From Ophelia neglecta (taxonomy: Eukaryota), in the NCBI GenBank assembly GCA_965285935.1, contig OZ260661.1, positions 51,398,001-51,462,000 of the forward strand: a stretch of DNA of 64,000 nt, read 5' to 3'. This document shows positions 1 through 64,000 of the stretch, in pieces (the stretch's first letter is position 1; the number at the start of each line of letters is the position of its first letter). Position numbers and translations under genes: made by a program. Under the pieces are notes generated by a model that was not told where the DNA came from, searched no databases, and saw nothing but the letters and a program-made list of their open reading frames with translations.

Positions 1-1479
1 AAAGTTAATATTTCATACTCTTTGATGTTCTTTTTTGACAATTTATATCTAAAATAGTTCTAACATATTTTTAATATCATGATCCACGATGTAGACTAGA
101 TCAACTTCTCGGGAGGAAGGGAAGAACCTACTGCGCAGGTGCAACAGATGTTACCTGGTTGCCCGTAATTGGATACAAGCCAAAATAATCTCGAAGCTTA
201 TCAACATTGATAGTCAAATTATGAGCAAATTGTGTAAAATCTGCGAATAAAATTATTGAATAATAATTATCCAGTCCAGCTTAGTAATTGTTTAGAGAAA
301 GTCAGTCAAATGACGTCCGAAAGCAAATAGTTTGCGGCTAAGTGTATGCAAATGTGCATTAAGTCTCTCGACATCAGTGACGTCATCAACAAGTATGCCC
401 ATGAAAGGCAACCATTATCGTCTGCAAGTTTGAACTTGAAGCCATTTATATACATTATATTTATATATATTACATATGCGTATTACGTGGATTATTCCCT
501 TACCAAAGGGGCGATGGAAAAACGGAAAATATAGGCTTGTGCAGTTTTATTTGCGGTGCTATTGATATTGGAGACATGTTTATTTTGGTAAAAGATTATT
601 ATATGGTCTTCATACATTACTTTCATACGAGGTCCTAGGCCTCTATGGAAGTAGCGTAGGTAGCAGAGGCACAAGACTGGGTCTATAATAGGATTTCAGA
701 CAAGATTTTCTCTCTCAGCCTTGCACATTGGTAAAATAATATAATGTATATAATTAAGGCCCATGAATTATGACTTATTAGACCTAAAGATCTATATGTA
801 TCAAAAAAGTTAAGAACCTGAATGTTATTGACTAATCTCAGTCGGGTTTCAGACAAGGTTTTTTTTCCATTGATTGATTGTCTCCTCGGCCTTGAAGACT
901 TGAGAAATATGGAAGGTAATAATGTATCAAGGCGTCACTATATCAAAAAATAAACCGCGTCGAAGGCCTTTATGAAACCTAGTGGTATCACCGTGGAATT
1001 AAACAGGAACGGGCGACCAAGAGACATTTATCTTAAAAGTGTCCGAATGGAACTTGACTGGACATTCTGAGAATATCACTATGTACTGCAGCATTCCGGG
1101 ATTGATTTTTTATGAATTTCTACGCGTGTGATGCCAATTCCCGTCAATGATCTTGGCATTTAGACATCACATTGAAAGAAGCCTCATAAAAATCTTATTA
1201 AAAAGATGTTTATTGGGTTTCGGTCTTAAAGATTTGCAGACTAAAACGGTTCCTAAAGAAATATAGTTTTTGTTTTTGCCACTTGTTGGTATCAGAGACG
1301 TGTATACATCTCCGGTGGCACATGCTGGATGAGACAAAAGCATACATCAATGAAAATGGCCTGTGCATATAGATCTATTAACAAAGCCTTGATAACATAT
1401 AAGGGCTCATTTCCATGAAATCGGAATGTAAATAATTATCACGAACCGCTTCCCTAAAACAACATCTTGTACAAAACCA

Positions 1480-1880
1480 GCCTGACAACAGTCAAAGTTT
1501 TGCTGTAAACAAGCATATCAGTGAAAGTCGGAGACAATCTCAAGTGGGAGATTCTGCTAATTACTAGCAGCAAGGCCCTCAAATGAGGATTTCCGGTGAT
1601 GCGTAAATGGCATTGTTTGTAATTTGCATGGCCGGAGATGAAATCTGAGAGACTTTGCTGATGCATTTGATAACGCTATTTTGGGTGTAAGAGCGTAAAG
1701 GGGTAATTACTGTATCCGGCTTGAGAAAGGGAGAAAATGCTTGCACGAGGGAGTCTTACACCAAGGGCAAAGGCTCGATTGCACTGAGGACTGTTGCATC
1801 AATAGCTACACTAACAGATAGGCTCACCAGTGTGTAAACGCGTTACCCTGAATATTTTAAGCACTCTGAATGTAAACTTG
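1480..1880 (-). pseudogene. Decayed C2H2 zinc-finger array remnant
   Basis: Minus-strand translation gives KFTFRVLKIFRVTRLHTGEP, CNSPQCNRAFA, ANYKQCHLRITGNPH and SRISHLRL, resembling F-x5-L-x2-H-x3-HTGE(K)P fingers and linkers; multiple stops and frameshifts. Confidence 0.35.
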
Positions 1881-2700
1881 ACCAGTAGGCGTAACGCGTT
1901 ATCAGTATTTGCTCAACGCGTTAGACTATCGTATATGATCTGCGTGACACGCTAGCAGTTACTAAAACTACATTGAAATTACCAACATCACTGGCGTGAC
2001 AACTTATCGACAAGTTTATAATCTTTTTAGCACATGGTTCACTGCTTTTATTTCTTATATTTTTATTTATTCACTAAACTCGATGAGCCTGTAGGCTATG
2101 GTGCTCCTGTAGCTAAACAAGGACGGACGAGTCGTGGGCCAATATAGGCCCTATAGGCTTACTGGAATGGCAAAGGTTTCCAACCGATCGTATTTTAAAA
2201 ATTATCATATATGCCTATACGTAAGGGTAATTTTTATAATTTTTGTTTTGCGATTGCTTGGTAATATACATCGGCTCGGCGTCCTAGAAAAGGTTTCCTG
2301 GGTATTGCATTGAAACTAAAATGCCCTCACACTATATATTATAACCCCAATTCTACCCCCTAACCAAACCCGAATGGAACATGCCAGCAAAAAGGGCTGC
2401 CGGTGTAAAAGTTTTGGAAGTCTCGTGGCTAGGAAGTCCCTAGCTAAAGTTTCATAGCTCTGGGTCCATTTCTAATGTCATAATGGATGGCTATAGATCT
2501 ATATCACTTGGGACCATAGAGCTATGGAGCGAGCCATCGAGTCGCTGCGGCGAAAGCCGAACTTTTTCCCTTTACCGAAAAGGAGCTATCCTGCCGGCTC
2601 TATAGAGGAGTCACACGCTTACTGGAACAAATAAACAATCGATTTTTCATGGTCGATTCAGTGTAATAAATTCATATCTTTGTGTAGATAAACGTTATCC

Positions 2701-3073
2701 ACAGACTGTGAAATGCTGTCTGCAGGTTCAAATATGGCGGCTCGTGTTACTTAGCGAGATTTCATCTCTAGGGAATTCTCTTGTCATGTGACACAACAAA
2801 GTCACATGACATCAACAGCAACAAAATGGACTGGACTACATGTCTCCAGTGTCATCAGACCTTGAAAGAGAAGGTTAAAGGGTGGCGCCGCAAGTCATTT
2901 GCCATACTTTTTCCTGGAAAAAATGGCATTTATTTGTGACACGTGTATAAATAGAACCACAGAGGTCTCCCCTAGTAGGCCTATATGAAGTCACGGAAAT
3001 GCACTGTAGCAAAGACGCGATTTGAACCGCGAGCCGCCATATTTGAACCTGCAGACATCATTTCAAAGTCTGT
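2701..3073. mobile_element. MITE, 373 bp, 44-bp terminal inverted repeats
   Basis: ACAGACTGTGAAATGCTGTCTGCAGGTTCAAATATGGCGGCTCG (2701-2744) is the reverse complement of 3030-3073 with 2 mismatches; non-coding interior. Confidence 0.8.
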
Positions 3074-3917
3074 AAAAAAACATTCAGCTTGTTAGACAAA
3101 CTGTAAGGCGCTAGATTATGTACACATTTAAATGTTAATAATGTGATAAAATAATCTCGGCCTTTTCTCAATGACATGATTCCAAGGTGTCCAGATACGC
3201 TAGTAGGCTATTTCTGTCGAAATCCCCAATGATGCTCGATTTAGTAAAGGCTGAATCTTATTTAATTTTGAGTGGAGCAGTGGCCCAAAATCAATAATCG
3301 GTGTGGTTGGACAACGGTATTGCAATTCTTCAATTAATACGGTTTCCTGATTCAACGAAATAGGCCAATTTTTGTGTGACAAAGTTCTGAAATGTGACTG
3401 TCCCAGGAAAGGCATCCATCGATCGTACAGCCGATGTATTTAGTGTTATCAACACAATCTAGTGCAGTGTTATCAAAATTTACATTCAATTTACTAAAAG
3501 AGCGAATTTTCTGAAAATTAACTGCAAATTTTCATTGTACAACACTTGCTCGTATTAAGAGTAAGATTATTATATTCAAACCATGTGCATTTTCGCCATG
3601 GGTTTGGTATATCTGGCCTCATAATTTTTGTTTCTTACTGCGCTTCCCCTTGTTGGACACACGTGGTTGTTTATGTCCATGACCTTCTTGTGTGATGTCT
3701 TAGCTGTGCCAGGTGGTATCGTCCCCCCCCCCCCCCCCCATTGTCTTTTTCATTATGTTTTGTTCCACTGGAGATGACACAGGCGCCATTTTGCGTCCAG
3801 TTCTAATTGATGCGTGATTATGGTCTTTAATCTTCATTCTAGTCTTTTCTATTCCAATCTGTTAATGCCAACACATGACATCATAAGTGCTGTTCGAAAC
3901 TATTATAGCCACCCTAG

Positions 3918-4330
3918 GGCAGGGAATACTTCCGCTACAGGCTTATTACTTACATTCAGTTTGACCTTGGATATCATTTGACCTCAGTTAACCCGCGCCA
4001 CCATGGCAGGATATTAATACTTACACATAGGGCCTATTACTTACATGAAGTTTGTCCTTGTCAATTGATCTCACCTATACCGCGCCATGACAGTTAATAC
4101 TTACACTAGGCCCTATATTACTTAAAAAAGTAAGTCCTTGGATATCATTTGCCCTGAATAAGACCGCGCCATGATTGACTTCAATTAAACGGCACCGTGG
4201 CAGGGAATAAATACACAATATTCGTTATATTAATTTTGTCCTTGGATATCTTTTGACCTCAATAAAACTGCTCTATGGCAGGAAATATTTACACTATATT
4301 AAATCACTTACAATAAGTTTGTCTTTTGAC
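3918..4330. repeat. Degenerate tandem repeat, ~85-bp unit, 4-5 copies
   Basis: CCGCGCCA recurs at 3993, 4080 and 4164; CCTTGGATATC and (AA)TACTTACA motifs recur with similar spacing. Confidence 0.7.
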
Positions 4331-4407
4331 AAAAAGAGGGGGGGGGGGGCAAATAATGCTTTCAATGCTTTCATCATCATTCACTGCCACGATTTTTTTA
4401 TTTGCAG

Positions 4408-4705
4408 ACAAAGTTGGGTGAATTCCGAATTTCCCGAACAGTGTGGTTTTATCCGCCGATACCAATCATCCCCTTCCACAGCATACGAGACTCACCGGAC
4501 TGTAAAACGCTTGACCCCAAACTAGATCAACAAACTAGCGAAATGAGCAGTCCGTTCCATACCAGGAATTTGTTTTCAAAAGACCCGCGAAAAATCACTC
4601 AAGAAAGAAAACGACTGGCCTGCCATACAGCCTTTCATATAAATGAATCAGGAGAAGAAAAAGGATCCCATGAAATTGTGACTTCACCCATCTCCAGTCC
4701 AACTG
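4408..4705 (+). CDS. Putative internal exon A of an uncharacterised host gene
   Basis: Acceptor TTTTTTTATTTGCAG|, open frame (ORF 4402-4722), weaker donor G|GTATAG ending in phase 1, matching the next exon. Confidence 0.45.
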
Positions 4706-4884
4706 GTATAGGCACGATATAATCCCACTTACTTATTTTCATATATTCAACTTAGTTCACGAAAGATACTAATGTCAAAACAGGTTCAAATGGGTTTTTT
4801 CATGAAAATAGTCGATATCAGATTAATCAAATTCAGATCTACTTATTGCGTTATCTGTAGATATCTTTCTCGATTTTACCACAG

Positions 4885-5445
4885 AATCTTCTTCCGAAAC
4901 AAGCCTTACAACGACCCCGATTGACGAAAGTCACTCGGCGGAGAAGGATGTGATTCAAACCCTGCTAGCTGTTCGGTCGAAACTGATTGAGCTGGAACGA
5001 GTGAGAAATCATGAAATTTACTTAAAACAATGGAACAGACAGTTACTGGATTACGTTGAAAGAAGTCCAGTTTCACCTGACGAGGCGTCCACCTGTTTAG
5101 ATTGGGAGGAAGACACCTTTTACTTGGGAGGGGAGGGAGATAGTCTGAATACCTTAAACGTTACTTCGCCTTTGTTAATACAAGATATTAACATCAAAGA
5201 GAACAAGTTTAAAATTGATGATACACCCGTGTTTGACAAAAGGACATGCAATTCAAGATCAGAGCAATACTCAAGTGACGGGGAAAATACTTCAATTGAA
5301 GCCTTGTCCGAAACTTCATCGAACAATGAATCATTGCCACTCCGCAACGAGGATAATGCAGAAGCCTTTTGGTACGAGAATATTGGTGGAGAAAAGTCAA
5401 TTATTAATCAAAATATGATCAAAGATTACGGTGAAAATGATATCG
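4885..5445 (+). CDS. Putative internal exon B of an uncharacterised host gene (acidic, short coiled coil)
   Basis: Acceptor TTTCTCGATTTTACCACAG|, 561 nt fully open (contains ORF 4950-5453), donor G|GTAAGT; phase 1-1. Confidence 0.6.
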
Positions 5446-5971
5446 GTAAGTAATTTTAAAAAGTATATGTTGATCTATAGGTTTAAAAAAAAATTAACAG
5501 AATGCCAAAAAAAGTAGTGTTTAGGATTTTCGACCGACCCTGTCTCGTTATCCCAGACCCAAAAATATTTATTCATTGGTCAGGAAAAAAATCCTGGCCT
5601 GGCTACAAAGAGTGTGAATAAGAGCTTGATTGTCAGTTGCTTATAAGGCCAACGAAAAAACCGTACATAAGTACCAGACTGTCACATCCAATATAAGTCC
5701 CATTGGTAAATAGTTTGCTAGTTTAGTCAAATGCTATTCATTTCTATAAAATAAATACAACTAATGCTACGCATGTTCAACCATATTTTTCTTATTATTT
5801 GTCGATTTCCTTATCATTTCCTCTGCTTGTCTTATTTTAAATGTTTACGAAACGCTGGTGATGTGATAAGTTTAATGGAGAAGATATGCGGTAAAACAAA
5901 AAACCTCCAACTCAAAAAGCACGATTGATACAATGAAACTGCAGTCACTTACATAGATTCTTATTTTGAAG

Positions 5972-6336
5972 GGCGCCTAAAAATATACTTTACCCCGAAA
6001 GTGCGGTCTGGCTGGTTGGAAAAGCACATGAAATCGTCCAAGAAAATGGTGGAGATGATTAAACGAAGGCTGGCGTCACTGGCGCATCAACAAAAACTTC
6101 TTCCTTCCCGTCCCTTGTTCAAGCGGAAGTGGATAGTGTGTCACAGTGTCCTTGACCCCACTGTGCCGTTTGATCGTAATTTCAACATTGACCTTGAGGA
6201 AGAAAATTCTCCCAAGTCAAAACCAATATACAAGTGTTCACAACTCAGTCAGTTTTCTCCAAACAGAGGCATTTCAGTCGGCAATTCATCAAGAAATAAT
6301 CTAAACGATTTGAGAAAACCTCTGGGTGTGTTACAT
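5972..6336 (+). CDS. Putative internal exon C of an uncharacterised host gene
   Basis: Acceptor TTCTTATTTTGAAG| in phase 1 (compatible with exon B), open frame (ORF 6001-6384), donor CAT|GTAAGT in phase 0. Confidence 0.55.
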
Positions 6337-7049
6337 GTAAGTGATTCCTGGGAAAACGCACCATCAAATCAAACTGTATGTTAATCTATTCCTTACAGTA
6401 ATTGCTTTACGCTGAAATATTAAGATATTGTTGGGGAAATGCAGGGTTAAGTCATTGTATATAGCACCCATTAGAAAGTAACAAATATGTAAACAGATTT
6501 TTGTTCAATTGATTATAAACAAGAGACTCATGTTAAAAAGATAAATATTTAAGCTAACAAAATGTATCGGCCAGTCTTTGTGCCAACATGAACATCACCG
6601 TCGCGTGAGTTCATTGTGTATATAAATTAACAAACTTGAATATAATAATCTGTTTACATAAGGTTAAGTGAATAAGTTATCTAAAATTGTGTAACGTTAT
6701 TAGGATATTGATGGCTCATTATTAAATTATACTCTACCATGTCGATAAGTCATGTTTGACTAGTAATCTTGACAATAAAGTGTTAACATTCCAAGCGATG
6801 TTCTTTGTCCATGGTAAAATGTATATGCCCATATATGGTTTTGTTAGCAAAACAATAATAGAATTTCCAATTCTTGTTCATTTGTCGTTTAAATTTAAAG
6901 CTCTTTTTCTTTAATTCAGTGATAACTCTCTCGTCTTAGGTCCAGATCATGGGGGGGGGGGGGGATAGGCTGACAGGTATTCGAATCATTATTTGTTGAT
7001 TTAAATTGGATATTAATACTCATTATCATCTAGCTATTTCCAGTATTAT

Positions 7050-7710
7050 GAGATATTGCTTGAAATTATGGGTTAATATAACTTAGTTTAAGTTATTATG
7101 CGTTATTGGGAGCTATTTTTGATAAAGGTGGCCTACTATTATGTGAATTATTGTTAGGGTCATACTGAATTTTTGAGATTTATCGTTGTTTATCCTTAGT
7201 TATCGTGAGTTATTGTAGGTTATCGTAAATTATCGTAGGTTATTGTGAGCTATCGTCTTGAGTTATCGATCGTGACTTATTGTTAGGTATCGTGAGTTAT
7301 CGTCAAATATTGTGAGTTATTGTCATTTATTTTATTCTATTGTACATGTACATCATTGCTATAATTTATTGCTACTGTGCCTTATTGTGCAGGGATTGCG
7401 ATTTATTATAAAATAGATCTATTGTGCGTTATTGCAGGTTATATTCGTTAATTGAGTTCAATTGTGGTTAATGGCAAATTATTGCAGGTTATCCTAGTTT
7501 ATCTTAAGTTATTGTGTTTTATCAAGGTTTATTGTGAGTTATCGTAGGTTATCGTGAGTTATCGTGGTTTATTGAGAGTTATCCTGAGTTCATGTTGTTT
7601 ATCGTGCTCAATGCCAGGTTATCGTCATTTATCGTTGATTATCGTTGGTTATCATGGATTATCATCGGTTATTGAATCTTAGATTCGGTTAGAATGAGTT
7701 ATTGTTAGTT
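7050..7710. repeat. Degenerate 10-bp minisatellite (consensus TTATCGTGAG)
   Basis: Dozens of TTAT(C/T)G-nnnn units with 10-nt periodicity, clearest at 7190-7330 and 7500-7680. Confidence 0.85.
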
Positions 7711-8117
7711 AGTGCAATACGATATTTACTTATTACAAATAATTAGAAAGAAGACAAAATTTATCATTTACTTACAGAACAATATTGGACTTTTATCATT
7801 TGTCTTTAAAGTTCATTCTCATAATGATCCCAGTGCCAGTCAGCCTGGTAATCATTTATATTCGTGAATATTTGGTGTTTATCACAATATGAGGCAATTA
7901 TTTACTTTACAATCAACCGGAGACTATTCCATCAAGAGATTGATGGCACCGTTCAAGCGGAGAATTTTACCCCACAGATATTCGAATCATGCAGATATGT
8001 TAAATTCAACGCTTCACTAGTGATAGGAAGAATAATTTAAATTTGCTTTCCTTTTACATTATATGATTAAAATTTTCAATACAGGGAGGATTATACAGGC
8101 ATTGTCCAACATACATA

Positions 8118-8294
8118 AAGTGAAACCTGCCTTAAAGACCACCTCTGTAATCAGACCACCTGCAATTCAGACCACTGAGATGGTGACTATTCTATATGCT
8201 TTCAATGTTAAATGACATGTCTAAACAGACCACCTCCGAAATCAGACCAGTATCTTCCAGTCCCTTTGGTGGTCTTAATTCACAGGTTTCACTG
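8118..8294. mobile_element. Tc1/mariner-pogo (Tigger-like) MITE, 177 bp
   Basis: Termini (C>A)AGTGAAACCTG...CAGGTTTCACTG flanked by TA on both sides (8116-8117, 8295-8296); internal AGACCAC repeats. Confidence 0.8.
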
Positions 8295-8689
8295 TACATC
8301 TTCTAACGCTGAAGCCAGGCCTGTAAGAAATATCTAGTGTGTTAACGCTCTGGTAACAAGCGTATGTAATCTCGTCCGAGTTTAACTACATCATATTCAT
8401 GATCACCCAACGTGCAACAACTTATTTAAACCCAACAATTCCATCAAAATGAATACAGTGAAATAAACATTATTAAAGGCACATATAGATCTAACGGCTC
8501 CTATTTGATTCAATTGTTTGTTCGGGATCAGCGATAAAGAGGAAGCAATTATTAGGGGTGGTGAGTGTCCAACTAGAAAACACGGGAGATACGACTGTGA
8601 TTGGTGCCTATTGGACCACGCCGTCTGGATTGACCTACCTTGATCTTCATCCATAAACCTTTCCATACTAATAGAAGGTGCAAGGCCTG

Positions 8690-8800
8690 TAACACAATAC
8701 CTTAAACGTTTTTAAAACAAAAAAACATGTGCAACTATGTCAATGCTTTGCTGAAAACAAGAAACACGCCTAATACCATGTTCCATCATCAATTTAATTA
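8690..8800 (-). mobile_element. Short CR1/L2-group LINE RT fragment
   Basis: Minus strand reads LGVFLVFSKA (cf. GVFLDFSKAFD); nucleotide similarity to 11440-11500. Confidence 0.55.
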
Positions 8801-10439
8801 ATAATTCTGTCTTCAAGTGCAGACAATAATGTAAATCCATATTGCTGATGGCGGCCATTTTTTTATCATTATACAACAATGCGTATATAATAATGTAAGA
8901 CTATCTAGCTGTAAAAAAACCAACATGAGATTGGGAGATTTCCTAGTATGCCTGATGACAAATTCTAAGCCGGGTGTAAATTTTTAGCAATTCGCGGAGG
9001 CTTTTAATTATCGTCAGCCGTTGCTGGGAATTTCATTAAGCTTGAAATTGTGTGTTTCCCCAGTCTGTATAGGCTACCGAGCGATAACAGTCGGTCTGGC
9101 GTGTTTAATTCACACAATAAACTACAAAGAATTGTCTATTGAATCTGAAAATATGTTAATTTATTTGTTTTTTTTTGGCCTACATCATTGTTTAACAAAA
9201 ATTTATGACGCAAGGAAACTTGATTGCTCAACTCCGCTGCAATAATTCTTCGACAATGGGTGCAAATATTGTTGTTTTTTTAATTTAAATAGATATCTTG
9301 TAATATGCTCAGAATGAAGTTGCTCTCTTTGTTCCTTATAGGCCTATATAAATTACCATTAAAATGTCGCGATGTATCACATTTTTGGACATTTTTGTGT
9401 GTAGAGTCGGGTAAATCCTTTGAAATTGGTGTTATATGTTTAATAGTTAGGCACCACGACATGTACGGTTTAGTTTTTAGATGGTAAGACCGACACACGT
9501 GACCCTGTTTGGTTTTCACTAGGTCTAAGGACAGGTCTGGTCAGACTTCGTATATATGCTTCAAGGTTTTCATCTATGGCAACGAGTCCCTCAAGACATA
9601 AAGGCACTGGACTTTAGTTTTCTTTCATATTCGATAACTTCAGTTCATTTTGTAAATGATGTGCAACTGTTGAACTTGTAGTCTCCTGGTTATTGTTTTT
9701 TGTACATGGGCCTTACTTAATCATATTTCATAAGGACAGTCCCTGACAATACAAGAGATGACCGATATATCACGGAGTTATTACTGCAAATGGCGGTCCA
9801 CATTTAACTCAAGCACGTCAAAAAATATAAATATAAATATATCCTACTCTCCACTATAGTACTAATTTGCATAGATAGCAATGTAACGTCTGAACTGTTT
9901 CCCTCCACCATCCCCATTCGCCGTTTATGATTAATAAATCTATTCTATTTTAGACCCAAAGGTGAACTAGAAATCCGGTTATATATATATACCTCTCGCA
10001 CGGGAACAAGGTTCTCCATAACCTTATTTTCCCAAGGCCGTGTATATGTCGGATGGCAACTAATTTTGTCTGCAGTATTGCTTTTGGTTAGACCTAAGTG
10101 CCTGTTTCCACCGGACGCGTATTCAGAGCGTTTTTCTATATAGGCTCTGAATACGCCGGGATCTGAACACAGAATATTGCATTGTAGTGTTTTCGTCAGA
10201 CCCAAGAAGTAATATCTAATAAAAGGGAAGCATCTCGCAACAGTCAGAACTGGACGCCCAATGGCGCATTGGTCCTGTCATTAGCCACAACAGAACTACA
10301 TTAAAATGAAAACTTACTGAGCACAATAAATACTGCACAAACAAAATTATCTCAAATATAGTTTGTTTTACCTCTTAATTATTAAAGGTACTTACATATC
10401 TGTAAGTATTTACATATCTGGCACATGATTTACTAACAA

Positions 10440-11640
10440 ATAATCTTTCAACGTAATTTTAAAAGCTTGGACACTACAATTAATGTCCACCATATTATAT
10501 AAATAGTTTAAAAAAATAAACACACCTATGGCGAAAAGTCTTTTCAGACGGTGGTTTCAGCCATGGAAATATGTTATTTACCTGAATGACACGTAGCATA
10601 AGAATGTTGATCTAAATTGAGATTAAACACCTTCTTCAATATACCTTGTAAAAACACATTATTAAACTGGAACTTAAACATCACCATCCTGTGTACATAA
10701 ACACTATTCAAATTCAACAACTTTAATTCTAAGAATAATGGAGATGTGTGCTCTCTACATGAAGCAGACATAATAATTATAAAAGCTTTTCTGAAGGCAA
10801 ACAATAGATGTAATAAAAGTCTTATTAGCACCTCCCCTCACCCCTATACACATAGGTCAAGAGAGGATAAAAGAAAAAAGAGGATAAATAAGAAAAAATA
10901 GTTGAGGTTAGATTTCATAAGTTCTTGCTTTTAACAAAATGCCTATAGTTCGAGAAAATTTGCCTTGAATATGATAAATATGAACCCCCCAGTTCATTTC
11001 ACTATCAATCATTAATCCCAACAACTTTCCTAAAGGTGAAATATCCCTACCACGTGAGCTAAGTATACTGAAATAGATACTAATGAATCAAGGATAGATT
11101 ATTTGATCTCACCCAGTCGACAATTTTTGTTTAACTAAAATAAACTCATCTTAACTTCATACAATCAATCATTTGGCTCGCATTTTTACCCGTTACAAAT
11201 ATATTGGTGTCAGCGGCAAACAAAATTGGAAAGATATTTAATATAAACATTTACCATGTCGTTTACATAAAAAAAATGTTCCAAAATAGAGCCTTTGGGC
11301 ACACCACATGAAATATAGCTTTTTGTATATTTACATTCATTATAAGAATTAGATTGCTTCTAAAGAGGTAGCTTTCACAACCACTCAGGTGCAACGCCTC
11401 TAACACAAAATCATAAAAGTTTTTAAAACTAAATATCATGTGCAACTGTGTCACATACTTAGCTGAAATCCAGTAACACGCCTAATACAATGTTTCCATC
11501 AAAGGCATGTTGGTACTGTGGTTCTCTCAAAAACCAAATTAAAACATATCAAGATTTAATGCTTATCAATTAATAACAATAGTCTATTATAAATTTACTT
11601 TTCCAAAATCTTTGAAACACAGTGATACTGAAACTGGACA
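10440..11640 (-). mobile_element. Degraded CR1/L2-group LINE ORF2 (RT and C-terminal region)
   Basis: Frameshifted motifs in the expected order on minus: (Q)FGF-RENHST, GVLLDFS*VCDTVAH, GVPQGSILG-like, PILFAADTN, then REHTSPLFLELKLLNL (ORF 10574-10831). Confidence 0.8.
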
Positions 11641-12096
11641 ATAGTTATTCACCAGCATATTATTATTGCTTTTATAGAGGGGGATGAACCGGGCCATTTT
11701 CATGTCCTCAGGGAACACACCAGAAGAAATATACTGATGTATAATATATTATTCACCTGGCTGATGTATGACAGATAGGTGAATTTAACCATTTTGCACT
11801 AATTCCATCCCTACTAAAACTTGCATCCTTTAAGGATAAATAATTTTCTCCAATAGCAATTTAAGATAGAAACCCTACTCTACTTATCTTTTTTCAGTTC
11901 GTTCTCTGAAAAACTTACTTATTTCTCATGTCTTGTATTCCCATACATGTAGTTGTATTATTATAAACGTTTTGATTCTGTGCAGGCATCAGAAACCACT
12001 TTTATACGATCTTGAATTCCTTCTCATCTTACTTGATAATGAACAAATCACTAAATGGCAGGTTTGAATGACCTTATATAGGTAACTCGTGTAAAT

Positions 12097-12378
12097 TTGT
12101 TCTGTCCAGTAAGTTATCCTAATGGCACACCCAGTGACCCACCAAGGAGCACTACACCAATTACCCCCACTTCGGAGCGAAGTGAAAAACCAGGGCTAAA
12201 TCATGATGATTCTCTGTCACCCCCTAAACAAAGAGAACCTGATGAGCCAAAACCATGGTTCAGCGAAATGATGGACAAGGGGGAGGAGGAGGAGGCGAAC
12301 CAATATGGTGACAGAAGTGGAGGAGCAGAGGGACAGATGGACCGACTACTGGAACAGTTGTTAGACAGGTTTCACTAA
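12097..12378 (+). other. Coding-like ORF/terminal exon, possibly the C-terminus of a Harbinger accessory (Myb/SANT-type) protein
   Basis: P/S/T-rich then E-rich segment ending MDRLLEQLLDRFH*; convergent with the Harbinger transposase remnant 1.7 kb away. No Myb domain is visible. Confidence 0.3.
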
Positions 12379-14074
12379 AGAAGTCGCAAATAATAAATAG
12401 TGAAATATTTGTGCCTTTCTATATTAGGTACAAACATGTGTAGGCTCTAAAAAATTTATACGCATATGTTGCTTTACTTACTTATGTGCTGTCGGCAAGG
12501 ATGGTGTTTGTTTCCTCCTATAACGTTCACAGCACTCTTTGTGATTGTAAGCCACTTCTAAATATCGCCATACTGATAGCATCATTGTCACATTGAGTGT
12601 TTGAGGCCCTATAATGGGAACAGATACAAGACTTGTTTCAGCTTCCGCCTATAGATAATTCTTGTAATATGCGAGTTGTTACATTTCTAAAATCTATTTG
12701 TAAAGTACAATGTCGCGCCATAATATTTTTACAGGTAAATGAAGCAGTGAATTTCAATTTGTCTTTTTGTTCAAGCAGACTATCATGTGATAGAGTATTA
12801 ATTACACTATTGTTTGCAACTGTTCATTTGGCACACCATTTTATTTCCTGTACAAAATGTAGATGCTGGGAAAAAATATATGATTGAATACTTTATTTGT
12901 TAATACTTCGCATTTATATAATTTTGGCACCATTGGAACACTAGTTAAAGCAGTACAGTATCATACACTGTGGAGCGGGAATACAGAGTTGTGGTAAATG
13001 GTTTATTTACATCTGGTAATAGTTAAGCACCACATTACCTATGGTTTGAATGCCATCTTAGTTAATTATTATGTTACTTCACTTACATTGTCCAATGAAT
13101 TAGTGTTATCTAATATGATGTTAAAGAAGTGATCTAGCTAAGGTTAATAACGTAGGTCTTTAATTATAAGCTGATTGTACTTCTGAATCTGAATAAAGAA
13201 AAACATGAATAAAGACACAAGTTCTATAGTATCTTTATTTATTTACGTGTGTGGTTAACATGCCGAGGCTCACACTCCCGACGTCTGTAGGTTATGTTGT
13301 ACAATGTGCTATGCCCTGGGATCAGGGTAGTAATACGGTTTTAAAATCCCGGTTGTTTTGCTTTTCACGGGTGATGCTGTAACTGAGCTAATTATGGCGT
13401 GACCATAATTGACAAATCCCCATTCGCGGGAATTTAATATCGCTGTTTTCCTATGCGCGTCAACGACTTTAAACTGGGCGTATTAGGCCTAACTACACAG
13501 GATATTAATGAATAGGTTCGCGAAATAATGGTTCCTAAAAAAATAATTCGACGCGAAATTGAGCTCCTTTAGGATATTCGTGTAAGCAATCGGCCATTCT
13601 CCATTGCTTGGCCTAGTGTATTGAGTTTAGCTATACGGCGCACTGCCCATTCCACCTATTCATTTTACAGGTAGGTACATTATTGAGTTACTTTAAGAAA
13701 GTTCTGAACTGCAGATTCCATAAAAAAAATAACATAATATGTTACACTTAATTTATATTTATAATTAAAATACCCATATTGACTATTAAATTATTTGTTT
13801 ATACGCGTATCGCTATTAGACAATATAAGTTCAGTTATTAAATAATCTTACCACAGCCTTTTTACAGAAAATATTTTAGTAAAATTGCATAAATTTACAG
13901 AGAAAGCAATTATTGTGCAAACGTCAACCATATTATAATTTTTCGCAAATAAAATACGCGTTATCACTAAGAGCCGGCATTTTCACGACAATTAAGTCTG
14001 CGTGTAGTAATGGAGACTAAAAACAAAGGTTTACATCACAAGTATACAATTTACAGTATGGTTAATTATTCACA

Positions 14075-14535
14075 TTAGCTCATATACTATTATAAGTCTC
14101 TTTTCTAAGCCTGATTTCTGGGAATGAGCAGCTAAAATCAAGGGCATCCTTATGAACTGCTCCAAAATCTTCTTCATAGACACCATTTTTTAGAATTATC
14201 AAGCTGGGTGAGCACATGCAGCAATTATTACAATTGGGATGTTTAATCTTTAGTCATCTCCAAATGTTCCATCTCTTGAATTTGCCTTTCAGTAAACCTA
14301 TGACACGGCGTTCAACTTCAACGCGGATAAATGATTGGCAGCAGTTAAAGTTCTTTACAATTGATTATTATGGTACTAAAAGAGAATTGGAAAGTGGATA
14401 AGCAGAATCCCCTAACAATTGATATTTGGAAGGCAAAGGTTGTAGAAGTATTACGAGCGGAGAGTTCCTAACACCATGGCGTCATTAAAGATGATCCAGG
14501 AAATCCGATGGTGACCTTAATGAACAGGAGGTCTG
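14075..14535 (-). pseudogene. PIF/Harbinger transposase (DDE_Tnp_4, HARBI1-like) C-terminal fragment
   Basis: Minus strand gives DLLFIKVTIGFPGS..NDAMVL, PSKYQLLGDSAYPLSNSLLVP and RVEVER..IGLLKGKFKR, matching Harbinger GxPGSxHD, LGDSAYP and VERxxGxLKxRF motifs; frameshifts and stops. Confidence 0.85.
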
Positions 14536-15749
14536 AAGTTTGAAAATTGGGTGCAACACGTTCGCCTTGAGTTATTTTAGACAATATATGAATAAAAAAT
14601 ATCAGTAGCTGGGAGCAACCCTAAGAAATGAACCTATGTTACTTAGGAGCCACGATATAGAAAGTAATTTCCGCTCTAGCGGTACAGGGCGCCCTGCTAG
14701 AGGAGGGTTTAATGCCTGGCATGACTTAATCAAAACAGCTTTAAATTAAATTAGGACTTGAATTAGATATACTTACAAGTCACAGTTTAATTTACGTAAG
14801 TAATCAATGAACCGTAGGCATTACACAAAAAGGGGCGGGGTAATTTCTAGGCCTTTATACTGCCATGCATACGGGTAGGCTACATCCTTTAATTCAGACC
14901 GCCTTTTTGAAGATACTCCCTTGATTTCAAGAGCCTTATTTCAGGCGACCCCGCTTCTTTTGACCCTTATTTTCAGCTCTATTTGGGTCTTTTTTGTCTA
15001 TAGAGGTGTAGCTTATTTTGGGTGTAGCATACCCCCACCAATGTCCAAGGGGAGTCCCCCCCCCCCCAACCCCACCCGCATAGTTATATTTGTTAAATAT
15101 AGTGAATCTTATGTAGGGCGTACCTATAGACTCGACAGTTGGAATTAAGCGCCGATGCTACCCTTGCCCTTTAAATACCTGCACCGGAAAGTTGAACACC
15201 TGCAAGCCGAAAAGTAGTTCCCATCCATTCTTTCTCAAGAGCATGCCTCGTGGCTTAGTTGTATGTGTATAAAGGGGAACAAATCATGCGCTTGTATTGT
15301 ATGGATCTTAAATACAAATAAATGCACCCAATTTGAATTGCACTATTTAGGCCCTATATGCATTTATCAGAATGGAACACTGCCTTGTTAACTGTATATA
15401 GCTATTTAAATTCACGGGGCTCTCATAGACATGAGGAATTGAACACAATTAGATTTATCTAGGTCCAAAAGCAAGGACATCTATATAATCAAATTGACAA
15501 AAATATATGATAATTAATATAAAAATGGGGACCAACAAAAAAGTTGCTTATATATCCGTCATCAGCTTCTTTTTATCTGTATTAATTATTACAATTAATA
15601 CAACTATTAATGGTTCAAGATTTCCTTCCGCTGACTTAGGGAAAAAAGGAATACTATAAGTAATCTGTATCCAGTTTATATCTCATTGTTCACAAATGGT
15701 CGGTCCAATCAGTTCAGATTTTGTATAGATCCCCTGACAACTTTACTGC

Positions 15750-15942
15750 CAGTGGCGGATAGGGGGGGGGGGGGGCAGGGCCCCTCCCTTCCTTTTGCTA
15801 AAAAGTGGGCCCGAACCAGGGCCTATTTATGAACACACACAAGGTGGTTTCAGAGGGTTGGAAACGGGGACAATCCAAACATTTGCCTTGTCAGCCTTGG
15901 AAAATTTAGGCCATCCTTCCTGAAATGCTGGATGCACCACTG
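15750..15942 (-). mobile_element. ~195-bp non-autonomous TIR element (hAT-like termini), copy 1
   Basis: Termini CAGTGGCGGAT...GGATGCACCACTG; reverse-complement homologue of 25012-25210. No intact TSD. Confidence 0.75.
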
Positions 15943-16394
15943 ACCGCTCCCCGTTTTGCTCATTAGCATAGAGCATTCCTGGTCCAAAGCCATTTAGTGT
16001 TCGTTTCTTTGTTGTTTGTCGGGCTTTGCCTAACGTTAGGCATATTGGAATGGACTTGTTCCCTTCAACTTAAATGGTGATCTGACGCAACTTCCGAGAC
16101 TCTTTTCTCTCGACGAATGCAATATTGTCTAATCACAAGGCCATAATTAATAGTGAATTTTTCTTCCGCCGGTTATGAACTATCATAAAGTGTTTTATGT
16201 ACAATTAAGGTCAGTATGTTACCTGCAGCCACAGGAGAAAATTATTGCTATCTCAGCATTTAGGGTTGCAAACATATCTTCATTATCCGTATTTAGTCTA
16301 CCGGTTATGAGGGCGTTGGAGTCGTCAGCGAATAACGATAGGAGCAATGTATCAGAGAGATTTGCATGTAGGTTGAGTTTCTTCTTAGTTTCTT

Positions 16395-17431
16395 CTTATT
16401 GCTGTTTACCTTCGCCCTGCAGGATTGATATTCTTAAACCAATTGAATTCTCCGCCACAAGGCATGTAAACCAATCAGAGGTGACTAAATATTCAACAAC
16501 CATGAGGCCAATGCAAAAGCATCGCTGATTCGTTGATGATGATGTAAACACCTCGGATACACGTGGGCGCGATGCTTCGTACCCGAGAATGCCATTCTGT
16601 TTTGGGCCGATGGCTTATCACTGGGCCGTCTTATTAATTGAATTCCCCTCACACTATGTGTACATTAATACACCGGCACATAAAAAAAGACTGACTGATT
16701 TCATACTCGATTATACCCATAAGACGTAGAGCCCACATCGAGCGCCTGTTATACGAACAGGACATCGGGAGACTCGATTAGGCGGGTTTTTCAAACAGCT
16801 GTCAACAGAAGCGTAATTGCAACACGGACTTCGAATGCCGGTCGGACATTTATCGAAGGAGTCCCAACGAGTGGGGACTTTCGATCTTGATTTGGGGGTG
16901 TATGAAGCCGCGGAGGTGACATGTTAGTGTTGAATACTAGTCCCAGGAGAATGCAATGGCGGGCGAAAGGACCTCGATACCGTGCGATACAATGCTTACT
17001 CAACAGACAGGGGAGCGGCTATTGTTTTACATGTCCAATGTGTTTTATATTAATGGGCCTAGTTAGTACTCTTTTATTTTCTGGGAATGTGTCAGTTTGT
17101 TGCAGCTTCCGAATGCTCCGTTGTTTTTTAAGCATCGAGAGTTACCAATTATTCACTGAGGGGGTAACTTCGAGATTACACATTAAATGGAAAAAGCCTT
17201 CTCAAAATTCAAAACACGATGGTAGAGCTCGACATCCCTTCCTACCTCACGGCGCGATCCCACGTGTATCAGAGGTGTTTACATCATCATCAACGAATCA
17301 GCGATGCTTTTACATTGGCCTCATGGATGTTGAATATTTAGCCACCTCTGATTGGTTTACATGCCTTATGGCGGAGAATTCAATTGGTTTGAGTATATCA
17401 ATCCTGCAGGTCGAAGGTAAACAGCAATAAG
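16395..17431. mobile_element. 1.04-kb non-autonomous element with ~170-bp terminal inverted repeats
   Basis: 16395-16567 is the near-exact reverse complement of ~17259-17431 (CTTATTGCTGTTTACCTTCG...CGAAGGTAAACAGCAATAAG); no credible ORF inside. Confidence 0.9.
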
Positions 17432-17439
17432 GCACCTCG

Positions 17440-17935
17440 TGGTGGTTCGAGCATCACTTCAGTCCTCGGGTGGCAGGGCCTCATTTCCACCCAATCCGTC
17501 GAATTAGTGGGCAACAGAGTCCCTGTAATTAACAACTTCTAACACCCATCGTCGCCAATAAGAACTCCCATGTATATACCATATCCTGATCCACAGACAA
17601 AGTCACCCCCGTGGACACCATTTCAGGCAATATGTGGCAAAACCGACCGGAAACAATGCCACGTTGGTTCGCATCGACCCAGACGATATCCTGTCGAATA
17701 GCGGAAGGTGCCCTTACCGCACCGTAAGCAACAAGTAGGCCTACCCGAATTTGTACTCCCCGTACCTGCCAGGATACAAAAGATCTGCAGGTCCTCTTTA
17801 CCCACAAGAACATGTGTCCGTTTCTGGCGACGCAGAGGAAAGGACGCGAACCACAATACCTAAGGGGCAATTTGGATCTGTTGCAAGTGAAGTGTGGTGA
17901 GCTGAGGAAGACGGGTCTCCATGGAGATAGAGCTC
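17440..17935 (+). mobile_element. Gypsy LTR-retrotransposon pol fragment (region leading into RT)
   Basis: VRIDPDDIL...LPGYKRSAGP...NMCPFLATQRKGREPQYLRGNLDLLQVKCGEL matches the invertebrate Gypsy pattern DPDNIL...PGYNGAAGP...NMGPVxPPQRKGRVPQYSRDKLxELQxKFDEL (recalled). Confidence 0.75.
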
Positions 17936-18004
17936 TGCCTTTGTTCATCAAAACTGTCCTGTACGTGTTGTTAAACACTATACCAATCTCTAATAGTATC
18001 GCTT

Positions 18005-18810
18005 ATGGTTCACGTTATCGTTCACGGTTCACGGTTCATTATTCAGATTTCAGCTGAATAAGGAACATGGTGTAAAGTTGGACCATTATTCCAGTTCCTA
18101 GTTCATTATTCGCGATGAATTTTTTGTTACAGGTTATAGCGTTTTCTACGCGTTTTACCTTCCGGAGATCATTTCTACACGGTTAATTTACTTGCTTTCT
18201 TTCCCGATTTTTGACCGCCTCCTTGTTATTCACTGAGTTTTCTACCCCCTTTAGACCTCCGGGCCTTACCGGCAGCGCTGGCAGAACTGCCGGCTCGAGC
18301 ACCCTAGGCGAATAATGAACCGTGAACCGGGAGCTGCCAGTTCCTAGTTCATTATTGACCGAGAAAATTTCGCCACGGGTAATAGTGTTTTCTATGCCTT
18401 TTACCCTCTGGGAATCATATCTAGATCTCTACAATTAATTTTATATTTTTTCCTTGGAACTATCTACCCCCCTCGGACCTCCTGGCCTTACCGGCAGCGC
18501 TGGGTGAGCTGCCGGCTCGAGCACCCTCGGCGAATAATGAACCGTGAACCGGGAGCTGCCAGTTCCTAGTTCATTATTCGCCGAGAAACTTTTGCCTCGG
18601 GTAATAGTGTTTTCTATGCCTTTTACCCTCTGGGAATCATATCTAGATCTCTACAATTAATTTTATATTTTTTCCTTGGAACTATCTACCCCCCTCGGAC
18701 CTCCTGGCCTTACCGGCAGCGCTGGGTGAGCTGCCGGCTCGAGCACCCTCGGCGAATAATGAACCGTGAACCGGGAGCTGCCAGTTCCTAGTTCATTATT
18801 CGCCGAGAAT
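18005..18810. repeat. Tandem array of 222-bp units with internal inverted repeats
   Basis: CCAGTTCCTAGTTCATTATT at 18091, 18337, 18559 and 18781; units bracketed by GTTCATTATTCGCCGAG/CTCGGCGAATAATGAAC and containing a CCGGCAGC...GCTGCCGG hairpin. Confidence 0.9.
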
Positions 18811-18814
18811 TCGC

Positions 18815-19260
18815 AGCGCTAACAGGGAAGCACCGATGATAATCTCATGTGGGAGGAGCATCATTCGGCTCGGTTAAGCCACAAAAAGAGCCAACGAATA
18901 CTCCTTCATGCAAGCCAGGGGACCTTATATTTCTGCACTCGGATGGGTCAAAGGTCAAAGGACGTGAGGGGAACCTGGTTGTGGGAGGCGACGGCGACTG
19001 GTAGGCCTATAGCCTAACGTCAATAAATTCACCAGCAACCAGTTAAGGTTTCGATCATACAAAGTCCGTGCCCAGGACTATACATCCCTATCCGAATTCC
19101 GGGTCTGGAACCGATCCCAAATGAATTCCGGTCCACAGAGGTTGATCATTTAAGTGACGACCACCATGGACAATACCCCGAACAGGTTCGCGAGCAGGCT
19201 AAACTTCCGGTCGATGAATCGACCCCGGATGAACCAACCGGAACTGATATATCCGATAAA
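18815..19260 (+). mobile_element. Gypsy pol fragment (integrase C-terminal region), same family as 17440-17935
   Basis: PGDLIFLHSDGSKVKGREGNLVVGGDGDW..NVNKFTSNQLRFRSYKVR matches the recalled pattern GDLVYLxSDxxKxxARDRYLVxxxDGxWCNIRKFTGSQLRxxSYRV. Confidence 0.7.
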
Positions 19261-20729
19261 CTGTTGGCTTTTCTATGTGCATCGGGTCCCCAGTGTTATT
19301 GTGGCACGCTGGGCAAAGTATTGAAGATTGCCGGAAAGAAGAAACCCTGGCTTGCAACAGAAGAAATGATTCCGCACCAAATTTCCTTAACTTGCCCATA
19401 AGGACTTTTTATTGGAAAACTAACATATATTTTTATCAGAAAAATGGAATTTATTTAATATCAAATTTCAAAAAACGGAAATTGGTGTGATGTTTGAACA
19501 CATTCCATCGGTATATCCTGTATTTTCATGTCTATTGCTTGGGCCATCTCGGGGTTAACTGGGCAAGAATTACATGGAGGTGGGGGGGTGTGGGGTGGGG
19601 GTGGGGGCGGTTACCCATAACTATTATTAACTCTTAACAGTATACAATAGTGAATTAGACATGTAGATGTCACGAACTTTGCGAGTTGTGCGTAGGAACA
19701 ATGTCTGTCATAACCTGTGTTTGTTATACAGATTTATCTGTTGCATTATTCAAACTAACAGATGAATAGGATGTGTCTACTGCTTCACTGAAGTGGGCAA
19801 TTCTTTCTTTCATTAATTTTGTGAAATATGCCTCGTACTAGTAAAGTTCGGTATATGAACTATTTAAATACTAAGTTAATGAATGTGATTTGGATGAATT
19901 CAGCCCCCCCCCCCCTCTACCCCATCTGACTATCCTACTGCTCATTAGCCTATTTCTTTTCTCTGATTGATTCCGTTTCTAAATGGCTAACGGTGCTGAT
20001 GTGCTCGAAAATGACGCGCAATGGCCTCTTCTAAATAAACCCATGCATATAAATGGACTGGTGCTTAGTTTACCCTTAGAGTATATGTGGCCGCGGCCTT
20101 TCATAGGGTCACAAAGTATTACCCTGGATATTATATGGCATATTATGGGCTTAATTAGTCCACCTCAATTACTATTTGCAGTTACTCGATTGACCATTCC
20201 GGTAGGAAAAAATGCGCTTCACGCTTAATGGCAGTGGTTAAGATCTAAGCTAACGTACCAATGAAATGGTCCCTAGGAAGGATGCAGGCGTGAAGGTTAA
20301 ACAAAGATCTCAGTATATCCCGGAGGCCATGACCTAGGGTTTGCTGGATATAAATTAAAATCTCTTAAATACCGATTCCTACACCACTGGTATTGAGTCC
20401 CATATTACTGCCTGAATAATAACTAGGGCCTGTAGGCTTCTTTCCCATTTCACAACCTCTTACACGGAGTCTGCACATGTATAATACAGCCATTACATTC
20501 GAAGTCAATTAAAACAATTAAATAGTGTTTGCCCCTCAGTGGGGGGAATAATGATACACTTTGTCCGACTGTTCATGTTTAAGCTCGAATGAACCAAGTG
20601 TAGCCCCCTTTGGCAAAATAAGATTCTTACTAGAATTATCTTAAACGTTATCAGACTATTTATGTTTTAGTTATCATGATTGGTGGTTCAGGAGCAATGC
20701 ATACAGGCAAAATGGTTGCCCAAACCCCA

Positions 20730-20895
20730 GACACGTAAAAACGGGATTGGATACTCGGCAGACAAGGCGGAATCCCTAATCTAGAATAGTCCACTGATTC
20801 GTGCGAAATTCATCAGGAACCAGCAGTTACATAAAGCTCACAGATATCAATACATCAATCTCCAGCTCATAAGTAGTAAATAATGCAAATAGAAA
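20730..20895 (+). repeat. Old dispersed repeat (related copies at ~58970-59105 and inverted at ~35375-35397)
   Basis: ACGGGATTGGATACTCGGCAGAC vs ACGGGAGTGGATACTTGGCTGA and reverse complement GTCTGCCGAGTATCCATTCCC; downstream CATCAA..CCAGCTC is also shared with the 59-kb copy. Confidence 0.5.
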
Positions 20896-21660
20896 AATAA
20901 TCAATGAAAACATAAAACTAGACGTAATGAGAAGTAGGCAAGAATTTTCCCTGATTCGAGTTAGAAAACAAACATATGAGTCAACGTAGGACAGAGATGA
21001 AATATGCCCTTTGAGAGTCTTTGCTGGTCAAGGCTCTCTCAAAATTAAGGGATCAAATATGATATATCCTTAAAGCTAGTCCCTGAACAATGCGCCGACA
21101 GCGCCGCGCACGATACAGGGATTTCAAAAGGCGGAAGACAATCAATGAAAGGATATCAGATTTCCCTGTACATTATAGAGGAAAATGGTATTCAATTTCC
21201 TCGACCGTGCAGATATAAACTTTGTAAAGTGAACCAGATACGTTTACATTGGCATGAAGCAGATGCATATGAGCGAACGAGATCATTTACAGCCATTGCA
21301 GTCTTACTGCCTATACTAGGTGTTAAATGATGGCAACTAGAACCTCTACATAAACATTTCAAAAGGAGACATCGATCGTTTATTGAGTCTCGTTTAGGCT
21401 GGTGAAATTCGGCATTGGATTAACAAGTCCTCAAAGCGTAAATCATACTTTGATAAATTGGTGGAATATCTATCAGTAAATTTGTCAAATGACCGTTTTA
21501 ATCTGCAAAGTTCGTATGGCTGGGTCAGTAACAACAGGCCTACGTGTATTTTGTTAAAATCAGACAGAAAGTGATGGGGATTTACAAAGGCCTCAAGTAA
21601 AAAATGTTTAACCACCTATGCTGGTGAAATCGGAATTTTACTATCTAGGAACGGGAAGTT

Positions 21661-21773
21661 AAGTATTAGTTAAAGGATGAGGCGCCGTGTATTCGTGGAC
21701 ATAAATCACGAGCCCCGAAGAGGCGAGTTATTTATGTCCACGAATACACGGCGCCGAATCTTTTAACTTACTT
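21661..21773. repeat. Long hairpin/palindrome, probable end of a Crypton-like element
   Basis: Perfect 26-bp arms 21681-21706 and 21730-21755, imperfectly extendable to ~45 bp, around a GCC-CCGAAGA-GGC centre. Confidence 0.85.
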
Positions 21774-22139
21774 AAAAACTGCATAGGTGGACTAGATGGG
21801 GTGTTAATTTACTTCATTGTGCAAAAATGTATACCAAAACTTGTAAACAGACGTTCATTTCACGTCATGATTGGTGATCTTGTTCACCAAAATCAAGTCT
21901 CAATTCCCAACATTTACCGGGCCACCCTCTGCAGTTCATAAACTGTATCGTTCTCGCCCGTCGTCTGATCGTCCCTGGCCGTTGATGATTAACACAATGG
22001 GGTTATAAACACATTGCGTAATTACAAGCGACCACAATGCCATGTATAAATGCCTAGTAAATATACCCACACTTGTCTGGCTCGTGGAAACTTGTGTGGA
22101 AGGCCTTTGTGTTTTTGCTTTTTTATTACGTATGGAAAA

Positions 22140-22323
22140 ATGACTACGTATGAGCTGAACTACGCCATTTCTATATTCCTTTGTGAGGTAAGGAAACAAA
22201 ATTGGGAAGATTATCCGGGAAAAACTATACGAACTGTTAATTGGTCTTCAGCTGCATTTGGAATGTGTGGGTACACCAGTTAAATTCTTAGATGACCCTT
22301 GCTTTGTACAAATTAGAAACTGT
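22140..22323 (+). pseudogene. Crypton tyrosine-recombinase (DUF3504-associated, KCTD1/ZMYM/QRICH1-like) N-terminal fragment
   Basis: MTTYELNYAISIFLCEVRKQNWEDYPGKT / ELLIGLQLHLECVGTPVKFLDDPCFVQIRN (one frameshift) matches LNxxLxxFxxEVRKxxGxxYPxxTLxxxxxGLQ. Confidence 0.75.
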
Positions 22324-22356
22324 TCGTCCAATTTATCTCACATTTCAAAGATGCTT

Positions 22357-22475
22357 GTCTTTGTGATAATAATCAACTGTCATTGTGTTAATAATCAACT
22401 GTCTTTGTCTTAATAATGCACAATCTTTGTCTTAATAATGCACGGTCTTTGTCTTAATAATGCACGGTCTTTGTT
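22357..22475. repeat. ~21-bp tandem repeat, 5-6 copies
   Basis: (GTCTTTGTCTTAATAATGCACG)-like units, grading from TCAACT-type to GCACGG-type variants. Confidence 0.85.
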
Positions 22476-25011
22476 GTGGCTGTGCACTCGCGGATATAAT
22501 GCACGGCGACAACAATAGCGTTATGCAACCAAAAGTTTTTAACTATTGGAAAATCGAAATCATCTCTTTTGTCAAAAGGTGTGTACCAACCGAGCGCAGA
22601 CATTGGTCGACAGCCGTGGAGGTTGGGAGAACCATCTGCGGGAATGGGCTGTCTGCCTTGGGTTCGGGCAGAACCAGGTGCGAGAATTGTTTCACATGTT
22701 CCTGACCTATTTGGTGTTAATCCAGCTTATTTCCATATTATTCCACAGCTAAAAGCTTACACCTAGCAGACGCCACTTTAGGTAATTGGCAGTATTATGA
22801 AATAGATGGTTGGAATTTCAAAAGAGAAACACATTTCGGTGTATACGGAAGATTCGTATTTTATCTAGGAACATTTTTGGAAGGTAGTTTCGCTCTATGG
22901 CGGATTTATAAATATGACGTCCGAACTACGGCATATATTTCTTTTATTGCGAACTTCGGGCACGATGCGCATAGATCACTCCGCCAATATTACTATTTCA
23001 TACCAAAGATTATGATTGTGCGTTTAGAATGTAGTCCATTATTTCTAGTAAACTACAGATTGAGTGCCTTTAAGGTCGGGGACAGCCGAGTGAAGCCATT
23101 GACTAACGTCTTTGGGGCCGGGGTGCCCTATACCAGGCTAACATATAAAGCATTGCATTGAAACAAGCGGGAGTTGCTTAAACCACGTTCAAACCAAAAT
23201 CTTTGATGAGGAATCATTAATTAAACCGGTCCGAAGTAAAGGCTACCGGCGAATGAGACAGCTGCCCCTGTCCCTGTCACCAGCAACCCTACCGCTAAGA
23301 TTCATAACACTGGGTCCATTTTTTTCTATGGACATATTCACAGCGCTTGTTGCTGATCAGAGATGTGTATAAAATGTTGATATTGATCAACGGTTACTGT
23401 GAGAAATCGAATTAATTCATATTTATTCAGTAATAGGGAAGGGGTAATTACAGTTTGTGTGTCACTCCCTATTGCAGAAGGTATGAAACTCCACATCTTA
23501 AAAAATATTGTCGTCTGCAGTTGGTTGAACTCTCCGGCCCTTAGACACATAAAGTATATAAATTATCTTCTCCAAATGGTCCAAGGAGCAACGTAGGTTA
23601 TATTCCCTTTGATCCACTGCTCCTCAAATAAAACCAGGCTTCGCTTGCGACCATAAAATGTATTTTCTTGAGATCCCGCTGATTTCAGCTGCAAAATTGT
23701 TTGATAAGGGCAGCAGTTGAAGTGAGGAGCTCCTGATTGGCCGCAACCTTTAAAACTCAAGCATTTTGAAGAATTTAGCCATTGAGAAATCTTCTTATAT
23801 GGGCTCATTGTCGTCAACATCAAATAATTTTGCAGTCAAAATATAATATCGCAGCTAATATTGTGAATTAGTTTCGAAGAAGAAGTAATCACAGCAAAGT
23901 TTGTGCGCGGAAGCATGTGTTCCCTTAGCCAATCACGCATGGGCCTATAGGCCTACTAGTATATGTGGTTATCGTGCGTCACTGTGTCATTCTGGGCAAG
24001 GACAGGCTGAACACACTCTATAAAAAAAAATGTAGGCCTAACATCATGGTTGCGAACTGAAGAGAGCGGCTGCATGTTCTGTGGCTTTAATGGGCTGCTA
24101 AAAGACATTTAAATCTGCTCCAACTGTTGTCATGGTCTAACGTGTTGATGGTCTAGGAAATTTTGGGAAACGCAATGTAATGGTGGGCTGTCACCTTACC
24201 GTATGAGAACACGGTCATTCTAAAATTACCCTGCATAAACTATATTATGCGAGCTTCATATACAACAACTTTGTATCACTATTGATTATACCGACATTGC
24301 ATGGGACGACAGGAATCATGTTCCAAGATATAAATTTATAGCACTATGCCATGCATTGAAATTTGCATACCAGTAGATGTCAGTTACTGACGATTTCGTA
24401 AAGATTGAATGGAAAATACTGCTGAATTATTTCATTTTATCTTCCACGTATATACACTCCAAACTTTAATATATCAGTGTCACGCAGATTACAACTTTGC
24501 TTAATGTTAAATATAAACCACCAATCGTTTATACTTCAATATTATTTTCAAGTAGCTAATAGACTTTCAACACTAGCTTTAGTTGCGAACCATGTTTAAA
24601 CACTAAAGAGGGTCACTGGGGTAAGGACTTGTCCTGAACAAAGTAGAATACGTTTGTCTAGAAAAGATGGCTTTCCCAAATGACCCTCCTTGATAAGGAA
24701 TATACGCTGATTCACAGCATTACCGATCTATAAACGAGATCAAATTCCATGTTTACAATAATATATTGCACACCATTGTCTTTCGATAGCACATATGTCC
24801 TCTATCGTCTGTCAACTATGATGTTGTTATTCAAAGTAAACAACAGGAAAAAAATCGTTGTGTCGCGAATGTTTACCCGTATCTCTGGACTCTCGGCTCA
24901 TAGGCCGGGCATGAGAAACTATCTCAATCATGGTTTCAACCCATTCAGCAGAAGGGACTATCGGTGAACACCTTGAACTGCATAGAATTAGTAACCATAA
25001 GCCATTGTAGG

Positions 25012-25210
25012 CAGTGGCGGATCCAGGATTTCAGGAGGGGGGGGGGCAACTTTTCCACGGCTGACAAGGCAAATGTCTGGACTGTCCCCGTTACCAACCC
25101 TCTGAAGCCACCTTGCGTGGGTCCAGAAAAAGGCCCTGGTCCAGGCCCGTTTTTCGGCAAAAGGGGGGCCCAGGCCCCCTGCCCCTCCCTGCCACCTCAA
25201 TCCGCCGCTT
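25012..25210 (+). mobile_element. ~200-bp non-autonomous TIR element (hAT-like termini), copy 2
   Basis: Termini CAGTGGCGGATCCAGGATTT...AATCCGCCGCT; homologous to 15750-15942 in the opposite orientation. Confidence 0.75.
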
Positions 25211-27403
25211 AGCGTCACTCTCAACACAGAGAAAAGGAATATGCAACATGTTGAAGATATTGAAGAGGAACTAGAAAGTTTGACCGAGATTGATATGCCA
25301 ATAGTTCAAGAGGTTGATGATAATCTAAGCAAACATTTAGTCGCTGCAATAATTCAAGTAATAGCGAGGACGCTAGAATTGCCAGATGCTAGATGCCAAC
25401 CTGGACATACATCTCCTGTCACATTGAAGTGAAATTTGGTTGGAATTGAAACACCAAAACCCTTTTTAATAACAGGTTGGATCATATGGCATGGAGTTCT
25501 GCAACGGCTAAAAAAGCGTGACTTAATCAAACAGCATTCTGAGGCTATCACGGTGTAGAAAAGCTAAAGAATCTTCCTTCTTAAAGTTAGACACTATAAA
25601 AACCAAATACTTTTCTGAATTCTAGGAATTATAGTCTTACCATACAAGTTATTATTTATATAGCTATTTCTTCTATCAATGTATATTTGCGTATGCATTC
25701 TATCTTTCTGATAATCATGATAATTATTTTATGAAGAAATACGTTTTTAAAGACTACTTGATTAGAAGAAAAGAATTAAAAAGGTTAAAGGGACATCCAA
25801 ACTGTCATCTGTGAAACAGTGTTATATCTTAGTAGCATCTGACGAGTCCAATCAGTTTGGACTTATTTTACTTAAAATAATGTTTGAGTGAACAATGAAT
25901 CACATGTGGGATACAATAAAATGAATAGGCTTGCATACTGACATCACAAAAACCATAGCTTTGACCTACGTTGACGTGACAATGAATAGTGGAATAATAT
26001 CGTAGCGAACATTTTTAATATATTCCTTAAATATCACAAAATAATGAAGATATATGCCTAATGAACATGGAAACGGTATTGAACATTACCCTTGTAGGAA
26101 TTGTTTAGTTCATTTACATGTTTATTATAAACCATCATGCCAATCCCTTACTCTTGATCATACTTTTAGTGTATGTAGACACCTTATTCCTGCGAAATGC
26201 AACATTACATTTCATAAGACATAAAAGTATCCCTCATGTAAACGTTTTCTTTAGATAAGATTAATGTAGCAATATTCGTAAAACAAACATATTCTACAGA
26301 CTCTTTGTGCCTGTGATTTGCCCTTTCGTGCAACTGCAGTACATGTGCAATTTGAACAGTAGTATTTGTGTATTTGAGGAGCTTACTGAGCATATCAAAC
26401 CTCAATCTAGGAATGTTGATTCATGGTGATATTTCTCTGCTTCCACGACAATCTAAGAATGTAAGACATAAGCCCTACAATTACGAACACATTTAATTCT
26501 GAGTCAGCGTGGTTTGCTCGCATGTGACAGTGTGATCTAGGCTAGGCATGTGTGGTATGTATCTATTTTTGCCTAAATATTTGCAGATGATTGTACAACA
26601 TTATTCCAGGAACATTAGTAAGTGAACATATATACATGTTCCTTCATGGAATACGCGCTAGTCTACATACACGAGATGATCGTCATAGCTTATGTATGAA
26701 AAAAGTATATGACAATTAGACATTTATCGGTCAAAACCATTTCACCGTGAGTAACACTACATAGGTGTTAATGATAATCACTAATGACTTAATTTAACAT
26801 ATTGTGAACCATATCCCACATAACAAGCTGCTTGGAGTCCGAAACTGTGATGTCTTTTCGTTTCGTAGACATCTTTTTGTAACGATTAAGCCTGCTGTTG
26901 GGTACTTAGGGATATTCGGGTTGCAATAATGCCGTGGTAACATAGCCTTAACCTCTTTTCATGAGGTTAATTAGGTTAGATCTCAAATCTAGGGTGTCCT
27001 ACCAGCGTTTAAATCAATATCTGGTATTGCCAGGCACAAGAGTAGAGTATATTCGATGGTTAGCATGTTAAAGTTATTGTGGACATATTGTTTTCTTGGA
27101 TCAAAGGAGGCATTGGCTACAGTGGACGTCATTGAAGGAGGGCTTGTGGATTCTTTTCAGCCCTTTCCACCATGAAGATACTAGGCCTATATGTATATGA
27201 GTCACATACTTCCATGAATGTTTGGAGAGCTGGGTACAACTGGCACTACAGTTTCCAGGTACCTGTCACACGCTCCTTGACTTGGTCGACAATAAGTCGT
27301 CTCCACGTGGATTTTAGAAGGATGACACCCGGTTCATGTTCATTTATGTCACTGATATTATTCTAGAAGCAAAAACAGCCGTATGTGGCACGGACGCGTT
27401 TGG

Positions 27404-30400
27404 ACGAACATAAAGTTGGCTGCCAGTTGCCAGTTGCCAATTTATTTTTATTCATTAAACGTGAAGCTGGCTGCCAGTTGCCAGTTGCCAGTTGCCAGTT
27501 GCCAATTCAACTTTTTACGCAAAAATGAAACTACAATAGGAAAAAGGTGATCATGAAACAAATAAACAATCTCCTTTATTATATTTTATGTTTTCATGTA
27601 TTTATTTCAATGTATTTATGTTTCTTTTTAAAGCAGAGACCTGAATTTGGAACTGAGAAATCGAACTGGCAGCTGGGTATGCCACGACTCGCTTAAGCGT
27701 ATAATCATCATATAATCACACAAAACAGTCTTAAAATCAATTTTTCTATCAATCGGTATCATTTTTTATGAGTATACTACTTTGACCTATGTCAAACAGC
27801 TGAAAGAGTGAAACACAGGAAGTAGGGTTTTAAACACATAAAACTATATTTATTTCATTTGAAAACAATCCCAACATCATCTTTAGGTCTTCATTCATGA
27901 ATCTAGAAAATTTCAACGCACAACATTACTTAGTTATATAGCGGAAGCAAGCGGAAACCCGAAATGGCAGCTGAGATATCGAACTGGCAGCTTGGTCTGC
28001 CACGACTCGCTTAAGCGTATAATCATCATATAATCACACAAAACAGTCTTAAAAGCAATTTTTCTATCAATCGGTATCATTTTTTATGAGTATACTACTT
28101 CGACCTATGTCAAACAGCCGAAAGGTTGAAACACAGGAAGTAGGGTTTTAAACACATAAAACTATATTTATTTCATTTGAAAACAACTCCAACAGCATAG
28201 GTCTTCATTCATGAATATGAAGAATTTCAACGCACAACATTACTTAGTTATAGCGAAAGCAAGCGAAAACTCGAATTGGCAGCTGAGATTTCGAACTGGC
28301 AGCTGTGTCTGCCACGACTCGCTTAAACATATAATCATCATATTATCGCATAAAACTGTCTTAAAATCAATTTTTCTATCAATCGGTATAATTTTTTATG
28401 AGCATACTACTTTGACCTATGTCAAACAGCCGAAAGAGTGAAACACAGAAAGTAGGGTTTTAAACACATAAAACTGTATTTATTTCATTTGAAAACAATC
28501 CCAACATCATCTTTAGGTCTTCATTCATGAATCTTAAAATCTTAAGGTAGTTGCAAGAATTGCGACCGGTAGCTCGTGCCGAGTGATTTTGCCAAAGCGG
28601 CGAAATTTTCAGTAAAAGTTGAAATTTCAAATTTTGCACTTTGCGCATGTGCATAGGATTTTTGGCGACCAAACGAAAGTCGGGTCCAAAAGATTCAGTT
28701 TAAAAAATTCAAGTCTCTAACTCTTTTATTAAACGAGATACGGGCCGCGAGATTTGAAACGAGGTTTTGGCCATATCTCGGAAAATAAGGTTCAAAGCGC
28801 CAAACAGACGAAACCAAACTACGTCTAAAGCGTTTTTTTTTTCTTTTTTGTACCTGACAGAATGGCACCTGCCATTTTCCTGTGCGACGCCATGGCGCCT
28901 ACCGGACCCTCAAAAACACATTTTCCCACACACACTGTGTGAAAATCTGAAGGTGAACGGGCAGGAATTGCGACATGTAGCCAAAGTCAAAATTTCAAAT
29001 TTCAAATGTCACAGTGTTGACTTGTTGATAAACAGGACATATTCCCATTCACATTCAGGACTTGGAGTATTTTACCAAACTTACACTATATTTGAGGAAG
29101 CTTTGGACTCTGAGAAACTGCAAATACGCCCCGAATAATGCGGTATGATAGATATTATTTATATTTTCATCTGTCACTCGTATTGTTTTGTGTGTAACAC
29201 TTCACTGAAGGATATGAATGTGTCATGATATGGACGTGTGCTGTATGATACATGGTAAGTTAACATGATTTTTCTTATCTATCTGACAACACCTATCTTC
29301 ATAGACCCTTTGATCTATGGGACTACCTGGTTTCGACTCTCTCGATTGCTTGATATGTTTTCGCCAAAGCGGCGAAACTTCAAATTTTGCAATTTGCGCA
29401 TGCGCATAGGATTTTTGGCGACCAAACGAAAGAAGGGTCCAAAAGAATCAGTTTAAAACAAAATTCAAGTCTCTAACGCTATTCTTAAGCGAGATACATC
29501 GCGATTTGACGCATACCGGACCCTCAAAAACGCATTTTCCCAGATAACTCGCGACTTCCGGTAGGTACAATCACCAAAAACCACTTATGTGGAAATCGAC
29601 CACACACATTTTGTGAAAATCTTAAGGTGATCGGGCAAGAATTGAGACCTGTAGCTCGTGCCGAATGATTTTCAAAGGCAAAATCGTACGTGAGCACGTA
29701 AATACGGGCACGTCAACATACATACATTATTTAAGCCTACCACAAATGAAAAAAAGGTGGTTTTAAACTGATTCTTTTGGACCCTTCTTTCGTTTGGTCG
29801 CCAAAAATCCTATGCGCATGCGCAAATTGCAAATTTTGAAATTTTGACTTTCACTGATAATTGGGCCGCTTTGGCAAAAACATATCAAGCAATCGAGAGA
29901 GTAGAAACCAGGTGGTCCCATAGATCAAAAGGTCCATAAAGAGAGGTGTTGTAAGATATAAGATAAGATGTGAATATTTATTTCATTTGAAAACAAACCC
30001 AACATCATCTTTAGGCCTTCATTCATGAATCTAAAAATCTTTTGGACCCTTCTTTCGTTTGGTCGCCAAAAATCCTATGCGCATGCGCAAAGTCAAAATG
30101 TGAAATTTTGACTTTCACTGATAATTGGGCCGCTTTGGCAAAAACATATCAAGCAATCGAGAGAGTAGAAACCAGGTGGTCCCATAGATCAAAGGGTACA
30201 TAAAGATAGGTGTTAAAAGATAGATAAGATAAATCATGTTAACTTACCATGTATCACACAGCACACGTCCATATCATGACACATCCATATCCTTCATTGA
30301 AGTGTTACACACGAAACAATACGAGTGACAGATGAAAATATAAATAACATCTATCATACCGCATTATTCGGGGCGTATTTGCAGTTTCTCAAAGTCCAAA

Positions 30401-30950
30401 GCTTCCTCAAATATAGTGTAAGTTTGCTAAAATACTCCAAGTCCTGAATGTGAATGGGAATATGTCCTGTTTAGAAAAGATTGCTTTTAAGACTGTTTTG
30501 TGTGATTATATGATGATTATATGTTTAAGCGAGTCGTGTCAGACCCAGCTGCCAGTTCGAAATCTCAGCTGCCAATTCGGCTTTCAGCTTGCTTCCGCTA
30601 TAACTAAGTAATGTTGTGCGTTGAAATTCTTCATTGATTTTAAGACTGTTTTGTGTGATTATATGATGATTATATGCCTAAGCAAGTCGTGGCATACCCA
30701 GCTCCCAATTCAGGTCTCTGCTTTAAAAAGAAACATAAATACATTGAAATAAATACATGAAAACATAAAATATAATAAAGGAGATTATTTATTTGTTTCA
30801 TGATCACCTTTTTGCTATTGTAGTTTCATTTTTGCGTAAAAAGTTGAATTGGCAACTGGCAACTGGCAACTGGCAGCCAGCTTCACGTTTAATGAATAAA
30901 AATGAATTGGCAACTGGCAACTGGCAACTGGCAGCCAACTTTATGTTCGT
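27404..30950. mobile_element. Foldback-type non-autonomous DNA transposon, 3547 bp (Mutator/FB-like)
   Basis: Termini ACGAACATAAAGTTGGC...GCCAACTTTATGTTCGT; TIRs >300 bp containing (GCCAGTT)n; direct repeat CGCGTTTGG at 27395-27403 and 30951-30959; internal ~315-bp tandem units and nested inverted blocks. Confidence 0.92.
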
Positions 30951-30959
30951 CGCGTTTGG

Positions 30960-32290
30960 GTTAACGGCACTCATGCGTACGGTCGTAATATCGCCGTATA
31001 AGTTAACGACAGTGATGCCACCATCCTAGAAATGATCCGGAATTACGGACTTTCAATATTGTCCTGTAATTTAGTAAGGAATCATTTTAATGAAACAATT
31101 GTCGGATGTAAACTTTTCATACCAGAGGATCAAATAGAAAAGGCCCTGGCTAAAGACTTTTGGCCATCTGATGCGAGCTGCCGTAGATGGAAACAATGCA
31201 ATAAAACTAATGATCACTATCCGAATAGCTGGTCGTCGAGAGAAGAGGAACAGGACATTCGGTACGCTAGTGCAGAGTACCGTAGGAACCAGCCAAATAT
31301 TAGCGCGCATAACCGTGATTACGATCACAGGGATAACCCATACCTTCATTGAGGTGTGGTTTCTTTTTCTTTGTAAATCAGGTGTTAATTATAATGTTTT
31401 ATGCACTGATCTTCTCATTTTTCCTTCACGCCACTTTCATGCACCCAACACTGAAAATCGCATTACTAAACGTCAGGGGTTTAGGAGATCCGTCTAAGTG
31501 GAGAGAAGCATTCTGCTGGCTAAAAAGTCAAAACAATAGGGGATGTTTTCTACAAGAAACTCACATCAGCCAGTGGCAGGTATGTGGGAAAAAGAATGGG
31601 GGGGGGGGGGGCGGGGGCGGGGATGTTCGGTACTCCCACGGTTGTTCTAATTCAAGGGGAGTTGCCGTATTAATCCACCGAAAGTGAGAAATTTTTTTAA
31701 TCTTTCCGTTAAAACAGATGTTTGTGGGCGTTTCATCATTGTAAACTGCAGTATCGAAGGATGTGAATTTCTATTTGTTAATGTGTATGGGCCCAATGAC
31801 GATAATCCGAGATTCTTTGAAAACATGTTCAATGCGCTTAACGAATACCTCAAAAATAATTTGAAAATCGGTTGTGATTTTAATGTGGTGCCTAATGTAA
31901 ATTTTGATAAGCAAGGTGGTAGGCCGCAAAGTAGTCCCGCATGTGCTAACATCATAAGTAAATTTAAACATATTTACAATTTAGTAGATATATGGAGAAT
32001 ACTTAACCCAATCGAGAAAAAATACACATGGTTTCAGCATAAGTCAAATATTGCCTGCAGGCTGGACTATTTTCTAACCTCCATGTCATGTTTATCTAAT
32101 ATCACAAAAGCTGATATCAAAGCCGGGTATAAAACAGATCATTCCCTGGTTAGCCTCAGTTACAATATTACACAGGAGCACCCAAGGGGAAGGTCGTACT
32201 GGATGCTAAATACATCATTACTAAGCGACAACGACTATAAAAAACTAATTAAACAGACTATATCGGTAACAGTGAATGATAACCCAAAAA
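30960..32290 (+). mobile_element. LINE remnant: ORF1 C-terminus plus L1/Tx1-type APE endonuclease, truncated before RT
   Basis: ORF1-like VGCKLFIP...FWPSDASCRRW; endonuclease motifs LNVRGL, FLQETH, SHG..SRGVA, VNVYGPN, GCDFN, LVDIWR, YTW, RLDYFL, TDHSLV, YWMLNTSLL; frameshift near 31685. Confidence 0.9.
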
Positions 32291-32830
32291 TAAATGAACT
32301 ACCACAAAATGTAAATAATACCCAAGGTCCTCTTCATGTTAATGTTCCTGTTATTGATGAGGAAATTCTTGAATATTTAACCACTGTTGCTTTACGCAGA
32401 TCACAACGGTCAAATAAGGGTAATCATTCTAATCCTCATCACTTGCTAATGTCAGCAGTAAAGAGCAATGTATGTGTTTTGTCTTTTACTGATGACATAT
32501 TTGTCTAGACTATGTAATTGACTTGGTTTATCATAGAACTAGCTGTTGTGTTAAAATAATTTATTACTCACCAGTATTGGTTATTATTACTATGTACACT
32601 AAATTGTGAGATGCGCATTAATTAAGATTTTCTGTATTGAATACAAGCTTAAAAGGAATTCCGACAGCAGATTTATATTATTGCATCAGTAAAATAATTG
32701 ATGCAATTTCCTATGTTGCGCAATCAAAAATATTGTTTTATGCCATTTAAAAGAAGAAAAACACGTAATTCCTAATTGGTAATCATGAGGACATGATTAG
32801 ATTTAAGCAGGGAAGTATTTGGGAATGTAG
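32291..32830 (+). mobile_element. Gypsy 3' remnant (pol C-terminal tail and PPT-like region)
   Basis: LRRSQRSNKGNHSNPHHL resembles the Gypsy pol tail RRSxRxTAGxHSNPHHLP; hairpin AATCATGAGGACATGATT followed by purine tract AAGCAGGGAAG at ~32781-32815. Confidence 0.55.
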
Positions 32831-35800
32831 TATTTGTCAGTTATGATGATATATGTTGCATTTATTTTAATTGTCTACTATGCGGCGACACCGGGTCACC
32901 GATGCCAGTTAACTAGAAAAATATTGAATCTACCTGGCAACTGACCGAATAGGCCCTAGTATTTTTGTAGGATTTAAATCCAGTCCTCTACTGGATATTA
33001 TATATTCCTTTACTCTGTACAGATCGTCTAATAGTCGCTGAATAAATATATGTACTCGAACCCGGTATTTTCTTTATATTTTGACCCATCAAACATGTCA
33101 ACCCAAATACCACAATGGGCTTAGACAGTGTTGAATGTATAGGCCTATTTTATCCTTCATAGGCTAATCATAAACTGCTAATCATGATTGTACACGAGGG
33201 TCGTAATCATAACACATTAATAGGCCTACTTATTTCTCAGTCAAAGATGACAAATTTCCTATCGAAAACAATGGTAGGCAATATATTATTATTACCAAGG
33301 AAATGACATCATTAGAGTGATAGGCCTTGTACTACGAGTTTAATAGTAGATTATATAGAAATGGTTTGGCGCTCAGTGAACGTATCCTACTGAACACATT
33401 AGTTGAGAGAAGAAGAATTACGGACGCTTGCCGTTACTAAGGGCTATTTTTTTTATCCAATATTAAAGGAAATTACAGAACAAGTCCTGAGATCCTTATA
33501 GCCATTCATTCCGAAAAAAATCAAATAAACTAGTTCTTAAGGCACAATAATAGTCACGTGTTAGCAGTTAACAGCCCCTGTTCCTGTTCAAAGGTGATCA
33601 ATGACATTTAGAAGAACATTAACCCTCTCCTTACTGCGGCGGTAGCAAAGTTTGAACCCACATTGTGAAAACCCCGCTCCTCCTATATATTAGTACAGTA
33701 AAAATTTTGTGATCCTCCCTGGTTTGGAGGTCACCCTTTTATGACCCTCTTTCCGCGGAGTAATGTAAGCGTACAAAGAATTCCATGATGCATGATATCT
33801 ACGCTGGGAGAAACAAAGTGAGACAATCCTCCTCTTAAATTTGCCCCCCCCCCCCCCCGGATGTTAATTATGGACATTCTCTACACTCATAAAAGCCACC
33901 TTTCTTAAAACTGGTTGCGGTTTGATGAATTTCAGCAATGTAAAAGGTCTCTGTTCCCACACAACATGAAATGCCGAGGTACCACGTGTGAGCTACACTG
34001 CAAAGTGTCAACCTGCTTTACTACCTCGTCGCCAACAACGTCAGTATAAGGCCTATGTCCAAAACAGCGCGTTGGTTGCCTACCTTTGCCTGATGCTCGG
34101 CTGATATTTGGTTCACCGCTTTTTTGGGTGATAAATTCCAATCAAATCGACGCCTGAGGTTTGATCATTTAGACTTTATTTTGCAGTCACGCTAATAAGT
34201 CCAGACAATGCGATGTAGCCAACATGCTATGAGAGTTATTGGGAGGAGAATCATTTAATACTAACGCTGCACAAAATTTCTTCTCATTATCAATCATTTT
34301 CTTCGGGCTTGGACAAACAATATGTTTTGTGGCAAACCCACACGTGTATTCTTCATTGTCTGACATACATTTGAAAGAACTGACTAAAACAGGTTGGTTA
34401 TTTGTATTGTGAAGGTTGCTATAGGCCAATGGTATTCTATAGGATCTTTTTCATTGTTCGGAATATAATTACTGCCGAACACCCAAGGGTCCCTAAAATG
34501 GGAAAAGTTCCTGTTATATTCGGAGTCCTAACTATCCGAATTGTCTTAAACCCCAGGCTGCCTTTTTGTTCTAGAAATTCTTAGTTTTATCTTATTATTA
34601 GTATCTTAAAGAATCTATGTCGAAGGGCTTCCAGCAGGCATCTGGTTTTAATACTGGTCATAATTGCTGAGTGTTTTTCACGCTTTATAAACTTTTTACC
34701 CATTGTTACATTTGAGGGCATATTATGTTATGCCTAAAATTTTATACACTGTTAACATTCATTGTCATCCGAGATCATTACGATGTCTACAAATTTATGC
34801 TAGACAAGTTAAATATTGTTGGCACATTGATAACAAGTCCACCGATTAAGGCAGGCCACGAATATATGCAAGCGCAGCACGTATTCATGTAAAAGACAAA
34901 ATAACCATCTCGATAACGTTTGTGTCTCATAAATGCAACTGTCTCGCAGTAAAAGAAATCACCATGAATAATGTATGTTTCTTGTAGGAGCCAATTTTCT
35001 CGTGCAAGATGACGCAAAAAGGGCATGTTCAATTTTCCTTGCAACAAGTGCCAACACAACAAAACCTCTGTGATATATAAACATATCAGGGAGCCCTCAC
35101 TTCGACTATATGTTATATTATATCGCTCAAATTCAATCTTGAGCTGATAACCATTGAAAGCGAATGTAACTGTAAAAATGATTATTCGACATGTCGCCAG
35201 GAAGTTCAATTGATTATCATGACAAGAGTTTAAAACGTAATCGAAACGCCTATTTAGACAATGGTTTAAATATGCTCTGAAAATATTCTGATAAACCTGC
35301 ACTTGAGCGAAGCCCAACTCGAATGTGTTAAGTCTTAACGGGAGTAAGTTATTTAGTATACAAGGTTTCAGTTGGTCTGCCGAGTATCCATTCCCTTGTT
35401 CAGTGAAGTTTGGAAGTCACGTAGTGCAAAACATGATTTATACCTATAGTTACACATGCCATATACATCTTGTCATCTCATGAAAAACTGTTGGGAAATG
35501 ATATTACTGTAAATGAGTTTTGTCTTTTGAATTTAAAGGCACATCTGCTCAAATGGCATGGGCGAGTGGTTCACCGGTCGAAAAGGTTATCTTGCTATCG
35601 GTTACATTGTCATTGATGAGGCTTTTGAAATATGGATGTAACCTGATCAAGCCTCGAAGATGTCAGATCAAAAGTTTATGATGCCCTTTTAATGACCAAG
35701 CTTATTAGAAGATAGGTCTTAGCAAATCAAATACGACCACGGTTTTATTTATGAGGAGACTACGTGCCAAGATTGATTAGCTGAATATAACTTGAGCGAG

Positions 35801-38800
35801 TGGTGAGAGCTTTCACAGAGTTCTCAGCATATCCAATACATCTGTTGCAGGATACGCCAGAAGGCCACGCAGGCAAATGGTTAAGGTTAATAAAAGTACT
35901 GACAAGCAGCTGTAGTCTTGTCCTTTTTATCTAGTTTTAGCATATATGGCCTTGTTTTTCGGTTATCCATCGAGAACTGATTGGGGCGTAATGTTCGAAG
36001 TTCGTAGGGAGAAAAGCTGAAACAGACAAAGAGCGATCGGTTTGCCCATTCGGATCCTTAGAATCAAGCATTCGCCCTTATTTACTAAATCTGATCGTCC
36101 AAAAGACCACGACTTGTCTTTTTCTAAACTATAAAATGGGATATGATGAAATCTTCGCAGTGACAAATCGTCATTTGTGCCGTTTTCGTGCTACATCTTT
36201 TTTTTGAACTGACATTTCTTTAAATGTATCTTACCTCAACTACTTATCAGCCTATCAACTCCGAGATTTTGACAAATTTCAAGTTCAAAGAGAGATTTTT
36301 CAATCAAGTCCTATAAAATGGTTGAAATCGCTTTGGTGTCTATTAAGTGTTACTGTTCGGACACGATCGTTTAATTATTCGTCATGTTAAAGTATATTTA
36401 ACGCTACACTTTTACAAAAACACCAGTGACAGTATTGACACATTTAAAGTTTATTACATATAACATAAAACCATTTTTGTACACATCGATTCCATTGGTT
36501 TTACAGCTTATACTTCGAAAATAGTGCCGTACAACAGAGGGAACCGAGCGGTTATCCGCCTTGAACGTATTACTCCGACTACTAAAATTCCTATGCCATA
36601 AAAGAGCAGCTTGATTGCCGAATAAAGACAAATGGCCACAATGGTATACTGGCTTCACTACAGGTCTAGTCGGTAAATATGATATCATAGATTATAAGGG
36701 CGCTTGGGTTGGGCAAATCACGACTCGTAACTCTTATAAGGTATATAATAAACACAATTATTGGATTCCCCTTGAATTAATGTTGTTGGTGGAAATTCAG
36801 AGAATAATTCCATATTTAGTATAGTGGTGTAGTGTCGCTTTATTAGTTTAGGAACACATTAATATTTACTATAATTTGCATATAGGCAAACCTACATTTA
36901 TGTGCAATATAAAAACATTTAACATATAAACGACGTGCATGTTATCACCAGTTAAGAATTGCTCTGTCGAAAGGATGACAATTCTTTTTCGTTAAGGAGC
37001 GAAATGCCAAAATAAATGCATCGAGGACAACATTTAACGTATTTTTTTAATAAATGAGGGAAAATTATATGGTCAACGATTTTAATTCACGCTCTTATTA
37101 ACACACTTTTGGTATGCCTTCAGGCCTTTAGTGAATAATGTTATCAACCTGTCAATGCGGTGCGATGTTATATGGTGGCGTTTACACAGGTGTATGTCGT
37201 GCTGCTGTTTTTGACAGTAAACGATCGAGGGTTGTTGTTATGGCGTTTTGATTAATTTACCAACCAGTGTAAGAGAGGTCAGCTGGCTCTCGCCTATGAT
37301 AACGTGTTCTGACGAGAGTTGAGCTCTAGTATTTGTAGGTTTGGGGTGGTCATTTACAGCTGTGCAAGTATCTCCCCCTGGGGCTATTGACGCTTCGAAT
37401 GACCCATAGGTGATTAACTAGAATGGAGAATGGAGCTCCCTTGCAGCTTACAGAACGATCGCCTCCTCTCAAAATGGACATTTATGGTCTCTTTAGTGTC
37501 GCGCTGAATTTTCTAATTTTCTCACTGGATATAGAATCGAATCCCGAAGCTCATGAATCTTAGTTACGGCCATTTTTACACCAAAGCATGCCAACCTGTG
37601 ATTTCATGTTTGGTGAACTAAATCCCTGTTTATGCTTGCAGGAGCTAGTTGTGATTTAAGAAAAGGGCACATATATCATTTTAAGGTGTTATAGGAATTT
37701 CGAGCACAATGATCACTTTCATTCTCAAAATACGCTGCGCTGGTTTAAATGCTCGTTTCCTAAGTTGATGCCTTCCTAACACGATTCCTGTATTAAACCT
37801 CTATACCTTTAGTTCTTTGAATAGCATGAGGCCTTTTTAATTGTGAATGGTCTAATTATATGCGTATACAAAGCGACTTCCTAATAAGTGATCCATTACT
37901 TAGAAAGGCGAGGTTGTTTTGTTGACGTTGACGTTTTTAAGAGAAAGCGGTATTTTTTGGCACATACAAAACGAGTTGTTTGACTTTGATAACGTAGCCA
38001 TTTCCTCAGTCGGAATCTACATGATGCCATCTATGTAACAATATAATTCAATAGTTCAAAGTCCATAATTACAATTTCAAGCCAATAGAACACTGTCCAA
38101 CAGGTGTCAGCGCTCTGCTTGTTCTCTCTTTTCAGACACTGAGGGACTTAAAAATTTTTTTTTTTTTTTTTTACTTAACTGAGGGGGTCGGGGGGGGGGG
38201 GGGGCATTAAAATGTATTAATGGTTTAGCAGATAGTTATTTGGCAAGACCATGCAATACGTACATTCTTAATGTTGTGATACGACCATTCATGGGAATTC
38301 CCCTCAGGATCTTCACTGCTGTTTGCATGTGCAACACAGTGTGTGGATTTTCCTCTCACTTTTCCACAATTTTTTACCTTTTTCCATGCTTTGATAAATT
38401 TTCCTGTATGTCACTAACTGCCCTTTTTCACACCCTTCATCCAAATCCGCATTAAGTCTAAGCCATGCCATAGAAGGACATCAATCAATAAGCAAATTAA
38501 TCCGCTCGAGACGCTTCTCAAGGGTGTCCATCTGATGAAAAGAGTTCCTAACTATAAAAAAAACTAGTAAATGGTTATTTAGTTTAGGTTTTATTAAGTT
38601 AGTTTCAAAATTGATAACATAAAGGATTATTTGACAGCAGCTGGCCTGACGACATGGAAACAATCCATTCGACTTAGATTAGTTTAACATTACATTAGCT
38701 TGATTTGAACTTAATCATCGGAACTTTCATTGCGTGTTACGGAGATAATGCTAAAGGATCTTAAACTTACAGATTTTTGGAAAAAATGCATGCCAATGCT

Positions 38801-40418
38801 CTCAATGATGACAGGAGAAAAATTTTAGCAGACAAACTGTTCATAAGGAGGAAAATAGCAGGTATCAAAACATTACATCTCTAAAATAAATTTAGATATG
38901 CCAGAGCTATTGTGTCTGGAACAGGTGCTGGGACAAAATGCTGCACATTTTATAAGCTCCTGAATGAACACATCCCTATCTCCTGTTCAAGAGCTGGGGA
39001 TTGATGTGTTTGGACCTGTGGCTGCTGGTCCTGAAGATTTCAAACTGGTTTAATGGACTATACTTGATACATGATATTGCATTGTCTGCCAGGTATCCAT
39101 TCAAGTAATTTTCACTGTAAAGCCATTTTCGGAAACTTAAGTACAACTGCCATTAAATCTGATGGCAAAGATTTAAACCACTTTATGTACATGTGATACA
39201 ATACTAGATAATACCAGAACACCAAGTTTAGAATCTCTAATGAACGCTCAAGAAAGCTCCAAGTCAAATGAAATTGCCTTTCAGATCCCGGGTTCCAGGC
39301 CTCTCCAGGCGGAAACATAGCTGGCTAGTTCTTCCTTTTCTTGTTCTTCGTACTCTTCTGGTATCCGTTGCTTAGCCAATTCACCCACATTCATGGCATA
39401 GATAGAGCTAAGTTAATGATTAGCTTCCGATTGAATATGACTTCGTGCTTCTAGGCTTTGTTGACAATAAAATATCGTATTATTTGGAATAATAATCTAG
39501 ATGACATACCACTCTTCAAGAAAAACCTAATTATACAGTGTTTTATCATCGTACATTTCGTAGTTTAATTACTAGCAGTATTATTGAAGCACACAGCTGA
39601 TGTGATATGTTATGAACGCAGCTACTGGATACTAATATACGACCAAAGAGAAGTACATGGTCACAATAAGCGGCAATTGCCCGAAGTGTTTTTAGATTTT
39701 TATACACTGCCTTTGGAAGTGTTTAGTCAAAATATTTTCGGCCTTTCTCTTGTCATCATAAACCTACTTTCGAATGTTACCGACAGATCTGTATCATTAT
39801 TATCGACAACTGGGAGTTTGCATTTCGATGTATAACTGAAGAATGTTTCGCTTTCACTCTTTAGTTGAGTATTTGTTAAGATTTTTAAAGTGGCTAAAAA
39901 GCGTTTTCGTTTTTTAGTTACATAATAAGGGTCGTTTCCCGTTTCGTCCGGCTGTTTCGATCTTACCTCTTTGACACCGCCAGGGGACACCAAAAACAGA
40001 CCGGATTCATCAAAGCATTTTAGGCCAGCTTCGTCCTTCTCATCTTCGTTCAAAAAGAGTGTATATTTATGGTATGCAAAGAACATAGTGCACTAAATTT
40101 GAGTGTGGCTGGTGATGACTACTAATAGTAGGGGTATACATGGGCCCTATATTTGAGACATGTTGACTAAGTCAGAGTAACAATTTTTAAGGAAATGCCA
40201 ATGTCATGTATCAATATATAAGGAAAGGTCAAAGTCGCGTGTCGATATCCAAGGATAAGCAATGCTTTTGTATTTTAGAATATTATGTGTTGTATGTCGA
40301 ATGTAAAAAAGAATTGAGGTGTGAGTCAAAATCTAAACGACTTCTTAAACCTAATGGAATAAAGCCACAAAGATCTGATAAAACATTTTGAATTTATCAC
40401 TGGACTGTAGTGACCCAC

Positions 40419-40428
40419 TACGGAAGCA

Positions 40429-40459
<31 letters not shown>

Positions 40460-41931
40460 CACCACGGCTTTGGAACTTGTTCCCTCTTGATCTGCGAATG
40501 ACCACCTCATTGGAAACTTTTAAGAAAAAATTGAAAACGCACTTTTTTACTATTGCCTACAACTAGACTAGACTTTTATCTAATTTCGTTTTAATATAGT
40601 ATCTAATCTTAGGCCTTTCTTAGTAATTTTCCATGTTCTAGTCATATTTATTGTAATGCGCTCATGAGCATATGTAAATATGGAATGAGCGCAATATAAA
40701 TGCATCTTAATAATAAAAATAATAATAATAAGCATGGAAGTACGGAAGCATGGAAGGAACATTGGTGTGTCAAAAAACAATTCCCATTATTTCGTTCCCT
40801 CGAAATAACATTTCGTTCCCTCGAAATAACATTTCGTTCCCTCGAAATAACATTTATAATAATAATATAATATAATAATAAACTTCTATATAGGTCTATA
40901 TTTAGACAGAAGCTGGGCCAATGGGCAGACAACAACTGGGACTCCTGGGGTTGGTCAGTTCAATCTGATAGAAATTATGTGGGCCGGTCAGTGATGCAAG
41001 ATATGTGTGTGGCATCTCCTTACTTAGTTATTAATTTACCAATGCAAATATGATATACTAACTACTCATCGATTTGTCAGAAACAATTAGTGCGGTTTTA
41101 TTCCGAGAACATTCCCGGAATATCGCACTTCTTTTAAATATCATTTTTACATTTGCTTTCAGAATGTAGCCTATATGCGGCCCATAGGCCATAATGAATA
41201 TATGAATGAATGCGAGCGGGAGGCATTGGGCTTTCTGTTTCAGCTGCTCGGGAAATGTCATTAAGGAATTGGAATTTAATCAGGCCCACTTTACCCAAGA
41301 TTTTCACGATTATTGGCTGTATTCATTCACAGGGGAATGGCAATTCCTTGGCGTTTATGAAATGAAAATAGAAATAAAACAGCTTCATAATGTTTTCCGG
41401 GCTACTATTAATAAAACAAACATTTAGAAAAACTGTAGGATAATAAGGATATGCCATTAAAATATTGATATCAAGCAAATTGTTTATATGTATGTACTAG
41501 ATATTTTTATAGTCTGTGCCTGGCGCGGCCGCCGCACGTCGGTAGAATTTGGGACGATATACGACACGCCGGGACCACCAACCGGACCTCTGCATGGCCC
41601 GGGAGGGGGGACGGGGGGACTCCAGAGATTGGTCAGTAAATTAGCAGAAATCCTGTTGGAAGGTTGGCGATTTATGGTACATGTATGTGCAGGGCGATTT
41701 GGTTTACCTTGGGAATCATCATAACTAACAAAGGGGCATAAATAACAGACGGGCATCTATGAATACTTTTTATATACACGTGGTCGGAAAGTAAAAATAC
41801 TTATTTCGAGGGAACGAAATAATTATTTCGAGGGAACGAATTGTTATTTCGAGGGAACGAAATGTTATTTCGAGGGAACGAAATAATGGGAATTTTTTTT
41901 GACACACCAATGTCCCTTCCATGCTTCCGTA
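40419..41931. mobile_element. Non-autonomous DNA transposon with TACGG...CCGTA termini and 21-bp subterminal repeats (IS3EU-like termini)
   Basis: TIR 40741-~40852 is the reverse complement of ~41820-41931; (ATTTCGTTCCCTCGAAATAAC) x3 on the left and x4 on the right; direct repeat GACCCAC at 40412-40418 and 41932-41938. Confidence 0.88.
40456..40729 (+). mobile_element. 5'-truncated L2-type LINE 3' end inserted in the left terminus of the DNA element
   Basis: AAPRLWNLFPLDLRMTTSLETFKKKLKTHFF*-like end, 3' stem-loop GCGCTC...GAGCGC, (AAT)n tail; AAGCAT duplicated at 40424-40429 and 40730-40735. Confidence 0.85.
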
Positions 41932-43534
41932 GACCCACAGAAAGCAACTGAATATTTGTCAAAGCTGTCACATGACCAAGAGCACTGGAAGGAGACTATC
42001 AGGCGAGCAGCATTGCATCAATCTGATGCTAACAGATGATGACCGGAAAGCTTGAAACAATTAGGCAGAATTGGCGGTCATTTACAAATAAAAAGGACAC
42101 TCGGTAGACCAAATAACTTCGCGAGGAACTTTAAATTGAGCTATGTGTGGAGTTTATGTAATAGCTGGAAAGTCATGTGTCTTTAATTGAACTTGTCTAC
42201 GCTTTGTTAATTTATCCTCTGTAGATTCATATCGCCTCTAGGCCTAATAGGAAATGTTTACTTTCAATGCTCTTAAAGGTAGTGTTATTTTGAATCTAGA
42301 CGAGCATAATATTCAAACCGAGGGACATTTGAACAACAAACAATTGACACGTGATATGAAAGCCCGATAATTCAGCACAATTTCGCAAGTCAGCCGTCAA
42401 GCAAGGAAAATATAAAAACTTTTCACAAATGTGTACACCGCCCCTTCGAAAGTGTTAATCGATATGACCTAAGATAAAACCCATACAGCATCAAACCGAG
42501 AAGATCATTTACTGTACCAAATGTTCTTCCCGTTTTGCGGACAAGTATGTCCTGAAAGAAAACATGCGATTGAACTGGAACACGAAGGACGCGCTTTTCT
42601 CTATCAATCATCATCTGGCTAGTAATAACTTGATCTGCCAACAGCCAGATCAAAATGGAAAGCTTTGTATTTTGTTATAACATTGATTCTGAATAGCCTT
42701 AGAACAGATGAATATCAATTATGTGCTTGCCTGTGTCTTCTCCTCTGGCGATAACCACTTTCTGGTGACAGAGATACACATCCACTTCTTCAACTCTTGT
42801 TCCTTTAAAGAAAAGAAAAAGAAAGGCATATTCCTAACCTTAAATTTCACCAGACACGCCCTTACAAATCTCTGTGACTTATCATCATGACTCTACCTAT
42901 CTCTGTGGCCATTGTATAAGTCCCCGTGGCTTTTAGTAAATATAAAACGCATATTTCAGAGGCAAAAAGAGCCATTCAAAGGGCAAAATTGTTACTAATA
43001 TAATACCGTACACACCATTAAGCCTTAATTTGTGACGATTTTTTTTTTATATAAACGAAGGTAAGTCAGTGCAATTTATAAGATGATCCTCTTTGAAATA
43101 AATTAAACCTTGCTTATGGAACGGTAACCATTCGATAATTTAGTTGTGATATCAAATATATAAAGGAGCTATTAAACGTTAAGCACCGGAAATATCGTCC
43201 ACCATTTTCGCCAGCGTGGGATTTCCTCCTGAAGTCTCCTTGACCCTCTGGCAAATCTCCGTGACTCAGCTCAGAGCGTCACACACTGCTCGTGTTGCAT
43301 ATCATATTCATTTATATTATAGTCATTTATCTGACTGTTTACAAGCTAGATGGTTATTGTCAGCATTTCTTAGCAGTGTCATCTCGGGACATAACTGAGT
43401 AGGCTACAGCTAACATCAAAACAAACTTCCGCCTAGTTGAAGCTGGTGGTAAATAAGAACCCGGGGGGTTGGAATGTGTATAATGATTGCCGAATAGTGC
43501 CAATTTGGTTTGATTAACAAATAATCCTGTAATA

Positions 43535-44124
43535 TAATAATCAATAGTTAATATATGTAGCATTTTAAACATAGAATAAAATAATTGTAGTTCGTGCAGA
43601 CCGTTTAACATATTGGCCAAAATATTCTACTATTTTGTTTGTCAAGTGTTGTTGATTACAACCCCCCCCCCCCACCACCACCACCACCCACCCCCCTTGT
43701 CCACCCTCCCGACCCATACCCTGATTGCCACATCAACCCAGTCCATTTACAAACCATGCAAACCATTCAGCGAAAGCAACTTTCCAGCTTCAGCCACAAT
43801 ATACATCTCAATGTTGTGTGTGACATAAAGGTAATAATCAATAGTTAATATATGTAGCATTTTTACATAGAATAAAACAATTGTAGTTCGTGCAGACCGT
43901 TTGACATATTGGTGATCCTACGGCCAAATATCCTAGTATTTTGTTTGTCAAGTGTTGTTGATTACAACCCACCCCCCCACCCACCCCCCTTGTCCGCCCT
44001 CCCGACCCATACCCTGATTGCCACATCAACCAAATCCATTTGCAAACCATGCAAACCATTCAGTGAAAGCAACTTTCGAGCTTCAGCCACAATATACATC
44101 TCGATGTTGTGTGTGACATAAAGG
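43535..44124. repeat. Tandem duplication, ~297-bp unit, 2 diverged copies
   Basis: TAATAATCAATAGTTAATATATGTAGC begins at 43535 and 43832; both copies end GTGACATAAAGG. Confidence 0.92.
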
Positions 44125-44729
44125 CATGTGCATATTAACATAGAATATGGCTTTATGTCGCACACAAAATATTGTTCTGTATCCCTTTAGACCTAGCTTA
44201 AACATAAATTGAAAAGTCTTAAGATTAATTGAAATTTTTGGGGGGCATTTTAATTTGATTTCAATGTGATTGGTCAAGTCAAATTAAAATTAAGTTTTTT
44301 AAGATTCTTGAAATGTCTCTTTATATAATTAGCTTTGACACAATCAAATATCTCAAATAACGTTTAAATGTGCAATGTGTCAACATTTCATGGTATTTTC
44401 GGCCGTCATTTTGATATTATGCTAATTTGACCAATCAAATTCAAATCTTGTCCTTTCATGCTCTCATAATCGTACCTTATAGCTCAAAATTTGGCAGAAC
44501 TCAAATACCTCATATGTCGCTTGAAATATGCAATTACTCAATATGTTTTGATGTTACAGGAAGCAATTTGAATTAATGCTAATTTGACTCGACTGTTTTT
44601 AGTTTATATTCTCTTATGTATATACCTCTGTGGGTTAGGTTAAACATGTGCTGATTTTTTGGGGGAAATCGGATTATACTTGGTAGCCAAAGCAACATTC
44701 CAACATGTTTATTACTTTTATGACTAAGT

Positions 44730-45271
44730 GCTACAATGCGCTTTTAGAAGGCAGGCATTAAAGCTACTCCATGAGGCTTAATTATGCTTGTATTAAATGT
44801 TTTTTCCTTTTCAAAAACTATTGTCATGGCGACAAAATGATCAATAAATCTTTTGATCATCATATAACAAACAATACATTTAACTGATTTTAAGAATAGA
44901 ACTTGACCTCTACCTGCAGATTGAATGTCTTGAATTTTCCTTTTGTATTTCAGGTGATTTGATGTGTTGTAAGGTTTACTTTTCTACGCCTCTCCACCTC
45001 GCTACAATGCACTTTTAGAAGGCAGGCATTAAAGCTACTCCATGAGGCTTAATTATGCTTGTATTAAATGTTTTTTCCTTTTCAAAAACTATTGTCATGG
45101 CGACAAAATGATCAATAAATCTTTTGATCATCATATAACAAACAATACATTTAACTGATTTTAAGAATAGAACTTGACCTCTACCTGCAGATTGAATGTC
45201 TTGAATTTTCCTTTTGTATTTCAGGTGATTTGATGTGTTGTAAGGTTTACTTTTCTACGCCTCTCCACCTC
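44730..45271. repeat. Near-perfect tandem duplication, 271-bp unit x2
   Basis: 44730-45000 and 45001-45271 differ by one substitution that I could find (G44740 vs A45011). Confidence 0.95.
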
Positions 45272-45759
45272 ACCCCACCCCACCCCCCTCACCAATATCC
45301 CAAGGGTTCTACCACGGCTTCATCACCTGCCTCTGACCTCAGGTCGAACTGGAGAGCAAAATGCTCAGTTAAATTGCTGGTGTCTTATGTCAGTTGTAAT
45401 TCATGTTAACTGAAAGTTAACCATACATATGTTCTGGGGTAGGATGGGTGTCCGCGGTTTGAACTGTGTGCCCAAATAAGATATAGTCAAGTTATGATAT
45501 GGCTTTAGTTTCTACGCGTCTTGTTTCAAACTATAGCAGGAGCTGCAGTCTCTCCCGTTACACACAGCTGAACGCTGGAGAGGCCAGGCCTTCGATTCAT
45601 ATTAAGAGCATTGAGCTTTGTATGCATTTACTGATTAGCCAGGTGACAGCACTTGGCGCAAAATCCACCAGCTGCATGAATCCGAAATTCGACGGTACTG
45701 GGATTTTAGAAATAAACAGGCTCCTGTAAGCCTATTAATGGGCGGCCTGTTAAATCTTC

Positions 45760-45945
45760 ATCAAATGTACCATTTGAGCAATGTTATGAACTGGATCGAG
45801 GATAACCTTTAGACTAATTGTTTGCCAAAATGGTTTTGCCAAAAAAAGTCTCACAAGTCGCAAATAATTGGTCTCATGCATGACTATGCAAGAGGATTGA
45901 CAAGAAAATTGTAATTGTGGTACTCGATTTCAGCTAGTCTTTTAT
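45760..45945 (+). mobile_element. Highly degraded CR1-type RT fragment
   Basis: Frameshifted QNGF.KK, SQIIGLMHDYARG, VVLDFS*SF (cf. QHGFRK.RSCETQL...LDFSKAF). Confidence 0.5.
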
Positions 45946-46310
45946 TTAGTCTCTCATCAACACCTCAGCTAAAAACGGTATTTCTTTGGTATTCGATGGC
46001 AGATTCATAGCAACTTCCCTTGAGAATTCGTCTAGTGAAAACCATGACTAATCTGAAGTGTCCAGTGCGCACGACTATGCCACACTAGGGTATCAAGTCT
46101 AGATTCACTCTTTCTAAACCTGTATAGCAGTTTGACAAGATTAACCCTCAAACATCTTGTATAATGCATATAAAAGACTAAAATTATAGGTTGATAAGTT
46201 GATATGGGCCTAATTTAAAAACAAAGTGTTACTACCCTTTAATTTAATGTTTACATTTACCCAGAGAAATTCTAATTGGCATTTGCTTCATGTGTTTGGT
46301 CAAAAATGCT

Positions 46311-46510
46311 GTTTTAGTTTAGTTTAGTTTGGATTAGATTAGATTAGTTTAGTTAAGTTGTTCACAGTATAAAGGTACATTGTACACACTGAAAGAGACA
46401 ATGATAAGAACAGCACGTGACTATGGAGCAGACTATATAACACCTAAATCATAATCTACCCCATATCACAATAAAAACCTAAGTAGGTGACAAATGTGTA
46501 AAAAAGATTT
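46311..46510 (-). mobile_element. Second, older LINE 3' end with (AAACT)n/(AATCT)n tail
   Basis: (GTTTA/GATTA)n at 46311-46358, preceded on the minus strand by TGTGTACAATGTAC resembling the adjacent element's 3' UTR. Confidence 0.45.
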
Positions 46511-46514
46511 TCAT

Positions 46515-49202
46515 GTTTAGTTTAGTTTATTGCTTAAATAGTACAATTTGTAGCGTACATAGTAAAATAATAATGATGATAGGGTAAAAAGAAAAAAGAA
46601 AAAGAGATTTGCATTTATCACATAATATTTGTAATACATATAGAGCACGAAAAACTACCTGAATTTATAGAAGTTTGGTGTGAAGCTCGAACGCCTTACG
46701 GATAAACACAGCTACATTATTCAATATCTTAATGCTTCCCTCGTTAAATATCTTGATGAATACACTCTCTGGGCCACCTCCAAACTCGCAACAAGATAAA
46801 TAATGTGCCCGTAGACTGCTGTATAGTGGACACACTAAAAGAAAATGAATTTCATCCTCAATTTGTCTACATACAAAACAAAATCTGTGCTCCGAGGGTA
46901 TTTTGGGCCTTGACCACGTCCCTGTTTCAATAGAGAGGTGATGATTTCTCAGGAGGAACCTGGTTATTGTTAACTCATTAGTGACACTCAGCCCGACAGA
47001 TCTGTAATGTGGAACTAAATCAATATCGATATTAATACAGAGTTTACTGTAAACCTCACATTTTCTACTGCTAACAATGTTTTCGTGGATTTTGGTTCTG
47101 CCTAAATAGAAGAATCGTTTCTTAAACTGAGATAGAAATTGTTTTATGTTGCCAGGGCCATTACTCTCCCACACAAAACCAAAACCAGTGTTGTACAGCA
47201 AATATTTCACTTTTTGGTTCCATTCAGTCTGAAGGTTATTTTGATGAGAAATGATTAAGACCTTGGAGTCAAGTGTACCCTTATCACCAGTAATTAAACG
47301 GCACCAATATTTTATAATTCTACAATATCTGACATATTGCAAAGGCAGTCTACAACATTCTCTATACACCATGTCAGTCATTGTGGAGCGTTTGACCTTC
47401 AATATAGATTTTAAAAATTTTAAGTGAAATTTTTCCATAATTGGACAGTTGGCAAAACCCCAGACCTCACAGCCATAGTGGAGAATACTGGCTATTAAAA
47501 CATCAAAGATATGACACATTGCCGCTGCTCTAAGTTTAAACTGAAACGTGTATTTTTGCATACAAAATAATGCCTTTTGTGCCTTATTTACCAAGAATTC
47601 CTCTTGTTTTGACCATCGACCAATACTTTGCAAGTAGGCCTATACACCCAGGTAGCAAAACTCAGTTACAACTTTAATTCTAAAATTATTATAAGTGAAG
47701 ACAGGAGGACTGATATATTTACGCCAACCAAAAATTACAATTTCCGTTTTGTCAGTGTTAAGGTACAATTTCCATTTTTCACAATACTGATATAAACAGT
47801 CGAGACCGTTTTGCAGACCCTGTGAGGTTTCACTGATTATTGCGGCATCATCGGCAAACAGGAGTATATACAATCTCAAATAGCCCAACGAGATTCCTGG
47901 TTTATCAGGTTTATCTATCTTACACAATTCAGACTCTAGATCATTTATGTAGAAACAAAACAAAAGGGGGGAAAGACTTTCCCCCTGCCTAACCCCTAAT
48001 ATACATTCAAACTCAGATGACAATTTACCATATTTTCCCTTTACTTGTGTTTTTATATTATTATACATGCTTTCCAACAACTTGAACAATTTACCCCTCA
48101 CACCCATTCTCAGTATTTTGTACCAGAGGTTGGACCTATTAATAAGGTCAAAGGCTTTCTTAAAGTCGATAAATGCTGTATATAGTTTCTGATTTTGACT
48201 TTTACAACGAGAAATCAAAGTGTTAAATATAAAAATATTGTCTACAGTGCTATGATCTGAACGAAAACCTGCTTGACCTTCTATGTAGAGCTGGTTTTCT
48301 TCCGCCCATTTACTCAATCTCTCATTCAGAATTTTCGTGAACAATTTTGAAATACAACTTAGTAATGAAATGCCCTTGTAATTGTTAGGGTCTGTAGCAC
48401 TTCCTTTCTTGAATATAGGCAAAAGGTGACTAGTTTTCCATGACTCTGGATATACACCGGTTTCAAATATGTCATTAAACAATTTCAATAGGGGTACACG
48501 GATTTCATTACAATACTTGATCTGTTCATTTATTATACCATCAGGGCCAGGAGATTTTTCTGTCTTTAGCTTTTGAATACATTTATCAAGTTCCTCGAGC
48601 GATATTTCTTTATCCAGGTCCAGAAACACTGGGTCACTTTGAACATGTTCAGACATAAAGGTTTCTACGTCAACACTTATTTCATACAGTTTTTGGTCAT
48701 TAGGTTGGTGAAGTTTCTTAAAATGATCATAAAATGAGTTCAACTCCACATTAGGACAGTCCATTGTTTTAACACACTTCAACATGTCCCAGTATTTTCT
48801 AGTATCCCTAGTTCTTAACTTTAGTAATTTTTCAGTTTTACCAAGAGTATGTTCTTGTTTACATAGTTTCGAATGTTTATGATAACTTTTCCTAGAGTTT
48901 AACAATGCTTTACGCATCGCTGGTGTCTTATACAAATCATTGTAAAAATACATATCAGATATTTCAATAAAATGGGACCTTAAAAACTTACATTCATTAC
49001 ACATCCACTCTGGCAAGTGGATTTCCTTACTGCTTTTGTCTACTTTGCTTACAGTTAAGTGCTTTTTACCCACCGAATAAAGTATATCACCAAACATCTG
49101 AGCTTTAACATGTACATCCACATCAGCATTTACACATTGAAAATCCTTAAAAAGGATAGGGCAAATTAAAATACAGCGTTCGCCTATCCAGTAATCTTTC
49201 AA
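46515..49202 (-). mobile_element. 5'-truncated non-LTR retrotransposon ORF2 (RT plus C-terminal Zn-finger-like motif), RTE-X-like
   Basis: ORFs 47640-49202 and 46665-47633 are in one frame split by a single TAG. Motifs KSPGPDGI, NYKGISLLS, QAGFR, FIDFKKAFD, GVRQGESLSPLLF, LLFADD, YLGV, YGCEVWG, CFVC..EDEIHFLLVCPLY; 3' end AATAAACTAAACTAAAC at 46515-46531; no endonuclease domain. Confidence 0.95.
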
Positions 49203-52200
49203 GTTGTACGCAATTTATTATATATCTTCGGTGTCCGGCAAATAACCCTACAAATTTAGAAGATGTTTCCATAACGAAGATCAAAAAGACGTATTTGACA
49301 GTTGAACTGAAGAATTGAACAGGTAACTGTTTGGCGATTTTAATTTAAACAATTTATCAATTCAAACGATGACTGTTTGAATTTTAATTGTTCTAGCATG
49401 CAGTGTGGGAATATGTCAAGTGGTGGTCTCTTAATTATTTACCGCAATTTACACGTCTTTTAAAATCGCTTGACAAAGATAGATCACAAGACAGCCTTGC
49501 TCTCAATTGGCAAAAATACTGCCTCAGTTCAACAAGAGTAAGCTTTCAGTTTTGTCACGTTTTTTAATTGGAAAACAGCGTCCCCCTCCAGCCACCTGAC
49601 TAATTAAGAGCCAAACAAAGAGCGAGCAACTCGGCCCAAGCGTGCCCACAAAACATCAAACGTCACCACTATTATGACAAACCGTCTATTAATCATTTAG
49701 CAAAGAGTGATAAATCAAGATGGCAGCCCTAAGGCAAGCAAGCCTTGCTGATGGCACGGTAGTTTATCTTCTATGGCGTAAGGGGTCTCGATATAGCCTG
49801 GCGTGTCTGCAAAGGGATTGAATGACGCCACTTGTTTCTTTTTTATTGGTGATAATAACCATTGCTTTTACTTTAAGATGACCGATAGCTTTAGATTTCT
49901 AGGCATATAAAAACGGAATAAGTTTATTTATAGGCCTTACCAATGGATCATGAGTGTTTCTTTTACTTAACATCCTAACTGGAATATTGTTGTGGCGTGG
50001 CGCAGTCTTGCCCTTTTCATGCTTTATTGTTATTTGATGTTATTGCAACCCCGTTTACACGCATGGTCTCGCCTAATCCTTCTGTTGAGTTTGAGAATAT
50101 TATGACTAGGAAGTTTGTTAAAAAATTCATCTACTTACATTCTGGCGCTTAGTTTGTTCCCCGGTGTGTCCAAATCCATCAGAGCTGCGCAGCTTTCCGG
50201 ATTAAACTAGTTAGAATAATAAGCGCATTTTTATCAAAAGGTTTCCACTAAAAGGTGGATCTTATAATTTGCACGTCATTGATAATCAACGAGTTTACTA
50301 CTTCGCTGCATGAATGCAAGAAACAGAGCGCTAGCCAATCAGAGCCGGGCTATGAACGAAATAAATCGAGAAGGAAAATGGATATAATCATTTTTGTCTA
50401 GCTTTCAATGCTTAAGAAACCTGACGTCTCGGAATGTGTCAGTGTTAAACTTTCAGAATGTCCAACGCTTCTGTTTAGGCTTCATACATTAGAAAGTCTA
50501 TGTTCTAAGCGTTGTCACTTACGCAATGGGAGAGTGACAAGCTTAGAGAGAGACCCACTATGTAAGCCAATCCGTATAACCCTTACTTTACAGGCTCGGC
50601 GTACTTAATGCTTTAAACATAACAGTCAATGATTGGAGTCCGCTATAAATCAACAGTCTGATTATTATTATATCTACGTTATTTGGCAGTGGGTAACATG
50701 CCTTCGTTTTAAAGTTTCAGCGACACCCAAGGATTTAAAATGAATTGTCTTATTGCTTTCTCGAGTGCTGTCTGTCAGAAAGTCGCCATTTTGACAGTTC
50801 TGCTTCCAAAGCTAAGTTTTAATCAACACATGGGCTAGACGCTTGCTTAGCTAACACGGCTGTCTTAGCTTAACCGGTGAATTTATCATACAACTGTAGA
50901 ATGCTACACGTATAGGCCTAGTAATAAAGCCACTAATAACTGCGGCCTTGGCTCACAGCTGCTCAGGGTTTTTTTTACTATAGAAAGGGATTTTTTCACG
51001 TGTCCTCCGCGCACATTACGGCATCACGACAGAAAATGGGAATAGATAGCGGGACAAACACAAACATACACTATGGATCGCGAGAAAAACCATTACTTAG
51101 GACGCCCAGTGCTTTGTTATATATATAAGATACGTCCCCTGAATACTTTAACAAATATAGTTTTCCTCAGATTTCAACTGTCCATGGTAAGTGTAATTGG
51201 TGATTATACTCCGATAAATAATTGTATATAGGTTAAAGTTTGAGTTCAGCACTAGGCCTATTACGTCGGATTAGGTGGGGATTCGATCAAGGGGAAGCCG
51301 TGATTGACTCACCAACTTATCAGATGTAATGGAGTTGAACGGAAAGTTTGACCGATTTTCCATTGAAGACTAAATTGTTCCGAAGTTTCGTAACTTTGCT
51401 GGTCTTCCCAAGTTCAATAGATACAGAGATTAATATACCGAGAGATTGAAATCAGGGCTCTCGGTCGCACGGAGTTAGTCGCGGTTTGCATATGCTAATG
51501 AGCTGCGAATCAGGTCACACATACTCATCTATAATACACTGGGAAGCAATTTTGACAGGAGACTTGTTGATTATTGCCGACAAGCCACGACATAAAGATG
51601 TATCATCATGACAAATGTCACCTGTCAGCAATCTGGCAAGCACGTGGTATTAGTGTCAGATCGATACCAATATGTTAAGAGTCAAAATGGGGCACAAAAT
51701 GAGCTCGTTAGCGATTAACCTATTACCATTTGCGCAATGTATATAAGGAGGACCCGATTCTTATCTCTCTGTATATACATCACTGATAGATACACTTTAA
51801 TACGGCCATACCATGTGCAATCATGGATGACGACTGATTGCTTACGGTATTATTATTTATTCGTTTAGTCTTTACTTTCAAATGAGAGTCATATACCAGT
51901 ATATTACAAGTATATTGTATACTGATGTTAAGAGATATTCTACTAGGTTAGTGATCATCATGTGTTGATAGTGCTAGCAGTGTACCTTGGGATAACCAGC
52001 GGTTACAAAGGAAAAAACTTTAGCCTGGAGGGATGGCTTAACTAAGCAGCCAGTCACAGAATAATTGCCGTCCATCCGGATATTTTACAGTCTGCATGTC
52101 GGCCTTAAGGTTAATTTCCAACAATACAAGATGGTCACAAGATTGACTACATTTTCTGAATATTCGCTGCGAAAACAAAGAGCAGGCAAAAACATGAAAT

Positions 52201-52803
52201 TCCTGAAATTTGTAACGATGACATTAATTGGAACTCTTATGTAACCAACTGGATTGACTTATTGAGAAGTCACATTACGGCCTTTGGTATGCAAGAATTT
52301 CTCGTGACTGAAGGTAGCAGATTTATCCCGTAGAAAAGTAACATAAGGTTCAAGCGGCATATTTGGATCATTGTTAACATTTGGTTTATTTGATATATAA
52401 AGGTTAAAGTTTGATTTCTGCACTAATGCCTCGCTTAAGGTGTTGGGTTAATCGACTAATTATTTCGTATCTATCTAGCAATTCTAGTAATGTTAGCTCG
52501 TGACCGAAAATTGTGGCGTGCTATTTATAATTTGGAATGCCTTGATGCCGAAATGACGCAAGATATAATGCTTATGGCTATAAAATTCTTCCCCTTTAAA
52601 CTACCCCCCCCCCCTTTTTTTTTAAGCAAGCGCCATCGCTGGTCGGACTGTCAAATAAATCGACTAGGGGTTAATTTGTTCAAGTTGTTGAGCTACATCG
52701 AGTTGGTACAAGGCGTTTTTTCCATGGCTCGCCCAGCCATTGTGATAAATTTAAACAAAATTATCCATTATCCCGCTGAAAAACAATATTCCGTTTGTGC
52801 GTA

Positions 52804-53139
52804 ATTACAACCAACCTAAGATTATGGCAGAATCAATTTTCAATTGACGTTTTTATATAATCAATTGCAAGTGTCGTGCCGGGCCTTCATTGGTAGACCA
52901 GGCATGTTAGCGTCATAATCCGATTCACGCTGATTTGTCAACTTGAAACGTGATGCTCACCATGTTGTGTGACGTCATAAGCTACCACAATGAGCGTCAC
53001 AATGTCATTAGCTTCGACCAATCAACATACAAAGGCTAATGACGCTAAACAGCCGTTCTACCAATGAAGGCAGGACACGTCACTTGTAATTGATTATGTA
53101 AAAATTGATTCTCCTATAATTGTATAGGTTGGTTGTAAT
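52804..53139. mobile_element. Palindromic MITE, ~336 bp, long imperfect TIRs
   Basis: ATTACAACCAACCTA...TAGGTTGGTTGTAAT termini; arms pair inward through GCCTTCATTGGTAGA/TCTACCAATGAAGGC and TTAGCGTCAT/ATGACGCTAA. Confidence 0.8.
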
Positions 53140-53649
53140 ATAGGCTGCTTATACACAAGACTGAAATAATAAGACATACACAGAAGTGCATGTATGTACA
53201 ACAACAAAAATGTGGGTTGTATTGCTATACGACAAAACATACAGTGTCAATCAATATCATTATTACGAGATTAAAAACGAATTATACTTGAGTTAGTGTA
53301 GATATTCAGAAGCAGTGAACAAGAAAGGGTGCCACGTGTAGTACGTATTAAGTAAGTGTAAACGACTACGCCCTATGTGGTATAACAAAAGTACCCTTCA
53401 GGGTTGATTATTGATTATATAAAATGCCTCCAATGAATATGAGCTTGGTGTAAGGCAATTAAAATGCTCTTGGACTTGGACAAACAAATAAACACGGCGC
53501 CCTAGATTTAACGGAACTCTCTGGTCCAGGGACCCGCAGCCATCAAAGGATGTCTGGACGCAATAACGGATCAAGTGAGGTAATGTTGCTTTGTCTAATA
53601 TGTGGCAGCTGAACTGTTTTTTCTTTCACCCTGACAGGCGTTTCAGTTA

Positions 53650-55140
53650 TTTTATAATCATAATAATAGTGGCTTTTATGAAGCGCTCCTGTCATCGTAT
53701 ATGAGGTGAAAGGCGTTTAAAACTAAAACCATTTACATCAAACTTCAATAGGAATCGAATAAGATTTACAAACAAAGCGAATTTAATAACAGAACTATTA
53801 AGAAAGTAACGGCACATATTTATTTCCGGCCAATCAGCAATTAAAGGCGAGCCTAAAGAAATGAGTCTTTAACCTGGATTTGGTGGTTTCAACTGATTCC
53901 ATAAATCCTAGTTTGCTTGGCAACTGTTTCCCGGCAGAGCTTAGGCCAAAAATGGAGAAAAACTATATCAACAGCAGTGACAACTCGCGGCCTAGGTTCC
54001 TTGAGAAGATGTTCTGACTCGGACCTAAGTAGCTTACAAGGTTTGTTAACTATAAGAAGTTCTGAAATGTACAGTGGAGACAGGCCATGCAGTGCCCTGA
54101 ATATCAGAAAGATCGTTTTGGACTTGACCCGAGAGGCGACAGGATGCCAGTGCAGCTCGCACGGGAAAGGTCTGTAATTCTTCAAGTTTTTGGCGTCTAA
54201 GTCAGGTTTCTTCAGAAGGGGAGATACGACTGTCATCTTCATAGCAGACTGTACGTCTCACAATGTTATTAAGGAGGAGTTTATTAAAAGGGTGAAATTG
54301 GGCAATACAGTACACACTGCCTGTTTGAAAAGCCAAGTAGAGACTGGATCAAGGCAGCATGTTGATGATGGTGATTGGCGAATTATTTTGTTTTCTCAAT
54401 CTTCTCCTTATAGAAGAGAGAACATTCGTCAGCGAGAGCCTGCATGAGGTGAATCATGTGTCAGATGAGATCGAGGTTTCCTTTATGAACCAGTGTGTTT
54501 ACAACAGACTGGCTTAAGTATTTGAGTCTGCTTCAGCGAATTTTGTATTAAAGTGTTCGTGTTTGGTCTTATCCATCGCTTCCTTTATTTATTCTTGGCC
54601 CGTTTGTGAGTTTACTCGTTCCCAGCCAGCCCGGTATTGGACAGTGTATGCTTGTATAAGCATTTTCCAACTTCTGATGATGCAAATCATCAGTAAACCA
54701 GAGCAGCTGAGGGTTTACAGACACGGTCCGCGAATAAAGGGAAGCATGTGTGTCAAATTATGCCACCAAGGTGAAGTTCAGAGCATTTAACAAATCAGAT
54801 GTGGTAAAGCACCATATTGGAATATTTGCAGCTCGAATATCACTGCTACATTGGGGTATGTCAGTACTTCTCCATTTTCAAGTTTGTAATCTTAAACAAA
54901 CAAAGAATAAAATTGTGATCCGAAATCAGTTCGCCGACCTGTAGTTTTCCAAGAACAGCTTCACAGGTCCTGAATATCACATAATCAAGAATATGGCCCG
55001 ATCTGTGGGTAACACAATGAACCTTTGTTTGAAATTTAGAGAGTCAATTATATCGGAGAATTGTTAGGTATGATTGTCCTCTGGGTTATTCTGGTGGAAG
55101 TTGAAATCTCCAATAATTAGTATTGTTTTCAGTGGTGACA
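53650..55140 (-). mobile_element. Degraded L2 LINE with internal deletion of the RT core
   Basis: Minus strand: GDFNFH (endonuclease), SSTCCLDPVSTWLFK, VSPLLKKPDLDAKNLKNYRP joined directly to ELHWHPVASRVKSK..ALHGLSPLYISELL; TAT-rich 3' tail near 53650. Confidence 0.85.
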
Positions 55141-56829
55141 CATTCATAGTGAAACCATATAAACTCGTCCAAAAACCAGAGGTTTTATCATTAAAAGCCT
55201 TTTATTGGTCGAAAATTTGGTGTGAACTGTTTGTTTTCTGAATGTCCTATCAATAGGGTCATTTTCTGCGACACGAAGCACTCTTCATTCTTCACGGCGG
55301 CAACTGCCCTAGAAAAGCCAACGGTAAGTCGAGAGACGTTTAACAAACCACAATTTCCTTTTGAATTCTGACATGTTGTCTAATAATTGGGGGACATTCC
55401 CACTTTGATCCATGCTTTCGTCGTCACTTCCTGGTAATTATGGATCATCAAAAAAGTGCAAAATGTTTAGAGGTTTTGTGCCAGGAAGGGAATTCGGGTA
55501 ACAAGGTTTCCAAGCATTGTGTATCCCAAAGGAGAAAATCCGACAACTCTGTGTACTGATATATTAGAGTACTTTTCTGTACTTACAAAATGATAATTTG
55601 ATTAGTGCGACATATGTAAAATCCGACGATATACTAATGGATTATACCTATTTCGTAACCAATACATATATCACTTGTAGGAATGACACCTACATATTAA
55701 ACAATGCGCTTACTAGAAATTCTGATTTAGATTGATGTATTACTACCTGAAAGAAAAAAATGACACCCATGCACCCATCTGAACCCAGCGTTCATTTGGT
55801 ACTCCTGCCATTGAGGTGTGGCATATACCGCAAAATGCGTGCTCACAAATAAGAAATATGATGGCCCTAGTACGTAAAGAGCAATTGGAACACCTGAAAA
55901 AGTGGCGTGCTCACTGAGGGGTTAAACCAACCTCGATACAGCAGTACGTTGAATTAAATATTGTGTGGATGACTCTGGAATGGGAATAAAAGGCAGCTAT
56001 GTTTGCGTAGCCTTCTTCAGTTGGCTTCAGTTACATATTTGCCTTTAAACGCATGGCGGTGTAGAGAGGCAGTACATGTACATTAGTCGGTGTCTGTTTA
56101 TTATGTTGTTAATTTTCGAAGGTAGTTGAGTTGATTCGTGCTTTTGGTGCGCTATAGTGCTGAGCCACTATACTGTATAGATCAAAATAGCAGCTTGAAG
56201 AAGCAAGTGGGCTTTTATGTGTTATGTAAAGATGTAAAGGAACCTCTCCGTGTGCTGCCCGAAAAGGGGGCTTCTACGAGCTACAATCTGATCGACGCCA
56301 TCCAGCACGGCTTTAACCTGTCTCGGTGTTATTATATGTAGCTGCAAATACCCAAGCTACAGATTTGAGCGCCCTCAATCCACTTTTCTGGTTCATGTAG
56401 AATTGCTGGGAATGATCTTTCGGTGAGTCCCTCGATTCTAATCAGATGCATGAAAGAGCGCCAATTCATACTGAACCGGATGAGGACTTTTTGCTGACGT
56501 CTTAATTTAAGAGTTACTCATGCCTGCCTCGAGAGCATGGTCTGTTTGATTGCCAGATATGCGTTGCCAACTCTATGGTTTGTTGCTTAGTATGATCATT
56601 TGTTGCCTATCTGCGCCACCCATTTCTTCGTCAAATTTGCTATTTGCTCCATTGCTTCTACCTGCTTAGAAACGGTCGCGATATCGGAATCTCTTGCCAC
56701 ACCGAAAAGAGTCCTAAACCAACGAGACCAATGCCCATTCTGCTCTTGTCTGAAGCAACTTTTCCCATTTCTCCAGGTTAGGGCAGGGCAAAACTGCGGA
56801 CGCCTGTCTCATCCTCAATCGAAACCTCG

Positions 56830-58115
56830 AGCATGTTATCTGTGGTGCAAATCGTGGCATTTATGCTAACAAAACTAAATGTTTGCTCATCAGCAAAAAT
56901 CTGTTCCTTCGCCTGCTTTTCCCTTGATTTTAAACAGTTCTGTACTCGAACTTTCTGAAACAGCTACCTGGGACTCTCACATCAATGACTGTGTTAAAAA
57001 GGCAGCCCTCCTCCGTCTTAACCTTCTAAGACCACTAAAATATAAGTGCTCTGGGAAAGGTCTGGACATGGCTTATAAATCCTTTGTAAGACCATTATTA
57101 GAATATGGCAATATTGTCTTTGATAACTGCGACAACCATTTAGCTTGTAATCATGAAAGTGTAAACTTGTCTGCTGCAAGGCTGGTCTGTGGTGCTCGAC
57201 ATGGCACGTCTCACCAACCTCTTCTTTCTGAAGTCGGTTGGGACTCTCTCAGACCGACGTATTTATTGCAGAATCATGAAACTACGCAATATAGTCTTTC
57301 AGCAGGCACCTCAGTATTTACCGGCGAAAAGTAAATCATCGCCATAATACACGCGCATCTCTTACGTTGAAAATTCCTTTAATGAAGTGTCGAACTGAGT
57401 ATTTTAAAATATCTTTTTTGCCTAAAACAATATCTGAGTGGAACTCCCTGCCTGTTGAAACACAATTATTACCAACTTCCCTCGCTTTCAAACGCAAAAT
57501 AATCCCCACACCTGGTCCACCTCCCGTGTTTTACCTTCTGGGTTCACGCCCTATCACTGTTTGCGTATTACAAATGCGACTCAATTGCAGTGAGTTGCGC
57601 TTCCATTTATACTGTAACCACTGTGTTGAAAACCCACTGTGTGAGTGTGATGAGGACAGCGAGATACCCTTTCATTATTTCTTTTGTTGCTTGAGTTTTG
57701 CGGCTCCCAGGGGCGCCCTGCTGGACTTTTTGCACTTAAATGGTATACCAGTACAAACAATTCATCTGTTAATATTAGATTAATGTCTACCCTTGAAACA
57801 TTTATACAATCTACTAGACGACTATTAAATAATTTGAACCTGTATTCACTATGAACATATAAAGGTAATTTAACGCTATTTTCTATGCAACTGACACGAA
57901 CTATATTAATGGATGATCTGTTTTTTTTCTCTTTTACCTAGACTACTTGGTGTCAGCTTTGCTTCATTCACTTTTTTTCTTTCTTGTTGTAAATAGATTA
58001 AACTTTACTATGTAACCTTATTAAATACGTAATTAATATTAATCTGTATTGTTATTAAGGAGAGACCGCTCCATTAGCCTAGCGCTACTCGGTCAATCCA
58101 AATAAATATGTTTAA
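56830..58115 (+). mobile_element. 5'-truncated CR1 LINE (post-RT C-terminal region and 3' UTR)
   Basis: WDSHIN, YKSFVRPLLEYGNIVFDNC, AARLVCGA..GTSH..L..EVGWDSL, SFLPKTISEWNSLP, C-x-C...HYFFCC; 3' end GGAGAG...AATAAATATGTTTAA. Confidence 0.88.
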
Positions 58116-61100
58116 CCCAACTTTATTTCTGATATTAGCACGAATTTTGCCTTACATATATCCTGGGATTATCTTGAAATTTTATGTCTAGCCACGGTAG
58201 GAGAAAAAAAATATCCTCTGTTTCTTTGCCCTGCCGCTTGGGTGTCTATTATTGTTAACAGTATTCATGGTATATATCAATGTTTTGTCCGGAATAATAG
58301 TACATCCTGTGCGTCATCTGGCATGGGGTCTGTGTCTTGGGGCGTAGGATCGGGATGAGTGCCCGAGTTTGGGGTGTCTTGGGCCAAGCTGCATGACGTC
58401 GGGAATGTCCCTAGCGTCTAGATGGTATTTGTCGTCAGAATCTGTGTCGCCTATCGGTCTGTCTTCCCTGCTTGAGCCTGTTACTGTAGGTGGTGGTTTT
58501 TTATATTTTTGTCTTTGATATTTTGCTTGAAAGTTTTCGGCTCTCATGGGGATAGGAAGTACGATATAGGAGATTAATTAGGAAATTGTCATAGGCATTG
58601 GAAAGTATTCAACAAATAGGAGACAATACCAAAGAAAGAATGACAGATGAACAATATAAAGGTTTAAAAGTAATTTATCTTAAAGTAATGCTTTCAAGCC
58701 ATATAAGATAAAGCCAAGCGGAGGCAGAAGGACCCCAAATCGTGTCATATGTGTTTTAGCAATTTGCATGAACAAAGGAAAGCCGGTAAGATGCATAATT
58801 GGTGATATATACGTGGCTAATTTCGGCACTGTGTGACACAATCAGACTGTCACAAAATTATAAGGTTACCAGATAATTACACATCTTGGATAATAAAAGG
58901 TGATATAAGAAAAAGCTAGGCCTAGATGTCATTTTTCCCTTTTAGGCATATCATCATAACGCGGGTATGATAACACAGGAACGGGAGTGGATACTTGGCT
59001 GAAAAACCACGTCCCGCCTTGAAGAATAATGCACTCTCTCGGCCACATTTATACTGAATAGAAACATCAAACACCAGCTCCATAGCTATTAACTATGTTA
59101 GAAAATACGAAAAGAATATATCAATGGCCAGGTGTGAACACTACCTTTACATAACACGCAGAACCATAGTCAGGACACTCCAGTGGAATGAGTGATCAAA
59201 TGGCTTCCCCTTTTGCCATTTTGTATGATATTTTCTATCAAAGATGTTTAATTGCAATTTTTTTAATTCTTGGAAATATGAAATGTAAATTTTACTTGCG
59301 GTTCAAGGTTAACGTAATTGCCGTGTATCAAACAAAATCTAAGGATGTCGATTTTTAAAGTAGGCTTCACATTCCTTGAACTATCATACGCCCAATCTAT
59401 GTTGATCATGCGTCGTCGATCTTTAGAGGTAGACATTAAGGGCAATACTTCAATTGTCCGTAGAAAAAGGGCGTACAATATGAATTTGTTTCGAGCTTGT
59501 AAATAAATTAGGAGGATCCAAAACAAGCAAGGTACCTCCGATTCAAGAACCACTTTATTATGATCGTTCAAAGATCGCACGATCACACCCTACTACCCCC
59601 CCCCTACCCCCCCCCCCCCCACCCCCAGATAGGAAATAATAAATAATGAGAAATTGAAATTGAAAATGAGAGAAAATATTTTGTCAACGAGTTTTTAATA
59701 CTTTGATGTAAAAGTACACCCTCGCCTCTCCCCCCCCCCTTTCCTGCCCACCCCCACTACCCCTACGGACATGCCTGGTGTGTAACTGACACTAAATTAG
59801 GTAAATTATTTCTGTCTCCCTTCATCCTAGGCTCATCATTTGTGAAAAAAGCACACCGGGTGTGACTTGGTTCTCTCATCTGCTTAGGATTTCCGCTCAG
59901 CTGACCAGAATTGCACGTGCATCGAGGATGATTCGCACTGGAGGTGTCTCTCGGATGTTGTATAAGCTAGGGCAATACGTGCTTAAACGCATTGGAAACA
60001 TCACGGATATAACCCCCTTACATTAGGCTGAAAGAGGCCAAGAGAATCTGTACGTTATATTATGTTCTCCTACATGTCAGTGCGGAACCGATGTTACAAC
60101 ATATTTAATGAATCAATTTCGAAACTGAATAAATACATGAGCAATGATCAGCCTTTTTTTTAGAAAAATGTCAAAAATGCTCAGCACTATAGATGAAAAA
60201 TGTGTTGGGTCCTATATAGGATTTTATAGATGATAATTTAGGCCTATGGGCCTATTTGAATTTATTTTTACAAACCATGCTGGGTTTTTCATTCTAATGT
60301 GTTAAGCAGGATGATAATTCATTCAAGTTTATGTTATGAACATGGCATCATTTGTATCAAGGCTTATAATTATATTAATAGATGCACTAGAAAAGGAAGT
60401 CGGAAAACAATTAGCATGAAGTATTATTAGACCTTATGGTAAAAAATATTCGGACAAATCAGTTAAGCGACATGATGAAAGAAGCCTTACACCACTCACT
60501 GTTAAATATACAGGAGTGGATAAACGACTGACAAAGAAAAATCAATAGGCCTAGAGTTTGGTATTTAGGTATGTGCCTATTGATATTGTTTTCAATCAAT
60601 CAGAGAGGCTCGAATCCGACCTTATCTTTGATTTTCGCCAACACTAACGTAGGGCTTTTAACCTTTTTTTCCGGGGTAGGACAATTAGCTCATTCACGCC
60701 ATACGAGTTTGCCAAGTCGAATATTGCAAATTGTTTTATTGGAGGCTATATTATTTTCGATGTAAATCTTCTTCTTTTAATTTCAAAGCTGGATACAATC
60801 GATTTGGTAGAATTTAAAAACAAAAAAGAAAGTTGCTGCAGCAGCTTAAAATAATTTGTTCACATAACCTGCGTAGCTTACATTCCTGTACTATTAAGAT
60901 AATGTATATTTTAAACTTAATTAGTTTACAGCGGGTAACCCGAAAACCCCTCGAAGTGCACCAAACCTATATCAATAACGACTTTTGATTAAAATGTCGA
61001 CCCCATAGTCATAACAAAATGTATTTTGAGACGTCCCCTTTCAGATGGACCATTTGATATCACCGGGATGGGCGTGGGGGAGATATTTTTTCTCAAACAA

Positions 61101-61851
61101 ACTATATTTTCCTCCCGCAACGATGAAAAAATAATTATCAACACACATGACAAACAATTTTTTATCAAGAAGCTATAGGCCTATAAACCTTTTTTTTTTC
61201 AAAATTATTATTACTTTTCTGACTGCCTATTCAGAGCCGCTCTCGACCTTCGCTGAAATGACCTTTCACATTTCTTTGATTCTGTGTATGCCTACAATAA
61301 GAAAGAGCTTATATTTTCTGTTCTTGGTGATTATTCTATTCCATTCACTGCCTGCCAATGCCTATAAAACACCAGATAGGCCTATCAAATTACCCGACCC
61401 TCAGCCATAAATTAATGAAGAAAAGGTGTGTGTGTGGGGGGGGGGAGGGGGGGTACTCAGCATAAGGTCCGACGGGATGCTCCGAATGAATGGGGTTTTG
61501 CTTCCGCCTTTTTGCAAAATTACATTGGCTTGTCTTTTCCATCTGATGCTCTGCATGGTCACGTAAAGGGTGTCAAAATTGGCTTTCTAACCCCCTCGAT
61601 GATGCCCCCCCCCCTTCACTTAAAAAAGGGGGGGCATCATATGTCTTGCCCCCCCCCCCCCCACTTTTTAATGATGACCCTCTCACTTTTTGCCCTCTCA
61701 AAATGGTGCACATGCAGCAGTGGTCAGAAGCGCATGTCCTCAGTTGGCTTGACCATAATCATATAGGCCTAGTTTCCTGGTTATTTACAAACCCATTACA
61801 CAGCCAAAAATTGAATTTATTCAATGTTTTTTGGCATGTAAAGATCAATGT

Positions 61852-61960
61852 ACAGAGGCGTAGGAAGCGGGGGGGGGGGGGCTGGGGGGGGGGGGGTAAT
61901 GCCCCCCTCCTAATTGAAAAAGTGTGGGGCATCATATGTTTTGCCCCCCCCCCCCAGCCT
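61852..61960 (+). mobile_element. G/C-tract-rich hAT-like MITE end (related segment at ~61600-61670)
   Basis: CAGAGGCGTAGGAAG-(G)n start; GGGGCATCATATGT(C/T)TTGCCCCCC occurs at ~61631 and ~61927. Confidence 0.45.
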
Positions 61961-62359
61961 CTAAAAGGTGTGTGTGTGTGTGTGAGTAGGGGGGTTGCTC
62001 CGCGTTAATGGGGTACCTTTCGTGTTTGAATTATGGCTGAGGTAAGGGGGGGGGGGGGGGGCTCAGAAAATGTTGACCCCATTCACGTGTGTATTTTCTT
62101 CATCTGCCTTAAATACTGTTTAACACTCTCTAGAATAAATTTGCGTATTCACATTTACGCCCCTACAAGATACTGTACACCTGCCCCCATTTTAGACTCA
62201 AAAGTGATCAGAAGCCATTTGACACTTCTGACTTGCCAAACATAATGTAGATATACATTGTTTGTTAGCCTATATGACTTTCTAACCTACCTTTTGCAGG
62301 CCAATAAAAACCTTTTTTTTCGAAGAAATGTCCTTAAAGATTCAAATTTGTTTGATAAA

Positions 62360-62830
62360 GAATCCGAGCAATGACGCAAGCCCATTTCTCACCCACTTAA
62401 GTTTTCTCGCGCCTACTAGACAGCAGCAACGCTTCAGCTTGTAGGTGACGTGCGTCCCGCTGGTGTGGAGCAGACGACGGTGCCAGTCACCGGTGAAAAT
62501 GCCCGATCCCATTGGTCACTTTGGCGCTAGCGCAACGAGTTCGACGCAGTTATCCACAAATAAGGCACACAGAAGTTAAATAATAATCACTCAGGGAAGC
62601 GACGGCCAGTTTTGTCAGTGAGATTTGATTAGAAAAGGCCGCACAACTGGCCCTTGCTCCCGTCTTATCGTAATGAAGATGTGAGAGATTCTCTTAGTGA
62701 ACTGAAAGCAGACATTTACCATCTCCTTCGACTCACCACAGCCCGCTCTGCAGACTAAAGTCAACGCTCCTTTTGCTTACTTTCTTTCGGACGCCGAAAG
62801 AAATTGCCGCAGAAATTGGACACGCCTTTC
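62360..62830 (+). promoter_or_regulatory. Putative CpG-enriched promoter/5' UTR
   Basis: Locally raised GC and CpG content, TGACG CRE-like half sites (62372, 62446) and an inverted CCAAT (~62511), upstream of a candidate first coding exon. Confidence 0.35.
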
Positions 62831-62986
62831 AAAAGCTGACTCTGCCTCGTTGTGTACAAGGAGAAAGAACTTAAGACGGAAAAGATTAACTTTGTAATGT
62901 GCATCTGAAAATATACAAGTCTCTATTTTTCTTCAAGGAGCTCCTGATCTGCAAATCCATTATCGGTTGGCTAGTACAAAAGCGGA

Positions 62987-63080
62987 ATGAAGGCATCTGA
63001 GCTTGCCTTTTATCTTTCACCGGTCATATTGTTGGGTTTATCATGTCGACTACAACTTACGACGGCATCGACAAATCACG
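62987..63080 (+). CDS. Putative first coding exon encoding a signal peptide (secreted or type I membrane protein; remainder outside or unidentified)
   Basis: GGAATG start; MKASELAFYLSPVILLGLSCRLQLTTASTNH followed by phase-1 donor G|GTAACC, the typical architecture of a signal-peptide exon. Confidence 0.5.
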
Positions 63081-64000
63081 GTAACCATCTCTTCTTTTAA
63101 ATTGATTATCTCTCTCAAAACATGTTTGAGCGCAAGCGGGCGACACTAAAATCCACATATTAAGGTTTAGTACTAAAAATAAGCCTATTTGTCTTTACTG
63201 TATATTCCAGTCTAGTTTTATTTCTGTGCGCGTAAATTGAAATAATGCAAACTGCCTAATACATCTAGTTTCTCACCGTAAACTTTTCTTTGACTGGGGT
63301 CAGTTGATGTCTGCTATACATAGCCGGGGATTGAAAAAAGCGCACTCGACGTGAGCAATTCAATGAATGACACAACGTTGTGACAACTGTAGAAAAGTTA
63401 AATTAATCCTTTTCGCTTATAATATTTTGATGTGTTGGTTTGCATGGACATCCTTTAAGGGCACAAGTTCAAGACCTCTACAGGTGGCCTAATTATTATT
63501 AGGCATATGTTTATTAAATTCCGCTTTCCGAATGCCTATAGGCCTATTTTAGGTATTTTTTTACGTGCTAACTATCTGGAGATCTTTTCTCCTGGTTTTC
63601 AGAGTGTGTTTAAGTTCTGAAATTTTCCATGTGGATTTCTTACTGACAATCTACCATAAGCTGCTCTCCTTTGACCTTTCATATTACCGGCGCGTATGTG
63701 GTATATTGTCTTTCTGCAATACAAACCAAAGCCGAGTTATAACCTTTTAAATTCTTTCCTTGCCTATGCAATACTTGTGAAGTTGTCTTCGTGTCTAACC
63801 CTCTCCGTATCACGTAAAATGGGTATATTTTGTCAAAATAGTGTGTCTTTAAAATAGACACATGGTAAGAAGCAGTGACAAGTTTTAGTTTAGACGACTT
63901 TTTAGCATGTTATAATTTTCTCCCTCACATGCAGCGATGGCCAAACGTACAGAAAAAAATGTGATATAAAACGAATGCATTTGACTTGCCTTCATTCTAG

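Follow-up and report, generated by a model that had tools for sequence, protein, structure and literature searches.

Recurrent insertion of a uniform palindromic scar at TA dinucleotides in the genome of Ophelia neglecta: candidate footprints of a TA-targeting transposon

Abundance of the palindrome

The locus described here is a 64-kb stretch of contig OZ260661.1 of Ophelia neglecta, hereafter the window, to which all coordinates refer. It contains a retroelement copy, copies of two non-coding repeats and, scattered from one end to the other, the octamer TAGGCCTA, an 8-base palindrome with the core GGCC between two TAs.

2976..63546, no strand assigned: span enclosing 21 exact TAGGCCTA sites, flanks unique at all sites
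Starts of sites 1-11: 2976, 9339, 13484, 17736, 19002, 23948, 24033, 27182, 33140, 33221, 42239
Starts of sites 12-21: 47635, 50913, 51253, 58917, 60239, 60546, 61176, 61377, 61764, 63539

A first-pass annotation of the window had counted about 21 copies where fewer than one was expected, and the recount returned 21 at identical coordinates. Dinucleotide shuffles of the window gave a mean of 0.71 copies and a maximum of 3, and Markov models of orders 1-5, trained with TAGGCCTA itself masked, expected 0.65-1.75. The excess thus survives higher-order backgrounds and was kept in every background tried; its disappearance there had been named in advance as evidence against the reading. Homopolymers aside, TAGGCCTA is the most over-represented 8-mer of the window. 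The flanks of all 21 sites are mutually unrelated, and the motif is therefore no component of a dispersed repeat.

The 762-Mb genome contains 69,501 copies, which make up 22% of WWGGCCWW words (311,920 per strand in total). The other 15 words of this form average 5.2% each, and TAGGCCTA stands at about 4.3 times that average. Its mean genomic density is one per ~11 kb, a figure that includes satellite arrays: a subset of the copies lies inside 36- to 40-bp satellites, which inflate the genome count. The previously suggested rate of one event per 2-3 kb consequently describes the window but not the genome. The window is a hot spot for the motif (about 17-fold enrichment), with a 3- to 4-fold regional excess and mild clustering of the sites (6 gaps <400 bp, p=0.02).

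Copy-specific insertion at TA

Three of the window sites have usable paralogs (2976, 47635 and 61764).

2976..2983, no strand assigned: scar in a copy of a short MITE-like repeat (8 empty-allele paralogs)
2946..3079, no strand assigned: paralog-shared part of the MITE-like repeat copy around 2976 (match table, query 117-250 of window 2830-3130)
46513..49138, minus strand: retroelement copy hosting the 47635 scar, RVT_1 domain in the upstream ORF
47635..47642, no strand assigned: scar in the young non-LTR (RTE-like) retroelement copy (21 other family copies)
61602..61950, plus strand: high-copy repeat copy hosting 61764 (1,680 candidates, very high depth)
61764..61771, no strand assigned: scar in the 334-bp high-copy repeat copy, at the second TA of a CATATAG stretch

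In all three cases the comparison reveals a copy-specific insertion that turned TA into TA-GGCC-TA. The empty allele has a single TA and the scar allele two TAs around the core, so that the net gain of 6 bp consists of the 4-nt core plus the second TA (401 vs 395 bases at 47635, and likewise in the high-copy repeat). Copy-specific insertion of the motif at TA, a check proposed with the first-pass annotation, is thereby confirmed by paralogs with a plain TA at each site. The same annotation had reported such insertions at three sites in coding remnants of retroelements; of the sites resolved here, 47635 lies in a retroelement ORF, and 2976 and 61764 lie in non-coding repeats.

Site 47635 sits in a reverse-transcriptase ORF. 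All 21 other copies of the RTE-like family have a single TA at the equivalent position and are 6 bp shorter there. The 6 bp were added in frame, and the TAG they carry splits two minus-strand ORFs (47640-49202 and 46665-47633). The scar is recent, because the copies of its host family are ~98% identical to one another. A contig search with the retroelement ORF as query has no match on record.

At 2976 the predicted one-TA empty allele was recovered in at least 8 paralogs with a 29-nt pattern allowing up to 3 mismatches, against none in the control; an exact-anchor gapped pattern matched only the window itself. The paralogs bridging this site are mostly 6-7 bp shorter.

The high-copy repeat allows recurrence to be followed at a single position. 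The TA equivalent to 61764 is plain (empty) in 679 copies, while four others carry GGCC-bearing scars at it: two are TAGGCCTA, one is TAGGCCCTA, i.e., a length variant at the identical TA, and one is flanked on both sides by TATA. Independent scars are thus present in ~0.6% of the copies, near the genome mean per TA. A separate 7-bp deletion adjoins the 61764 scar itself. Another interval of the repeat, whose two TAs have a non-ATAT context, contained no scar.

Searches at 17736, 13484, 27182, 42239, 50913 and 60239-61377 yielded no paralogs, and Pfam scans of the ORFs near 17736 and 19002 no retroelement domains. Sites 33140 and 33221 are located just beyond the 3' end of a LINE, and 51253 is inside a repeat family with only 74% identity.

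Variants, target context and decay

Scars also occur next to each other. The double scar TAGGCCTAGGCCTA is found at 642 dispersed places in the genome (control 0), as would be expected if the TAs of older scars were struck again. Inspection of neighbouring sequence in the window added three doublets, and five sites have a variant one base longer.

19002..19016, no strand assigned: TAGGCCTA followed directly by the shorter scar-like TAGCCTA
23941-23955 and 60239-60254: similar doublets, each with GGGCCTA adjoining
32950..32958, no strand assigned: one-base-longer scar variant (TAGGGCCTA or its complement)
Starts of the other longer variants: 2145, 4028, 4107 and 15348 (4028 and 4107 within one tandem repeat)

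The doublets at 19002, 23941 and 60239, for which a loose control is the sole statistic, suggest repeated strikes at adjacent TAs. Variants had been reported as frequent, and within the window they are in excess: the longer form TAGGGCCTA/TAGGCCCTA has 5 sites vs 0.34 expected, two of them in one tandem repeat, and TAGGCTA/TAGCCTA has 12 vs 5.4. Genome-wide, however, the longer form comprises 7.0% of WWGGGCCWW, near parity and barely enriched. Shorter and longer variants are minor, which points to a more uniform process than the first-pass annotation implied.

Among 47 unique sites, A precedes the TA in 49% (35% in the background) and T in 12% (31%), and a further TA adjoins in 24% (TATA). The context, whose symmetry around TA holds by construction, favours ATAT/TATA, similar to the AT-rich palindromic targets that Tc1/Sleeping Beauty are known to prefer. 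Taken together, the data show a derived insertion of 6 bp at TA that is recurrent and uniform and has a target preference.

Single-mismatch relatives of TAGGCCTA are likewise in excess, at ~0.6-0.7 times the excess of the exact motif, which indicates neutral decay and not maintenance. Some scars are common to ~97% identical segmental duplicates (L044/L046/L051) and others have been amplified within satellites; scars are thus inherited via the germline. Polymorphism between haplotypes, also proposed as a check, was not seen: no 6-bp difference between TA and TAGGCCTA was detected at five sites in 59.6-63.6 kb (60239, 60546, 61176, 61377 and 63539; 58917 was not bridged) in three runs of one sample, which makes for a weak test.

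Origin of the scar and its significance

Probably, TAGGCCTA is the canonical excision footprint of a Tc1/mariner-type, TA-targeting cut-and-paste transposon with GGCC tips. When an element with the ends GGCC...GGCC inserts, the target TA would be duplicated. Upon excision, the transposase would cleave the non-transferred strand a few nucleotides internal to the element end, and each flank would retain its TA together with a short stretch of the element as a 3' overhang; if the stagger were 4 nt, as in Minos, both overhangs would be GGCC. Self-complementary overhangs of this kind could anneal and be ligated without processing, and each excision would then yield TA-GGCC-TA and add 6 bp net. Such cohesive-end ligation would account for a uniform single scar, and the near-parity of the longer variant fits it. 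A moderate number of highly mobile copies with repeated, often local germline hops could generate tens of thousands of identical scars, which would afterwards decay as neutral DNA; the mild clustering and the regional excess fit local hopping. It counts against a footprint that the scars left by end-joining when Tc1/mariner elements excise are usually more heterogeneous than those seen here.

Small scars between TAs are established for this superfamily, its footprints holding 2-4 nt from one or the other terminus of the element (PMC6943129). Footprint formation does occur in this genome, since an old retroelement copy contains the TA-flanked small insertions TA-CACTG-TA and TA-CCG-TA, and there are Tc1-like families with CACTG/CAGT ends. 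The families with readable ends terminate in CAGT/CACTG or TGTTACAG. An element with TA, GG..CC, TA inverted ends was found neither in the window, in agreement with the first-pass annotation, nor at 30 loci around Tc1-like transposase (DDE_3) matches; the ~345 kb of sampled genome covered in all bounds a donor family at roughly <6,600 copies only. A donor should still exist, given that one scar arose later than its host retroelement copy, which itself shares ~98% identity with its relatives. Of the TA-targeting element with GG(G)...(C)CC ends originally put forward, the derived insertion at TA, the two TAs kept, the Tc1/Sleeping Beauty-like context and the recurrence have stood; no GG..CC donor was found in that sample, and we infer the link to such ends. 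Three other candidate sources were rejected: an apparent pair of inverted TAGGATTTTTGG ends at 28.6-30.1 kb lies inside a larger inverted repeat, ISL2EU (related elements have G-rich tips) has the target duplication AT, and for a telomere-like origin (TTAGGC) the flanks are not TTAGGCCTAA. Literature on the motif consisted of primers and unrelated uses only.

Could the hexamer have been added without excision of any resident transposon? Integration that was abortive or single-ended and then repaired, or a nuclease/ligase placing the palindrome AGGCCT between T and A, would be consistent with the extreme uniformity of the scar, with the donor search and with the fact that the added 6 bp are equally readable as AGGCCT within the TA. 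The donor search covered a small sample, however, and the TA-x-TA layout, the ATAT context and the occasional length variant at one TA are the signature of a Tc1/mariner footprint. In addition, we know of no process that adds a fixed hexamer at TA, and we regard this explanation as rather improbable. Selection for a functional site, for example a protein-binding palindrome kept or spread in the manner of HIP1, would explain an exact and strongly over-represented palindrome; it is very unlikely given that the motif arose by 6-bp insertion and not by point changes, is found in transposon copies and unique non-coding DNA alike, breaks an ORF and is accompanied by an excess of one-mismatch decay products.

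Less likely still is that TA-bounded elements persist in the germline alone and are removed in a programmed manner or by a domesticated transposase, by which the sequenced tissue would have scars without donors. The many scars, the lack of a visible donor and a repair as uniform as in enzyme-controlled elimination would agree with it, but the scars decay like old neutral DNA and passed through the germline into segmental duplicates and satellites. Ciliate IESs offer the closest parallel, being TA-flanked, Tc1/mariner-derived segments removed en masse; their programmed excision is precise and somatic and leaves one TA, whereas here GGCC and a second TA remain and are inherited. Last, an artefact (adapter, ligation junction or assembly error) or mere membership in a dispersed repeat or satellite is largely refuted and the least probable of all. 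Some genomic copies do lie in satellites, but the window sites have unique flanks and otherwise collinear paralogs differ cleanly by TA versus scar. The motif is also present in contigs of three runs, some of them with other SNPs, and is therefore no assembly artefact.

Among known systems, the presumed transposon footprint resembles that of Minos (Tc1 clade), in which TA is likewise the duplicated target and the scar adds 6 bp, namely TA and four end bases. Arca et al. 1997, cited in PMC6943129, reportedly described the Minos footprint as four end bases. Excision of Minos leaves 6 bp (PMC10992017), but its tips are not self-complementary and two alternative scars arise via a heteroduplex, whereas a single palindromic scar dominates here, with no donor known and tens of thousands of germline-fixed scars. 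Sleeping Beauty/Tc1 (TACAGTA, TACTGTA) also leave end bases between two TAs and share a similar AT-rich palindromic target preference; their scars, in contrast, have a core of 3 nt and a gain of 5 bp, and they come with many non-canonical products. To our knowledge, these footprints have never been reported as a genome-wide over-represented word. They arise by a staggered cut inside the element and subsequent end joining (PMC6943129). PIF/Harbinger and ISL2EU elements (PHIS superfamily) often have ends starting with G or GG and target duplications TWA and AT, respectively (PMC4482050). The present genome does contain a Harbinger-like MITE tipped with GGGC (L044/L051), but the empty and filled alleles at 47635 and 2976 allow only a TA direct repeat, not TWA or AT. 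HIP1 (GCGATCGC) of cyanobacteria is likewise a hyper-abundant octameric palindrome (PMC5861425); it is bacterial, thought to be selected and of unknown origin, whereas TAGGCCTA is a 6-bp TA insertion in neutral decay.

We infer a transposon origin, a 4-nt stagger and GGCC tips. A bolder possibility, to which we give only tentative credence, is that a metazoan genome holds a readable record of ~50,000-100,000 excisions as one uniform scar, the donor site being resealed by ligation of self-complementary GGCC tips; the element would be low-copy and extraordinarily mobile or have vanished or, more radically, the transposase would be host-controlled (domesticated). Excision footprints are normally too short and varied to count, and past flux of cut-and-paste transposons is therefore invisible in genomes. 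Here the GC core on an AT-rich background makes each event countable. This would permit germline landings to be mapped in place and time (regional hot spots, local hopping, gene avoidance), events to be dated via scar decay and host-repeat age, and near error-free donor-site resealing to be studied. The motif had been called a built-in ORF inactivator; its TAG is indeed in frame in one of three frames, but this is a by-product, as most sites are in non-coding unique DNA. For annotators it is nevertheless a warning, since TAGGCCTA gives in-frame TAG stops in a third and 2-codon insertions in two thirds of coding strikes.

Over-representation of the octamer

The 8-base palindrome TAGGCCTA (layout TA-GGCC-TA, here called the scar) occurs 21 times in the 64,000 nt of the window, and the number and coordinates of the sites in the first-pass annotation all agree with our exact-word search. 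Dinucleotide-preserving shuffles of the window, the GC content of which is 35-45%, hold 0.71 copies on average and three at most, and the octamer is the most over-represented 8-mer of the window when homopolymers are set aside. Since high-order models built from the window take in the motif itself, Markov backgrounds were remade with the 21 sites masked. Models of orders 1-5 then predict 0.65-1.75 copies, and therefore the enrichment is not lost under higher-order backgrounds. The 40-base flanks on both sides of the sites are not related to each other, which rules out a dispersed repeat as the carrier of the motif. Promoter-type words are also enriched window-wide, far below the octamer: ATGCGCAT (9.5-fold), GCGGAAG, CGATCG and TCGCGA.

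The 762-Mb assembly contains 69,501 copies, part of which belong to satellites of 36-40 bp close to the beginning of C1, the contig that holds the window (C1:51,398,001-51,462,000). A reversed-word control was too low, as that word contains CpG, and the WWGGCCWW class was used for comparison. The octamer makes up 22% of its 311,920 occurrences per strand and the remaining 15 words average 16,200 each, corresponding to an approximately 4.3-fold enrichment and an excess of about 53,000. Satellite scars are amplified along with their surroundings and inflate the genome counts.

C1:556,666-558,153; C1:639,363-664,293; C1:2.92-4.95 Mb: satellites of 36- and 40-bp period with one TAGGCCTA per unit; 60- to 65-bp satellites bearing TAGGGCCTA are listed with them

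The window, with one scar per 3 kb as against one per 9.4 kb in 281 kb of other sampled loci, is a hot region for scars. Six pairs of neighbouring scars in it lie less than 400 bp apart (p=0.02), and a degenerate scar directly adjoins three of the scars.

Insertion of the motif at TA

Two of the sites with informative paralogs, 47635 and 61764 (window start positions of the motif), lie in the following elements:

46513-49138, minus strand: non-LTR retroelement copy of 2.6 kb, hosting 47635
47640-49202, minus strand: retroelement ORF with an RVT_1 domain
46665-47633, minus strand: second long retroelement ORF
61602-61950, and genome-wide: 334-bp repeat with long poly-G/poly-C runs at both ends (at least 1,680 search candidates; 679 match one 39-mer)

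The retroelement has more than 20 other genomic copies, mostly 96-98% identical, and 21 out of 21 copies spanning 47635 have a plain single TA and are 6 bases shorter. The two ORFs share a frame and are split solely by the TAG of the motif. We judge the ORF inactivator role proposed earlier to be incidental. Site 2976 lies in a short MITE-like repeat, and the paralogs spanning the site are mostly 6-7 bases shorter than the window copy. Its predicted empty allele (a 29-base pattern of left flank, one TA and right flank, up to three mismatches) matched eight paralogs, and the control none. The repeat at 61764 has a very high copy number. The site is plain in 679 copies, while a gapped pattern that keeps both anchors and accepts any GGCC between them matched four, all scarred at the same TA: two with TAGGCCTA, one with TAGGCCCTA and one with TAGGCCTA plus an extra TA on each side. 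The window copy, with an unrelated adjoining 7-bp deletion, is the fifth. Over 4-5 TAs, 4/679 gives about 0.1-0.15% per TA, equal to the genome mean (~53,000 excess scars per ~57 million TAs). The strong over-representation of G8/C8 runs in the window (125, both strands counted) probably stems from this repeat as well.

As the paralogs have a plain TA, all three testable sites are derived, copy-specific insertions; no usable paralogs were found at the other window sites probed. The motif is real. Contigs of three public runs from one sample, covering 59.6-63.6 kb of the window, include some that differ from it by other SNPs and small indels. None has a 6-bp difference at 60239, 60546, 61176, 61377 or 63539 (58917 falls between pieces), and the anticipated TA-versus-scar polymorphism was thus not seen in this sample. 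The scars at these five sites are apparently fixed on both haplotypes.

Probable excision footprints and the search for a donor

Among 47 distinct contexts, A precedes the target TA in 49% and T in 12%, against backgrounds of 35% and 31%, respectively, and an additional TA adjoins the target in 24%. The target preference is therefore ATAT/TATA, a type characteristic of Tc1 and Sleeping Beauty. On excision of such elements the 3' overhangs stay on the flanks, and end joining produces two TAs that enclose 2-4 bases from one or other end of the element, as in the Sleeping Beauty scars TACAGTA/TACTGTA (PMC6943129), while Minos leaves 6 bp (PMC10992017). The gain of 6 bp observed here agrees with a Minos-like 4-nt stagger, which on an element with GGCC tips would add TA + GGCC. 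The self-complementary GGCC overhangs would pair perfectly and be ligated without trimming, which could account for the dominance of one scar.

The product is strikingly uniform. The frequent variants reported earlier are in excess in the window (one-base-longer form, 5 observed versus 0.34 expected; one-base-shorter forms, 2.2-fold), but genome-wide the longer form is near parity (7.0% of WWGGGCCWW). It predates a local duplication, since the units of a tandem repeat carry it:

3940-4326: tandem repeat of ~85-90-bp units bearing the one-base-longer variant

Relatives with a single mismatch are in excess as well, at about 0.6-0.7 of the excess shown by the octamer itself. The implied decay averages several percent per base, and the scars thus age as neutral DNA rather than being maintained.

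An older copy of the 46513-49138 family, at the sampled locus L020, has copy-specific TA-CCG-TA and TA-CACTG-TA insertions that look like footprints of resident Tc1-like families, which end in CACTG or CAGT. These insertions and families indicate that footprint formation occurs in the Ophelia neglecta genome. PIF/Harbinger and ISL2EU were rejected as sources because their target duplications, TWA and AT, respectively, do not match the TA duplication. Excision of a TA-targeting, GGCC-tipped transposon is the best supported reading, which we hold with moderate confidence, though without its donor. The expected donor with TA-GG...CC-TA inverted ends was found neither in the window, at 30 loci around Tc1-like transposase hits, nor elsewhere in the 345 kb sampled, a scan that bounds the family only at fewer than about 6,600 copies and would miss a highly mobile donor present in few copies. 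Literature searches for a published genome-wide over-represented excision scar found none, and full-text searches for the octamer, also with "transposon", returned just primers and unrelated uses. Other elements noted were:

L044:1872-2677; L046:478-1288; L051:508-1288: ~800-bp element, 29-bp inverted ends starting GGGCTGTTCC, TAA/TTA target duplications
L028:338-1212 and 1342-2028: Tc1-like transposase gene, seemingly with introns; family inverted ends ~128 bp, starting TGTTACAGCCC
28000-30700 (window): nest of long inverted and direct repeats, arms up to 345 nt, 95% complementarity, GCGCATGCGC-like motifs

With its GGGC tips and TAA duplications, the ~800-bp element resembles a MITE of the Harbinger type. 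One scar (L028:1221) lies in the presumed intron of the transposase gene.

Recurrence and age of the scars

If one TA of a scar were hit again, the 14-mer TAGGCCTAGGCCTA would result; it is found at 642 dispersed locations genome-wide (control 0). Such double scars affect 0.46% of scar TAs, a rate several-fold above the genome mean; in the window, itself a hot region, 0.4% of TAs are scarred. A rate of this size would follow from a concentration of events in hot regions or from local re-insertion of elements. A ~100-bp repeat of moderate copy number (window 23845-23947), a region with CCAAT- and TATA-like boxes, ends in ...CATGGGCC just before the TA and scar at 23948.

Some scars are common to the segmental duplicates L044, L046 and L051 (~97-99% identical), and others have been amplified within satellites. 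One scar is younger than its host retroelement copy, itself ~98% identical to its relatives. One scar was seen in the young retroelement family, below the genome-mean prediction, and the older 334-bp high-copy repeat carries scars at the genome mean. It follows that the activity was prolonged and mostly predated the young retroelement family, yet reached recent times.
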